64,000 nt of DNA from Botryllus schlosseri. Lineage: Eukaryota. The position numbers were made by a program, and so were the translations under genes. Under the pieces are notes generated by a model that worked only from the letters and a program-made list of their open reading frames with translations, ran no database searches and was not told where the DNA came from. Of the stretch, positions 1 to 64,000 are shown piece after piece. The stretch lies in assembly GCA_051294905.1 (NCBI GenBank), contig CM119371.1:40550001-40614000 (forward strand). Reading direction: 5' to 3'. How positions within the stretch are numbered: position 1 is the stretch's first letter; each line of letters starts with the position of its first letter.

Positions 1-268
1 AATTGTGATATGTTTGTTAGATGCATCCAATTCAACTAGAAGTGTCTAGTATCCAACACTCGTAATATCAAAAAAGTACTTGCTACGTTGTAATTCACTT
101 AACGTGTTTTGTATTGTTGTTCATTTGTAGTATTGATTGTTTTTGAACCCCCAAATAATAATTCCCGACATGAAACTAAGCCGCCGAAAGTCGTTACCAT
201 CACAAAGAAACAATTTGCACGATGTTTACTAAATGTATCCTATAGTTAGGTGTACTGGAATTATTTGT

Positions 269-271
<3 letters not shown>

Positions 272-313
<42 letters not shown>
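272..313 (+). repeat. (AC)21 microsatellite, left arm
   Basis: Read directly. Confidence 0.97.
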
Positions 314-315
<2 letters not shown>

Positions 316-2044
316 TCAGAGAAATTGGAAATTTTTCCGTTGTCATTCGCTAAAGTAAATGTCATCACAATACTCTGTCACTAAAAGACGTTACTTGGAC
401 GTGCTTGAATTCTAGACATAGTTCTGATTTACCCAACACAAGACCCAAGGACAACCCTAGTTTCAGCCGAACACAGATATCCAAAATATCACACACTTCG
501 CTATTCCTAAAGCACAAACACACGATACAAAATAATACTTGTTGTGTTGTTGCGGCATCATCACTCAACAATATCACCCTCAATACAAATGATGTTTATG
601 TGTAACATGCTATTGATTTGAACCACACCCACCTGACGGAAGAGGATTTACTCAATCTTTACAAAATGGATATTGACCAACATCACATCACCGGATTGTA
701 TCTGTTTCGCTGGATACGAGTTATGTTAGTTTAACAGTAAACAAATTTCACCCTCTTGGATTATGAACTCAATGCGTTAGCAGTCATTCAATATTTTGTT
801 TGTGTCAACTAGTTACTTGGTATGTTACTCCACAACTCTTACAAAAGTACGAAGGATATTAACATCGCACTAAGTAATTTACTTTACTCGATATTCTCGC
901 ATTACGAAACTAAAGAATGGTTGGTTAGACTCTACAAACTGTTTCGATATCACATGACCTTTATTGTCTGAATGGGTGTTCATGTGTCTTAAGAACCAAA
1001 TAGTTCAACACAACACTAGTACCAACAGAAACATCAGAGTTGTTTACACAAAAGTTTGTATGCGTGCAGTATGCGAATACCATGTGTAAGTCCAACACAA
1101 TTGTGGTATCCATCCGGTTTAGTTAACACAATTTATGACACCGAGGTCACCTCATCTTTCGTAAGACAACAAACCAACCAAGGTTTCAGGATATGTCCGT
1201 GTCATAGCAATAAATCAGCTACTCCAACAACAGAGTACATATGTTTTCTAGTTACGGTGCTTACATCTTACACACAAATCAATCTACTTTGCTAAAAAAA
1301 GTGCTGAGTCATCAAGTGATTGCCCTAACAACAAAACAGCTAAACGTACTATCATACAAAATGGCCGTTATAGTCACCAACGGTACATGGTACAAGTAAC
1401 AAGTCTCGAGAATCCAGTTATTGAAAAAACATGAAAGTGTTTCTCCTGCACCAAGTCGTTATGTTGACGAAAGCGTATATTGTAATATCATGATCGATTT
1501 GCATTCGTTGGTCACAAAATGTCACTACTCTAAATAATTATTTTTCACTCAAACACAAACGCATACTTGTCGCTAATCGTTTTCATCAAGCACGTGTTCA
1601 AGAAACCTGCTACGACATGAATTGTTATTTTTTTGTTGTTGTGTAAATAGGTAATAATTAATTTTAGTAACACTATATCAACATCATCTAGTTGCGCGAA
1701 TAGATTTACACGTGGTCTTGTGGTTTTAATCGAAGTACACAGCGCGGTCTAACGCGGAGTCATCTCTATTGTACAGCAACTCGGAAATCGAAATGCATGC
1801 ATTAACATTTAAACAGCGGTCGTGTTTCGTCACGCGAAAAATATCTTCACCACCGCGATACTCTGCACAGGGCGTGCAAATCCTTTTCACACTCGTAATA
1901 GTATACCAACGGCTACCGGTGACAACGTTTAACAATACCAACGACACTAAACATACGATACCTACCCAAGTAAAATTTCCATTTTCACCTGGAGGTCGGT
2001 CGTAACCCGAGTAGAAATACCATTATCCTTTGGAGATTTATCGT

Positions 2045-2560
2045 TTACCCAGTGTAACAAACCCCTTTTCCTTTGGTAATCTATTTTTGCCCTGGATAAC
2101 AAACCTTTTTCACTTGGAAATATATTTTTTCTCTTGGTAACAAACCTTTTTCCCTGAGCAACAAACCATTTTCACTTGCAAATATATTTTTTCCTGGGTA
2201 ACAAACCTTTTTCACTTGGAAATATATTTTTTTCCCTGGGTAACAAACCTTTTTCACTTGGAAATATATTTTTTCCCCGGGTAACAAACCTTTTTCCCTG
2301 AGCAACAAACCATTTTCACTTGCAAATATATTTTTTCCTGGGTAACAAACCTTTTTCACTTGGAAATATATTTTTTTCCCTGGGTAACAAACCTTTTTCG
2401 CTTGGAAATATATTTTTTCCTTGAGCAACAAACCATTTTCACTTGGCGGGTCGTCGTTTACCTGAGTAAAAATATCATTTTCCTTTGGAGATCTGGCGTT
2501 TACCCAGTGTAACAATACATTTTCTCTTGGCCATCTAGCTTTTCCTAGAGTAACAAAACC
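2045..2560. repeat. ~21-bp minisatellite with ~42-bp and ~144-bp higher-order units (left arm)
   Basis: Alternating monomers such as CCCTGGGTAACAAACCTTTTT, CACTTGGAAATATATTTTTTT and CCCTGAGCAACAAACCATTTT. The core is about 2085-2445 with degenerate flanks. Confidence 0.92.
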
Positions 2561-4979
2561 ATTTTCATTTTGAAATCTGACAAACACACCTGACAATTTG
2601 GTATTTGTTGTATTGACGATAGTTTGAAATAGATTACAACGAACAGTGACGGAAATATACACGGACTACCGGTTTCAGAGTATACCCCCTTCAGTCGTAT
2701 CACATCAATATCATCGGTTACCCACATACAATATCCTCTTGTACACCGAAATGCATGTTTTGGAAAATTGGACAATAGACTTCGATAGTTCTGTGATGTC
2801 CGGGTTCGTGCTTTGGATTTTCCAGAGTCAAAATGTCTGAATAAAACACCTCCTCGACGATGGTTGGTATGTGGATAACGGGGTTCGGAAGACGGTTGGA
2901 TTTATGTCACCCATCGCGATAACAATTCCAGGTCGAGTTTTCCCCCGCATGTTTACTATATTGTGTCTTTATTGGTCAATGTATGTCTCGACATTCAGTT
3001 TGAAATCGGAAACCCTGATAAAGTATGTAACCGGATCCGGATATCAACTCTGAATCGATAAACCAATGAACAATATTCAAAGTAAACATGTTACATTCCA
3101 CGAAAAAATACCATCCAGACATACGTCGCGCTTGTTTGCCCACATCAGTATACGCGTAAATGGAGGTGTGTGACATTGCATGCAATGTGTTGGTATACAA
3201 ACATCGATCCACAGACATTATCATAGCCGGTAGTTTTGATGTAGATCGAATGTCATCACACCCGATAACAATGTCATACCAATAAGCCACATTGCAATGA
3301 CTCTGAGTCCGCGCTATTACATCGATATTTCGGTGCCGTTCACTGATTTACTCGATGGTGTTATCGTGTTGTAACATTACAAGACAGTTATGGCCCTATC
3401 TCCGGACAGACCACCCAGACCAATTGGATACATCGGTCAATATCCGTCGTGTTGTCGACACCGAAGTTTTCTGCTGAGACTGCAGCGTTTGACCAAGGTG
3501 AACTATCGAATCACGGGTGCTCGAAATGATAGCGATCAGTCTTTCACTAAATCACGATACATGGATGTCACTACTCCCACATAACGACTCCAGATAAATA
3601 TCGTGTACAGTGATTCTGCAAATCTCGGACTGATACTGTGATCCAATAAGGTGTGTTTCTGTGGAATGAAGACTGCAATCGTACACCACAATAGAACACT
3701 ACCTCGCGATTTCACACGCAATCATAAAACACATCATCGTAAGGGTCCAGTTCGTCCGGTGACATTTCGAAACGGTCGTCGCCACAAGAGATCGGTATCA
3801 TTTTGAAACGACATCGTCCCAAGTCTATTGACGTCGATTCTGTTGGTCATGTCAATCCGTTTCACAATCCTCCATTTTTCAACTCCCCGCACCATAGTGT
3901 TACGACACAGACAAGAAGCGTCGGTGGAAATAATAAAACACGGAAAGCACACTTTGGTGTTATTTGACATGGATTTTACATCCAACGAACCTTACATTCG
4001 AGCGATGCATTGGAATGACGCTTGTATTATTGACGTAGAAGGAACAGAAATGTATCGGTTTATTGGTTTCGTACATATCCAACTAAAACCAGGGTATGTG
4101 ATTGTGCGTGGTTCGCATATTCGACTGTGAACGCTCTATTGATATATACAGTATAGTTCACTTTCGCCGTCGTGCGAATAACCCATGTTACGGTTCCGTG
4201 TTTGTGTGTCTGTATGTCATGCTTCAGATTGACTCAGAGTCATTGCAATGTGGCTTATTGGTATGACATTGTTATCGGGTGTGATGACATTCGATCTACA
4301 TCAAAACTACCGGCTATGATAATGTCTGTGGATCGATGTTTGTATACCAACACATTGCATGCAATGTCACACACCTCCATTTACGCGTATACTGATGTGG
4401 GCAAACAAGCGCGACGTATGTCTGGATGGTATTTTTTCGTGGAATGTAACATGTTTACTTTGAATATTGTTCATTGGTTTATCGATTCAGAGTTGATATC
4501 CGGATCCGGTTACATACTTTATCAGGGTTTCCGATTTCAAACTGAATGTCGAGACATACATTGACCAATAAAGACACAATATAGTAAACATGCGGGGGAA
4601 AACTCGACCTGGAATTGTTATCGCGATGGGTGACATAAATCCAACCGTCTTCCGAACCCCGTTATCCACATACCAACCATCGTCGAGGAGGTGTTTTATT
4701 CAGACATTTTGACTCTGGAAAATCCAAAGCACGAACCCGGACATCACAGAACTATCGAAGTCTATTGTCCAATTTTCCAAAACATGCATTTCGGTGTACA
4801 AGAGGATATTGTATGTGGGTAACCGATGATATTGATGTGATACGACTGAAGGGGGTATACTCTGAAACCGGTAGTCCGTGTATATTTCCGTCACTGTTCG
4901 TTGTAATCTATTTCAAACTATCGTCAATACAACAAATACCAAATTGTCAGGTGTGTTTGTCAGATTTCAAAATGAAAAT

Positions 4980-5495
4980 GGTTTTGTTACTCTAGGAAAA
5001 GCTAGATGGCCAAGAGAAAATGTATTGTTACACTGGGTAAACGCCAGATCTCCAAAGGAAAATGATATTTTTACTCAGGTAAACGACGACCCGCCAAGTG
5101 AAAATGGTTTGTTGCTCAAGGAAAAAATATATTTCCAAGCGAAAAAGGTTTGTTACCCAGGGAAAAAAATATATTTCCAAGTGAAAAAGGTTTGTTACCC
5201 AGGAAAAAATATATTTGCAAGTGAAAATGGTTTGTTGCTCAGGGAAAAAGGTTTGTTACCCGGGGAAAAAATATATTTCCAAGTGAAAAAGGTTTGTTAC
5301 CCAGGGAAAAAAATATATTTCCAAGTGAAAAAGGTTTGTTACCCAGGAAAAAATATATTTGCAAGTGAAAATGGTTTGTTGCTCAGGGAAAAAGGTTTGT
5401 TACCAAGAGAAAAAATATATTTCCAAGTGAAAAAGGTTTGTTATCCAGGGCAAAAATAGATTACCAAAGGAAAAGGGGTTTGTTACACTGGGTAA
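4980..5495. repeat. ~21-bp minisatellite, right-arm mirror
   Basis: Reverse complement of 2045-2560. Confidence 0.92.
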
Positions 5496-7224
5496 ACGAT
5501 AAATCTCCAAAGGATAATGGTATTTCTACTCGGGTTACGACCGACCTCCAGGTGAAAATGGAAATTTTACTTGGGTAGGTATCGTATGTTTAGTGTCGTT
5601 GGTATTGTTAAACGTTGTCACCGGTAGCCGTTGGTATACTATTACGAGTGTGAAAAGGATTTGCACGCCCTGTGCAGAGTATCGCGGTGGTGAACATATT
5701 TTTCGCGTGACGAAACACGACCGCTGTTTAAATGTTAATGCATGCATTTCGATTTCCGAGTTGCTGTACAATAGAGATGACTCCGCGTTAGACCGCGCTG
5801 TGTACTTCGATTAAAACCACAAGACCACGTGTAAATCTATTCGCGCAACTAGATGATGTTGATATAGTGTTACTAAAATTAATTATTACCTATTTACACA
5901 ACAACAAAAAAATAACAATTCATGTCGTAGCAGGTTTCTTGAACACGTGCTTGATGAAAACGATTAGCGACAAGTATGCGTTTGTGTTTGAGTGAAAAAT
6001 AATTATTTAGAGTAGTGACATTTTGTGACCAACGAATGCAAATCGATCATGATATTACAATATACGCTTTCGTCAACATAACGACTTGGTGCAGGAGAAA
6101 CACTTTCATGTTTTTTCAATAACTGGATTCTCGAGACTTGTTACTTGTACCATGTACCGTTGGTGACTATAACGGCCATTTTGTATGATAGTACGTTTAG
6201 CTGTTTTGTTGTTAGGGCAATCACTTGATGACTCAGCACTTTTTTTAGCAAAGTAGATTGATTTGTGTGTAAGATGTAAGCACCGTAACTAGAAAACATA
6301 TGTACTCTGTTGTTGGAGTAGCTGATTTATTGCTATGACACGGACATATCCTGAAACCTTGGTTGGTTTGTTGTCTTACGAAAGATGAGGTGACCTCGGT
6401 GTCATAAATTGTGTTAACTAAACCGGATGGATACCACAATTGTGCTGGACTTACACATGGTATTCGCATACTGCACGCATACAAACTTTTGTGTAAACAA
6501 CTCTGATGTTTCTGTTGGTACTAGTGTTGTGTTGAACTATTTGGTTCTTAAGACACATGAACACCCATTCAGACAATAAAGGTCATGTGATATCGAAACA
6601 GTTTGTAGAGTCTAACCAACCATTCTTTAGTTTCGTAATGCGAGAATATCGAGTAAAGTTAATTACTTAGTGCGATGTTAATATCCTTCGTACTTTTGTA
6701 AGAGTTGTGGAGTAACATACCAAGTAACTAGTTGACACAAACAAAATATTGAATGACTGCTAACGCATTGAGTTCATAATCCAAGAGGGTGAAATTTGTT
6801 TACTGTTAAACTAACATAACTCGTATCCAGCGAAACAGATACAATCCGGTGATGTGATGTTGGTCAATATCCATTTTGTAAAGATTGAGTAAATCCTCTT
6901 CCGTCAGGTGGGTGTGGTTCAAATCAATAGCATGTTACACATAAACATCATTTGTATTGAGGGTGATATTGTTGAGTGATGATGCCGCAACAACACAACA
7001 AGTATTATTTTGTATCGTGTGTTTGTGCTTTAGGAATAGCGAAGTGTGTGATATTTTGGATATCTGTGTTCGGCTGAAACTAGGGTTGTCCTTGGGTCTT
7101 GTGTTGGGTAAATCAGAACTATGTCTAGAATTCAAGCACGTCCAAGTAACGTCTTTTAGTGACAGAGTATTGTGATGACATTTACTTTAGCGAATGACAA
7201 CGGAAAAATTTCCAATTTCTCTGA

Positions 7225-7226
<2 letters not shown>

Positions 7227-7278
<52 letters not shown>
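7227..7278 (+). repeat. (GT)26 microsatellite, right-arm mirror of 272-313
   Basis: Read directly; 5 units longer than its mirror. Confidence 0.97.
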
Positions 7279-7281
<3 letters not shown>

Positions 7282-9159
7282 ACAAATAATTCCAGTACAC
7301 CTAACTATAGGATACATTTAGTAAACATCGTGCAAATTGTTTCTTTGTGATGGTAACGACTTTCGGCGGCTTAGTTTCATGTCGGGAATTATTATTTGGG
7401 GGTTCAAAAACAATCAATACTACAAATGAACAACAATACAAAACACGTTAAGTGAATTACAACGTAGTAAGTACTTTTTTGATATTACGAGTGTTGGATA
7501 CTAGACACTTCTAGTTGAATTGGATGCATCTAACAATCATATCACAATTTACTTTTACAATAATCAAAGTCTTAGAGTGTATAACCTCGCGATATTTTAC
7601 ATTTAGCACGCACAATGGGGAGTTACTGAAATGATTAAGAATTGATCGCTAGCTTCGAACGGTACTCGATACTCAAAGTGATATTTTCACACTCTGTAAA
7701 GTGCATATGTTTCAATTCTCTGTCGCAAATTCCGACAGTAACGACATTGATGTTAAATCCTCACCCGTGGTTATTGTAAGTGAATCCTAAACATCGCAAC
7801 AGTCGGTATGGAAATCGAACGCGTGCGTACTTTTAGATAGGTGACACTAACAAGTTTATTACACCGTGAAATACTCTGAAACGTCGATTCGTGATTGTGT
7901 TAGCTATATTCATCTTCCATATCTGTGGACACAAAGATATCTTGACTTTGGTTACAACTCACTCGAAACGAATTGTTGCGGGTAATCTAGAAAAGCACAA
8001 GTCGAAGACGAATGATTTGATTTCAATAAACTAAAAAATTCCTTTTGTTTTGATGTTGGATTTAATGCAATTTGTATGACTATACCGAATTCGAATCCGA
8101 AAGTGCAATGTTACTTTAGTAGAAAAATTGGATGACTCGCATTTTGATATTGATAGATGTGTAGAGTAATATTACTAGTTTATAAAATCTCGGTAATGTT
8201 TTTTCGTCATGTCTGTGATCAACAAATATGTGATCAAGTCTTACCATTCGATATTAACTTTCGCAGTCGGTGTAATTTGTTGAAGTAACAATACCGACGA
8301 GTTCAATAATATTCCCCATCGATGCATTCGAATAATCCGTCAGCTGCAAGCGGATTTAAAACTTGATGGTGTTTCGCGGTTAACTCAAGTCAGTGGTCGT
8401 GTTTGTGTTGATTTCAGGAATGATCATGACGAGTTGCCTGGGTAGATTAGTTAATGTGGTTGTAACTACGACCGTACAGAGTTGCTGACACCCCAATATC
8501 TTTTACGCTGTAATATACGGATTTATTTGTGATAAATTAATTCTCAGTTATTGTTCAGACATTCAAATCTCGTATACTCAAAATATAATATGTCCAAGTC
8601 AAATCGTATATGCACCGATTAGTAAATACTTTGTCTTCAGAATAGTAACAACCTTTACAATTGAATAAAAAGATAGAGCATACGAATACAACCAGGATGA
8701 ATTAATTCAAATTTGTGAGTTGTAATGATATATTCAAGTAAGGGAAACTAGATTTTTAACAATTGTTAATGTTGTGAATAATTCTTTTGAGTTTGAAATG
8801 TGGCTGGATCAAAGTTGGTAGTCATGTTTGTCAAACCTATTTCACTTCACGCAATGTCAAAGTCCAAATATTTCATTCTGGATTATTTGGATTTACCTTT
8901 AGTACATCCCGCGAATGGATTTAAAGTTGGCAAATTACCAAAATGATTGAATAATATCGGGTCAGAGATAGTTGGTATTGATTCTATAAGTGTTAAAACA
9001 GCGGCGTGGAATGTGTGAATGATCCGATGAGGGTGAATGTTGGTGTCAGTAATATTCAGGTTACGTTCGATTCAACAGATCGCGTTAATAGGATTTGAGT
9101 TGGGTCGAATCAATACATTCAAATACGATTCAACTTGATTTGTGTAGTGAGTTACACTG

Positions 9160-9795
9160 ATGACTCCCACTTTATCAAACGATATGACATCGAACAGCGT
9201 CAACACTATGCAAGTCGGAGCAACTTCAAATTTTCACGTCGGCGTCAAATTCGTCTCATCACCCAAAAGAGGTGGCGTTAGCCAATATCTCAAAGGTATA
9301 TTCATCGATGGCAATAACGAAGAGATATCTTTCACGTGTTTCAATCGTGATTTGTTCGGGAACATTGAGAAAGCATTCACCAAACGAAAAAAACTCATGG
9401 TCAAATCCGGTTGGGTTCAAATTGATAAATTTACTGGAAAACCCACTGTATTACTTGTTCGGGCTTCGTCAGTAACTCTACATGGAAAATCGAGACATAC
9501 GACTGAAGAATACCCATTATTGACCTGTGAATCGGTATACGGAAATAAAGATGAATACGTCTCGATCGCCGCTACTTGTGTTTCTCGAGAGGAGAAGATG
9601 GTTAATTCTGGTGCCGGAAAGGAGTTGAAATTATACAGTTTTACATTGAAGGATGATACTGGCGAGGTGGTTTTGGATCAATGGAACAAAGCCTCGCTCG
9701 TACCCGGGAAGAAATATCAACTCACTCGTGTTAAAAACTGTGTCGGCAGCTTGAAAATCGATCCGTTAACTAGACTTGTTGAATTGAAAGAATAG
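9160..9795 (+). CDS. Tandem OB-fold, RPA/SSB-like single-stranded DNA-binding protein (211 aa)
   Basis: Intact intronless ORF. The C-terminal half (VSIAATCVSREEKMV...LYSFTLKDDTGEVVLDQWN...LVPGKKYQLTRVK) fits the RPA70/archaeal SSB OB pattern (DxTG-x-V-x-L-x-x-W). The N-terminal half (YLKGIFIDGNNEEISFTCFN) fits a second OB fold. Judged by eye. Confidence 0.75.
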   Translation: MTPTLSNDMTSNSVNTMQVGATSNFHVGVKFVSSPKRGGVSQYLKGIFIDGNNEEISFTCFNRDLFGNIEKAFTKRKKLMVKSGWVQIDKFTGKPTVLLVRASSVTLHGKSRHTTEEYPLLTCESVYGNKDEYVSIAATCVSREEKMVNSGAGKELKLYSFTLKDDTGEVVLDQWNKASLVPGKKYQLTRVKNCVGSLKIDPLTRLVELKE

Positions 9796-10383
9796 TTTGC
9801 ATATTTGTATACCACAATACAATATTTCGCGTAATATGTATGACCTATGTGATTCGACAACTGGATTAGCGCGGTGTTGTTCTACTGGTCGAGGTGTGAA
9901 AATTGTGCTATCGCGATGAAGTTGCGACTGTGAACAGCAGACTATTCTGTAGGCGCGAAACAGCGAATAAGCCGAAAGTATTATTTAGGTAGCAATCAAT
10001 AGCGAGGAAAGAGAGAACACGATCGGTCATTTGACACGACTAAACTACGACATCATATATCATAATTTACGATCAAACTATTTCGCACTGACTGGTCTAG
10101 TGTAATATTCGATAGTAGCGGCTGGACGAGAAATAATTCAGTGCGCAGGTCATTCGGAATATAGGTCGCACGCACACTGCGTAATCCTCAGAACCGATCG
10201 CGTTTCCGTTTGCGCGGTTATTGTTGGTGACTATTCAACACCGCGCGAGAGATGTCTGAAAGTGTGACAGGCGAATCGCCGCCACCGCCTATAGCAAAAA
10301 AGGCGAGTCACGACCACGAGTTTTCACGATATACACATTAACAAAGATTCATTCACATGACTATTTACTTGATACATATTCAA

Positions 10384-10595
10384 CACCGGTCGAGAGATGC
10401 ATATACCGAAAAGGGTCACCGGTTCAAGACGAGTTTCGAGGCACCGGTCGAGTGATCGCTATACCGAAAAGGGTCACCGGTTCAAGACGAGTTTTCGCGG
10501 CACCGGTCGAGAGATCCCTATACTCATAAGGCACCGGTCGGGTGGAAGGGGGGTCTGAAAGGGTCACCGGTTCAGGACGAGTTTTCGCGGCACCT
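10384..10595. repeat. Subterminal ~58-bp direct repeats of element A with 7 CACCGGT motifs
   Basis: Unit CACCGGTCGAGAGAT..TATACCGAAAAGGGTCACCGGTTCAAGACGAGTTT(T)CG starts at 10384, 10442 and 10501, followed by a partial copy. Confidence 0.9.
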
Positions 10596-10650
10596 CACCA
10601 CCCCGCCCATAAGAGACAATGGCACACCACGACCGATCTATATAACTACT

Positions 10651-11208
10651 AATGGTCATTTACATCAGGCCGATATTTCCTATTTTTGATTCCGTAACCG
10701 TCGACTTGTAGCACGGCACACTTCTAGGCTTCTGTAAGACACCGCTTATACTAGAGGTCGCCAACTCAAAACGGGTCGGGGGCCACTTTCAAATTTCGTG
10801 GAGGCCGCGGGCCGCATGATTTCAATTTCGAGATAAAATAGGCCACATAGTTATCTCGTCCCCTACTAAACCCGAATGAATTGATATCTTGGTAAATTTT
10901 TTGTACCAGGCTTATCGAACGCCTTGAAATTTTAATTATGAATTGCACCGTGTGTTGATTAATCAGAGAGAAGCATACATGGTGATGCCTGTATGACGAT
11001 GTTGTTCTCAAATCCACATTGTCCTTGTAATTATTGACAAAAATGGCTTTAAATTTGCATTGCTGTCGTTAAAATACATTCATTAAATACGATTTATTCC
11101 TTGTATATGAGGATAAATGGGCGAATAAGGTATCGATTCAGCAATCCGGCCCGCCAACTTCTTAATTTTCCTATATCCGGCCCGACGACTGGAGAAGTAT
11201 CGCCCCTG
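10651..11208 (+). mobile_element. 3' part of a hAT MITE interrupted by element A
   Basis: Colinear with 13561-13796 plus 14590-14929; ends GGAGAAGTATCGCCCCTG. Confidence 0.85.
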
Positions 11209-12047
11209 CACTAAACAGTAGGCTACAACAAACCTCGCGGATAAGTAGTGACAAAAACGTTTGGCCCCCGACGAAGTGCTGTTTCGATCCTATATATAAA
11301 CAAACTGTCCACAGAATATTACTCAGTAGGGTTGCACAAGTCTATAAAATATAAAAATTTTAACTATAATCTCAAAAATCTGCATCAACAGAAGCGCAGC
11401 AGTTCCGCTTCACTGAATCATAATCTATCTTTTGAAGATAGCTCTTCTTATACAGGAGTTTGGCAACTTGCGAACGTTCAAAACTGCAAATCGGTGTTCA
11501 TTTTTGCATCATTGCAGCGAAAACCGATTGTGCCATTAGTTTGTCATTCAATCACATCGTTTGGTTCTTGCGTTACGGCTCTTTTATCAAACCCATATAC
11601 AGTCAACACTTGATGATACACTATATAATTAGTGGATGGCTACTCCTACATATTTACCATCTTGATGATTTGCTGTTGATGTTGAGAACCAATTGAATAT
11701 CTTGCTAATATTCCGCCGGATATATTCCCACCAACCTTCATTTTCCATTTTCCTCTCATCTGTCACAAAATGATACGCCACTCAATTAGAAACATGACAT
11801 CTCACCCGAAAAATATCAATCACAGTTGAAATTATGATCTCAAATGGAGTAAATGGAGGGATCGTCAACTGTGGGAAGTAGGCTACCGAAATCTAAATTT
11901 CGATCGCGGACCGATCAAGTTTGGCTTAGCCTTGTGTAGCTAGTTTTAGTTTTTGCAAGTAGTGTTTCAAGTTCAGAAACCAATTATAATTGATTACACT
12001 GGACATCAAAATGTCACTCAATTTTGTGAACGAGAACGCGAGTATTT

Positions 12048-12625
12048 GAGAGAGAGAGAGAGAGAGAGAGAATCTTAATTCGTATACATTACATATCAAC
12101 ATAACACTACAAAAATGTAACAGTGAAATGAGACATGCAAGGTAGACGGGAGGCTCGATATGACATAGTCTTCAGAGCCGAGCCACCCGGGACGGGAGCA
12201 ATTTTCACAGTCGATAACTAATGAAAATAAAAATAAACTAAACTAACGAACGAAAGGAAAAATAAGACACAGTATCATGGACCAATTTGAAATGCAACGC
12301 AAATACAATTTACCGGTGGTTAGAGATAAGAGAATGAAAACATTGTTTTTTAAAAGCTCAAGAGTATAAATTGCGGAGATTAGGCGGCAGCTTATTCCAA
12401 ACATTGACACCAATAAAACTGATTGAATTTTGTACTAGACTGGTAGAGTGGTGTTGCACAGACAGAGACAAGTTAGAAGAAAATCTGGTATGATGTTGGT
12501 GGGTATCTGAAGGTATCTTGAACAGATTATCAAAATGTAGTGGCAGTTCACCCTGATGATAGCTATGCATGAATTTCATTACCTCGAATTTGAAAATATC
12601 TTTTTCAAGAGTTAACGGCACACTA
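12048..12625 (-). mobile_element. 5'-truncated LINE (CR1/L2 group, Crack/Daphne-like): end of ORF2, 3'UTR and (TC)12 tail
   Basis: The peptide HQHHTRFSS...SISFIGVNVWNKLPPNLR (12358-12621) is typical of the post-RT C-terminus in this group. A microsatellite tail lies at 12048-12071. Confidence 0.8.
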
Positions 12626-13251
12626 ATGCTAGATTTTCCCGCTGATTTCGAATCTGACTTTATTTTTCTTTTAACACATCAGGTTTGCAAGATGTCATCG
12701 AAGTTGTATTTTCAAAAAATAAATGCGTAAAAGTTTCCGTGACACTTAAAATGTTAAGCATATGATTTTTTGCACAAATGACATATTGACGGTATAATGT
12801 CGACTTCGGACGAAGCGAGAAGAGCTTTATCTTCATGAAAACCATAAGGATATTCCCTCAAATCAGCCGAAATGGTGACCTACCCGACGAACTGCCTATA
12901 TATTATGTTGCTGAATCTTATTATGACGCCGCGGTATAACATCCAGTTGCAGCCCTCTTCAATATCGTATTCTACAGATCTTGGTAAATAGTTTCCATAG
13001 CCCAAATGTGCTTTTTCATTACAAACAGCATGATTAGTAAGGATTTCATTGAATAGCTTACAAAACTAGTTCGATGCTTTCAAAAGATTCTTTCACATGA
13101 TAACAATGTGTTGACGATGGTATATTCTTATCGTCAAGCAGTAACAAGTTCTGTGGATTTCCAATTAGCCCGTTATATTGGTATTTGAATTGTGACGACA
13201 CATACCTGACGATCGACGACTAAATATGAACCTCTTTAGCATACTTTAGGT

Positions 13252-14929
13252 CAGGGGTGGGCAACATACGGCCCGCCGGCCGGATCCGGCCCGCGAAGGG
13301 ATTTTGTCCGGCCCGCGGACAGTTTTCTGTCTTACATGATAATGTGGCCCGCGGCTCCAGTAATCAGAGAGTCCTATCTACTTGCGTAAACGTCAAATTT
13401 TAGTGCCTGTATATTAATATGCACATGTATGCGCACTGCGCAGTGAGCGAGGGTGGTGCTTACTAGTAAGTTAGTCGAAGCGAGAAGACTTGCATTATCG
13501 GCATTTACAATGTACTCAACCCTAATGTCATTTGTGGTAATGATGGTGTTTGTCGATTACAATGTTCATTTACACTAGGCCGATATTTCATATTTTTGAT
13601 CCTGTAACCGTCGACTTGTAGCACGACACACTTCTAGGCTTTTGTAAGACATCGCTTATGCCAGGGGGCGCCAACTCGAAACGGGTCGCGGGCCACTTTC
13701 AAATTTTGTAGAGGCCGCGGGCCGCATGAATTCAATATCGAGATAAAATAGGCCATACAGTTGAACAACCACGCTATATCTCGTCACCTACTAAACCAGG
13801 GTGGCCAACCTGCGGCCGTAGAAGGGAAATTTGTGGGCAAGTAATTCAATTAGTACCGTATGTGCGGGAGGCCGTCGACATGCAATTTGAATTTACAAAT
13901 TGAGTCTCGATTTTTTGAGAGATCCCAATCAATCTTGAAATTTTCTTCGCGCTGCGTCCGATTCAATTTGCCTTCGTTTATCGATTTTAATATAGTGGCG
14001 CCCTTTGCAATTATAGCCCCACAGTACAGACGTGAACAGCAGACGAAAATGATGCGCCTCATATAGAAGTACCAACTCGGAGTCTTGTACTCCTCACTAT
14101 ACGGACAATCTTGATGGTAGGTCAAGAAATAATAGCATGTAACCAAGTGAATAATTATAATTGGCCCACCCAAAGATGAATCATCATTGATATCTTGTCC
14201 TAAATTATCGAAAACCACACCCTCCATCAAATCTACAGTTTAATTTGATGACATCGGATGAGAAATAATATGAAAAATACTATTATTTGTGACGAAATTC
14301 ATGTGTGAATCGGAAAATATTTCCCCGCTTCGCGCGATTATGTACTGCCCATAACATAACCATGACCAGTCACCAGTGACCACTCGCGAAGTCGGTGCGT
14401 ATAGTATAAGCCTATGTGATTAAATGGATAAGTCCGGAGTTCACCGGAAAAGGACATGGACACTATAACATGTGTATTTGGCGTCCAGATAGCTCATTAC
14501 GACTATGCCCTGGAATGCGGCCGTAGGCTACATGAGTAGTCGAAATGCGGCCGTGAATGGCAAAAAGGTTGGCCATATCTGTACTAAACCCTAATGAAGA
14601 GATATACTGGTGAATTTGTAGTACCGGGCTTATCGAACGCCCTGAAATCTTAATTAGGGATTGCACCGTGTTGATCGATCAGAGAGAAGCAAACATAATG
14701 GTGCCTGTATGACAATGCTGTTCTCAAATCCACATTGTCTTCGTCATTATTGGCGAGAAATGGCTTTGAAGTTACATTGCTGTCGTTAAAATACATTCAA
14801 TAAATACGATTTATTCCTTGTGTATATGTGGATAAATGGGCGAATAATGTATCGATTCAGCAATCCAGCCCGCCAAGTATTTGATTTTCCTATATCCGGC
14901 CCGCCGACTGGAGAAGTTGCCCGCCCCTG
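13252..14929 (+). mobile_element. Non-autonomous hAT (Buster/Charlie-like) element
   Basis: TIRs CAGGGGTGGGCAAC / GTTGCCCGCCCCTG, perfect 8-bp TSD CTTTAGGT, GGCCCG subterminal motifs. Confidence 0.92.
13797..14581. mobile_element. Nested hAT MITE
   Basis: TIRs CAGGGTGGCCAACC / GGTTGGCCATATCTG and TSD TACTAAAC. The paralogous copy has the empty site (single TACTAAAC) at 10864-10871. Confidence 0.92.
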
Positions 14930-16704
14930 CTTTAGGTCTTCTTGGCGATGAGAACTATATTTCCAATTTCAAACGGATACGGTATCTAAGCTTGTTGCTT
15001 GGTAATATCATATTACATTGTACTACTAATTATGAAAGACCGCTGTCTTTTACCGCGGTGATCAAATATCACAAAGTCATGGATAGTCCCGGTCTTGAGT
15101 GCGTGCCGTCCTAGCACTAAGAACTTACCGCCTAAAAGTAATTCGAGGATAGTTCCAAGCAATTTTGGCGTTATATCCGTAAGCAGGATTCGTGAAATAT
15201 TGAGTGAAAGAATGGTCGCCAACTGAAAACGGCTCGTTGGCCACTTTTCAAATTTGGTAGAGGCCGCGGGCCGCAAGAGTACATTATCCCGACAGAATAG
15301 GTCACACAGTTGAGCAACCACGATTTTTAAAACTTTACGGCAGGACAACGCTGCACTCAAACATGGGCAACGGGCATTAGTTACTACAAAAGAAATAATA
15401 TTTTAATAAGGAAATTAGGAAAGGCCTACAAAAAAAAATATCATGATCATGCGAATTCTATTTTAAACTATAAGCTGTTCAGTATACCCGACAAAGCCTT
15501 TCATGGACTGAGGAATCGATATTGGGGCTAGCGAGACACTGAACTAATTGAATGATTATGGCCCCGCATCTTGATGATGTAAGACAGTGGTTCTTAACCA
15601 TTTTTCCTCCAGCACCCCCTTTCAAAAATTATTGTGCTCCAGCGCCCCCAAACCTTATATTGTAAGGAATGTAGTAAAGACAATGAGTAAGAGTTTGGGC
15701 CGTAACAGCACTTCGTTAACCCCCCTAAAATCGATTGCCTTGCGCACCCATAGCGTGATAAACCAAACTTCTGAAGGCTTTGCCCCCAAGAACCCCGTAG
15801 CGTGATTTCGATGGTCAGCAAAGTTTGTGTGGCCAGGTCGCCCTAGGTACCAAAAGTTTCTATTATGCATGAATGAATAGGTGGTATTTACATATATATG
15901 TCGCTATAAACTTTTTCTCCTCTCAGCCCACGTAATTAGATTTACCAGTAGCGCTGAGTGAGCTGCTGTATGGGAAAATAAAGGGCACGCAATGAAAAAT
16001 TAAACATATTTGGGAGTGCCCGTAGGTACAATTAATTCGTTACTAGGACCGTAACAGCACTTCGTCAGCCCCCCCCCCCCCCCCCCCCAACAAAAAAAAA
16101 ACTGTTGGTCTTGGGCCCCTCATCGGGTGATAAACCAAACTGAGGGGCTTTCGCCCCCAGACCCCCTTTCGGCTATCCGCTATTTGCTGAAACTAGTCAT
16201 CTACACTAGGTGTCCATTTACTGAGGCAACTATTCTCGCCTAGACGCACGAAACGCGAAAAATTTCACTAATTAATGATTGAATTGGTAAATATGATCGT
16301 GACTTGCATGTATATTGTGATCAATTTTCATCCTCTCTCTGCTCGCGTAAACAGATTTACCGGTAAAGCTGAGTGATGTGTGATTGAAAAGGTAGGACCC
16401 CTCAATAATAATTATACATCTTCGGACGTATGCCCGTCGGCAGGAACGAAACGGCACTTCGTCAAGCCCCCCAAAAAACTTGGGTCTTGGGATCCCATAG
16501 GGTGATAAACCGACCGCCCTCCATCACGTCGTTCGCTTTTGCCAGGAATCAGCTGAACTGTATAGCGAGCCAGTGCGAAGCGCGAAAACTTTCGATAATT
16601 CATAATATGATCAATCGGTCAGTAAGAATTGCATAAATATTGCTATCAATTTGTTGTCTTCTCAGCTCACGTTACGAGATTTACCGGTAGAGCTGAGTGA
16701 GGTG

Positions 16705-16875
16705 CAATATTCCCTCTAAGCTGCACTCATGACCAGTGAACGGTCTCTGCTCACAGAAAATCTACGTTGCGCACAACAAATCCGAAGTTATGACCTTTTT
16801 TTAGTCGTTACGCACTGTTGTCCAAGGGTCAGCGAAGACTGTGCGCTGACTTATCAAAACTTGGAGCGAACATTG
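16705..16875. mobile_element. Short nested MITE
   Basis: Imperfect TIRs CAATATTCCCTCT / GGAGCGAACATTG flanked by duplicated TGAGGTG. Confidence 0.6.
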
Positions 16876-16957
16876 TGAGGTGTCTTGGAAACTGTGGGGC
16901 CCGTAACTGATGATTAAACATATTCGGGCGGGCGAACCTGTTGGTATGACTTCGTTG

Positions 16958-17924
16958 CAGTGTTGGGATCAAGTCACTACCTTCGAGTCACGAGTCATCT
17001 CGAGTCATTGCAGATTTTGACTCGAGTCAAGTCAAGTCAATCGATTATCAAGGGTGACTCGAGTCAAGTCAAGTCACCCGTTTTTTGAAGACGACTCGAG
17101 TCAAGTCGAGTCAAGTCAAGTCAAGTCACGAGTCAAGTCACAATTCAAGTCAAATTGAATTTTCAAAGTATGAGTAAAGATTCATAGTCGTTACATTTTT
17201 CTAACTGTGTGAAAGTCAGATTAATTTATCAATTATCTTGAATCGGATAACGAATATGTAATTAAATATACATGTTGTGTCCCTCACGCACACGTAGAAC
17301 GGCTAATAGCATACGTGCGTAACTGTCCACGTGTGCATCTACATGCTACAATCAGTTATTATCAGCAAAAAGATAGGTCATAATACGAAGTTTCGAGAAG
17401 ATGAAACAAATTGATTTGGCAAAATAGCCCACACTAAACATCTACACATCCGTGAGAATATAAACGCATAAGCTATATTTGTTCGATTTAAATCATACAG
17501 GATGGTTGGTAAAGGTGAGCACTGCGTAACGTAAGCATTGAGAGCCATCTAAGAAACAGAGACACATTACTGCTATTTAGATTAATCTTCTACTACTACA
17601 ATGACAACGTAAGCTGTGATTGTTGAGTTTGCAACCAATTAATTGTGATCTAACAATCGGGGATCCGTTACAATCAGTGAAGGACTGGTTGCTCTCACAA
17701 GTGACACCGGCGTATCTCGAACAATCCGAATATACACAAGATACAGTGATTTATTCGAAACCGTTTACTTGATGACTTGAAATTGACTCGTAAATTTTGC
17801 TCCGAGTCACGAGTCAAGGCACATTTTTGAAGCTCCGAGTCAAGTCAAGTCAAGTCATTTTTCCAACGTGACTCGAGTCAAGTCAAGTCATACGAAAAAG
17901 TTGACTCGAGTCATCCCAACACTG
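16958..17924. mobile_element. Nested hAT MITE with GAGTC/AAGTC subterminal repeats
   Basis: TIRs CAGTGTTGGGAT / ATCCCAACACTG; perfect TSD CTTCGTTG. Confidence 0.93.
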
Positions 17925-20136
17925 CTTCGTTGCGTGATGTTATTTCGTGACCTGTCTGCTATATCAAAAAATATAGAATCGCCCAACAGGAATATCTAGT
18001 TTTAGATATCCCTGTCGTCCAATTGTACTCAGCTAAAAGACACACACGATTTTAGGGTGTTATTTCTTAACTTGCATGTATTTTTTCCCTGCCAGATGGA
18101 ATTCCTCTTCTGGTGTTCAGATTGCCAAGACACGAACATTCGGTGCCAGTCATTTAGGCGCCCATGGACAATTATTCCTATATGTCTTTTGTAGGCTATA
18201 TATAACGAAGTTTTCGGCGTTAATTACTCTGAATACTCACTAGAGATATGTCCTACTACTACATCATCTACTGCGAAGCCATTTTCTCCAGCGCCCCCCA
18301 TACCGCCCCCCTGAGCCCAGTGCCCCCCATATCGCCCCTGAGCGTTTCCGCCCCTTCAAAATCGACAGCGCCCCCTGGGGGGCGCTGGAGGCAAGGTTAA
18401 GAACCACTGATGTAGGACAACCCCTAGCCTTTTTCTAATCGTCTCGGTTTTGACAGTATCTGCATGGGTCATTGCACGTCAGGGAAATATGCCTATTCAG
18501 ATCAGCTGATTTTCCCTCGATGGAATGTTGTTGGTGTCGCTGAAACCGTTTCAGCTATCGCAGAAAAGTGATGTTGAGAAGAGGAGATTTAGAAAATAGC
18601 TAACTGTGAACAACAAAAAACAAAAACAACAGCAATGCTTTGAAACTGAAATCAGTTCCAGCATTTCATAATGCTTTACTAAGCGTTTTTCCAGAATCTT
18701 GAATGAGGTCACGGTCACGGGCCGCAAAATATGAACAATGGGCCTATGACCCCTGCTCTACATTTTGATATATTGTATCTTTCAGTGTAGTTTTTATGAC
18801 CAATTCTTGTGACTCTACTCAACACTAAATAGCTTCGTAGTCCACCTAGAAATGTTCCTGTCGTCTACGGTTAGCTAGTATAGATTTATATGAATGATGA
18901 CTGCTCAACGAAATCATTGTTTCGGCATTTTTAAGGGAAAGAAAGACTTGTCCGTCACAATAACAGTGTACATTACGTCATTAATATTTTGTATACCGTA
19001 AAGGTTGTCAGTCGGATCATGACCAATCGCCTGGTTGTATGCGCGATCATCCGACACTGTTTCAAGTTGGTTCTTTTAAACTACTTTACATCTGCATCCA
19101 GGTTCCGTGCAGTGGTGCCCATATTTCTTGAGTCACAAAAACACTATTTGGAATGTACGGAATACATTGCTACTTATCACAGTAGCAAATTTCAACGAGT
19201 AGCCCCTGCAAATATGAGGATGAGACACAATGACGTGCGACATTCTCAAGCATGTGAGTATAATATTAATTTAAGGTTGAGTTGGGTTGGGTTTTGGGTT
19301 AGGTATATGGGGTTCAGATTTGTTTACCGTTACGAGTTGAGTCACAGTTTAATTAGGGTTCGATGTTGGGTTACAGAATCCAATGCCAATATTTCAATTT
19401 ATATTTTCGGAATCGGTGCAACACTGCAACAGTAGCTTTCGATCAAGACCAGATTCAGTAATTTCTGCCCTCGGGAAGATAGCCTTTGGGTTGCCAGAAA
19501 TCCTACAGTCGCTTACGCAGAACAATTACCCACTCGAGCTTAAGCGAAGCGGAACGAAGCTGCAAAATCGGTCGATGCCGTTCCATGTTTAATATCTATA
19601 GTATGAGCCTGTACCCAAAAGTTGTTATAACAAGCTTGATTTGATCCCGAATTTGATTAGTCGAGCGGTCCACGGGCGCGATTCGCGCTATTTTCAGTAG
19701 TGAAGTTCCAGTTCGAAAATAACAATTGGACTCTGAACTCTTACTCCATTTTTACTACAGCCCCTAAAACATAGGGCGGGCTAGACTTGGGCAATTTTCG
19801 AAAAGGGCCGCTGCAGGAAAAAAACTTGGGAACCACTGCTCTAAATTGACACCACATTGCGCATTAAGTTGCATAATACAAAGGAAAACACATATGTTGG
19901 TCGAGATAATTCTCCTGAGGGTATCCAGAATGTGTGCCTGTGCAATTGTGCATGTACAGTTACTCGAATATAGGGAAACCATTACAATAATGAAGAGCGG
20001 GCAGATCCTTCCAAGTTCATCCAGACTATGCTGGTGGCTTTCATTGCGCATAATTTATGTGTCAACATATTGATTCTTCATTATGAGTGATTTTTCACAT
20101 GTTTTGTTCGTCAATGGAAAGTGCGTTGATGTAGAC

Positions 20137-21376
20137 CAGTGCTTCTTAATCTTTTTACCTCCAGTGACCCCTTTCAAAAATTGCCTGGTTCTGGCCCCCC
20201 CCCCCCTATTTTAAGGACTGTACTAGAAGACAAAGGGTAAGTGGTCGAAGTCACGTTGCGCATCGGGACTTCAATATTAGAAATATTTCACGCTTGAATT
20301 GCGCCCGAGGACCACTCGACTAATTAACGATATAATTAGTGTATGAGGTCATCGGGATCAAGTCAGGGTTGTTATATTAACCATTGGGTATAGCCTACGG
20401 GCTCACACCATTTGGTTCGAGATCCATGTACACATCCCGAATTCACCTCTGCGATTAGCAATACGGTGATGTTATTTGTATTGGGGTTTGTTTTATTGTT
20501 TTGTGTGACTACTAAATCAACTGAGAATGTGGTAGACATCTTTGCCCACATTAAATTTAGTACTGAACCAAGGTCTTAACGTGAACATGAACATGAATGT
20601 CGATCACAACACTAAGCAGTATCATAATTTATGATACGATGAAGAAATATTCTGACGACCGATTCTGTAGATATCAAATGTTGTAGCTCTCAAGTATATT
20701 CAGTTCATCATTTGGCCGAAAAGCTTGGAAGCATTTTTGATGCACAGGGCTGTTCAAAAGTAACTTTTTATTCCGGATTGCACCCATTCACTGATTAAAT
20801 CGTGAGGTTACCCTTAAAAACGCTGCGCATCAAATTTGGTTCAATTCAAACAAGTACGTGAATGATTAAAAAAAGATTTGTCTGTCAACCCTATGAAACT
20901 ATTGAGATGTGTTCAAAAACGATGCAAAACAAATTTGACTCAATTCCAACCTGTAGAAGTGGAGTTATTGCAGTTGAAAGTACTGGATTTGCAAAAATAG
21001 CATTGACGGTGGATGTTCAGATAATTATTAATAAAAACCTCAAATTCATTTTACATGAATTAAAATAAACCATTGCATTCAAGGAAACATCGTCGGTGGA
21101 TATTGCGCCAGGCGCGCGAGAAAAATCGTCGAGATTTGAGACATTTTGTAAAATGTTAGTTTGCAATGAGAGCTCAGGGATATATAGAACTATTGTTCCA
21201 CGGTATATAATCATATCTCTTCACTAAACCATCTACTACGAGGTCATTTTTCTACAGCTCCCGCCATACCGCCCCCCGAGCCCACCGCCCCCGATTTCAC
21301 CGCCTGGGCATTTCTGCCCCCTTCAAAATCAAAATCGCCCCCTGAGGGGCACTGGAGATAAGGTTAAAAACCACTG
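20137..21376. mobile_element. hAT MITE with ends related to 15585-18409
   Basis: TIRs CAGTGCTTCTTAATC / GGTTAAAAACCACTG; perfect TSD ATGTAGAC; homologous GC-rich subterminal blocks. Confidence 0.9.
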
Positions 21377-21483
21377 ATGTAGACCATTCCACTCAATTTG
21401 GACATCGTATTGACTGAAAGAGGACCGCACTCACCTTGACTCGTGGGACTTGCTTCTTTTTTAGCACCGGTATTGTTATAGAC

Positions 21484-21909
21484 CAGTGGTCGGCGACCTT
21501 ATTCGTCCAAAGAGCCATATTGACCGTATATTTTCCATTTTAACTCCCAAAAACCCCTACATGTCAATCAATTACTACGTCACAATTAAAAAATCGTGAC
21601 GTCATGATAACGCAAATCGAAATTAATACATGGGATTCGTCGTTTGCAACGTATATTCTCTGTAAAATCTCGTACTAATCATGCTGGTTGCCTTATTCGA
21701 GTAATTAGTATGCGAAACTTGATTTACGTCGACCTTTAACAAGTTATATAGTTGTAATTGTATTGCACTGAGAGGCATACGATAATTTTCGAAGCTGAAG
21801 ATAATAATTAACATTTATAATCCCACAAAAATAAAAATTTCGCAAAGAGCCATATCTTTTGCCCAAAAGAGCCATTTATGACTCGCGAGCCATAGGTTCC
21901 CGACCACTG
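21484..21909. mobile_element. hAT MITE
   Basis: TIRs CAGTGGTCGGCGACCT / AGGTTCCCGACCACTG; TSD TTATAGAC/TCATAGAT (6 of 8); AAAGAGCC repeats. Confidence 0.8.
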
Positions 21910-23165
21910 TCATAGATATTCGTCTGATTTCCAGCCATGACGTTAGCCAGGCTCATTGTCAAATTAAGATTGACATTTTCACCTTCGGCCAAAGTTGAAG
22001 ATCCTAAGGTACACGTTATTATTGTACGCTCGTGAGGTTCCATGCGTAGCCATATTATAAAATAATTAGTATTCTATTTTCGAACTTCGAATCCTTGCGG
22101 CATCTGATTTACACAACGAGTAAAATGTCCTACATTTGAATTTATCGAATAACTGTTTTTTACGGATAGTAATATTTGAATTTTGAGTATTCTGAGCCCA
22201 TGTATAGGCCTACTACAGACATTACTTACCGCCTTTCCCGGTTGATAGTGATGTGGGCATGACATCAGCGACATCAGAATTGTGATTTTCACCCCCTTCT
22301 GCCATGCTATTGATAACGTAGTACTAATTAGCTAGAGTGTATAACGATACTGAAAATGCATGTAGTAATTAGAATCAATGACGCATCTTTGCTGAACAGC
22401 ATGCCGAGACTATTAATCTGGAGTACTGAACTATTTGGTATTTGGTAGTTCTATACGGGAAATATGACCTGTTAACAGTCACATGTCCACAACTTAGTAA
22501 TACCCTATTCTATAGGAAACGATTTGTTGAATAAAAAATCGTATGGATCATACACCATGCCACGAGTTTGTCTAACAGGATCTGGCAAAAATGCGATAAT
22601 TGATATCGAAGCTCGTCAACTTTAACTGTGTCTCGCAGAGAGTCCAAAATCGTCACTTTGCAATTCTGCCAAAATAGCAGATACTACATTAAAACGTAAT
22701 TCGCGCCGTGGCGATTTGCCAGCAGCGACGGATTTACCCTTCCCAAGTCACAACATATCGCTCGCAATTACATTTACAAGAGTTCCACAACGATATCGAC
22801 GGTACTATTGGCAGCCATGAATAAATCTTTGCGATGCACCGGTTGTGTGTACTTACTATCGATGTATATATCACGGACTTAGATTCTCAGAAATGTAAAT
22901 GAAAACATCACGGCATTAATATAGTCCTTACATATTACGGTGTCGTCATTTAAAATTGAATTTGCTTCTAATTCAGCTGCCCACAAGTTAAAACTATAAT
23001 AAATATTCGTACGGCAATTTACAGATCATACTACGAAGTAGGGATGGTGTGAACGTGAGGTTCACGTTGGCGTTCTGTGTGTGAACCCTGGAAATTTAGA
23101 GGTTCACGTTCACAAACTAACCTTGGTATGTTCTGCACTGTGAACCTTTTCCATGTATCACGATT

Positions 23166-23520
23166 TTCACTTCATTATAACATCTGAAAGGACGTAGTTT
23201 ATTTTTGTCCTTGATGTTTTTTGCGGCATATACACCGACTCATGATACACATACCCACGATCTGTGCATATGCATACCCTGAGTGCATGATGTACACATG
23301 CCACTGGACAAGGAAGTGCAGATATTACCGTTGGCTTTCTAAGGCATGCACCACCCCTCCATGCTGACCTCTCCATGCTATCCCAGTAATGCATGAGCGC
23401 CAAGCAGGGACGTCGTAGATACCAGTGTTACTAATCAGGTCTTTGGTCTGACCCGGCCGGGGATCGAACCCACTAACTACCGAGAAGCCGGACGCTTCAC
23501 AATCACGCTATCTTGTCGGT
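23166..23520 (-). mobile_element. tRNA-derived SINE (central domain resembles MetaSINE-type)
   Basis: Minus strand has an A-box-like TAGCGTGATTG and B box GGGTTCGATCCC, then GGTCAGACCAAAGAC...CCCTGCTTGGCGCTCA.GCATTA. The superfamily assignment is from memory only. Confidence 0.7.
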
Positions 23521-24402
23521 ACATCTTTGGTTGAAAATTGTTGCATTTCAACTGCGAGCCACTCTATGCATGGCGCTGGCACCATAACATAATAATCAAT
23601 ATTTAACGATAAGGCACCTTGACAATCTCAAAGATTGTACTTGCTTTATTAGAAAGTTTGCTCTCAGCTGTGAGCTTGACCCGCAATCACACAACATCAA
23701 GATCGCAATACACTACATGTAGGTAGTCAGCGAATGATGTTTATTCAGCCAATCAATGAAATTGATATCGCTGTCTGATGTAAAAAATCTAGCAGAACTA
23801 GGGGGTTAATCTTGATTTCAAATGTTTATTTTATCATGAAAACCAAATCCGTGCAGTGGATTACAGTGTTGGACATTTTGCTAAGTGGATGTATTAATGT
23901 TGGCTGCGTCCCTAGCTCTGTGTGGTTTGGGAAATAGCCTTGCAGTTTTGCTAACTTTCCTACTAGGCTCGCGTCAGTCGAGTGTGCGTATTCACTGCAT
24001 GATTTTTCTCATAATGTCGACTCGAATGATATTCCTTGAGCTCGAAGACCTTCTCGTTGCTCAGCACCAACTAAAAATAGCAATTTACCGATGACTTCAG
24101 TAAGTAATTTTTTTGAAATGGTGGCTTTCGGTCGCATCTTCCATTGCTTGACATAACATCGGGTATAAGTGAAGATGGTAGCTAATCACGTGTACTGACT
24201 GCATTATATTCAAATTTACGATTTGAAAACGCGTGACATAACAGTTTAAAGCACAGGCCTGACAGCAAACAAAGTTAGAACGTGAATATGGCAACAGCGA
24301 CGCCGATCAGAATCACGTCACACGCCACATTTTGGCCCACTGGCCGCACATTGCGCAGGTCTTCAGCAGATTATGTGTACGGTTCCTTTAGTAGGCCTAC
24401 GG

Positions 24403-25187
24403 CAGGGCTGGCCAACCTTTTCAGCCAACGGGCCACATTCGATTGACGAAATATTGCGCGGGCCACTTACCGCGCCAAGCGCGAAATTTTTTTGAAGTTC
24501 ATAGGTCAATAATTTTGTCACTTGATAGCATGGAGGAGAAAAAAACGGGGGCGCAGACTAGATGACCTCATGGGGCCGTATCGCAACTCCGTCGCCAAAG
24601 CATCTCGATGGTGCAGGCGAGAAAGAATATCATATCTCTCTCTCTTGACTATATTGCGGGCCTGCCGTATATCGCTGGGCTAAGTTTGCGAGGAATGGGC
24701 TATTCGGCGCATGGACATATCGATATCGAACGCTGCGACCAACATGCGTCAATCATTCCGTGCCTAGGTTTCTTAGTCAACGATCTTACTGCGAGCGCAA
24801 ACGCAAGGTCGCATTAGTCTCGTAATCGCGAATATAGTTAGACTCAATCTGATACATCAGGTGTTCTTCCATTTTCACAAAAAGGGCAACAATATTAAAA
24901 ACAAGGAATCGGGTGACAACATGTTGCGCCAAGCTTGTAGAAAATTTTACTTTTGATAAATCTATCGCAAATTATTCTGCTTTATTGTAGTGTACGAAGA
25001 TATACCAATATGTGACTGACTGATGGATCTGTCAATGCGTCGGAACTGATATTTAAGTCATCACATCTCAAGTGTTGCGGCCAAACTAATCAAATTTTTG
25101 GTTGGCCTTGCAAGTTCGCAATCTGTGCAATCCATTTTTAATATTAGAAATTTCGGAAATTACCTTGGCCGGGGTTGGCCGGCCCTG
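24403..25187. mobile_element. hAT MITE
   Basis: TIRs CAGGGCTGGCCAACC / GGTTGGCCGGCCCTG; perfect TSD GCCTACGG. Confidence 0.92.
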
Positions 25188-25358
25188 GCCTACGGCATAC
25201 TTCTCATAGTTTTGAATTGCTGCATCCTATGGCAATTCAGTCTTCGATGTGTAATATTGACCGCATAACCATCTACTTTTCCTGCCAAGTTCCCGCTACC
25301 AGACACCAGTATCCGTGGACTGTCCAGCTTAATTCGTAATTACAGTGTTTTAAAATGT

Positions 25359-28300
25359 CAGTGGCGGCTCGTGACAATTTCGGGTGGTGGGGCAAGCGCT
25401 GCGAGCGACTTTTATCAACATTACGTCACAATGGCGTTTTCCAACGTAGAAAAGTAACTTTATGATGGTCACATGAATTTCCCGACAACAGTGATTTTAA
25501 CGTAGGTGCCGCGAGAGGTTTGCCTGTGAGCCGTGACTTGAAGTGTGGTAACAAAATGTTTTATTCATTTTTTTTTTAATCAAAGGATTATTTTACAAAA
25601 TGTTCATGAACTAAGAATCGTCCCTACGCCACGAATCAATTACCAGGTCATCCTTAGTAGCATGCGTTATGATTTCATGGTAGAGTTAGAGATTACGCAA
25701 ATCGATAGGCCCTAATTTTTCTAAGCCCATCCGAAAGTGTTTCGTACACGATCCTGGTGTGCTACGACCACTGAGTTGGTGGTTACGACCAGGTGATAGG
25801 CAACCAAAGCGGAGGCACCCGGCGTACGATTGGATAAATGGACTGGACAACATCTAGACCGCTAATTTTCGCTCTAAAGGCAACTGCGTAAACTACGTAC
25901 GGAGCAAAGATTCAATACGATTCATGTTCGCACCTGACTTGACCAGACTAATTCCAATGACTAGAACTCGTCAGATTGCGTAAGCCTAACTGGAAAGGTC
26001 AACGAGTTCGGACACACAAGCAATTGTTATCTCATAGATTGGGCCTGTCATATTAAATCCAGAACATCAATTTGAATGGTCTTTGAAGAACTAAGGACAG
26101 CAGCATCGGAACTTCGGTCTCGGAACAACATAGGACATTTTGGCCTTGAAACTGGAGACTGTGACACAACACATACGGCTTACTGTCTATAAATCTGCTG
26201 CGAAATCGTCGTTGGAAAATATATTAATCAATAAATACATGAATGAAACCCGTGAACTTAGTATACTGTTAAAAGAAATCATCGAGAAGTAGCACACGCA
26301 ATGTCATAACCAGAGGTGGTCAAAGTAGTCAAGAAAGCTACTCAAGTAGAAGTAGAAGTAGCGACTAAAAAATCTACTCAAGTACGAGTAGAAGTACATC
26401 TTTCATAAGCAACCTAAAATTACTTGAAGTAGAAGTAGAATTGACTGACTTTAAAAGTACTCAAGTAAGTAAGTAGTTGTGAAAACGATCCTAATTCGTT
26501 CGCACGGATTGTAAAAAGGTACAAATTGAGCTCTGCAAAAGGTGACGAGCTTGATTCATATTGATGCATACCAACAGGTATCCAATTTTCGATAGCATAA
26601 GCATTCATAAACATCATGATAGTATTGATACGGAGATGCGATAATAATCCTCTGTTTTCTCAGATAGCACGTTTTAGAAAACAGCATGGTACGGCGCCAT
26701 CCCCCATATTATAAGACCCGTAGTTTAGTCGAAGAGCAATACTGAGAAGTTGTGTAGGATACGGTGTAAACACTTTGCGCGATTAGTAAACGTTAATAAA
26801 AAATATAGTGGATCGTAAAAATGCCATATTGTGTAGCTTTATTTCCGGAAATTAAAGGCATTGCAACACTTGCTTTTATACTTCAACATGTATGTTATCC
26901 AGACAGAAGAACTAATATTAATAATAACTCAAAGTATATGATACTGGGAATTAAAAGGGAATATAAATACTACTTCTAAAAGTGGAGCATGTATTTCATG
27001 CCTTTAGTCCAAAAGTTTCAAAGGTGGTGCGCTAAAGCAGCTCTAAAACTTTAAAAAAAAGTCAGAGTCCACGTTTCCAGATTAGGACACGCCATGGACA
27101 TGCTAGATTGCGATATGACAAGTAAATGGTAGATTGCGAAACATCAGTTTCTAACGTTATGATGAGCCATATATACTGTGATGAAATATTTCATATGGGC
27201 GAAGAGCGACAATGTGGTGTAAACGGAACCACGCCAACCCGCGACCTAAATTATATTCACCGATACTTTCGTGAAATCATACTGGTCACCCCGCATCCAC
27301 TGCGCGCGAAGCGCGACGAAAATTCTTGGCTTTACTCAACTTATGTGAAAATTAAATGTTGATACTCCGTGAAAACAGCCCAAAAATTTCTCAGGCTATC
27401 TTCCTGATTGAAAGATTTAACTACTTCTACTTGACAGACTGAAAATAGCGAAAAGTTAGTAAGTAGATCACAAAATATTACGAAGTAGAAGTAGAAGTAG
27501 AGAAAATCAGATCTACTTGAGTAAGTACCAGAAGTAGAGGAAAACTACTTGAGTACTTCGAAAAAGTAGAAGTACTTCGTTACTGACCACCTCTGGTCAT
27601 AACCCATTCCGGCATGGTGCACTATCAAAATCAATACAAACAGACGAGCACCGAACTTTGAGTAAAATAGATCGAGGAATAGGCTGATCGAATGATCAGC
27701 TGTTAGCCGACATCGAAAATGAAATAGCTATCGCATTTGACAGGGGATTGTAAGAAGGCCACAATTTCACAGTGAAATGGACATTGGCGAACATAAAATT
27801 ATGTGAATATTTGAATGCAAACCGAGAATCTTAGCTGTTTCATGCGATCATCGAGAGCCAGTCTTCAGGATTACCGGACCACGACCTAACATCGACCTCG
27901 CCCTCCGCCACATGCCACCCCATTTTGTCGCTTGGGTCTTACATTCTCTGCATTACTTTTCATTCAGTGTGCATGCCTCTTATTTACTTCGCCTAGGCTA
28001 AGGTGGGTGTCTGATCTTAATGGCTACTCCAAGTTGTTTCGACACCTTCCTATCTTTTCATTGTATCGCAGTATTGTGATGTTTTGAAACGATGAAAATA
28101 CTAATAAACCTGACTGACTGACTGACTGATACCATTGGAAATATCATCACCGATCTCGTTAAGGAACGCAGACTAGATTAGCACAGACCGACACCGGCTT
28201 TTGTGTGAGATCCGCAATGATGTTGGTAGGCTATCAGATCAGCGCGCATCGCTACCATACTCGACCTCGAAAACGAAATAAATGCTTCAATCATTGAGTG

Positions 28301-29246
28301 TCAACTTTAAAGACTTGGTACCGCGTTCAATACTAAAATCAAGACATACCGTGCCCAAGCTCATGACAGATCTAGGTATGGAACATCGTTAAAATCAATA
28401 GAGACCAATAACGGCTTTTGCGTAAATCTGTTGGCGATAAATGAAGAGTCAGCTCTCACTCGACTTTGGAAACGAAATTACCACCCACATAGTTCAGTGA
28501 CAAACTTAAAACTTGTTACAGCGGTCGATACTAACATTAAAACTTACCGTGCCAAATGTCATGACCGATCTCGGTATGAAACATCGTCAAAATAAATAGA
28601 GACCGATACCGGCTTTTGAGTAAAATCTGTTTGCTGTACAATGTACATAATAGGTCAGCACACACTGAACTTCGGAAACGAAATTACTACCCTTATCTTT
28701 AAGTAGCAAGTCTGAGACTTTGAGCAGTGTTAAATACTACCTTCACAACATATCATACCAAGTTTCAAGAATTATCATGGTGCGAAACACCGTCAAAATC
28801 GACCTATACCAGCAAAGGTCTACTCAACACATATTACGGTAACCGAGTTCAGATATAGATACGATTGTTACATCACACCTTAGGGGCAACCAGACATATT
28901 TGCCCCGCTTGCTCGGCCATTTCACGAATAGGAGAGAGTAAATCACCGTTTCTTTATTTTGCGCGGCTGTGAGAGAATAGATAGTGAAAGCTTGTTATGA
29001 GCGCTACCGGGGCAAGCCCAGGCTAGGCATTCACAAAGCGAAAACACAGAAGAGAATTCGATTTTCGCAGAGACTTCGCTATGTATATGGGCAATGGGCA
29101 TTTGCAAGCGAAAGCACAAGAAGCACGTTGTGATTGTGATCTCGGTATATATTGATTGCTGTGCGTCTATAAATGGTTAAATTGTTATTGAACAGAATTT
29201 TAGGTGGGGCAATGCCCAAGTTGCCCTATAGGACGAGCCGCCACTG
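25359..29246. mobile_element. Non-autonomous hAT element with nested insertions
   Basis: TIRs CAGTGGCGGCTCGT / ACGAGCCGCCACTG; perfect TSD TAAAATGT. Contains a probable LINE 3' tail (AATAAA plus (CTGA)n near 28102-28128) and degenerate ~190-bp repeats near 28130-28800. Confidence 0.92.
26311..27595. mobile_element. Nested hAT MITE with AGTA/AAGTAG subterminal repeats
   Basis: TIRs CAGAGGTGGTCA / TGACCACCTCTG; perfect TSD GTCATAAC. Confidence 0.93.
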
Positions 29247-30360
29247 TAAAATGTACTGTTCAGTACAAGCATGATCAAGCGTTGGCGAGCCGGATGACAT
29301 GATTGTCACTTTTGTACGTGGTAGAGGCTTCCGCAGTTGCTGAACGATCTGTGGATTCATTAACGCATGTTCCACAGTGTCCCGGTACACATACGAAAGA
29401 TGTGTATTTTTGTATCTTTGTATTTTCGTACCTCATGATCCAACTCAATAATTACATTCAGTAGTAAAGTGAGAAAAGACCTGAGATGTTTGTTTGCATT
29501 CAATGTGCATAAGCAATCGCTAGTTATTGCGACTTTCTTGAAAAATTTCTATCCTATACCCGGTGTATTCACGGCCAACAGCAGTGCATGCTTGTCAGCA
29601 ACGAGTTCCAGTGTGAACTACGTCATTATCGTAATACTGCGCTACTTTAACTGCATACAAAGCCCGATCGTCGAACATCAGTCGTGTCACTTGACAAGTG
29701 CAACTTCTAGTAATATTGCGTAAGTCTAGTTATCTGAAACGCGCTAATACATCTGGTGGGATGAGAAATGTGCACAAATAGACTGAGCAATGAGCATCCC
29801 AGATACTGCGAAACATCCGATACGGTGTTCCACTCGCGACACGAAATCCAATGATGCAGTCCCCGCATCTACAATGTGATTGGACCGCTTCAAACAATTG
29901 TTTCATGAACGGGATACTACAGAAAAGTGGTAAAAGAATTTTTTAACATGCTAGCTGTACATTATACAATGTACATATCATGACTTGTTCGTATTGAAGT
30001 TGCCACGTCCGAACGTCAAATCCAATGATACAATCAATTAATTTACTGTTACATTATGTACAATGACTTCAAGGCTGGACACTTTTAGACACACTAAAAA
30101 GATTGTGCTGCACTACATCCTCAATGCATTACGATGCATTGCGGTGGTGCCGTATACTTCCACAGTATGTTACTAAATGCTAATGTATTAAGTTGTGGTT
30201 TTGGCTATTTTTATGTTAGGCTACAGTAATACGACCTGCCGAAGTACTGAAATTCTACATCAAATGTACTTCAGTCTTTTCAAGAGCATACGGCATATGA
30301 AACAGCCGTATTACGTGAGTAGTGTGGGTTGAATCGTTTGTTGCAGGCCAATCAAATTTC

Positions 30361-30560
30361 GCCACGTCGCCTTAATTGCCACGCCTACATTGCCACATCA
30401 TCCACCCATTGCCGCACCTATAGCACACCCATTGCCACGTCTATAGTGCCACATCATCCATTGCCACATCATCATCGCATTGATTGCCGCATCTATACGC
30501 TGCACAGCATCAACCCGCGCGATGTCGATTGCTGCACCTATGTCACTCATTGCCACGTCA
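30361..30560. repeat. Subterminal ATTGCCAC/ATTGCCGC short repeats of element B (mirror about 52417-52616)
   Basis: Many copies of (AT)TGCCAC(G/A)TC within 250 bp of the terminus. Confidence 0.85.
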
Positions 30561-31248
30561 AAACTTACCTTAGCTAGAATCGAACCTGGTTTGGTTGGGT
30601 ATAATTTCACATCGCTCACCACCAGGCTATTGAGCAAACTAGCCGTATTGAGCTGTTTTGAGAATATAACCGCCGATTCTCTCTTAAATTCCGAGACAAC
30701 ACCTTTTTCGAGTAATAACACATAAATGTAAGACTATGTTCGTGTGTACTTATAACATCTGTGTCATCATTAATTAGTCAATGATTTTGAGGAATTCTGC
30801 GAATGCAACTTGATAATGCAGATATCGCCACCATAAATGTCTACAATGACGCGAAAGCTCACGCGCATATTGCTGAATACTATTCCAAGAAATTGACGCG
30901 TGTAAATGTGCCACGAATACAGTTGCTTACGATTCCAAAAAAGTTGCGCCACATCGACAAAGTGAATTAGAACATTCTAAATAAAGTTGCGTTTCCAAGA
31001 AAACGCCGCGCTGGCGTTACGAATTAGAATGTTTAGTTCCGACGTAAAGCAATTCGCATTCTGAAAACTTCACATTTCTATTACAAGTATTGCCATGTGC
31101 GCAGGGATGCAGGCATCGCAGGCATAAGGTAAGATCAATGTATTTTCGTGCCAATTTAAACTAAATGTAGCTATAATTTCTCGATGCAGCATTAGCTTAC
31201 GCGAATTGTGAACGCAGATTGATTTACGTTGAGATTTCTCCAATAGCT

Positions 31249-32978
31249 AACGTAATAATGAGTTCTGTGCGTGGCTATAATGTTAACCGACAATATAGCC
31301 GAAGTCGCACAAATTCGAATGTATATGCAAGTTTTCTGTTAAAGGTAGACTATCTAGGCTCGGTTATTACTCGAATCTCGCTGTGGTTATAAATTAGGCA
31401 TGCTAATGCGTTGAGTTTTAAGCTGAAACATCCTATTTCGCGCAGCCAAGAAGACTAGTACCGCAAGCAAGCCCGGAACAAGCATATAGTGACAAAGCAG
31501 ATTACGCAACACTGAAGGTGGGCTATTTCATTTCTTGACTATACTGAAAAATCGACAGCGTACCGCATATAGCTATAATTTTTCAATGCAGCAATGCACT
31601 TCGGATTAAGATATATAATATATATAGCAACGTAGATGTTTTATAGAATATATTAGATCCAATACCTATACTAAAGCCGCAAAACGCATTGGAGCATACA
31701 TGGATAATGTGCGCAGATTGAATTACACCGAGATTTCCCCTATATCGCATCATTTAAATACCTAATAACGTAATAATGAGTTCTGTGCACGGCTATAATG
31801 TTAACCGACAATATAGCCGAAGTCGCACAAATTCGAATGTATATGCAAGTTTTCTGTTAAAGGTAGACTATCTAGGCTCGGTTATTACTCGAATCTCGCT
31901 GTGGTTATAAATTAGGCATGCTAATGCGTTGAGTTTTAAGCTGAAACATCCTATTTCGCGCAGCCAAGAAGACTAGTACCGCAAGCAAGCCCGGAACAAG
32001 CATATAGTGACAAGGCAGATTACGCAACACTGAAGGTGGGCTATTTCATTTCTTGACTAATATTGAAAAATCGACAGCGTACCGCATATAGCTATAATTT
32101 TTCGATGCAGCAATGCACTTCGGATTAAGATAAATATATAGCAACGTACATGTTTTATAGAATATATTAGATCCAATACCTATACTAAAGCCGCAAAACG
32201 CATTGGAGCATACATGGATAATGGGGGCAGATTGAATTACACCGAGATTTCCCCTATATCGCATCATTTAAATACCTAATAACGTAATAATGAGTTCTGT
32301 GCACGGCTATAATGTTAACCGACAATATAGCCGAAGTCGCACAAATTCGAATGTATATGCAAGTTTTCTGTTAAAGGTAGACTATCTAGGCTCGGTTATT
32401 ACTCGAATCTCGCTGTGGTTATAAATTAGGCATGCTAATGCGTTGAGTTTTAAGCTGAAACATCCTATTTCGCGCAGCCAAGAAGACTAGTACCGCAAGC
32501 AAGCCCGGAACAAGCATATAGTGACAAGGCAGATTACGCAACACTGAAGGTGGGCTATTTCATTTCTTGAGTATACTGAAAAATCGACAGCGTACCGCAT
32601 ATAGCTATAATTTTTCAATGCAGCAATGCACTTAGGATTAAGATATATAATATATAGCAACGTAGATGTTTTATAGAATATATTAGATCCAATACCTATA
32701 CTAAAGCCGCAAAACGCATTGGAGCATACATGGATAATGGGCACAGATTGAATTACACCGAGATTTTCCCTATATCGCATCATTTAAATACCTAATAACG
32801 TAATAATGAGTTCTGTGCACGGCTATAATGTTAACCGACAATATAGCCGAAGTCGCACAAATTCGAATGTATATGCAAGTTTTCTGTTAAAGGTAGACTA
32901 TCTAGGGTCGGTTATTACTCGAATCTCGCTGTGGTTATAAATTAGGCATGCTAATGCGTTGAGTTTTAAGCTGAAACA
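31249..32978. repeat. ~516-bp tandem repeat, about 3.3 copies (left arm of B)
   Basis: AACGTAATAATGAGTTCTGTGC at 31249, 31767, 32281 and 32797. Confidence 0.95.
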
Positions 32979-33099
32979 CAAGATTGCCATACACGGAATC
33001 GCTGTTAACGATGTCTGACTGCGCCGTTTCGACGAGTAACGAATTCTCGTATTTAGTATTGATTGTGACACATAGTCAAACAGCGACAGTTTTCACAAC

Positions 33100-35885
33100 C
33101 CGGTACATACATTGAACCAACTGATGTAAGGTGATACAGACTTTAGCATAAATCTGTTTTTCGGTAGCGTAGCACGTACCTATACATAGTAAGCTTTCAT
33201 AACGGAATTATCATGCTAATAATCAAATTCCCACCCTGAATCTTGGTACGCAGTTGTAGGATAATATGAAAATGCACCATACTAAATTTCGTTCCCTATG
33301 TTAATTTACCATAAGAAAGACAATTTGACTCCTAAAGTCCGAAATACTTGTTCGCTTGAGCTAAGTCGCAGCGCTTGGAGTGGAATTTTATAGTTCTTGT
33401 AAAAAGTTGTTTGTACACAATATATGTTTAAGGTAAGTTCTACGCATTCATGATTTCGTCCGAGTTTGCATTTTAGTAGTATATACTAATTTACGATAGC
33501 GCGTTTGTAACTTGTGCAAGTACAGGAAAATCATGGTTCTTGAACCGTGCTCAATGAATAATAGAGCATTTTTTGCTATTTTTCATTGCCATAAGTCATT
33601 CTGAAATAGCAGAATTACCGTGTTAAACATTGAATTCCCACCTTGAAAGTTGGTACGCGGTTATAGGACATTATAAAAATGCACCATACCAAATCCCATC
33701 AGACATTTCATGATGGAACTACTTTAAAACTAACGCGGCTCTACATCGACTTTTTGCGTACATCTGTTTTGCGGGAGCGTATAGCACGTACCCATACATA
33801 GTCAACTTTAATAACGGAATTACCATGCATTGAATCCCAACTCTAAACTTGATACGTAGTTGTAGGGCATTATGGCTATGCACCATGCTAAATTTCATCA
33901 CACATCTAATGATGGAACACCTTTGAAACTATCGCAGTCGCATACCGACTTTTACGCATATCTGTTTTTCGTGAACATAGCATATACCCATACATAGTCA
34001 ATTTTAATAACAGAATTAGCATGCTAAACATTAAATTCTCACCTTGAACGTTGGTACGCAGTTGTAGGACATAATAACAATGCACCATACCAAATTTCGT
34101 CAGACATTTCATGATGTAACACCTTCAAAACCAACGCAGTTCTATACAGACTTTTAACTAAATCTGTTTTTCCGTAGCGTAGCACGTACCTAAACATAGT
34201 CAACTTTATTAACGGAATTACCATGTTAATATTCGACTCCCTACCTTGAAACTCGGTACGCAGTTGTAAGACATTATGACAATGCACCATGTCAAATTTT
34301 GCAAGTACTTTATCTTTACACGACGTTTTTTGTAAAATGAATACTAATTTTATTGAAAAAATAAAAAATAAAAAAGAGCGAAAAATTACATTATATCCCG
34401 GAACGCAACAAGAAAAATCGTATGAATTTGTAAACTACTTGTTCATGACATAATAATAATTCTACTTGTACACTTTTTCACATTTTATAACACTTTAAGT
34501 AATACTTAACAGTTTCAGTTTTAAATAAAAGACGGAATATAAACTAATCGAAAAATTCGGTAACCAATTTCGCGTAGGCTATGCATGCATACAAATGAGG
34601 AAAGTTACATCAACGCGTGTTAAAGTAGCTGTATCGAGTTATCGAATGATTTTCTCCTTACATCAAAACAACTAGAATGTATAACTAAATTAAAAAACGT
34701 ATCTAAATGAGCTCCAGGGCATTGTGATTATGCTGCATACCAAATTTCATCACACATTTCATGATGGAACAACTTTAAAACTAACGCAGTTCTATAGCAA
34801 CTTTTGCCTAAATCTGTTTTCGGTAGCGTGTACATATACATAGTCAGATTTAATAACAGAATTATCATGCTAATATGTGACTCCTCACCTTGAAACTTGG
34901 TACGTAGTTGTAGGACATTGTGATTATGCAGCATACCAAATTTCCTCACGCATTTAATAATGGAACAACTTTAAAACTAACGCGGTTCTACATCGACTTT
35001 TTGCGTACATCTGTTTTGCGTGGGGGCGTATAGCACGTACCTATACATAGTTAACTTTAACAACGGAATTACCATGCTTAACATTGAATCCCAACTCGAA
35101 ACTTGATACGTAGTTGTAGAACATTATGGCAATGCACCATGCTAAATTTCATCACACATCTAATGATGGAACACCTTTAAAACTAACGCAGTCGAATACC
35201 GACTTTTACGCATATCTGTTTTGCGTGAACATAGCATATACCTATACATAGTCAATTTTAATAGCAGAATTACCGTGTTAAACATTGAATTCCCACCTTG
35301 AAAGTTGGTACGCGGTTATAGGAGATTATAACAATGCACCATACCAAATCCCATCACACATTTCATGATGGAACAACTTTAAAACTAACGCGGCTCTACA
35401 TCGACTTTTTGCGTACATCTGTTTTGTGGGAGCGTATAGCACGTAGCCTACCCATACATAGCCAACTTTAATAACGGAATTACCATGCTTAACATTGAAT
35501 CCCAACTCGAAACTTGATACGTAGTTATAGGACATTATGGCAATTCACCATGCTAAATTTCATCACACATCTAATGATGGAACACCTTTGAAACTATCGC
35601 AGTCGAATACCAACTTTTACGCATATCTGTTTTTCGTGAACATAGCATATACCCATACATAGTCAATTTTAATAACAGAATTAGCATGCTAAACATTAAA
35701 TTCTCACCTTGAACGTTGATACGCGGTTGTAGGACATAATAACAATGCACCATACCAAATTTCGTCAGACATTTCATGATGTAACACCTTTAAAACTAAC
35801 GCAGTTCTATACCAACTTCGCGTGAATCTGTTTGCGGGAGCGTAGCACGTACCTATGCGTGATCAACTTTAGTGATGGAATTACA
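33100..35885. repeat. Diverged ~200-bp satellite-like array in B, split by unrelated AT-rich segments
   Basis: Motif TGCACCAT(AC/GC)(C/T)AAATTTC near 33680, 33879, 34081, 34283, 35133, 35334, 35545 and 35746. Mirrored near 38665-41450 and 47610-50395 and repeated at 42550-44830. Confidence 0.9.
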
Positions 35886-35954
35886 TATGTAATTAAGTTT
35901 CAACACTTTTACAATGATTCGTCTTGCTTCCTATAACATCCCACTCGAGAAAAT

Positions 35955-37215
35955 GCGTCGTAGGATATAGATGAAACTAGCACAACTCATCAAGACCGCT
36001 GAAAACAGTACATTTCAACATTTAGTAGCAGTAAATTTCTAGTAAAGTACAAGACGTGATGATTTCCGAGTGAGTTAAAAAGTAAGTATTGCAGGTATAG
36101 TTTACCTGAAAACCGAATACTCTGAAATAGAAGTAGATGCAGTGTAAATAGTTAATCACTTGATTAAGTTTAGTGCAAGCAGATAAAACCTATACTTGAG
36201 TAGTACAAAATGCACGAGTACTTCGATATCGCCTCCCTCCGCGTAATAAGTGTCTACGGTTTAAGACTGCTTTTACCGATACTCGTCGGTTTCAGTTTTA
36301 GATAGAATTCGGAAACCAAATAATTTCATAAACATAAGCTAATTTAATGAATTTACTCGAATGTACTATGCCGCGCTGATAAGATTAATTATAATATACT
36401 TATCATGTTACAGCGATTTTTCTAGCGTAGAAAATCTTTAAAATGTAGTAAGCAGGCCAAATGAAGATATTCGTTGAGCTGAAGAAACATAAAAAATACT
36501 CTAGACTACTTTATCGGTACTTTACAGTTACAGTTTTAGATAAAATTTGTCCCTTTCACCTATAATTACAACTCCTCGCTATCTAAACATGTTTAGAATA
36601 TATTATTTGCGATGATACGAACCCGTGAAGTACTCAAGTTGCTTTTCGTAGGATATAGATGAAACTGACAACACTCACCAAGACCAGTGATCCACTGAAA
36701 AAAGTAAATTGTAGCAGTAAAGTCCCACTAAAGTACAAGAAGTAATGATTTCCCAGTTAGTTAAAAAGTAAGTATTGAGGTATAGTTTGGTCGAAAAAGC
36801 GAAAAACTCTGAAATAGAAGTAGATGCAGTGTAAATAGGTAATCACTTCATTAAGTATAGCGCAAGCAGGCCAAACCTATACTTGAGTACTGCAAATGTA
36901 CAAGTACTTCGCTATGTTCTCCTTCCACGTAAAAAGTGACTAGGTTTTAGAGTACTTTATCGGTACTCGACAGTTTCAGTGTTAGATAAAATTTGGTAAG
37001 ACTTTAAATTTTAAAGTAGTTTGAGCTTACGTTTGTATCACCTTGACAAGTAACATTATCAGACATGAAAATGATACTATCACCGAATATAGAAGTTAAC
37101 ACGCGTCAATGTGTTTCGGAATTCACGAGAAATTGCTTACTAAGAGAAGTATATTGTTGTATACACAATAGTGGAGAGAATATTTAAAATGTAGTAAGCA
37201 GGCCGATGGATATTC
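35955..37215. repeat. Diverged ~690-750-bp direct duplication in the inner arm of B
   Basis: CGTAGGATATAGATGAAACT near 35959 and 36647; TTAAAATGTAGTAAGCAGGCC near 36438 and 37184. Confidence 0.8.
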
Positions 37216-37240
37216 GTTTAGTTGTATAGGCATAAAAAAC

Positions 37241-37308
37241 ATTCCCGCGCGCTCTTAAACAAAACACTTCCTAACCCTACCACCTAATACTAAGACGCGC
37301 GCGGGAAT
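37241..37308. other. Hairpin axis of B: GC clamp, one bulged C and a 33-nt G-free loop (37258-37290); identical copy with loop at 46204-46236
   Basis: ATTCCCGCGCGC-TCTTA [AACAAAACACTTCCTAACCCTACCACCTAATAC] TAAGA-C-GCGCGCGGGAAT; mirror sum 74549. Confidence 0.97.
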
Positions 37309-40300
37309 GTTTTTTATGCCTATACAACTAAACGAATATCCATCGGCCTGCTTACTACATTTTAAATATTCTCTCCACTATTGTGTATACAACAATATAC
37401 TTCTCTTAGTAAGCAATTTCTCGTGAATTCCGAAACACATTGACGCGTGTTAACTTCTATATTCGGTGATAGTATCATTTTCATGTCTGATAATGTTACT
37501 TGTCAAGGTGATACAAACGTAAGCTCAAACTACTTTAAAATTTAAAGTCTTACCAAATTTTATCTAACACTGAAACTGTCGAGTACCGATAAAGTACTCT
37601 AAAACCTAGTCACTTTTTACGTGGAAGGAGAACATAGCGAAGTACTTGTACATTTGCAGTACTCAAGTATAGGTTTGGCCTGCTTGCGCTATACTTAATG
37701 AAGTGATTACCTATTTACACTGCATCTACTTCTATTTCAGAGTTTTTCGCTTTTTCGACCAAACTATACCTCAATACTTACTTTTTAACTAACTGGGAAA
37801 TCATTACTTCTTGTACTTTAGTGGGACTTTACTGCTACAATTTACTTTTTTCAGTGGATCACTGGTCTTGGTGAGTGTTGTCAGTTTCATCTATATCCTA
37901 CGAAAAGCAACTTGAGTACTTCACGGGTTCGTATCATCGCAAATAATATATTCTAAACATGTTTAGATAGCGAGGAGTTGTAATTATAGGTGAAAGGGAC
38001 AAATTTTATCTAAAACTGTAACTGTAAAGTACCGATAAAGTAGTCTAGAGTATTTTTTATGTTTCTTCAGCTCAACGAATATCTTCATTTGGCCTGCTTA
38101 CTACATTTTAAAGATTTTCTACGCTAGAAAAATCGCTGTAACATGATAAGTATATTATAATTAATCTTATCAGCGCGGCATAGTACATTCGAGTAAATTC
38201 ATTAAATTAGCTTATGTTTATGAAATTATTTGGTTTCCGAATTCTATCTAAAACTGAAACCGACGAGTATCGGTAAAAGCAGTCTTAAACCGTAGACACT
38301 TATTACGCGGAGGGAGGCGATATCGAAGTACTCGTGCATTTTGTACTACTCAAGTATAGGTTTTATCTGCTTGCACTAAACTTAATCAAGTGATTAACTA
38401 TTTACACTGCATCTACTTCTATTTCAGAGTATTCGGTTTTCAGGTAAACTATACCTGCAATACTTACTTTTTAACTCACTCGGAAATCATCACGTCTTGT
38501 ACTTTACTAGAAATTTACTGCTACTAAATGTTGAAATGTACTGTTTTCAGCGGTCTTGATGAGTTGTGCTAGTTTCATCTATATCCTACGACGCATTTTC
38601 TCGAGTGGGATGTTATAGGAAGCAAGACGAATCATTGTAAAAGTGTTGAAACTTAATTACATATGTAATTCCATCACTAAAGTTGATCACGCATAGGTAC
38701 GTGCTACGCTCCCGCAAACAGATTCACGCGAAGTTGGTATAGAACTGCGTTAGTTTTAAAGGTGTTACATCATGAAATGTCTGACGAAATTTGGTATGGT
38801 GCATTGTTATTATGTCCTACAACCGCGTATCAACGTTCAAGGTGAGAATTTAATGTTTAGCATGCTAATTCTGTTATTAAAATTGACTATGTATGGGTAT
38901 ATGCTATGTTCACGAAAAACAGATATGCGTAAAAGTTGGTATTCGACTGCGATAGTTTCAAAGGTGTTCCATCATTAGATGTGTGATGAAATTTAGCATG
39001 GTGAATTGCCATAATGTCCTATAACTACGTATCAAGTTTCGAGTTGGGATTCAATGTTAAGCATGGTAATTCCGTTATTAAAGTTGGCTATGTATGGGTA
39101 GGCTACGTGCTATACGCTCCCACAAAACAGATGTACGCAAAAAGTCGATGTAGAGCCGCGTTAGTTTTAAAGTTGTTCCATCATGAAATGTGTGATGGGA
39201 TTTGGTATGGTGCATTGTTATAATCTCCTATAACCGCGTACCAACTTTCAAGGTGGGAATTCAATGTTTAACACGGTAATTCTGCTATTAAAATTGACTA
39301 TGTATAGGTATATGCTATGTTCACGCAAAACAGATATGCGTAAAAGTCGGTATTCGACTGCGTTAGTTTTAAAGGTGTTCCATCATTAGATGTGTGATGA
39401 AATTTAGCATGGTGCATTGCCATAATGTTCTACAACTACGTATCAAGTTTCGAGTTGGGATTCAATGTTAAGCATGGTAATTCCGTTGTTAAAGTTAACT
39501 ATGTATAGGTACGTGCTATACGCCCCCACGCAAAACAGATGTACGCAAAAAGTCGATGTAGAACCGCGTTAGTTTTAAAGTTGTTCCATTATTAAATGCG
39601 TGAGGAAATTTGGTATGCTGCATAATCACAATGTCCTACAACTACGTACCAAGTTTCAAGGTGAGGAGTCACATATTAGCATGATAATTCTGTTATTAAA
39701 TCTGACTATGTATATGTACACGCTACCGAAAACAGATTTAGGCAAAAGTTGCTATAGAACTGCGTTAGTTTTAAAGTTGTTCCATCATGAAATGTGTGAT
39801 GAAATTTGGTATGCAGCATAATCACAATGCCCTGGAGCTCATTTAGATACGTTTTTTAATTTAGTTATACATTCTAGTTGTTTTGATGTAAGGAGAAAAT
39901 CATTCGATAACTCGATACAGCTACTTTAACACGCGTTGATGTAACTTTCCTCATTTGTATGCATGCATAGCCTACGCGAAATTGGTTACCGAATTTTTCG
40001 ATTAGTTTATATTCCGTCTTTTATTTAAAACTGAAACTGTTAAGTATTACTTAAAGTGTTATAAAATGTGAAAAAGTGTACAAGTAGAATTATTATTATG
40101 TCATGAACAAGTAGTTTACAAATTCATACGATTTTTCTTGTTGCGTTCCGGGATATAATGTAATTTTTCGCTCTTTTTTATTTTTTATTTTTTCAATAAA
40201 ATTAGTATTCATTTTACAAAAAACGTCGTGTAAAGATAAAGTACTTGCAAAATTTGACATGGTGCAATTGTCATAATGTCTTACAACTGCGTACCGAGTT

Positions 40301-42352
40301 TCAAGGTAGGGAGTCGAATATTAACATGGTAATTCCGTTAATAAAGTTGACTATGTTTAGGTACGTGCTACGCTACGGAAAAACAGATTTAGTTAAAAGT
40401 CTGTATAGAACTGCGTTGGTTTTGAAGGTGTTACATCATGAAATGTCTGACGAAATTTGGTATGGTGCATTGTTATTATGTCCTACAACTGCGTACCAAC
40501 GTTCAAGGTGAGAATTTAATGTTTAGCATGCTAATTCTGTTATTAAAATTGACTATGTATGGGTATATGCTATGTTCACTGAAAAACAGATATGCGTAAA
40601 AGTCGGTATGCGACTGCGATAGTTTCAAAGGTGTTCCATCATTAGATGTGTGATGAAATTTAGCATGGTGCATAGCCATAATGCCCTACAACTACGTATC
40701 AAGTTTAGAGTTGGGATTCAATGCATGGTAATTCCGTTATTAAAGTTGACTATGTATGGGTACGTGCTATACGCTCCCGCAAAACAGATGTACGCAAAAA
40801 GTCGATGTAGAGCCGCGTTAGTTTTAAAGTAGTTCCATCATGAAATGTCTGATGGGATTTGGTATGGTGCATTTTTATAATGTCCTATAAAACCGCGTAC
40901 CAACTTTCAAGGTGGGAATTCAATGTTTAACACGGTAATTCTGCCTATTTCAGAATGACTTAATGGCAATGAAAAAATAGCAAAAAATGCTCTATTATTC
41001 ATTGAGCACGGTTCAAGAACCATGATTTTCCTGTACTTGCACAAGTTACAAACGCGCTATCGTAAATTAGTATATACTACTAAAATGCAAACTCGGACGA
41101 AATCATGAATGCGTAGAACTTACCTCTTAAACATATATTGTGTACAAACAACTTTTTTACAAGAACTATAAAATTCCACTCCAAGCGCTGCGACTTAGCT
41201 CAAGCGAACAAGTATTTCGGACTTTAGGAGTCAAATTGTCTTTTCTTATGGTAAATTAACATAGGGAACGAAATTTTAGTATGGTGCATTTTCATATTAT
41301 CCTACAACTGCGTACCAAGATTCAGGGTGGGAATTTGATTATTAGCATGATAATTCCGTTATGAAAGCTTACTATGTATAGGTACGTGCTACGCTACCGG
41401 AAAAACAGATTTATGCTAAAGTCTGTATCACCTTACACATCAGTTGGTTTCAATGTATGTACCGGGTTTGTGAAAACTGTCGCTGTTTGACTATGTGTCA
41501 CAATCAATACTAAATACGAGAATTCGTTACTCGTCGAAACGGCGCAGTCAGACATCGTTAACAGCAGATTCCGTGTATGGCAATCTTGTGTTTCAGCTTA
41601 AAACTCAACGCATTAGCATGCCTAATTTATAACCACAGCGAGATTCGAGTAATAACCGACCCTAGATTAGTCTACCTTTAACAGAAAAACTTGCATATAC
41701 ATTCGAATTTGTGCGACTTCGGGCTATATTGTCGGTTAACATTATAGCCGTGCACAGAACTCATTATTACGTTATTAGGTATTTAAATGATCGCGATCAT
41801 ATAGGGAAAAATCTCGGTGTAATTCAATCTGTGCCCATTATCCATGTATGCTCCAATGCGTTTTGCGGCTTTAGTATAGGTATTGGATCTAATATATTCT
41901 ATAAAACATCTACGTTGCTATATATTATATATCTTAATCCTAAGTGCATTGCTGCATTGAAAAATTATAGCTATATGCGGTACGCTGTCGATTTTTCAGT
42001 ATACTCAAGAAATGAAATAGCCCACCTTCAGTGTTGCGTAATCTGCCTTGTCACTATATGCTTGTTCGGGCTTGCTTGCGGGTACTTAGTCTTCTTGGCT
42101 GCGCGAAATAGGATGTTTCAGCTTAAAACTCAACGCATTAGCATGCCTAATTTATAACCACAGCGAGATTCGAGTAATAACCGAGCCTAGATAGTCTACC
42201 TTTAACAGAAAACTTGCATATACATTCGAATTTGTGCGACTTCGGCTATATTGTCGAGTTAACATTATAGCCGTGTCACTAGAACTCATTATTACGTTAT
42301 TAGGTATTTAAATGATGCGATATAGGGGAAATCTCGGTGTAATTCAATCTGA

Positions 42353-42452
42353 NNNNNNNNNNNNNNNNNNNNNNNNNNNNNNNNNNNNNNNNNNNNNNNN
42401 NNNNNNNNNNNNNNNNNNNNNNNNNNNNNNNNNNNNNNNNNNNNNNNNNNNN
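42353..42452. other. 100-N scaffold gap joining two overlapping contigs
   Basis: Sequence after the gap restarts at the equivalent of 33503 (offset about 8946-8950). The ~2 kb before the gap accumulates single-base indels relative to the other copies. Confidence 0.9.
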
Positions 42453-45400
42453 GTTTGTAACTTGTGCAAGTACAGGAAAATCATGGTTCTTGAACCGTGC
42501 TCAATGAATAATAGAGCATTTTTTGCTATTTTTCATTGCCATAAGTCATTCTGAAATAGCAGAATTACCGTGTTAAACATTGAATTCCACCTTGAAAGTT
42601 GGTACGCGGTTATAGGACATTATAAAAATGCACCATACCAAATCCCATCAGACATTTCATGATGGAACTACTTTAAAACTAACGCGGCTCTACATCGACT
42701 TTTTGCGTACATCTGTTTGCGGGAGCGTATAGCACGTACCCATACATAGTCAACTTTAATAACGGAATTACCATGCATTGAATCCCAACTCTAAACTTGA
42801 TACGTAGTTGTAGGGCATTATGGCTATGCACCATGCTAAATTTCATCACACATCTAATGATGGAACACCTTTGAAACTATCGCAGTCGCATACCGACTTT
42901 TACGCATATCTGTTTTTCGTGAACATAGCATATACCCATACATAGTCAATTTTAATAACAGAATTAGCATGCTAAACATTAAATTCTCACCTTGAACGTT
43001 GGTACGCAGTTGTAGGACATAATAACAATGCACCATACCAAATTTCGTCAGACATTTCATGATGTAACACCTTCAAAACCAACGCAGTTCTATACAGACT
43101 TTTAACTAAATCTGTTTTTCCGTAGCGTAGCACGTACCTAAACATAGTCAACTTTATTAACGGAATTACCATGTTAATATTCGACTCCCTACCTTGAAAC
43201 TCGGTACGCAGTTGTAAGACATTATGACAATGCACCATGTCAAATTTTGCAAGTACTTTATCTTTACACGACGTTTTTTGTAAAATGAATACTAATTTTA
43301 TTGAAAAAATAAAAAATAAAAAGAGCGAAAAATTACATTATATCCCGGAACGCAACAAGAAAAATCGTATGAATTTGTAAACTACTTGTTCATGACATAA
43401 TAATAATTCTACTTGTACACTTTTTCACATTTTATAACACTTTAAGTAATACTTAACAGTTTCAGTTTAAATAAAAGACGGAATATAAACTAATCGAAAA
43501 ATTCGGTAACCAATTTCGCGTAGGCTATGCATGCATACAAATGAGGAAAGTTACATCAACGCGTGTTAAAGTAGCTGTATCGAGTTATCGAATGATTTTC
43601 TCCTTACATCAAAACAACTAGAATGTATAACTAAATTAAAAAACGTATCTAAATGAGCTCCAGGGCATTGTGATTATGCTGCATACCAAATTTCATCACA
43701 CATTTCATGATGGAACAACTTTAAAACTAACGCAGTTCTATAGCAACTTTTGCCTAAATCTGTTTTCGGTAGCGTGTACATATACATAGTCAGATTTAAT
43801 AACAGAATTATCATGCTAATATGTGACTCCTCACCTTGAAACTTGGTACGTAGTTGTAGGACATTGTGATTATGCAGCATACCAAATTTCCTCACGCATT
43901 TAATAATGGAACAACTTTAAAACTAACGCGGTTCTACATCGACTTTTTGCGTACATCTGTTTTGCGTGGGGGCGTATAGCACGTACCTATACATAGTTAA
44001 CTTTAACAACGGAATTACCATGCTTAACATTGAATCCCAACTCGAAACTTGATACGTAGTTGTAGAACATTATGGCAATGCACCATGCTAAATTTCATCA
44101 CACATCTAATGATGGAACACCTTTAAAACTAACGCAGTCGAATACCGACTTTTACGCATATCTGTTTTGCGTGAACATAGCATATACCTATACATAGTCA
44201 ATTTTAATAGCAGAATTACCGTGTTAAACATTGAATTCCCACCTTGAAAGTTGGTACGCGGTTATAGGAGATTATAACAATGCACCATACCAAATCCCAT
44301 CACACATTTCATGATGGAACAACTTTAAAACTAACGCGGCTCTACATCGACTTTTTGCGTACATCTGTTTTGTGGGAGCGTATAGCACGTAGCCTACCCA
44401 TACATAGCCAACTTTAATAACGGAATTACCATGCTTAACATTGAATCCCAACTCGAAACTTGATACGTAGTTATAGGACATTATGGCAATTCACCATGCT
44501 AAATTTCATCACACATCTAATGATGGAACACCTTTGAAACTATCGCAGTCGAATACCAACTTTTACGCATATCTGTTTTTCGTGAACATAGCATATACCC
44601 ATACATAGTCAATTTTAATAACAGAATTAGCATGCTAAACATTAAATTCTCACCTTGAACGTTGATACGCGGTTGTAGGACATAATAACAATGCACCATA
44701 CCAAATTTCGTCAGACATTTCATGATGTAACACCTTTAAAACTAACGCAGTTCTATACCAACTTCGCGTGAATCTGTTTGCGGGAGCGTAGCACGTACCT
44801 ATGCGTGATCAACTTTAGTGATGGAATTACATATGTAATTAAGTTTCAACACTTTTACAATGATTCGTCTTGCTTCCTATAACATCCCACTCGAGAAAAT
44901 GCGTCGTAGGATATAGATGAAACTAGCACAACTCATCAAGACCGCTGAAAACAGTACATTTCAACATTTAGTAGCAGTAAATTTCTAGTAAAGTACAAGA
45001 CGTGATGATTTCCGAGTGAGTTAAAAAGTAAGTATTGCAGGTATAGTTTACCTGAAAACCGAATACTCTGAAATAGAAGTAGATGCAGTGTAAATAGTTA
45101 ATCACTTGATTAAGTTTAGTGCAAGCAGATAAAACCTATACTTGAGTAGTACAAAATGCACGAGTACTTCGATATCGCCTCCCTCCGCGTAATAAGTGTC
45201 TACGGTTTAAGACTGCTTTTACCGATACTCGTCGGTTTCAGTTTTAGATAGAATTCGGAAACCAAATAATTTCATAAACATAAGCTAATTTAATGAATTT
45301 ACTCGAATGTACTATGCCGCGCTGATAAGATTAATTATAATATACTTATCATGTTACAGCGATTTTTCTAGCGTAGAAAATCTTTAAAATGTAGTAAGCA

Positions 45401-48400
45401 GGCCAAATGAAGATATTCGTTGAGCTGAAGAAACATAAAAAATACTCTAGACTACTTTATCGGTACTTTACAGTTACAGTTTTAGATAAAATTTGTCCCT
45501 TTCACCTATAATTACAACTCCTCGCTATCTAAACATGTTTAGAATATATTATTTGCGATGATACGAACCCGTGAAGTACTCAAGTTGCTTTTCGTAGGAT
45601 ATAGATGAAACTGACAACACTCACCAAGACCAGTGATCCACTGAAAAAAGTAAATTGTAGCAGTAAAGTCCCACTAAAGTACAAGAAGTAATGATTTCCC
45701 AGTTAGTTAAAAAGTAAGTATTGAGGTATAGTTTGGTCGAAAAAGCGAAAAACTCTGAAATAGAAGTAGATGCAGTGTAAATAGGTAATCACTTCATTAA
45801 GTATAGCGCAAGCAGGCCAAACCTATACTTGAGTACTGCAAATGTACAAGTACTTCGCTATGTTCTCCTTCCACGTAAAAAGTGACTAGGTTTTAGAGTA
45901 CTTTATCGGTACTCGACAGTTTCAGTGTTAGATAAAATTTGGTAAGACTTTAAATTTTAAAGTAGTTTGAGCTTACGTTTGTATCACCTTGACAAGTAAC
46001 ATTATCAGACATGAAAATGATACTATCACCGAATATAGAAGTTAACACGCGTCAATGTGTTTCGGAATTCACGAGAAATTGCTTACTAAGAGAAGTATAT
46101 TGTTGTATACACAATAGTGGAGAGAATATTTAAAATGTAGTAAGCAGGCCGATGGATATTCGTTTAGTTGTATAGGCATAAAAAACATTCCCGCGCGCTC
46201 TTAAACAAAACACTTCCTAACCCTACCACCTAATACTAAGACGCGCGCGGGAATGTTTTTTATGCCTATACAACTAAACGAATATCCATCGGCCTGCTTA
46301 CTACATTTTAAATATTCTCTCCACTATTGTGTATACAACAATATACTTCTCTTAGTAAGCAATTTCTCGTGAATTCCGAAACACATTGACGCGTGTTAAC
46401 TTCTATATTCGGTGATAGTATCATTTTCATGTCTGATAATGTTACTTGTCAAGGTGATACAAACGTAAGCTCAAACTACTTTAAAATTTAAAGTCTTACC
46501 AAATTTTATCTAACACTGAAACTGTCGAGTACCGATAAAGTACTCTAAAACCTAGTCACTTTTTACGTGGAAGGAGAACATAGCGAAGTACTTGTACATT
46601 TGCAGTACTCAAGTATAGGTTTGGCCTGCTTGCGCTATACTTAATGAAGTGATTACCTATTTACACTGCATCTACTTCTATTTCAGAGTTTTTCGCTTTT
46701 TCGACCAAACTATACCTCAATACTTACTTTTTAACTAACTGGGAAATCATTACTTCTTGTACTTTAGTGGGACTTTACTGCTACAATTTACTTTTTTCAG
46801 TGGATCACTGGTCTTGGTGAGTGTTGTCAGTTTCATCTATATCCTACGAAAAGCAACTTGAGTACTTCACGGGTTCGTATCATCGCAAATAATATATTCT
46901 AAACATGTTTAGATAGCGAGGAGTTGTAATTATAGGTGAAAGGGACAAATTTTATCTAAAACTGTAACTGTAAAGTACCGATAAAGTAGTCTAGAGTATT
47001 TTTTATGTTTCTTCAGCTCAACGAATATCTTCATTTGGCCTGCTTACTACATTTTAAAGATTTTCTACGCTAGAAAAATCGCTGTAACATGATAAGTATA
47101 TTATAATTAATCTTATCAGCGCGGCATAGTACATTCGAGTAAATTCATTAAATTAGCTTATGTTTATGAAATTATTTGGTTTCCGAATTCTATCTAAAAC
47201 TGAAACCGACGAGTATCGGTAAAAGCAGTCTTAAACCGTAGACACTTATTACGCGGAGGGAGGCGATATCGAAGTACTCGTGCATTTTGTACTACTCAAG
47301 TATAGGTTTTATCTGCTTGCACTAAACTTAATCAAGTGATTAACTATTTACACTGCATCTACTTCTATTTCAGAGTATTCGGTTTTCAGGTAAACTATAC
47401 CTGCAATACTTACTTTTTAACTCACTCGGAAATCATCACGTCTTGTACTTTACTAGAAATTTACTGCTACTAAATGTTGAAATGTACTGTTTTCAGCGGT
47501 CTTGATGAGTTGTGCTAGTTTCATCTATATCCTACGACGCATTTTCTCGAGTGGGATGTTATAGGAAGCAAGACGAATCATTGTAAAAGTGTTGAAACTT
47601 AATTACATATGTAATTCCATCACTAAAGTTGATCACGCATAGGTACGTGCTACGCTCCCGCAAACAGATTCACGCGAAGTTGGTATAGAACTGCGTTAGT
47701 TTTAAAGGTGTTACATCATGAAATGTCTGACGAAATTTGGTATGGTGCATTGTTATTATGTCCTACAACCGCGTATCAACGTTCAAGGTGAGAATTTAAT
47801 GTTTAGCATGCTAATTCTGTTATTAAAATTGACTATGTATGGGTATATGCTATGTTCACGAAAAACAGATATGCGTAAAAGTTGGTATTCGACTGCGATA
47901 GTTTCAAAGGTGTTCCATCATTAGATGTGTGATGAAATTTAGCATGGTGAATTGCCATAATGTCCTATAACTACGTATCAAGTTTCGAGTTGGGATTCAA
48001 TGTTAAGCATGGTAATTCCGTTATTAAAGTTGGCTATGTATGGGTAGGCTACGTGCTATACGCTCCCACAAAACAGATGTACGCAAAAAGTCGATGTAGA
48101 GCCGCGTTAGTTTTAAAGTTGTTCCATCATGAAATGTGTGATGGGATTTGGTATGGTGCATTGTTATAATCTCCTATAACCGCGTACCAACTTTCAAGGT
48201 GGGAATTCAATGTTTAACACGGTAATTCTGCTATTAAAATTGACTATGTATAGGTATATGCTATGTTCACGCAAAACAGATATGCGTAAAAGTCGGTATT
48301 CGACTGCGTTAGTTTTAAAGGTGTTCCATCATTAGATGTGTGATGAAATTTAGCATGGTGCATTGCCATAATGTTCTACAACTACGTATCAAGTTTCGAG

Positions 48401-50516
48401 TTGGGATTCAATGTTAAGCATGGTAATTCCGTTGTTAAAGTTAACTATGTATAGGTACGTGCTATACGCCCCCACGCAAAACAGATGTACGCAAAAAGTC
48501 GATGTAGAACCGCGTTAGTTTTAAAGTTGTTCCATTATTAAATGCGTGAGGAAATTTGGTATGCTGCATAATCACAATGTCCTACAACTACGTACCAAGT
48601 TTCAAGGTGAGGAGTCACATATTAGCATGATAATTCTGTTATTAAATCTGACTATGTATATGTACACGCTACCGAAAACAGATTTAGGCAAAAGTTGCTA
48701 TAGAACTGCGTTAGTTTTAAAGTTGTTCCATCATGAAATGTGTGATGAAATTTGGTATGCAGCATAATCACAATGCCCTGGAGCTCATTTAGATACGTTT
48801 TTTAATTTAGTTATACATTCTAGTTGTTTTGATGTAAGGAGAAAATCATTCGATAACTCGATACAGCTACTTTAACACGCGTTGATGTAACTTTCCTCAT
48901 TTGTATGCATGCATAGCCTACGCGAAATTGGTTACCGAATTTTTCGATTAGTTTATATTCCGTCTTTTATTTAAAACTGAAACTGTTAAGTATTACTTAA
49001 AGTGTTATAAAATGTGAAAAAGTGTACAAGTAGAATTATTATTATGTCATGAACAAGTAGTTTACAAATTCATACGATTTTTCTTGTTGCGTTCCGGGAT
49101 ATAATGTAATTTTTCGCTCTTTTTTATTTTTTATTTTTTCAATAAAATTAGTATTCATTTTACAAAAAACGTCGTGTAAAGATAAAGTACTTGCAAAATT
49201 TGACATGGTGCATTGTCATAATGTCTTACAACTGCGTACCGAGTTTCAAGGTAGGGAGTCGAATATTAACATGGTAATTCCGTTAATAAAGTTGACTATG
49301 TTTAGGTACGTGCTACGCTACGGAAAAACAGATTTAGTTAAAAGTCTGTATAGAACTGCGTTGGTTTTGAAGGTGTTACATCATGAAATGTCTGACGAAA
49401 TTTGGTATGGTGCATTGTTATTATGTCCTACAACTGCGTACCAACGTTCAAGGTGAGAATTTAATGTTTAGCATGCTAATTCTGTTATTAAAATTGACTA
49501 TGTATGGGTATATGCTATGTTCACGAAAAACAGATATGCGTAAAAGTCGGTATGCGACTGCGATAGTTTCAAAGGTGTTCCATCATTAGATGTGTGATGA
49601 AATTTAGCATGGTGCATAGCCATAATGCCCTACAACTACGTATCAAGTTTAGAGTTGGGATTCAATGCATGGTAATTCCGTTATTAAAGTTGACTATGTA
49701 TGGGTACGTGCTATACGCTCCCGCAAAACAGATGTACGCAAAAAGTCGATGTAGAGCCGCGTTAGTTTTAAAGTAGTTCCATCATGAAATGTCTGATGGG
49801 ATTTGGTATGGTGCATTTTTATAATGTCCTATAACCGCGTACCAACTTTCAAGGTGGGAATTCAATGTTTAACACGGTAATTCTGCTATTTCAGAATGAC
49901 TTATGGCAATGAAAAATAGCAAAAAATGCTCTATTATTCATTGAGCACGGTTCAAGAACCATGATTTTCCTGTACTTGCACAAGTTACAAACGCGCTATC
50001 GTAAATTAGTATATACTACTAAAATGCAAACTCGGACGAAATCATGAATGCGTAGAACTTACCTTAAACATATATTGTGTACAAACAACTTTTTACAAGA
50101 ACTATAAAATTCCACTCCAAGCGCTGCGACTTAGCTCAAGCGAACAAGTATTTCGGACTTTAGGAGTCAAATTGTCTTTCTTATGGTAAATTAACATAGG
50201 GAACGAAATTTAGTATGGTGCATTTTCATATTATCCTACAACTGCGTACCAAGATTCAGGGTGGGAATTTGATTATTAGCATGATAATTCCGTTATGAAA
50301 GCTTACTATGTATAGGTACGTGCTACGCTACCGAAAAACAGATTTATGCTAAAGTCTGTATCACCTTACATCAGTTGGTTCAATGTATGTACCGGGTTGT
50401 GAAAACTGTCGCTGTTTGACTATGTGTCACAATCAATACTAAATACGAGAATTCGTTACTCGTCGAAACGGCGCAGTCAGACATCGTTAACAGCGATTCC
50501 GTGTATGGCAATCTTG

Positions 50517-51728
50517 TGTTTCAGCTTAAAACTCAACGCATTAGCATGCCTAATTTATAACCACAGCGAGATTCGAGTAATAACCGACCCTAGATAGTCT
50601 ACCTTTAACAGAAAACTTGCATATACATTCGAATTTGTGCGACTTCGGCTATATTGTCGGTTAACATTATAGCCGTGCACAGAACTCATTATTACGTTAT
50701 TAGGTATTTAAATGATGCGATATAGGGAAAATCTCGGTGTAATTCAATCTGTGCCCATTATCCATGTATGCTCCAATGCGTTTTGCGGCTTTAGTATAGG
50801 TATTGGATCTAATATATTCTATAAAACATCTACGTTGCTATATATTATATATCTTAATCCTAAGTGCATTGCTGCATTGAAAAATTATAGCTATATGCGG
50901 TACGCTGTCGATTTTTCAGTATACTCAAGAAATGAAATAGCCCACCTTCAGTGTTGCGTAATCTGCCTTGTCACTATATGCTTGTTCCGGGCTTGCTTGC
51001 GGTACTAGTCTTCTTGGCTGCGCGAAATAGGATGTTTCAGCTTAAAACTCAACGCATTAGCATGCCTAATTTATAACCACAGCGAGATTCGAGTAATAAC
51101 CGAGCCTAGATAGTCTACCTTTAACAGAAAACTTGCATATACATTCGAATTTGTGCGACTTCGGCTATATTGTCGGTTAACATTATAGCCGTGCACAGAA
51201 CTCATTATTACGTTATTAGGTATTTAAATGATGCGATATAGGGGAAATCTCGGTGTAATTCAATCTGCCCCCATTATCCATGTATGCTCCAATGCGTTTT
51301 GCGGCTTTAGTATAGGTATTGGATCTAATATATTCTATAAAACATGTACGTTGCTATATATTTATCTTAATCCGAAGTGCATTGCTGCATCGAAAAATTA
51401 TAGCTATATGCGGTACGCTGTCGATTTTTCAATATTAGTCAAGAAATGAAATAGCCCACCTTCAGTGTTGCGTAATCTGCCTTGTCACTATATGCTTGTT
51501 CCGGGCTTGCTTGCGGTACTAGTCTTCTTGGCTGCGCGAAATAGGATGTTTCAGCTTAAAACTCAACGCATTAGCATGCCTAATTTATAACCACAGCGAG
51601 ATTCGAGTAATAACCGAGCCTAGATAGTCTACCTTTAACAGAAAACTTGCATATACATTCGAATTTGTGCGACTTCGGCTATATTGTCGGTTAACATTAT
51701 AGCCACGCACAGAACTCATTATTACGTT
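50517..51728. repeat. ~516-bp tandem repeat, about 2.3 copies (right arm of B)
   Basis: The mirror coordinate sum shifts from 83495 to 82977 (518 bp) across the array. Confidence 0.93.
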
Positions 51729-53974
51729 AGCTATTGGAGAAATCTCAACGTAAATCAATCTGCGTTCACAATTCGCGTAAGCTAATGCTGCATCGAGAAA
51801 TTATAGCTACATTTAGTTTAAATTGGCACGAAAATACATTGATCTTACCTTATGCCTGCGATGCCTGCATCCCTGCGCACATGGCAATACTTGTAATAGA
51901 AATGTGAAGTTTTCAGAATGCGAATTGCTTTACGTCGGAACTAAACATTCTAATTCGTAACGCCAGCGCGGCGTTTTCTTGGAAACGCAACTTTATTTAG
52001 AATGTTCTAATTCACTTTGTCGATGTGGCGCAACTTTTTTGGAATCGTAAGCAACTGTATTCGTGGCACATTTACACGCGTCAATTTCTTGGAATAGTAT
52101 TCAGCAATATGCGCGTGAGCTTTCGCGTCATTGTAGACATTTATGGTGGCGATATCTGCATTATCAAGTTGCATTCGCAGAATTCCTCAAAATCATTGAC
52201 TAATTAATGATGACACAGATGTTATAAGTACACACGAACATAGTCTTACATTTATGTGTTATTACTCGAAAAAGGTGTTGTCTCGGAATTTAAGAGAGAA
52301 TCGGCGGTTATATTCTCAAAACAGCTCAATACGGCTAGTTTGCTCAATAGCCTGGTGGTGAGCGATGTGAAATTATACCCAACCAAACCAGGTTCGATTC
52401 TAGCTAAGGTAAGTTTTGACGTGGCAATGAGTGACATAGGTGCAGCAATCGACATCGCGCGGGTTGATGCTGTGCAGCGTATAGATGCGGCAATCAATGC
52501 GATGATGATGTGGCAATGGATGATGTGGCACTATAGACGTGGCAATGGGTGTGCTATAGGTGCGGCAATGGGTGGATGATGTGGCAATGTAGGCGTGGCA
52601 ATTAAGGCGACGTGGCGAAATTTGATTGGCCTGCAACAAACGATTCAACCCACACTACTTACGTGGTTAAAACTTCCATTTATAATCCATAAATAATCGA
52701 AATTATTTTCGTTGCTGTTGGCCGTGGGTTGCCATAGCCTGGGGACAAAATCAGCCGCTTCCCTCCCATTTTTAACTCGTACATTGTAAGTCCAGACGTG
52801 CCACTACAACTCATCAGAGTTGGAGGAAAGCTACAATTCGATAATATGAATATATTTTTGAATATAGGAACATCACAAATATAACTAAACTATATTCACT
52901 AATTCTACAATTTCCCATAAAGCTCTGTGGCCAACTCTGACCCAGCAGTGAGCCATGGCCCACCCTTTGAGAACCCCTGGTCAAGTATTTACATAGTTTG
53001 CGATGTTTTCAGAGCGTAATCACATGTTTAACATTACCGTTGCATATTACGGATTCCGAATCACTGTACATTCTCCGCTGCAAACTTTCGATTTGCGACA
53101 TAAATAATTTGCAACACCATCAACCCACCCACTTCCACGTAAAACCTTCCGAAATCAACGGAAAAAAAATAAACCATATCGCTCGTTGATTAACGCAGGC
53201 GTATGTTTTGTTGACTTACTTCGTAGTGGGGATGGTGTGAACCTCTGAACCGTTCAAGTTCGTGTGAACCCGAACCTTTCTGAAAGGTTCTGTGTGAACG
53301 CGAACGTGAACCTCGTGACGTGACGTGACGTGACGTATTATTGCTAATTCTAACCCCACATTTCATTGAAGAGATAGCCTATATTAATGTTCACGAAACC
53401 TAGCGAATACTCGGACCACATATTGCTACAATGCTGAAATAGATATTGACATTTTAAACGTCGCCAAATGTATCAAGTGAGGCAATCAGATGATATAATA
53501 ATCCCGTAAAATCAATATCTTTGGTCGCTTTGCCAACAATTCCGACGAGGACTTGCAAGGGATAAGTTATACAGCATTAGCCAACACCCTAATCGCACGG
53601 ATTTGGTTTTCATGATACAATAAACATATGCTGGTGAAGTCATATTTTGTGATACGATTGTTGATATACAATGTTCTTTCCAATTCTCTACTAGTTGCTG
53701 ACGATTACCCCTGACGAGTGTCAGCCGAAAATATTCGGGTTCATTTCAATATGAATATACTATTCAATTGTACTATGTGTAGATAAAATATAAATACCCC
53801 AATTGTACGCATACAGACAACGAATCTACCTAAGACACGCCAGGATCGTTTTTTATAAGCACATCACTGAAATAATTAAAAATGGGCTGGCCAATCTGAA
53901 ATCTCACTCGTGATCCAAATTATGTCAATCCCGTTGCAGCTATCTCGCTGTGATATTAAGTATTTACCTTGGAT

Positions 53975-54295
53975 CAGTTGTTCTCAAACTTTTTAAGACA
54001 CGCCCCCCGCCCCCCCCTTATGATGGAGAAAGATATTTGCGCCCCTTATCGTCATATCACAAAACGCAACCAGGATGCTAGCCAACCTAACGGGTAGTTT
54101 GATGGCATGGTTTGCTCCGACTGTGGATGCGAGATTTTTAAATATGTAATTCAGACTAAATACAGAGCAATAACAATGAATTGGATGTAAATCGCGCGGA
54201 GCGGGAAATTTTTTTTCAATTGAGCACAGCTTCGCGCCTCCTTCAGATACTTTCACGCCCCAAGGGGGGCGTGCCCTCGAGTTTGAGAACCACTG
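53975..54295. mobile_element. hAT MITE (older)
   Basis: TIRs CAGTTGTTCTCAAACT / AGTTTGAGAACCACTG; degenerate TSD CCTTGGAT/TCTTAGAA. Confidence 0.75.
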
Positions 54296-57200
54296 TCTTA
54301 GAATTATAATGGTGAAGTTTATTTAAAAAAGTTATTCAAGTCCCTGCATTAATTCGATTTTTAGTACACATTCTATCAATACTTTTGAAAAGTTGCTTTA
54401 GACTCTCGCGGGTCGCATGCGGCCCGCGGGCCGTTGTTCGGCCACCCTGGTTTGGGAATATCAATTTGATTCCATTTTTGAAGTCCTAAAAGTTTACTTT
54501 AATCCCGCCATTTTCCCTAGAGGACAGGATACTACTCGGATTATCTGTGTATTTACCAATTGTGCCGTAATAATTTTAGCGTAACTCAAAGCGATGTATT
54601 TCTGCAACCGTCATAAGACTTTACAACTATGTTTATTACTGCGAAGTCATAATGAGGCAATTGATGTTTCTGTACTTCTGAAGAAATCTGTTGATCCCGT
54701 CATTAAATATATATTGCAGCTATATCGCAGGATTCACGTTGATGTGGGTATACTACTTTATTATTCAACAGCTTTCAGGATCGCCTATAGTTTGATATGA
54801 CTATAGAATTGCGGATTCAGGCTTTAATTTCGCCTAATTATCCCATCAAAAATTATCCCATTCCGAACTCACTCAACCTAATTCATTTCGTGTAAGTCAT
54901 CGAACGGTGCGTACCGTTGTTTGCTTTGTAAATGTTGCAGGATAACAGCTGAGCACAAAGGCCCTTAGGCCCAAATTGTTAAACAGCGAATATTCGTAGA
55001 CAGTTCAAGTATCATTTTACAATAGTACAGTTGCACTCATTGTCGCTCAAAACACCAAGGACAAAAATAAAGTACGTCTTTTCCAATACATTTCCATATG
55101 CATGATATTTGTTCAAATTAGCCCACGAGTTTTGAAGTCCACGCTAATCATTTTTAAGTGTTCGTAAATCAAGCATACAAATTCACGGTGATTTTTGCAG
55201 AATGACGATTCAGGTAGTTATTTCCCAGTAACTATATCAACTGCGACTTGATTTTAGATTCAGATGGTAACTTGTTTTATATCCATTGGAAATATATATT
55301 TCCTATGAGTATAAAATCCTTTCCCTTGGCTAGCTTCGCGTATGATCCAATCAGCACCAAGTTACTGCTAATTATACAATGACGCATACATTGATCTCAT
55401 TAAACGAGATATATGTTGGCGCAAGTCACCGAGCGATATGATTTGTTTGTTTCCGTTGATTTCGCAACATTGCGTGGACGTTGGTGAATTGACATTGCTA
55501 CATATTTACTATGTGACAACTTCGAACGTTGCAGCGTCGAATTTATGGCGATACAGAGTTCGTAACATAAAATGGCAAAGTGCAAGCTGCCATTACAGAA
55601 TGAAATGTTCACGAATTATTTAAATGCTGAGCCGAAAAATACCGTTTGTACTGGCGGGACGGTTGCCCTCTTAGATACCTAAATTATTCAAATTTTAGAG
55701 CCAAATGACCCGCAGCCATTGGGAATGGGAAAACAATCACAGAAAATCAAACGGAATATCATATCGGTGATAAGTTTCTGTATAAATCGTATAGGATCTA
55801 CCGAAGTATTACAAATTATCAGCGTATTCAAACACATTTCTGATTCCAGTAGAGTTTGTTAACACGTTTCGGATAGCGGAATCTCCTCAATATCAGCGGT
55901 AGTTGTGATCCTGCTCAGTATGCCGAGAAGGCAATGTAATATTCCTACAGTATCAAAGTATAAAATCCCAAGATATTGCATATATATCAATGGCTACTAA
56001 CCTGGCTTTACCGATACTTGGACATCAAATGATATTCAGTTCCTACCCAGGGATATATAGAGCTATACATCCCTGTTCCTACCTAATAGGATTTCATGTC
56101 ATGACTATGGCGTGCCAGTACAGCGTAATGGGCTCGTTTCGCACTATACAGCTACCTGTAGCATTTGCAGGAAACCAGAAATGAGGTTAGAATTGAAATA
56201 TAGCATTGGAACAATATACCAAACGTAAATGCATACACCAATGACTTAGTTTGCACATGAATGTTTTAGACGTAAGAAAGTGCGAGGCGGGAATTTTTTG
56301 TAGGTAGCAGGATTTTCCTACAGTCTTTGACAATTTATATTCGTGTTCCTAGATAAAAGTGTAGCGATAAGCGTCACCAACGCCACTACCAGTTCGACAT
56401 GACGTGTTTGGAATTACACAACAAAAAAGTCCATATGCATCACCGTTCTGAACTCTGGGCCTAATATCAAAGACAATCAACTCCTGGTTGAGTTGTTGAA
56501 CTCCTTCATACTGACAATTTAATGTACAGAGCCTGCGCATTGTGCGCAATCATTGAAATTTAAGATCGGTAGCTGTCAGACAACAAATATTCGTTCTAGG
56601 TATTCCGACATCAATATATAATTTACTAATCATTGGTGAAATATTGTACCGAACTACTTTCTTGGTATTGGACAATTGTACGGTTTCTTATTGAAATGAC
56701 TCTGATAACTTACTGGCCGTCACCTATCTTCTGATTACTAGCAATCGTATTCTCTGCTACATATTGATAATTTGTAAAGGCGCAACAAGACACACGCTCT
56801 ACATTCTACAATAAATGGTTTAACGCAATCAGCAATATCGTAGCATAATAGTCGAGTAGTTCATCGGTCGCCTTTTCTATCGCTATAGCGGACCGTTATT
56901 TATTTACAATTAGCAAACATTCCGTACTACAATAAACCAGAGGACTGAGGAGAGCGACCGAGCATTGATCACATATGGACTGCAATATGATCCATATAAT
57001 GCTGACCTCATTACCGAACTATCCAAAGCTTTACGAGTTCGCTTCATTTCAGTTCTCCTTGCAAAATTTCATCGACGAGTCGACTATTCTAAACTTTAGT
57101 TTCGAACACTTATTGAAATTCATTTGCAAAGCAATCCATTTCGTTCAGTTGATGATAAATTAGCGATTAATAGCAAAGAATTTCGCTGCAACTTTCAAAC

Positions 57201-57910
57201 CATAAAACGAGCTCAGCCATAAGAATATATGCTTGACATCGAGTGATATATGGTTCGTTTGTTTCAGTTGACTATCCAAGATACCATGGGCTTGCACTGT
57301 GTACATTGCGTCTCTGTAAATTAACTTGGCGAGTCCGCACTTTAGCAGCGTCTTATGCTAAGTCCTTTGGAATTCCTAACGCACAACATCGAATTCGTAC
57401 TTTTAATTAGTACGGTTTTAAAATGTTTCAGCTCATGTCAAATCTGGTCGGGGCGGGAAGGTTCGTGTTACTTACTCTGTTCGGCAAGCGATTATTTCAT
57501 TTTGCTAATAATCAGGAGTTTCGGAATGCTATTCCTGGGTCTGTTCATTTGCCCGCATAAACTCGCAGTGCCCGCAAAATTTCGAAGTTGGCTTACCAGA
57601 ATGATCGAGGTGTGCTTTCGGTCAGCGTCAGCAGCCTAAAGAATAGAATGGGCACAAAATAGACTCGGAACAATAAATTTATTTTGCTACCACCAGAAAA
57701 CAAACACAATACAACGTTCGACAAGCATCGAGATCATTCAAAATAACTCCATATGCCACAACGATGACGAAGCACTGACATATGTAATGATACTGCATTG
57801 CCAAGAAATGTAACGTGAAATATAATAGAAAATACCCTATAGATGACAAAGATGATGATGGCATTTCGTCGTCGGCCATTTCTGCGCCACGACGCACGAA
57901 GACATATCAG

Positions 57911-58156
57911 CAGACCGTGTTATTTTTGGCATTTCAGGAGCCAGATGCCAAAACTGCCAAAATAAAAATTTGAAAATGCCAAAAATAAGCAATTTTTGGC
58001 ATATGCCAAAATAACACGGCCTGCCAAATAGTGTAATTCAAGGCTGAAACTATCTATTTAGAGGACGATGCCAAAACTGCCAAAAATAAAAATCGAAAAA
58101 TGCCAAAAATAACTTATTTTGGCAGTTTTGGCATATGCCAAAAATAACACGGCCTG
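57911..58156. mobile_element. MITE with TGCCAAAA internal repeats
   Basis: TIRs CAGACCGTGTTATTTTTGGCAT / ATGCCAAAAATAACACGGCCTG; perfect 8-bp TSD CATATCAG. Confidence 0.9.
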
Positions 58157-58779
58157 CATATCAGGTTTTAGGCCATGTAACATGCGACTCCGAAAAGTGT
58201 TCCAGAACGATCGGCAGCGAGAAAACCTTGGTCGAAAAGGAATGCCCTTATCCTGACCGAAAACTAGATCTAAATGCATATATCTTTAGTTGTCTGTAGG
58301 CTTTCAAATGACTGTCGCCGAATGTTCTTGTCCTGACAATCTGAACCCCACGAGACAAATGCCATCCCGCAGAGAATTATTTGTCGGTGCAGAAATACAA
58401 ATTTGAAATCGTGTGCGTCTTTCAGTTTAGTCTGTTTCGGCGGTTTCAATATCTTTTGACATATCAGACAGGAAGTGGGTGGGTGTCAGATTCCATAGAC
58501 TACTCCTTGTCGCTTCGACATCTTCCTGTCTTTTCATTGTATATCGCATTTTTGTGGTGTATTGAACTGATAAAATTGCTAATAAACCAATGATGACAAT
58601 GACGAAGTCACGAAATAACATCTGGTGACTAACTCATTATACACAAACGGGTCCTCTCGAATATGTTTAACATTTTTACGGGTACTACATTTTCCAGGAC
58701 ACCTCACTTGATTCTACTGGAAAATCTGTTAATGTGAGCAGAAACAGGATAAAATATATTTATAGCAATATGTACTAGG

Positions 58780-61700
58780 TGTCGTCTCCAAGTAGAGACT
58801 TATGAAGAATGTGATTGGAGTAGGCTGACTCTGGATCTCCTCCCCAACTGGTACGAAACAAGAACTCCAAATGGACGAATATCTTATTAAAATACCGTTG
58901 AAAAATTGCTGGTAATATCCTTGTAACAACCAAATACTCCCGTAAATAAACAATAAATGTAACAGACCAACAACAACAAAACAAAGCTGGCTACTCTCAC
59001 CGCGTCGCTCACGAAATGAGTGCACGTGCGCTCCAAAGCAGTCCAAGTGGCGAGTGAGCCATAAAGAAAATAATATCCACCGTGACATAGCCGGCCCTGT
59101 GACGAAGTGTGAACTGCCAAAGCAATTACATAGAGTCACAATAACTGATGAGCGGTGGTAATGAATGTTAACAAAATGTAAAAATACACAGGGTAGTTGT
59201 ACGAATATGAACTTACGAATATTATGTTCGTAGGTTCTACGTACAGTACAAAACCTCACTCTCCTGACCAAGACATTACAGTCAGGTAGTATGATTAGGA
59301 TACAATAAAGGGTTGCCTTATCGACATAATTACGTCGCAGGCAATTATTTTGCGAACACAAAATTGTGCAATATCAGGAGTACAAGTGTCTCCAAAGATG
59401 TGAGAAGTCATCTGAAGTCAGATCTGCTGCCCATGGACATTCAAGTATTCAAAATCGACATAATGCCCCAATGAACGATGAACTAGAAGTGAATTGACAA
59501 TTAGGATTAGTAAAATTGGCATTAAATGCAGAAAAAGTAGTGTCTAATGACATTTTCAACAATAACAGAAGTCTTGTTATTGCAATCAAGGGAATTAACC
59601 TCAGTGGAATACACCTAATTTGTTCGAAGGGTTTTGTCACAACCCATAGAAGAGTGGCCAAGTTATCATGAAGTAACTGCTGACTTCGTAATCCAGGTAA
59701 CGCATAAGAACTTGTTACCAATAATACAGTAAAAATCATTTAGATCAATAATTGGGTGGACATTAGACGCGTCCTTCAGGTATCATTGTGCAAAAATATC
59801 TGCGCTTGGGGTAAGATTTTCAATAACAGGAAAATGACAAATAGCTAATACATCATTCAAGTTGATGCCCGTGCTTTACCCGATTCCTTTAACGGATATG
59901 GGCACAAATTTATGCTGGCGGGGAAGGATGGCAGCGGTATTAATCAAACAAGTCAGCGGTTCACATCTGATAACCAATTGGTTTAGGAAGAAAAAAGTAA
60001 ACAGGCAGTTGGTAGCCTCAGAAATAAGGAATGCATGTGTGATAAAACTGGTAGAAGCTACCAGACAGGTGATTATCACCAAAGGTGTGGACAGATGTAC
60101 AGGACAACTTATCTCGGCAATTGCAGGAGATAGAGTTGTAACTGTGTTGTTGCTGGCAACAACAATCGATTTAGGATATAACGAACATTTATATGCGTCA
60201 TTTAATAAAGTGCTTTGAGCACAGCCACATCCATGAATTTTGCAATGACATGTGGATGGGTAATAATTGTGATCATGATCACAGAATGAACGATTACGGC
60301 GTACCAGACTCTCTTCTACGAGTCCATGACGTTGCCGAACTTGCATCTTTTGGATTTCTTCAAAGTTGAAGAGAAGATGAAGATCTTGACACAGGATACA
60401 TGACGAACGTAGCTCCTTTTCAGAGGTACATCGACGCATCGAGCCGGAATCCATAGATGTAGAATTCACCTCTATTGCAGTTTTGCGCGGATTCTTCGAG
60501 TACATCTTGTGAGGTATGTTTGGATCGATGTCTTCGGGTTCAAGTGAACAATCAAATTCATTGTTGACCGGACCAAATGGTGACCGAGTCAATGCTATTT
60601 CCTTCTTGACAAATTCAACGAAATCGTTGCGATTTGGATTAACACTGGCTTTTTCCTGGTGAATTACAGGAGATGAAGGTGGAATAACAGGACATTGAGC
60701 AGGCTGCAGCAGCTCACAATTGTGAGTGTTAACTGTTGCGGGGTGCGTAGAACTATCAATGAACATTTCACAAGTGTGAAAGCCTTGATTAAAGTTGGTC
60801 GCATCAGCCGCCGCACTACGGGTGGCTGAGTATTGACAATTAGAGGATATTTTAGGTTGCGCAGCCGGCCCATTATAGGCTTCTGAGTAACGGCAACTGA
60901 ATATCAAATCTGGTTTCACAGCCGGCCCATTACAGGGGACTGAGAATAGGTAGTCGGATGAAATAACTGGTTTCACAGCCGACCCATTACGTTGGGCTGA
61001 GAACCGGTAATTGGATATCTTCTCTGACAACGAACATCCTACAACAAGTGGAGTAGGGCAAGTCGCGAAAGTTTGACATTGAGTGGTAATGGCCCGAGTA
61101 TCGAGAAAGTCTTCTGTGAGTGGTTTATCATTAATAGCGTTGCCAACTGGCAGTCCTTTGTTGTGGGTGTCATTACTATCCAAGCCGCAGCAACCTTTAT
61201 GACTGGTTACAGAAGCTAATGATCCAAATTGTGACGAAACAATTGCTTTATACCGTTCAAGTTTTGACTGAGCATTGAAAAGTTCCCATTCCAACCTTTT
61301 CAAATTGTCTTCTTCATGCGTCCACAATGTCTGTAAGTTGTCAAGTGACATACTTACACTTTCAGCAGTAATAAGTTTACGGAATGTGCCATCAGCAATA
61401 TTCTTTACATATAGACACAGGTCACAAAATGACAAAATTCTTTCTAATATTGATTCGGCATAGACACTGTCCTCGGTTATCTTTTCTTTGATACCGGTAG
61501 TAAGATTGTTCAACTGGGTATTGACTCGATGGAATGTCTCGTCAAGACTGTCTTTTGCAGCCAGAACAGTTCGGGGAGTAGCTCCACTCAAACATTTAGT
61601 AAAGTAGGTATCGGCAGCGTGGAAGTCTCTTGCTAGACCGGCCAAAATATTGTCAGTGACTTGCATATCGAAGCCTTTGACTGTAATCTCCTTATAGGCA

Positions 61701-62122
61701 TTAGGGTCTCTTCTTGGACCAAAAGTAATATCATCGACTTGCGCATCGAAGTCTTTGACTGTAGATGGAGGATCCATAACGAAGTTAATGGAATACACTC
61801 AATTTTTCAACCTTTGTCGTCTCCAAGTAGAGACTTATGAAGAATGTGATTGAAGTAGGCTGACTCTGGATCTCCTCCCCAACTGGTACGAAACAAGAAC
61901 TCCAAATGGACGAATATCTTATTAAAATACCGTTGAAAAATTGCTGGTAATATCCTTGTAACAACCAAATACTCCCGTAAATAAACAATAAATGTAACAG
62001 ACCAACAACAACAAAACAAAGCTGGCTACTCTCACCGCGTCGCTCACGAAATGAGTGCACGTGCGCTCCAAAGCAGTCCAAGTGGCGAGTGAGCCATAAA
62101 GCAAATAATATCCACCGTGACA
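58780..62122 (-). mobile_element. Non-autonomous BEL/Pao-type LTR retrotransposon (3343 bp)
   Basis: 308-bp TG...CA LTRs at 58780-59087 and 61815-62122 (2 mismatches seen), 5-bp TSD CTAGG, CAGGGCCGGCTA just before the 3' LTR, a gag-like ORF and no pol. Confidence 0.9.
59876..61798 (-). CDS. Gag-derived protein of the BEL/Pao element (640 aa) with degenerate triple zinc knuckle
   Basis: Helical/coiled-coil N-terminus. CILCQDLHLLFNFEEIQKMQVRQRHGLVEE...DH...STCHCKIHGCGCAQSTLL matches the spacing of the BEL/Pao Gag CCHC cluster with several ligands lost. Four ~19-aa internal repeats. Confidence 0.7.
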   Translation of the reverse strand: MYSINFVMDPPSTVKDFDAQVDDITFGPRRDPNAYKEITVKGFDMQVTDNILAGLARDFHAADTYFTKCLSGATPRTVLAAKDSLDETFHRVNTQLNNLTTGIKEKITEDSVYAESILERILSFCDLCLYVKNIADGTFRKLITAESVSMSLDNLQTLWTHEEDNLKRLEWELFNAQSKLERYKAIVSSQFGSLASVTSHKGCCGLDSNDTHNKGLPVGNAINDKPLTEDFLDTRAITTQCQTFATCPTPLVVGCSLSEKISNYRFSAQRNGSAVKPVISSDYLFSVPCNGPAVKPDLIFSCRYSEAYNGPAAQPKISSNCQYSATRSAAADATNFNQGFHTCEMFIDSSTHPATVNTHNCELLQPAQCPVIPPSSPVIHQEKASVNPNRNDFVEFVKKEIALTRSPFGPVNNEFDCSLEPEDIDPNIPHKMYSKNPRKTAIEVNSTSMDSGSMRRCTSEKELRSSCILCQDLHLLFNFEEIQKMQVRQRHGLVEESLVRRNRSFCDHDHNYYPSTCHCKIHGCGCAQSTLLNDAYKCSLYPKSIVVASNNTVTTLSPAIAEISCPVHLSTPLVIITCLVASTSFITHAFLISEATNCLFTFFFLNQLVIRCEPLTCLINTAAILPRQHKFVPISVKGIG

Positions 62123-62191
62123 CTAGGGTTGTCCATAATTTGAAAAATCTTACAAATCCTCGGTTGTAATGTCTTATTCGATAGATTATTG

Positions 62192-63698
62192 ATAAAAAAC
62201 GACACTGAGCCTGAAAGAAGCTCACAGAAAGGCCGTTAAGATTTCGTGCAAAGCGTTTGAAAGTAGCTGCCGAAGAATGGGCGTGTCACCGACCATAGAA
62301 CGGCGAGAAGACTAGTAATCAAGAAACCACGGCTCTTGATTGGATAATCGGCTATGCTTCAATGACCACGTCAGCAGCAGCTTGCTGATTAGGTGAACAA
62401 GGAGTCTGCTACTGGCGGCTATTCTGAAAGCGCATTGTAAGTAGGTTGACAGATAATGATTTAGGATTGATTCAAGGTATCTTGAGGTACGAAATACATG
62501 ATGTACAAACAACAGCTGCTTCACAAAAGCATCTAAAGCATGACCGCTTCATCGTGAAGGAAACCGCTGTAGCCTATATATGCCTTGTTTTCAACGAGGG
62601 TAAGCATAGGCGCTTATGCAAGTGGCAATTGATTCCTAGATTCAGAAATAATATATCATTATTGAATTCAAAGACAAAGCTTAACAATGACACTATAAGT
62701 TAGGTGATCTTATTGGGCTCAGGTTGCCTTACATAGTTGAAGTTTTGAATGCTCTAGCGATCGGCTGAATCAGACGGTTAGGCTTAGCACTCACCAGATG
62801 TTTGCAGCAAATTGAATTCACTTGTAAATGTTTTCAAAGTCCCTAATGATGTCGCAGAAACGAGGTTTAAATGCAAGCACAGGCCCTGCTTGATATGATA
62901 TGCAAACTATGTTGGATACTATGCACTATGCAGCATTGTCTGTGTTTACCTTTACACCCCTTTTCTGCGCGATTATTAAGGAATTTGGCATATCATATCC
63001 AGCATATTATGTGCTTACTTTTACGCCTCTTTTCTGCGTCATCATCAAGGACTCTGACAACACTTGCAAGTAAATACATGTTGATGCAAGCATCTGACAA
63101 GTGCCAAGCATAACCCGCTGATTCAGCCGACCCTTAGAGCTTTCAAAACTTCAACTATGTACTACAACCTGAGCGCAATGAGATCACACAAACTATAGTG
63201 TCATTGTTAAGCTTTATCTTTGTATTCAATAATGATATATTATTTCTGAAACTAGGAACCCGTCGCCACTTGCATAAGCGCCTATTCTTTCCCTCGTTGA
63301 AAACAAGGCATATAGGCTACGGCGGTTTCTTTCACAATAAAGCAGTCATGCTTTAGAAGTTTTTGTGAAGCAGCTGTTGTTTGTTCATCATGTATTTCGT
63401 ACCTCAACATACCCCTAATCAATCCTAAATCATTATCTGTCAACCTACATACAATGCGCTTTCAGAATCGCCGCCAGTAGCAGACTCCTTGTTCACCTAA
63501 TCAGCAAGCTTCTGCTGACGTGGTCATTGAAGCATAGCCGATTATCCAATCAAGAGCCGTGGTTTCTTGATTACTAGTCTTCTCGCCGTTCTATGGTCGG
63601 TGGCACGCCTATTCTTCGGCAGCAACTTTCAAACGCTTTGTACGAAATCTTAACGGCCTTTCTGTGAGCTTCTTTCAGGCTCAGTGTCGTTTTTTTAT
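62192..63698. mobile_element. ~1.5-kb fold-back (long-TIR) non-coding element
   Basis: 62192 to about 62905 is the reverse complement of about 62983-63698, with a loop of about 80 bp. Confidence 0.88.
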
Positions 63699-64000
63699 TG
63701 TAGCGACCCTGATACGGCGCTGTCGACCTAACAGGGACGTCGTTGTTCTTCGGTTCAGAAACCCTCTCGTCGGCGACCCGCTACCACCAGCATGCCATCA
63801 AGTACACCCAGGAGTATTTACAAATTACGAATTTAATGCCAAGCCACTTAATACAACCAAATACTCCAATCAGTACCTCACAGAGATATACAGGCACTAC
63901 ACTACATTGCAAGTACAAATACACAGTTCACTAGCATTCCTCAGCTTCCTACTACACGACCGCGCGCTCAATAACACGTGCAGCCAGAATCGCAAAGAAC
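63699..64000. mobile_element. Probable start of another LTR
   Basis: Begins TGTAGCGACC exactly where pairing of the fold-back arm stops; the partner LTR is not in the window. Confidence 0.45.

Follow-up and report, generated by a model that had tools for sequence, protein, structure and literature searches.

Protein-primed replication and the formation of virions are presumed for Mavericks (Polintons), but to our knowledge almost nothing about them has been established experimentally and their non-autonomous partners have barely been described. Foldback transposons such as FB of Drosophila, Galileo and Tetris belong to cut-and-paste superfamilies (P, MULE and others) with different TSD lengths and end motifs. 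In adenovirus, the protein-primed relative among the viruses with which snap-back or copy-back genomes can be compared, Daniell is said to have described long inverted repeats in the DNA of incomplete particles in 1976. Mavericks are described in one preprint as 13-25 kb long, bounded by TIRs of 100-1500 bp and by TSDs of 5-8 bp (bioRxiv 10.1101/2023.08.22.554363), and in butterfly polintons the TIRs are reported to reach ~2 kb, far more than is usual, and to hold polinton genes, which are therefore present at either end (bioRxiv 10.1101/2025.02.07.637071). A copy-back or snap-back defective viral genome is defined as highly symmetric and palindromic, dependent on a helper and with the replication signals of the terminus retained at either end (PMC13506859), and left-end DNA is reported to be enriched in adenovirus incomplete particles (PMC12090768).

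The window (the whole stretch of 64,000 nt analysed, positions 40,550,001 to 40,614,000 of contig CM119371.1 in the Botryllus schlosseri assembly GCA_051294905.1) contains two elements, A and B, which lie 19.7 kb apart and share no DNA. Our main reading, to which we give a probability of about 70%, is that each represents an abundant lineage of its own, unrelated to the other, and that both lineages are non-autonomous derivatives of Mavericks/Polintons which are palindromic over the whole element (foldback-type satellites) and moved in trans. Element A has the following parts:

1..10650, portion of A within the window (from self-comparison, reading of the ends and terminus coordinates)
1..3309, inner 3,309 nt of the left arm, the outer 3,100 nt lying upstream of the window
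3310..4230, unique centre, 921 bp
3807..4130, forward strand, candidate ORF of 107 codons in the centre (genome match search)
4231..10650, right arm
4961..5486, tandem repeat array of 41/42 bp, with a mirror array at ~2020-2566
9160..9795, forward strand, ORF of 211 aa in the right arm, with a mirror copy upstream of the window (G000:C1:40547758-40548390)
10625..10650, forward strand, right terminus, closing ...CTATATAACTACT (terminus match search in the genome)
10651..10656, TSD AATGGT, with its partner copy at L031:6894-6899

The total length of A is 13,751 bp, with its start 3,100 bp upstream of the window (L031:6900; self-comparison of L031 together with the window). Its ends are AGTAGT and ACTACT, and the right one (...AACTACT at 10650) forms the sharp boundary that the first-pass annotation, made from the sequence of the window, had described. 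The same annotation had read arms of at least 3.3 kb; with the upstream part added they measure 6,421 nt each, and arm differs from arm by 6 mismatches and one 10-nt gap (1..3309 aligns with 4231-7549 over 3,319 positions, with 5 mismatches and a single gap of 10 nt). The parts of element B are:

30312..30317, TSD TACGTG, left copy
30318..52659, B as assembled, 22,342 bp, opening AGTAGTGTGGG and closing CCCACACTACT
30318..37252, left arm, 6,935 nt
31248..33095, satellite of ~516-bp units in the left arm (families D9, D10 and D13)
33605..35871, satellites of 202/411-bp units in the arm
37253..37296, forward strand, axis loop of 44 nt, asymmetric, with GC-rich stems on either side
37297..42352, right arm in the first contig's reading, up to the gap
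42353..42452, scaffold gap of 100 N inside B
42453..51267, second reading of B DNA 33503-42351 (unmerged overlap), with the loop repeated at 46199-46242
46243..52659, right arm in the second contig's reading
52660..52665, TSD TACGTG, right copy, a perfect 6-bp match to the left one

The AGTAGT...ACTACT ends, the perfect TSD and the palindromic structure over the full length, here round the 44-nt loop, had all been correctly recognised for B. Its left arm differs from 46243-51729 by 2 mismatches in 5,487 nt, while 37297..42352 aligns to the left arm with 28 small gaps and no mismatch. The two copies of the direct duplication of 8.85 kb across the 100 N align over 8,849 positions with 32 gap openings and no mismatch, and represent a contig overlap that was left unmerged. 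Once it is collapsed, the 22,342 bp of B in the assembly shrink to a probable true length of ~13,427 bp, in agreement with the size of ~13.5 kb originally proposed. Between the arms there is a difference of one satellite unit of ~518 bp, as the mirror array of the ~516-bp satellite (~50517-51846) is one unit shorter and the arm offset is 518 bp. Runs of 100 N are also present in both of the two further double-axis loci examined, so that all three such loci, B included, are false duplications at 100-N gaps, and since the assembly is broken within the palindrome at each of them, the structure of any single locus has to be taken with caution.

Genome searches with the ends of A and B showed that both belong to large families, the end matches numbering in the hundreds; the reading of either element as single-copy fails. 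The terminal 26-mer of A has 139 forward and 138 reverse matches with up to 3 mismatches (control 0/0), the terminal 300 bp of B have at least 60 matches (40 scored of 666 candidates), and the axis of B is found at no fewer than 38 other loci with 98-100% identity (40 of 908 candidates scored). Perfect and mutually different 6-bp TSDs were found in 13/13 palindromic or end-sharing elements (A, B, a second A-type copy at L052/L053 and 10 further B-type elements), which bears out the expectation of a multi-copy family with distinct TSDs. Left ends read AGTAGT across this set except for one that is shortened to AGTAGG; one right end is mutated to ACTTCT, and the number of AGT units is variable at one C14 end. 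Six of the 10 B-type elements fetched are whole-element palindromes (11.6-17.1 kb), and a palindrome of 14,041 bp makes up the A-type copy at C1:32.71 Mb. Inverted repeats of 5-6 kb with >99.9% identity occur at many loci, which excludes chance as the source of the palindromes. The loop and stems of B are conserved in C14, C3, C7 (flipped), C13 and C11a; because the same centre sequence recurs at many loci, the architecture is inherited and not remade in each copy, that is, the palindromic design including the axis sequence is passed from copy to copy.

Coding elements of the same genome share these ends, confirming the assignment of the termini to Polintons/Mavericks. The outer 2.66 kb of B (30318-32978) matches the left end of the coding element C8b at 98.9%, and C8b also carries the ~516-bp satellite, while the outer ~1.5 kb of A (the end and the OB gene of its subterminal region) matches the left end of a Maverick with pPolB and integrase; in A as in B, both ends are the same helper end. 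One Maverick of 15,271 bp (L054/L057) has a TIR of 668 nt, pPolB (PF03175, 32.4 bits vs. a cut-off of 25.8), an rve+chromo integrase and an ATPase, and its TSD copies agree at 5/6 positions. A genome search with its 23-nt end gave 89 forward and 83 reverse matches; among them, with at most 1 mismatch, are pairs that enclose palindromic elements (C4:12240690-12254873 and C12:26390501-26404687), as a cross-reading with the matches of the arm gene and of the centre ORF shows. The palindromic elements coexist with dozens of apparently intact Mavericks whose ends are the same or nearly so, and 36 of the 41 scored pPolB matches in the genome are open. The coding relatives that share these ends carry the rve integrase, an A32-type ATPase and, by a weak DJR match, a jelly-roll capsid protein. 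In all three B-type coding elements read, pPolB was not found apart from a 37-aa remnant, and none of the 41 listed pPolB loci falls in a B-type pair.

Reading of the ORFs of both elements gave no pPolB, rve integrase, A32-type ATPase, protease or jelly-roll capsid ORF in A or B, so the earlier claim of missing Polinton genes stands for these five, but A is still gene-bearing, with one 211-aa ORF per arm. Being without replication and integration genes, A and B would have to move in trans, and copy number, TSDs and shared ends point to mobilisation by helper proteins. The 211-aa gene probably encodes an OB-fold DNA-binding protein (the OB-fold signals are weak); its frame is open in all 150 scored genome matches, and it differs from the copy in a pPolB-bearing Maverick at 5/633 nt (99.2% nucleotide identity). 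The 150 scored matches include 48 divergent pairs with a median spacing of 11.4 kb, and pPolB lies less than 9 kb away for 22/54 unpaired copies vs. 1/96 paired ones. The 107-codon ORF of the centre matched no Pfam family; its 150 scored matches (of 1,182 candidates) occur one per locus, 105 of them are stop-free, and pN/pS is 0.86 for a single aligned pair. A-type elements carry intact genes of their own, with a putative OB-fold gene in either arm.

When compared with the described systems, A and B resemble Mavericks in their AG...CT ends, which consist of short units in tandem, the 6-bp TSD, the 13-25 kb size class and the ends that they have in common with elements of the same genome encoding pPolB, rve integrase, A32-type ATPase and jelly-roll capsid protein. 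Unlike Mavericks, they have no polymerase, integrase or virion genes, and their interior consists of satellites, with one or two small genes added in A. Moreover, a Maverick has a TIR of ~0.1-1.5 kb round a large unique coding core, whereas here the ‘TIR’ is the whole element, with arms of 6.4-6.9 kb and a unique part of only 921 bp or 44 nt. Like the butterfly polintons with genes in both TIRs, A bears a helper-type gene in either arm, but butterfly polintons remain fully coding with a large unique middle, while the inverted repeat makes up 93-99.7% of A and B. The likeness to FB, Galileo and Tetris lies in very long inverted arms with tandem subrepeats, little or no centre, non-autonomous copies and the link to satellite DNA, as these are described for foldback transposons (PMC3573991, PMC4079207); the subrepeats are the 516-, 202- and 411-bp satellites in B and the 41/42-bp array in A, and the centres measure 44 nt (B) and 921 bp (A). 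However, those transposons are mostly a few kb long, whereas the ends, TSD and helpers of A and B are those of Mavericks and their length is that of the helper. With snap-back defective genomes A and B share the symmetric palindrome with Maverick ends at both termini and the presumed dependence on a helper, but defective genomes arise de novo, have variable junctions and are short-lived, while A and B are old, diversified and germline-integrated, with a fixed axis and, in A, a conserved gene of their own.

The two arms of an element change together. Inside one element, arm and arm differ by 0/1200, 1/1154, 0/1183 and 0/1034 substitutions, whereas element differs from element by 11 to 101 substitutions per ~1.1 kb; over whole arms the mismatch rate inside an element is 0.05-0.30%. 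Overall, arms differ by 0.04-0.3% inside an element and by 1-8% between elements, and copies that diverge by up to 8-20% retain the palindromic design. Arm-to-arm gene conversion in the chromosome could also keep the arms identical, and assembly polishing that mixes reads from both arms could inflate their identity.

Under the main reading, a helper protein-priming polymerase and integrase would act in trans on A and B. During strand-displacement replication the self-complementary strand would snap back, and a strand leaving the axis could be copied from its own opposite arm, or mismatches in the hairpin could be repaired, either of which would renew arm identity in every round; the hairpin would also offer a ready double-stranded origin for each displaced strand. 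An analogy is offered by a strand-displacing family-B polymerase whose products of 3'-end switching are mostly inverted chimeras (PMC1855051). The elements measure ~13.4-14 kb and the helper 15.3 kb, a size relation that may reflect packaging in helper capsids, although this is a correlation only. Taken to its full extent, this leads to a tentative and rather unlikely proposal, namely that A and B are satellite viruses of animal polintoviruses: heritable one-hairpin snap-back replicons whose arms are re-copied from each other in every protein-primed round and which are packaged in helper capsids (this would explain the sizes), with the A lineage bringing its own single-strand-binding protein. 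If true, they would be the DNA counterpart of copy-back defective-interfering genomes turned into a stable, evolving lineage.

It is also doubtful, though conceivable, that A and B are foldback transposons which need only the integrase to move (cut or copy and paste) and do not pass through protein-primed replication. Their arms would then be kept alike, as those of further large palindromes in genomes are, by gene conversion between arms in the chromosome or by mismatch repair of the hairpin. Inverted arms that are long and filled with satellites, on either side of a small centre, are presented as a hallmark of foldback elements in several superfamilies (PMC3573991, PMC4079207), integrase suffices for a 6-bp TSD, and pPolB is missing from the B-type coding elements. 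Against this, hundreds of copies with always symmetric lineage divergence argue for a homogenisation closely tied to propagation, and the A-type satellites keep a probable single-strand-binding gene almost identical to the helper copy. In addition, the AGT repeats conserved at both ends fit protein-primed slide-back initiation, for which Kapitonov and Jurka reportedly provided the background in 2006.

The first-pass annotation had proposed instead that one Polinton end was merely copied back on itself, so that every element would be a defective genome newly formed by copy-back (snap-back), through a Polinton polymerase that turned round on one helper end, with the product integrated afterwards. 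The matches of the outer parts of A and B to left ends of coding elements and the presence of one helper end at both termini agree with this, and strand-displacing family-B polymerase is reported to make chiefly inverted chimeras, through 3'-end switching (PMC1855051). Yet colinearity with a coding element is limited to the outermost 1.5 kb of A and 2.66 kb of B, and nothing in the four coding elements compared corresponds to the 4-5 kb of each arm that lie further inward. Independent events would give differing turn-round points, whereas the same axis (44-nt loop with stems, or 921-bp centre with ORF) is found at dozens to hundreds of loci (the B axis at the 38 or more loci given above, the A-centre ORF at the 150 scored), and the design is kept despite the divergence of copies. 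As the origin of each individual copy, copy-back is therefore improbable and largely refuted; it survives only as an event that may have founded each lineage.

That the palindromes are an assembly artefact (chimeric long reads or scaffolding) is highly improbable, for although the doubling of B and the 100-N runs of the two other double-axis loci are of this kind, there are N-free single palindromes with unique flanks and perfect locus-specific TSDs (13/13), symmetric substitutions, which no assembler makes, distinguish copies at different loci, and four separate studies on this organism contain the family words.

Palindromic elements of this kind break assemblies, and given the false duplications at the double-axis loci, repeat content and local structure are mis-stated in such genomes. 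For the Mavericks themselves, a large family of hairpin hitch-hikers that match them in ends and size, and whose arms evolve in lock-step, is a natural read-out of the cis signals needed, which come to a few dozen terminal bases per end, and it suggests that fold-back strands are replication intermediates. The hitch-hikers also offer a DNA-level parallel to defective-interfering genomes, and could restrain or exploit their helpers.

Inverted-repeat search and self-BLAST delimited two large palindromic blocks in the window (1-7549 and 30313-52664), and an ORF scan showed that long ORFs are nearly absent across it. The window was placed at C1:40550001-40614000 in a eukaryotic genome assembly of 495 Mb and 219 contigs. 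Once 10 kb of upstream sequence (L031) was added, the first block, element A, resolved into two arms of 6,421 nt each around a unique centre of 921 bp (3310-4230). The left end of A reads AGTAGTTATATAG... at L031:6900 and its right end ...CTATATAACTACT, the last base being window position 10650. Because both ends could be read and AATGGT adjoins A on each flank, A is a complete insertion of 13,751 bp; its arms differ from one another by 6 substitutions and one 10-nt gap, a mismatch rate of 0.09%.

Element B begins with AGTAGTGTGGG... at 30318, ends with ...CCCACACTACT at 52659 and has TACGTG on both flanks; an ORF check found no credible ORF in it. As assembled, it carries an identical 44-nt loop twice (37253-37296 and 46199-46242) and, by self-BLAST, an 8.85-kb direct duplication, with exactly 100 N between the duplicates (42353-42452). 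The two copies show 0 substitutions and 32 small gaps over 8,849 positions, and the right arm of the first contig matches the left arm with 0 mismatches and 28 small gaps. The duplication looks like two contig ends that read the same DNA, joined by a scaffold gap and left unmerged, and a biological dimer made by rolling-hairpin or second copy-back replication is ruled out by a junction that consists of 100 N and a mismatch-free duplicated overlap. A 100-N run also separates the axes at two more loci where a pair of axes lies a few kb apart, so that one was present in 3/3 double-axis loci examined, B included; further double-axis loci are at C13:14.01 Mb and C11:23.47 Mb. Palindromic elements hold gaps of this kind, flanked on either side by the same DNA, at

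window 42353-42452, 100-N gap in B
L055:667-766, 100-N gap
L056:1087-1186, 100-N gap

and the false duplications at them make the elements of this assembly appear longer, and its repeat content higher, than they are. Once collapsed, B comes to about 13,427 bp, with 6,935 nt in the left arm, 44 nt in the loop and about 6,448 nt in the right arm. This size agrees with the roughly 13.5 kb of the first-pass annotation. The arms of B differ by one satellite unit of about 518 bp and by 2 substitutions over 5,487 nt.

PacBio hairpin adapters measure about 45 nt. An adapter artefact at the axis is nevertheless ruled out, as the 44-nt loop is conserved and diverging genomic sequence at many loci. The loop includes CCTAACCCTACC, about 1.7 units of the telomere-type repeat CCCTAA, a stretch that is partly kept in diverged copies and was noticed after the fact.

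A and B are members of mobile families. With the terminal 300 bp of B as query there were 666 candidates, of which 40 were scored, giving 60 matches; many of the matches are inverted pairs 4.5-20 kb apart. Ten elements with B ends were read: six palindromic, three coding with short TIRs, and one 4.6-kb remnant. The six, which lack ORFs of at least 150 aa and are palindromic over the whole element, are named here by contig:

C14, B-type palindrome, 15.2 kb
C3, B-type palindrome, 17.1 kb
C7, B-type palindrome, 15.4 kb
C13, B-type palindrome, 12.3 kb
C11a, B-type palindrome, 16.8 kb
C1b, B-type palindrome, 11.6 kb, with a 1.6-kb centre

The 6-bp TSDs are perfect in all 11 elements (B and the ten others), each being different. 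The 44-nt loop and GC-rich stems of B are kept in C14, C3, C13 and C11a and flipped in C7, and the axis region of B is found at 98-100% identity at no fewer than 38 other loci (40 scored of 908 candidates). The left end of C14 is AGTAGG (L034:75) and its right end ...CCCTACTACT (L035:7531); the two differ by one AGT unit, as slide-back initiation would be expected to give.

For A, the terminal 26-mer matched 139 times forward and 138 times in reverse with at most 3 mismatches (control 0), and 24 of the 42 A-end pairs among the matches listed are spaced 12.9-14.7 kb, with a median of 13,958 bp. A palindrome of 14,041 bp at C1:32.71 Mb (L052/L053) has ends identical to those of A, the TSD GGCGAG and arms with 5 mismatches in 6,562 nt (0.08%), while its arm interior is about 80% like that of A, in patches only. 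With the arm of A as query, more inverted pairs at 94-97% were found on five other contigs (15 scored of 5,234 candidates). The A family is abundant in four sequencing runs of this organism, each from a different study, compared with 3100-11200 through short contigs (listed pieces of 70-155 nt), a comparison that bears on abundance and not on spanning molecules, junctions or empty sites. Of the sampled A-arm words, 36-49% are also present in runs assigned to other organisms or to seawater or marine metagenomes (X5-X14, X17-X19), and the family, or one closely related to it, may or may not be present beyond the species sequenced. Around A and B, in G000:C1:40.35-40.82 Mb, there are a B-type end at 40350131 and a centre-ORF match at 40657155, with arm-gene matches on C1 at 40806074 and 40819283; the contig is 41.84 Mb long, all of these are at most about 1.5 Mb from its end, and the cluster may be a local pile-up.

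B-type coding members encode an integrase (rve plus chromo), a Pox_A32-type ATPase, a Bcl-2-family protein and a BIR protein, with a weak match for the double jelly roll. The left 2.66 kb of one of them (C8b), the 516-bp satellite included, matches B 30318-32978 at 98.9%. pPolB is absent from all three B-type coding copies (L032/L033, L044/L045 and L048-L050), where a 37-aa C-terminal remnant stands beside the ATPase gene, and these Mavericks may themselves rely on the polymerase of another element. Two of their genes are

L049:6493-7170 and L033:3178-3861, minus strand, Bcl-2-family gene (Pfam E 1e-20)
L049:8679-9311 and L033:5356-5988, plus strand, BIR/IAP-domain gene (E 1e-15 to 1e-17)

Both lie near one end, at the position of the polymerase in the A-type coding element, and resemble anti-apoptosis cargo carried by a virus-like element. 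The Maverick copy on C4 has received a BEL/Pao-type LTR retrotransposon ORF (L048:6768-9998, minus strand, into L049:2-1066) with the domains DUF1759, Integrase_H2C2 and DUF5641.

The only long ORF of A is the arm gene at 9160-9795, which encodes 211 aa and has a mirror copy in the left arm. It gave 150 scored matches of 348 candidates, with open frames in 150/150; 96 of these make up 48 divergent pairs, whose members are a median 11.4 kb apart, and the remaining 54 are unpaired. One unpaired copy belongs to a 15,271-bp Maverick (L054/L057) with a TIR of 668 nt (99.1%), ends AGTAGTATATACGATCGGTCGCG and flanks TGAGTC and TGCGTC, which carries a 1,138-aa pPolB (PF03175, 32.4 bits against a cut-off of 25.8) together with an ATPase and an rve plus chromo integrase. 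The other genes of this Maverick share 28-54% identity with their homologues in the B-type coding elements. For its pPolB, 388 candidates yielded 41 scored matches (92-100% identity), of which 36 contain no stop, and 22 of the 54 unpaired arm-gene copies, against 1 of the 96 paired ones, are at most 9 kb from a scored pPolB locus; unpaired copies therefore mark helpers, that is, coding Mavericks with shared ends, and paired copies mark palindromes. The 23-nt end of the helper matched 89 times forward and 83 times in reverse (control 0), and pairs of it with one mismatch enclose palindromes with paired arm genes at C4:12240690-12254873 and C12:26390501-26404687. Two findings that would have spoken against the first-pass view of A and B are thus not made: Polintons of both the B and the A type share the termini, and neither element is single-copy.

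A whole-genome search with the PF03175 profile returned no match, which is a false negative since 41 pPolB loci match, at least one above the cut-off. Searches by Pfam family can overlook real genes in this genome, as here with dozens of open pPolB genes; the PF04665 profile gave 13 ATPase loci over the whole genome, none in the elements studied.

The arm gene differs from the helper copy at 5/633 nt, and the whole A-helper alignment of 1,134 nt, which includes non-coding DNA from the gene to the end, is 94.5% identical; the greater closeness of the gene suggests constraint or recent exchange. For its 211-aa product no firm family was obtained from Pfam, PDB sequences, HMMER or the protein database: the Pfam OB-fold match is weak (E 0.089), no PDB entry matches by sequence, exhaustive HMMER returned one full-length relative (214 aa, 26-27% identity) and one weak repeat protein, 5.8 billion proteins hold a single 97% relative, and the single-sequence structure model is unusable (pLDDT 35). 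Its language-model neighbours are OB-fold/replication-factor-A clusters (0.92-0.94), and with moderate confidence it is probably a two-OB single-strand-binding protein. The ORF is absent from the L052/L053 subfamily. The candidate centre ORF of A (107 codons, 3807-4130) had 1,182 candidates and matched at the 150 loci scored, a single time at each; 105 of these matches are stop-free, and pN/pS is 0.86 in the one pair aligned. It has no Pfam family and one near-identical database protein.

Elsewhere in the window, 58729-62114 and 62194-63695 hold direct repeats (58780-59079 and 61815-62114, 99%) around a 640-aa ORF (59876-61798, minus strand) with no Pfam match, adjoined by an inverted repeat of 713 nt (90%). 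This may be another repeat element.

In the 1.0-1.2 kb beside the axis, the arms of B, C14, C7 and C11a differ from each other by 0, 1, 0 and 0 substitutions within an element, whereas the same arms differ by 11 to 101 between elements; whole-arm mismatch is 0.05-0.08% in five elements and 0.30% in C1b. Each difference between lineages is thus on both arms, and the arms change in lock-step. The axis is inherited. The arms may be re-made from one another during propagation; the alternative, and the main rival, is fast chromosomal gene conversion between arms. Assembly polishing could exaggerate the identity within elements, but symmetric differences between loci cannot come from it.

The polymerase and integrase of the helper would act in trans on the palindromic elements, and a displaced or nascent strand would snap back because the whole strand is self-complementary; a 3' end beyond the axis could then be extended with the other arm of the same strand as template, giving identical arms and re-creating a duplex origin. 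A strand-displacing family-B polymerase yields mostly inverted chimeras by such 3'-end extension, according to the accessible text of PMC1855051. As a general account of the copies, the copy-back origin proposed in the first-pass annotation is largely refuted, the axis being inherited; all that is left to it is a possible role in founding the lineages and in renewing the arms. The near-constant length of about 13.4-14 kb, against 15.3 kb in the helper, suggests a packaging constraint, as a correlation only.

Both elements have Maverick ends at both termini and 6-bp TSDs, have lost all enzyme genes and coexist with many intact helpers, and by their ends and TSDs they classify as non-autonomous Maverick/Polinton derivatives. 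Unlike Mavericks proper, they have neither the genes nor the TIRs by which that family is recognised: the published TIR range is 100-1500 bp in the available part of one preprint (bioRxiv 10.1101/2023.08.22.554363), and gene-bearing TIRs of about 2 kb are described for butterfly polintons in the portion consulted of another (bioRxiv 10.1101/2025.02.07.637071). Their architecture is like that of foldback transposons and of snap-back defective genomes, as the latter appear in the excerpted text of PMC13506859. No description of whole-element palindromic Mavericks was found in the literature searched, which did not extend to Repbase reports and many subscription journals. A two-OB single-strand-binding protein in the arms of A, if it is one, would fit strand-displacement replication. 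A and B are real and unusual and not categorically new: they are foldback-type satellites of Mavericks.

Follow-up and report, generated by a model that had tools for sequence, protein, structure and literature searches.

The window analysed here, a 64,000-nucleotide stretch of Botryllus schlosseri DNA, begins inside a large palindrome (element A), which continues past the left edge and ends on the right within a MITE. The locus therefore raises the question of what kind of element this is and what its left end, beyond the window, should look like. In our judgement, element A is likely a young insertion, about 13.75 kb long with (AGT)2//(ACT)2 ends, that belongs to a very abundant family of non-autonomous fold-back elements derived from Mavericks/Polintons and lies in an older hAT-type MITE. 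What is understood of how Mavericks/Polintons replicate and integrate still comes largely by inference from the genes they contain. If a palindrome that spans a whole element and has Maverick ends is abundant, this would show that both ends by themselves suffice for mobilisation, and it would also show fold-back copying in the germ line. Moreover, the split MITE supplies a pre-insertion site, so that the duplication length and the terminus of element A can be checked to the base.

According to the accessible text of PMC8097293, Maverick ends carry (AGT)2//(ACT)2 or (AG)3//(CT)3 motifs and a 6-bp duplication, and intact vertebrate Mavericks measure 12.7-24.6 kb, with inverted repeats of 46-1,447 bp and eight genes. 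The Maverick/Polinton group is defined by pPolB and integrase in the part of PMC6431247 that was available. For Anolis, the available sections of PMC3014272 give few Maverick copies and no non-autonomous ones. Terminal inverted repeats (TIRs) of about 2 kb that bear genes, as well as polinton-related insertions lacking polB, are described for lepidopteran polintons in the accessible portion of bioRxiv 10.1101/2025.02.07.637071. The TIRs of a C. elegans Polinton are given as 744 bp in the accessible portion of 10.1101/2024.01.15.575659, and integrated invertron plasmids as having long inverted repeats in that of PMC1864894.

Right terminus of element A and the interrupted MITE

The right terminus of element A was sited at ACTACT (10645-10650, plus strand), the (ACT)2 Maverick end motif, which stands at a break in homology to a paralogous MITE copy; AATGGTCATTTACA follows directly on its 3′ side. 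At an offset of 2910, ungapped identity to the paralogue was 14/60 in 10591-10650 versus 63/70 in 10651-10720. A two-state likelihood placed the breakpoint most likely at 10651 (posterior 0.57; 10650-10652 together 0.84). A preliminary description had regarded the right end as pinned by an interrupted MITE, and the homology does begin at 10651, directly after ACTACT. Its alignment of the following sequence with 13561 onward was likewise borne out, with 21 substitutions in 202 positions between 10651-10852 and 13561-13762. The window contains 28 occurrences of ACTACT, and the chance of such a motif ending 1-5 positions from the break was estimated at p ~0.0004-0.002, or up to 0.003 when the other common Maverick end motif was also allowed. 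The right terminus of element A is fixed to the base by the split MITE. The six bases that follow it, AATGGT (10651-10656, plus strand), are a candidate for the right-hand copy of a 6-bp target-site duplication, as judged from element B (see below) and the Maverick 6-bp rule. Subterminal 58-bp repeats are located close to the right end (10384-10594). When public contigs of four runs were mapped, no entry at 10650/10651 was present in the part listed, which comprised 24 loose ends, 15 joints and 32 contig pieces out of a set with a further 6293, 841 and 151,787, respectively.

The MITE part cut off by element A is the 3′ portion of 558 bp (10651-11208, plus strand), which ends in a degenerate terminal repeat and is adjoined by CACTAAAC (11209-11216, plus strand) as the candidate right copy of the 8-bp MITE target duplication. 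In the paralogous copy (13252-14929, plus strand) both ends are present, the terminal repeats agree at 13/14 positions, an 8-bp CTTTAGGT duplication is found at 13244-13251 and 14930-14937, and a transposase is lacking, as expected of a hAT-type MITE. MITEs of the hAT superfamily have short TIRs starting with CAG and an 8-bp duplication. On these features we take both the split MITE and its paralogue to be of hAT type, and both fit with nothing unusual. The paralogue had been called intact, which applies to its ends; its interior, however, is split by a 0.79-kb insertion, a nested hAT-type element at 13797-14581 flanked by an 8-bp TACTAAAC duplication. The nesting of one element inside a MITE is ordinary. 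On the far side of the insertion, 10864-11208 of the split MITE matches 14582-14929 of the paralogue with 38 substitutions, and the two copies differ by 10-11%. Without the nested element the paralogue has a length of ~885 bp, and by comparison with it the MITE portion missing 5′ of the break amounts to 309 bp. Contigs joining 13774 to 10852 were present in all four runs (8, 4, 2 and 1 contigs), so MITE family members lacking the nested element exist. Within the window no MITE 5′ end was found upstream of 10651, the three matches at ≤2 mismatches all lying downstream; the missing 5′ part therefore lies upstream of base 1 or was lost. A short stretch at 15214-15322 is a third copy (~82%) of a segment from the MITE interior, and its own start resembles a hAT terminal repeat, which suggests that the MITE is composite.

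Palindromic arms and the predicted left end

Element A is composed of a left arm, visible at 1-3309 as the reverse complement of 4231-7549 and continuing past the window edge, an unpaired central loop of 921 bp (3310-4230) and a right arm (4231-10650), which is 6,420 bp long if the symmetry runs to the end and whose mirror image is visible up to 7549. The visible arms are 99.8% identical, with 5 substitutions and a microsatellite of 21 versus 26 AC units (10-nt difference, 10 gap columns). A tandem array with units of ~21/41/144 bp at 5094-5486 is mirrored at 2054-2446. The loop gave no match elsewhere within the window at E<0.1. An arm divergence of 0.15%, as against 10-11% between the MITE copies, marks element A as a young insertion and the MITE as its older target.

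A second palindrome, element B (30318-52659), served for comparison. Both of its ends carry the Maverick motif (AGTAGT...ACTACT), whereas for element A the right end reads ACTACT and the left end lies beyond the window. Element B is flanked on both sides by TACGTG, an exact 6-bp duplication with p ~2e-4 by composition. Its arms pair to the tips, with 1 substitution in the 1,224 terminal bases, and enclose a loop of only 44 nt (37253-37296). The arm lengths of 6,935 and 6,417 bp differ by one 518-bp repeat unit, and the arms contain 202-bp and 516-bp tandem arrays. No stop-free frame of more than 163 aa was found in element B. The sole assembly gap of the window (100 N at 42353-42452) also falls within it, and across this gap 8.8 kb are repeated with 0 substitutions. 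On account of this overlap, the apparent size of 22.3 kb is most likely 13.4 kb (13,396 bp). That element B might be a replication concatemer with four arms was ruled out, as the duplicated stretch straddles this one N gap of the window and has 0 substitutions. Elements A and B have only the terminal six letters in common and, judged by their sequences, are different families. Element B nevertheless shows the whole anatomy foreseen for element A, that is, both ends, the 6-bp duplication and arms reaching the tips.

Mirroring of position 10650 leads to position -3100 and, if the element is symmetric to the tip, to a total length of 13,751 bp. The arithmetic behind the earlier estimates of ~3.1 kb upstream and ~13.75 kb in total was thus right. 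We infer that the left end of element A mirrors its right end, and it is quite likely that AGTAGT, the AATGGT duplication and the 5′ part of the MITE are all found there. That they also lie within ~100 bp of -3100 we consider moderately likely. The distance may shift because the arms of element B differ by one 518-bp repeat unit, and the upstream scaffold may be broken or misjoined because element B carries an assembly gap. The left end had been announced as an exact prediction; this applies to the terminus and the 6-bp duplication, which are predictable letter for letter, whereas the MITE 5′ part is derived from a paralogue with a divergence of 10-11%.

Genes and abundance of element A

A 211-aa ORF (9160-9795, plus strand) in the right arm encodes a protein with a predicted tandem OB-fold (RPA70AB/Teb1/HIN-like). 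By mirroring, a second, inverted copy of this ORF is predicted at -2245 to -1610. Its relatives are P0001, which is near-identical (97%), and P0002, which is distant (27%); P0003, which Pfam identifies as a bacterial repeat protein of 2,620 aa, was set aside as a chance match. A structure model of modest confidence (pLDDT 62, pTM 0.42) was built from 3 sequences. Foldseek matched it to the AB domains of Teb1 (E 4e-8) and to RPA70 (E 2e-7 to 4e-7), and the dsDNA-binding HIN domains matched nearly as well (E 4.5e-7; VIA Z 9.3). By VIA, residues 17-111 (Z 8.7, rmsd 2.7, 89 aligned) and residues 128-211 (Z 10.4, rmsd 2.8, 82 aligned) each correspond to a single OB domain. Baculovirus LEF-3 was among the matches to viral models, the Atlas features agreed on an OB-fold at 0.94, and Pfam PF01336 stayed below the cut-off. 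The OB-fold assignment made for the arm gene at the outset agrees with these matches of the predicted model to tandem OB-folds (Teb1 AB, RPA70), which support an OB-fold architecture of the 211-aa protein. The predicted fold suggests that the protein binds ssDNA, and a dsDNA-binding role of the HIN type would be a real alternative. The two-OB architecture predicted here is that of the tandem modules of RPA70 DBD-A/B (1jmc, 1fgu), Teb1 AB of Tetrahymena (3u58), HIN (4l5q) and LEF-3; the protein differs from these in its identity of 9-22% and in standing alone with 211 aa. Searches of the contig collections confirmed 0 of 10 candidate stretches for the OB protein, with no relative in the IMG/VR contigs, 0 of 357 for the alignment of 3 sequences, and 0 of 3 for P0002.

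The loop contains an ORF of 93 aa (3849-4130, plus strand), a putative gene, with one relative, P0004 (88/93 identical, 95%). No family was found for it, all Atlas matches remaining under 0.9. Because there is one near-identical relative and no Atlas match of at least 0.9, no function is claimed for this ORF. The only stop-free frames of at least 150 aa in 1-10650 were the OB frame (214 codons) and two frames of 194 codons each that span the tandem array; the visible part thus offers no space for an intact pPolB, integrase or capsid gene. In the ORF survey of 1-10650, no frame for pPolB, integrase, capsid, packaging ATPase or protease was present. Judged by its visible 10.65 kb, which contain no core genes, element A is not an autonomous Maverick.

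For the analysis of abundance, the public contigs of 4 of 24 listed runs were used, and the depth reference was the median over four flank bins of low depth. In all 12 bins of 7560-10523 the summed contig depth exceeded this flank median, namely 4,100-16,800x in run X1, 1,300-5,200x in run X2 from the same sample and 260-2,300x in run X16 from another sample; summed contig depth is not copy number, and fragmentation inflates the ratio. The family of element A is very abundant. The unbroken high depth from 7560 to the junction shows that the stretch from the visible arm to the terminus contains no single-copy DNA. A high contig depth was also recorded at 12006-12746, where another repeat family adjoins the single-copy flank.

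At five of the 20 variant sites listed for element A (40 of 788 listed overall), the present copy is at variance with 99.8% or more of the family depth in X1. The sites at odds with nearly all of the family depth are 8067, 8173, 8845, 9458 and 9603. Such sites bear on whether the arms are re-copied with each jump. For one arm ~2.3 post-insertion changes are expected versus the 5 sites listed (P ~0.09), a weak hint that the arms of element A are re-copied from each other.

Seawater metagenomes contain about one fifth of the sequence words. Free virus as a source of these matches was rejected: X7 covers the bins of the MITE as well as those of element A, as expected for repeat-rich host DNA.

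Class, rival explanations and proposed origin

The likeness of element A to Mavericks/Polintons consists of the (ACT)2 right end, a similar size and a 6-bp duplication, which is seen in element B and predicted for element A. The differences lie in proportions and numbers. Compared with the repeat lengths in the accessible text on vertebrate Mavericks, the arms of element A are far longer, measuring no less than 3.3 kb and probably 6.4 kb each, which would together make up 93% of the element. Its abundance also greatly exceeds that of the Anolis elements, for which PMC3014272 reports few copies. With the lepidopteran polintons, as far as the accessible part of that preprint describes them, it shares genes that are carried twice, in inverted orientation, within long terminal repeats, the second OB copy being predicted. 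The lepidopteran TIRs, on the same partial source, hold core genes (hexon, adenain) in a mostly unique element, whereas element A is almost all repeat and carries an OB-fold gene. The type represented by element A is an unusual variant of Maverick/Polinton elements. No description of whole-element palindromic Mavericks was found in the literature searched, with subscription journals, Repbase and supplements being outside its scope.

Derivatives of a comparable kind have been reported. Kapitonov and Jurka are said to have described, in 2006, non-autonomous, helper-dependent Polinton derivatives with 6-bp duplications in zebrafish, which reportedly arose by deletion and had a short central palindrome only. 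They would resemble element A in depending on a helper and differ from it in the extent of the palindrome. Vierula and Bertrand reportedly found, in 1992, that the kalilo plasmid, which is protein-primed, gave a hairpin deletion derivative; copy-back defective viral genomes are a related kind of derivative. In both, a protein-primed linear replicon gives rise to a hairpin or duplex with two identical ends, which is a likely mechanism for element A as well. These derivatives belong to a mitochondrial plasmid or are extrachromosomal, whereas element A is nuclear, integrated and heritable and forms a high-copy family.

Three other explanations were weighed against this assignment. The element could belong to the same family and have the same right end, with the left arm truncated, internally deleted or nested into, or with the MITE 5′ part lost along with it; the left end would then differ in place or in content from the one predicted. 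That the arms of element B differ by one 518-bp unit and that nested insertions are common in the neighbourhood would fit such decay; the visible arms of element A are, however, 99.8% identical, which points to a young copy with little time for it, and we regard this explanation as unlikely. The palindrome could instead have been created during library preparation or assembly (fold-back reads) from an ordinary, asymmetric Maverick-ended element, the real left part of which, possibly with core genes, would lie elsewhere. The assembler did stumble on element B, leaving the 100-N gap and the 8.8-kb overlap with 0 substitutions. Unlike a fold-back artefact, though, the arms of element A differ (5 substitutions, 21 versus 26 AC units) around a unique 921-bp loop, and the palindrome of element B is closed by an exact 6-bp duplication, which makes an artefact very improbable.

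Nearly as improbable, in our estimate, is a fold-back element of another DDE integrase/transposase family with 6-bp duplications, of which the end motif would be convergent and the OB gene captured host cargo. In its favour, the six terminal letters alone tie element A to Mavericks, the best structural matches of the OB protein are cellular (RPA, Teb1, HIN), and this protein is without relative in the IMG/VR contigs. Against it, the unrelated palindromes A and B both carry the (AGT)2//(ACT)2 motif, and element B has the 6-bp duplication. Furthermore, in the portion of PMC8097293 available this motif is the commonest Maverick signature, and the predicted length of element A falls within the 12.7-24.6 kb given there for intact vertebrate Mavericks.

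As a fold-back Maverick/Polinton derivative, element A would work like a helper-dependent one. An autonomous helper sharing its terminus was not present in the window, and the exact 23-nt terminal pattern gave 0 matches in viral and metagenome contigs. Its origin may lie in protein-primed strand-displacement copying, during which the polymerase would switch onto the new or the displaced strand and copy one Maverick end back on itself, resulting in a palindrome. Because both ends are then the same origin, the polymerase and the DDE integrase of a helper Maverick could copy element A and insert it with a 6-bp duplication, in the present case presumably at a point 309 bp from the MITE 5′ end. Each copying round would re-pair the arms and keep them near-identical. 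The OB protein would most likely act as an ssDNA coat that prevents premature snap-back of the displaced strand.

A more far-reaching reading, which we put forward as tentative and on balance doubtful, is that element A represents a heritable copy-back 'satellite' of Polintoviruses, that is, hairpins which outgrow their helpers by orders of magnitude, retain a helper-like length and carry their own SSB-type gene in each arm. If so, the helper-like length would appear as if sized for the capsid, and the SSB-type gene would manage the snap-back of the displaced strand. As endogenous elements of the germ line they would correspond to defective-interfering genomes, and they would preserve intermediates of Maverick replication as a fossil record.

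Further repeats were observed at the right end of the window. An element of 1.5 kb at 62194-63695 has inverted arms of 386 nt that are 95% complementary. Two directly repeated copies of 300 nt or more (99%) are located at 58780-59079 and 61815-62114, 3,035 bp apart, and between them lies a 633-aa ORF on the minus strand (59876-61777) with no Pfam match. Together, the direct repeats and the ORF (58780-62114) are possibly an LTR-type element.

Follow-up and report, generated by a model that had tools for sequence, protein, structure and literature searches.

The window analysed here, a 64,000-nt stretch of the Botryllus schlosseri genome, contains an element that is most likely one palindrome of 6,935 + 44 + 6,417 nt, about 13.4 kb. 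Its left arm (30318..37252, + strand) is non-coding, starts with AGTAGT and is 100% complementary to the right arm bar one 518-bp unit; the right arm (46243..52659, − strand), delimited by its complementarity to the left, has ACTACT as its last letters. Complete complementarity extends over 1,229 nt and 5,487 nt, and the difference in arm length equals a single unit of a tandem array, so that the arms measure 6,935 and 6,417 nt, in line with the 6.4-6.9 kb given in a preliminary description of the locus. By self-comparison this array (31248..32978, +) holds about 3.3 units of 518 bp, with one unit fewer in the right arm, and 31248-32462 matches 31766-32978 directly at 97.8%. It falls within a segment (30434..32978, +), consisting of TIR-homologous DNA and the repeat array, that is common to the 'left' end of gene-bearing Maverick-like elements (86.6-91.6% identity). 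Further in, Tandem Repeats Finder reports two arrays of a 202-bp repeat (33605-34299 and 34736-35871, +; period 202, 3.5 and 5.6 copies), followed by a unique, AT-rich inner arm (35872..37252, +; 34% G+C), the part that is best conserved when copies are compared. The non-palindromic centre of 44 nt (37253..37296, +) lacks ungapped complementarity. DNA folding predicts an unpaired loop of 33 nt at 37258-37290, the loop size already proposed, with a 1-nt bulge at 37296 and the GC-rich sequences CCCGCGCGC and GCGCGCGGG on either side of the loop. A search with blastn found no similarity between this element and Element A of the same window, which has a 921-nt loop.

The element is gene-less. Its longest stop-to-stop frame is 131 aa, none of the six frames searched reached a Pfam cut-off, the inner arm (35872..37252) has only frames of 53-55 aa, and in the arm no RNA family reached its gathering score and no tRNA was found. 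The only protein similarity to the coding relatives described below comes from spurious frames within the shared non-coding end. Because the Maverick/Polinton core genes (protein-primed PolB, rve integrase, packaging ATPase, protease, and major and minor capsid proteins) are absent from it, the element can be classified only as a non-autonomous derivative.

A centre written twice

As assembled, the interval 30312-52665 holds two copies of the centre in identical orientation, at 37253-37296 and 46199-46242. The left contig ends in a first writing of the inner 5.06 kb of the right arm (37297..42352, −), redundant with 46243-51267; next comes a 100-N scaffold gap (42353..42452), whose two neighbouring contigs overlap; and the right contig starts with a second writing of 3.75 kb of inner left arm, followed by the centre (42453..46242, +), redundant with 33503-37296. 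Over 8,850 aligned nt, 33503-42351 equals 42453-51267 with 0 mismatches and 32 gap openings. Since the same DNA is represented twice across the gap, the true element is about 13.4 kb and not 22.3 kb. The preliminary description of a complete hairpin over 30312..52665 is therefore right in its outer junctions and its palindrome, while its 22.3-kb span is inflated by the twice-written middle. The same layout recurs at a second locus, L030, with N at 2167-2266 and a 100% direct overlap of 1,022 nt on either side. Among the matches listed there are at least seven close pairs of centres in the same orientation, and 100 N lie between the centres in both of the pairs examined. We conclude that the doubled centre and the gap are most likely an artefact of assembly or scaffolding, which leaves the outer junctions and a single centre as genuine features. 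A structure truly doubled behind the 100 N could still exist, because no single molecule covering flank, arm, loop, arm and flank was seen among the reads, unitigs and contigs examined.

An integration into an older repeat

On the left, ...CCGTAT is followed by TACGTG (30312-30317) and then by AGTAGTGTGGG from 30318; on the right, CCCACACTACT ends at 52659 and is followed by TACGTG (52660-52665) and GTTAAAAC. Inverted symmetry thus ends at AGTAGT/ACTACT, and the next 6 bp agree at six of six positions as a direct repeat and at only four of six as an inverted one, exactly the arrangement previously noted just outside both arms. The sequences beyond are unlike each other on the two sides, and both belong to an older repeat, the target of the insertion. 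The left flank (29882..30311) is part of this dispersed host repeat, as judged from the many matching copies of left-flank positions 453-888 (73-80% identity) and from adjacency in paralogues; the right flank (52666..52985) is the rest of it, as paralogue comparison shows. The preliminary description had tied its reading to the two flanks being neighbours somewhere, and they adjoin directly in all four paralogous copies of the host repeat that were fetched. One of these, L033, is a diverged paralogous empty site (74-83% identity) with a single TACTTG between the adjacent flanks. This 6-mer, at the place matching 30312..30317, identifies the left TACGTG as a target-site duplication; its right counterpart (52660..52665) is identified from the reading of the junction together with the same empty site.

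Two unitigs from the source sample, the best holder (X1 record 5 and X2 record 28), carry flank plus 28 nt of the element, short of the 31 letters required for bridging. In another individual, the match of a 121-nt contig (X15 record 14) ends at 30317, the last base of the duplication, with 39 unlike letters beyond; this contig is a candidate, though not a proven, empty allele.

These junctions bear on whether the palindrome exists in the chromosome at all. One might suspect an assembly or sequencing artefact, either a fold-back chimeric read or a mis-join, given the 100-N gap and the 8.85-kb redundant overlap inside the interval, the same doubled centre at seven or more loci, and the lack of a whole-element read among those examined. 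But a chimera would mirror the flank as well, and the actual flanks differ; they adjoin in 4/4 paralogues, and L033 has the target only once. Moreover, three other copies are complete, gap-free palindromes, each with its own 6-bp duplication, and a centre of the same sequence recurs 104 times in the genome, which leaves only the doubling as artefactual. We regard an artefactual palindrome as extremely improbable. The original proposal of an integrated palindrome with an integrase-type signature, and not a fold-back chimera, is borne out by the unlike flanks, by the three gap-free palindromes and by the rve integrase of the coding relatives.

A dispersed family whose arms evolve in concert

A genome search with the 44-nt centre at up to 3 mismatches gave 104 occurrences (55 forward and 49 reverse, 53 of them exact) spread over at least 16 chromosome-scale contigs, against 0 for a control with the reversed pattern. 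A 400-nt query around the centre matched at full length, with 98-100% identity, at all 40 places scored. Three copies are free of gaps: C7 (15,361 nt), C14 (15,157 nt) and C9 (15,976 nt) are whole palindromes, each 99.5-99.9% self-complementary, and palindromic elements range from 13.4 to 16.0 kb.

All six family members examined, four palindromic and two coding, have a perfect 6-bp direct repeat outside their ends, with a different sequence in each, a regularity that chance is far from explaining. In the palindromic elements these are TACGTG (studied element), GTTATA (C7), AATGTG (C14) and CATTTG (C9), read in 4 of roughly 97 palindromic copies; in the coding elements they are GTCGAT (C4) and CCTGTT (C9b). 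The ends AGTAGT...ACTACT are found in the studied element, C7, C9, C4 and C9b, and in C14 the left end shows a single AGT and the right end two repeats.

A local inverted duplication of a solo Maverick end by host break repair, which would not have transposed as a palindrome, might also produce such a structure, and short GC-rich inverted repeats separated by a 33-nt spacer are a classic substrate for fold-back repair. One would not expect such local events to leave the same centre 104 times across at least 16 chromosome-scale contigs, nor both termini and a private 6-bp duplication in each copy examined. We therefore consider this origin highly unlikely for the insertion studied here; an event of the host-repair type may instead lie behind the family's single origin.

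Within each copy, the two arms evolve together. Of 102 sites that vary between copies, 96 show the difference mirrored on both arms; counted as ungapped columns, and on both arms of every copy, they comprise 45 of 50 within the inner 1,300 nt plus 51 of 52 within the outer 560 nt. Arm-to-arm identity within copies is 99.5-100%, a value that polishing in the long-read assembly may have sharpened in part, and identity between copies is 91-99%. Measured by substitutions, copies are 96.5-99.1% identical to one another in the inner 1,300 nt versus 91.3-96.8% in the outer 560 nt. These data qualify an earlier suggestion that such arms should be unstable and the insertion hence recent. Arms identical bar one unit agree with recency, as does the contig from another individual that stops matching at the end of the duplication, but the presence of about 100 such centres in the genome speaks against simple instability, and homogenisation of arms can also give arm identity.

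Gene-bearing Maverick-like relatives

The outer 2.66 kb of the arm matches one ('left') end of coding elements of about 15 kb at 87-92% identity. Specifically, arm positions 117-2661 match 236-2862 of C4 (86.6-91.6%), and arm positions 118-1534 match 321-1747 of C9b (89.8%). The terminal 600 nt are 97% identical to C8:25651428-25652021, and an integrase gene lies 10 kb inside that copy. C4 and C9b have the same (AGT)2 ends and their own 6-bp duplications; the coding element is 14.9 kb long, and the TIRs of the coding relatives are about 600-650 bp. Pfam matches in the coding elements are rve (E 2e-14), Chromo (3e-8), Pox_A32 (8e-9), Bcl-2 (9e-22) and BIR (4e-17), and both the integrase and the A32-type ATPase exceed Pfam cut-offs. 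A double-jelly-roll capsid protein is probable, given an Atlas lead and a weak match to DJR-like_dom (E 0.01; 15.5 bits, the cut-off being 27). The genome holds 35 full-length open copies of the integrase (96-100% identity), at least 14 of which lie 7-14 kb inside a match to the terminus, always in the same geometry.

No protein-primed polymerase gene is present in either of the two coding relatives read end to end, and no protease was recognised in the coding relatives. The 40 or more open copies of PolB are those of a different Maverick family, the integrase of which shares only 52-53% identity. A polymerase-based origin or replication of the palindrome would thus need help from that family. 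In the inner 4.27 kb of the arm, nothing resembles the coding elements at the nucleotide or protein level, and the same holds for the 202-bp arrays within 33605..35871. As only the outer 2.66 of 6.9 kb is shared, a dimer of one Maverick end accounts for less than half of the arm.

Discussion

Our data make it very probable that 30318-52659 represents a single insertion of a derivative of Maverick/Polinton-type virus-like transposons that is palindromic throughout, lacks genes and is non-autonomous; the (AGT)2 ends, the 6-bp duplications and the 2.66 kb shared with coding elements link it to that group. Mavericks are defined by the end motif (AGT)2//(ACT)2 or (AG)3//(CT)3 and a 6-bp target duplication, with lengths of 12.7-24.6 kb (PMC8097293). 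The studied element has this end motif, a perfect 6-bp duplication, terminal inverted repeats and a length within the published range, and it has 2.66 kb in common with elements whose genes include those for an rve-chromo integrase, an A32-type ATPase and, probably, a DJR capsid protein. It differs from known Mavericks, Polintons and other polintoviruses or adintovirus-like elements in being gene-less with a centre of only 44 nt, and in that the inverted repeat is the whole element, with arms of 6.4-6.9 kb where published TIRs measure 46-1,447 bp. The two coding relatives read end to end also depart from that pattern, with no recognisable protein-primed polymerase or protease.

Foldback transposons such as Drosophila FB and Galileo offer another precedent. 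They, too, have little or no central DNA, and their non-coding copies are mobilised in trans, as is proposed here, and tend to break assemblies, as the palindromes do; target duplications measure 9 bp in FB and 7 bp in Galileo, and master copies carry a transposase of the P or another superfamily. The element could thus be an ordinary foldback transposon of this kind, moved by its own cut-and-paste transposase and unrelated to Mavericks, with the coding elements having merely acquired, or being flanked by, its ends. Very long inverted arms that consist mostly of tandem sub-repeats around a tiny centre, together with the lack of genes, are classical foldback anatomy, and both the unrelated inner 4.27 kb of the arm and the missing polymerase gene of the coding relatives fit as well. 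Yet the (AGT)2//(ACT)2 ends with 6-bp duplications are the published signature of Mavericks (PMC8097293), and the coding elements share both the motif and the duplication size, with FB or Galileo duplication lengths in none of the six elements. The only recombinase found between such ends is the rve integrase, a retroviral-type enzyme inside virus-like elements. No transposase frame was found in the four palindromic copies, where the longest frame is 219 aa (in C9, left out of the search) and the others are at most 142 aa. We therefore judge a foldback transposon of this sort improbable.

Under the preferred reading of a Maverick/Polinton-type derivative, how might a gene-less palindrome spread and keep its arms alike? 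We propose that the integrase of the coding relatives acts in trans by recognising the shared ends. The palindrome probably arose once, by inverted duplication of one element end, whether through fold-back priming at the short GC-rich inverted repeat beside the loop or through strand switching by a replicating polymerase, and has probably spread as a unit since. Arm identity could be renewed through arm-to-arm conversion or during propagation, the latter by a snap-back/copy-back intermediate that has one arm copied from the other, or by repair of a folded single strand. The lengths of the palindromes (13.4-16.0 kb), close to that of the 14.9-kb coding element, suggest a constraint on packaging size, and such a match would be the behaviour expected of a helper's satellite or defective genome.

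Defective genomes of this kind have viral parallels. Snap-back defective viral genomes are symmetric palindromes of one genome end and depend on a helper (PMC13506859), and AAV snapback genomes have been described (PMC8235507). Adenovirus light particles carry left-end DNA, with packaging repeats just inside the left ITR (PMC5033970), and the studied element retains what may be an analogous region, a TIR with an adjacent repeat array. Snap-back genomes are transient products of infection; our palindromes, in contrast, sit in the germ line as insertions with target duplications, and their roughly 100 copies form diverging lineages. A more ambitious model, possible but in our view doubtful, treats the palindromes as satellites of a Maverick virus, snap-back defective genomes that have become integrated and heritable: of strand-switch or fold-back origin, reduced to cis functions, matched in size to the capsid and remade from a single arm each round. 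The cis signals retained would then be the end motif, the TIR and the adjacent repeat array, possibly a packaging domain, and substitutions would be mirrored because the palindrome is re-made from one arm per round of replication. Our literature searches found no published description of palindromic Maverick-ended elements.

Fragility is to be expected of perfect palindromes of 6-8 kb whose loop measures 33 nt, and here they have repeatedly broken the long-read assembly. The doubled centres that result (at least seven, with 100 N joining both of those examined) inflate repeat content and create false structures.

Mavericks and Polintons are regarded as viruses that can also exist as transposons. 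To our knowledge, their replication and packaging have hardly ever been observed. A gene-less palindrome that keeps one Maverick end, numbers about 100 copies in this subfamily alone and still integrates with the Maverick signature, its arms staying identical while lineages diverge, shows which cis sequences suffice for mobilisation. It also raises the questions of whether there is a fold-back or copy-back intermediate and whether the passenger is limited by capsid size. If the palindromes prove to be satellites, they would be a natural record of Maverick replication and DNA packaging, and a candidate agent of interference with, or silencing of, their helper.

Results

At the left junction of Element B, the gene-less palindromic insertion with Maverick-type ends, the flank closes with CCGTAT and is followed by TACGTG (30312-30317) and by AGTAGTGTGGGTTGAATCG from 30318. 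At the right junction CGATTCAACCCACACTACT runs to 52659 and is followed by a second TACGTG (52660-52665) and then by GTTAAAAC. The inverted symmetry ends at AGTAGT/ACTACT, the six bases outside the ends match as a direct repeat at 6 of 6 positions and as an inverted repeat at 4 of 6, and beyond the duplication the DNA on the two sides is unrelated. On both sides the sequence reads exactly as in a preliminary description of this locus, which took Element B for a complete hairpin integrated with a TACGTG target duplication and not for a fold-back chimera. The arms measure 6,935 and 6,417 nt, and their complementarity is 100% along two stretches, one of 1,229 nt (30313-31541 with 51436-52664) and one of 5,487 nt (31766-37252 with 46243-51729); their sole difference is one unit of a 518-bp tandem repeat. 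At the centre lie 44 nt without ungapped complementarity (37253-37296), which fold as single-stranded DNA into a 33-nt loop (37258-37290) with a one-base bulge, at -47.4 kcal/mol as against -8.95 ± 2.3 for 200 shuffles; both the complementarity and the fold bear out the earlier proposal of 6.4-6.9-kb arms and a 33-nt loop. Within the loop lies CCTAACCCTA, a ten-base piece of the metazoan telomere repeat, an observation made post hoc.

Element B belongs to a family of whole-element palindromes. A search of the genome (495.5 Mb, 219 contigs) with the terminal 600 nt reported 71 matches and scored 40 of its 712 first-look candidates, and the three gap-free copies that we read end to end are complete palindromes: C7 (15,361 nt, target duplication GTTATA), C14 (15,157 nt, AATGTG; G000:C14:17379400-17395300, L023+L024) and C9 (15,976 nt, CATTTG). 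C7 and C9 start with AGTAGT and end with ACTACT; C14 has one AGT at its left end and two ACT at its right, a difference in terminal trinucleotide number of the kind that slide-back/jump-back initiation, a concept taken from PMC8097293, would be expected to produce. The centres of all three copies are that of Element B, in either orientation, with zero to two changes. Across the genome the 44-nt centre has 104 matches at three or fewer mismatches (55 forward, 49 reverse, 53 exact), compared with 0 for a reversed-pattern control, and allowing for doubled loci we estimate that roughly 97 elements carry it. Because this common centre is non-palindromic, we conclude that the palindrome had a single origin and that its later spread was in palindromic form.

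The preliminary description placed the hairpin at 30312..52665, an interval that contains 100 N (42353-42452). The left contig covers the flank, the left arm and the centre (37253-37296) and then turns back down the right arm for 5.06 kb, ending at 42352 within the 518-bp array. The right contig opens at 42453, where the left-arm 518-bp array has its inner edge, passes through a second centre (46199-46242) in the same orientation as the first, and continues along the right arm into the flank. The alignment of window 33503-42351 with 42453-51267 covers 8,850 nt and has 0 mismatches and 32 gap openings, from which it follows that the contigs overlap and that the scaffolder put a gap between them instead of merging them. 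Judged from this alignment, Element B most likely consists of one palindrome, 6,935 + 44 + 6,417 = 13,396 nt long, and its 22.3-kb appearance is an effect of assembly. This is a strong inference and not proof, because no one molecule has been seen to span the whole locus. The palindromic insertion of the preliminary description is real, and its 22.3-kb extent is inflated by redundant contig overlap. The same arrangement recurs: among the 100 centre matches listed of the 104, at least 7 pairs lie within 11 kb of each other in the same orientation, with spacings of 5.8-10.4 kb (for example G000:C3:4215494/4221273, C5:24804995/24811817, C11:23472129/23479513, C13:14011232/14021617, C5:21060388/21067248 and C5:26379981/26388215). 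A second such pair that we fetched (L030) has a 100-N run between its centres, and the 1,022 nt to each side of that run overlap directly at 100%, so that a 100-N scaffold gap separates overlapping contigs in 2 of the 2 close pairs examined. On these two, mis-scaffolding at the palindromes is systematic, with several kb duplicated each time.

Both flanks of Element B are parts of an older dispersed repeat, and the left and right flank sequences adjoin in all four paralogous copies fetched (L033-L036), three of which are 73-74% identical to the left flank. In L033 the two flank alignments overlap by exactly six bases and the sequence reads ...gccgtat TACTTG gtt..., the hexamer being present once there and twice in the window. 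The flanks are contiguous elsewhere and both contigs come from one locus, as the preliminary description expected of an integrated element; Element B is a true insertion. Positions 1-393 of the left flank (window 29430-30317) continue in positions 319-574 of the right flank (window 52666-53259) in other copies, for example at C1:39729883-39730621 and C4:24275917-24276688, and left positions 453-888 continue in right positions 7-326. The flanks are thus nested older repeats, and Element B therefore sits in a repeat that is itself inside another repeat.

The four runs of read data consist entirely of contigs, and for this reason we give no weight to depth, coverage holes or the missing bridging contig. 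In the best holder sample, unitigs (X1 record 5, X2 record 28) hold the flank and 28 nt of the element, a junction crossing shorter than the 31-letter rule for bridging. X15, from a different sample with the same organism label, has a 121-nt contig (record 14, depth 56 like its neighbours) that matches 30236-30317 and continues with 39 letters not on Element B. Its break falls directly after the last base of the duplication, placed as in a candidate empty allele, and adds a little to the case for insertion; the contigs of a further run, X16, stop short of the junction. Separately, contig word depth at window 28818-29321 exceeds that of the single-copy flank by four to five orders of magnitude in X1/X2 and X15, which represent the two samples of real depth at this place, and about 14- to 277-fold in X16; this points to a very high-copy repeat immediately upstream of the Element B locus.

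Other inverted repeats lie in the same window. Element A, a second giant palindrome at 1-7549 that runs off the window start, has arms at 1-3309 and 4231-7549 that are 99.5% complementary and a 921-nt loop with an open frame of 107 aa (3807-4127, + strand). Element A and the arm of Element B have no blastn similarity, and the 107-aa frame has no match in Element B. A smaller inverted repeat (62194-62579/63310-63695) has arms of 386 nt, 95% complementary and 730 nt apart.

Two gene-bearing relatives share the ends of Element B: C4 (20,655 nt, duplication GTCGAT; G000:C4:15485300-15506300, L027-L029) and C9b (14,949 nt, duplication CCTGTT; G000:C9:10199500-10214900, L031+L032). Both run from AGTAGT to ACTACT between 6-bp duplications of their own, and (AGT)2//(ACT)2 with perfect 6-bp duplications is the Maverick signature in PMC8097293, where intact Mavericks are 12,723-24,620 bp long and have TIRs of 46-1,447 bp. 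The TIRs of C4 and C9b are only ~600-650 bp. The two are collinear except that C4 has a 5.4-kb insert between 395-bp direct repeats of 99.5% identity (L027 6070-6464, L028 1081-1475), probably a nested LTR-type element. They encode an integrase of 339 aa (Pfam rve E 2e-14, Chromo E 3e-8), an A32-type packaging ATPase of 205 aa (Pfam E 8e-9), a Bcl-2 homologue of 181 aa (E 9e-22), an IAP-type BIR protein of 211 aa (E 4e-17) and a probable capsid protein of 425 aa, whose match to DJR-like_dom is weak and below cut-off (E 0.01). The nearest Atlas clusters of this 425-aa frame have a DJR-like domain in 15-24% of members, which may serve as a lead only for the capsid reading. Frames of 125, 245 and 299 aa matched no family in Pfam (E up to 5) or in a PDB sequence search (best E 0.76); the 245- and 299-aa frames look by eye like mutual paralogues, and for the unnamed frames Atlas returned only unnamed clusters containing Preplasmiviricota. 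Positions 117-2661 of the Element B arm are 87-92% identical to the left ends of C4 and C9b, including the 518-bp array inside the TIR, and neither blastn (7-nt words) nor tblastn matched the inner 4.27 kb of the arm to the coding elements. Of 119 scored matches to the 339-aa integrase, 35 are full-length open copies at 96-100% identity, and at least 14 of the 35 sit 7-14 kb inward from a terminus match among the 40 scored, with constant geometry.

Element B itself is without genes. In the arm no stop-to-stop frame exceeds 131 aa, none of six frames of at least 80 aa reached the Pfam cut-off, a tRNA scan found none (likewise in C9b), and no Rfam family reached its gathering score on arm plus centre. 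The one Rfam match, a sub-threshold one to a miRNA precursor at the hairpin (36 bits, gathering score 100), we take to be a trivial consequence of the palindrome. Tandem arrays of 518-bp and 202-bp units make up ~3.6 kb of the 6.9-kb arm, and unique, AT-rich DNA fills its inner part.

Neither coding copy has a protein-primed polymerase frame or a recognisable protease. A scan of the whole genome with PF03175 gave no hit, and neither did its control. A protein-primed PolB is found elsewhere in the genome (L038:2726-5200 = G000:C1:30843525-30845999, PF03175 E 1.4e-7), in dozens of open copies of 1,200-1,300 aa at 94-98% identity (55 of 309 candidates scored). These copies adjoin a different integrase family, only 52-53% identical to the 339-aa integrase, and PolB belongs to a different Maverick family than C4 and C9b. 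The family of C4 and C9b looks like a young, polymerase-less, Maverick-like one. Because PolB accompanies a different integrase family, these elements may depend on another Maverick for replication, or they may do without extrachromosomal replication.

We aligned both arms of the four palindromic copies and counted variable ungapped columns. Both arms of every copy have the same base in 45 of 50 variable columns of the inner 1,300 nt and in 51 of 52 of the outer 560 nt. Within a copy the arms have 99.5-100% substitution identity, as against 91.3-99.1% between copies. Lineage-specific changes are therefore shared by both arms. There are two explanations: propagation copies one arm anew from the other, or homogenisation takes place within the chromosome, by folded-strand repair or arm-to-arm conversion; our data do not separate the two. 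The first would be a snap-back or copy-back step, and the GC-rich CCCGCGCGC/GCGCGCGGG pair beside the loop could serve it as a natural fold-back primer.

Discussion

Element B is a real feature. In behaviour it resembles a foldback transposon and in appearance a snap-back defective genome, and its membership signals come from Mavericks/Polintons; because it lacks genes, we file it only as a non-autonomous Maverick/Polinton derivative. Full-text literature searches, mostly judged by their listings, returned no description of a fully palindromic Maverick/Polinton derivative, and a full-text search returned no literature on template switching to palindromes in protein-primed, terminal-protein replication. 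We propose that one founding inverted duplication would have joined one element end and adjacent non-coding DNA to its mirror image, that the rve integrase of the coding relatives would integrate the product in trans, and that the palindrome would have spread as a non-autonomous unit.

Adenovirus incomplete particles and the in vitro amplification of phi29 also include palindromic dimers of one end. The palindromes measure 13.4, 15.2, 15.4 and 16.0 kb, as against 14.9 kb for the putative helper, and where Element B keeps its TIR and the adjacent repeat array, adenoviruses have packaging repeats, according to PMC5033970. Snap-back defective genomes, as described in PMC13506859 and PMC8235507, would be the analogue. 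More speculatively, given their helper-like lengths and the retained TIR and repeat segment, we suggest by analogy that these palindromic elements may be packaged satellites.
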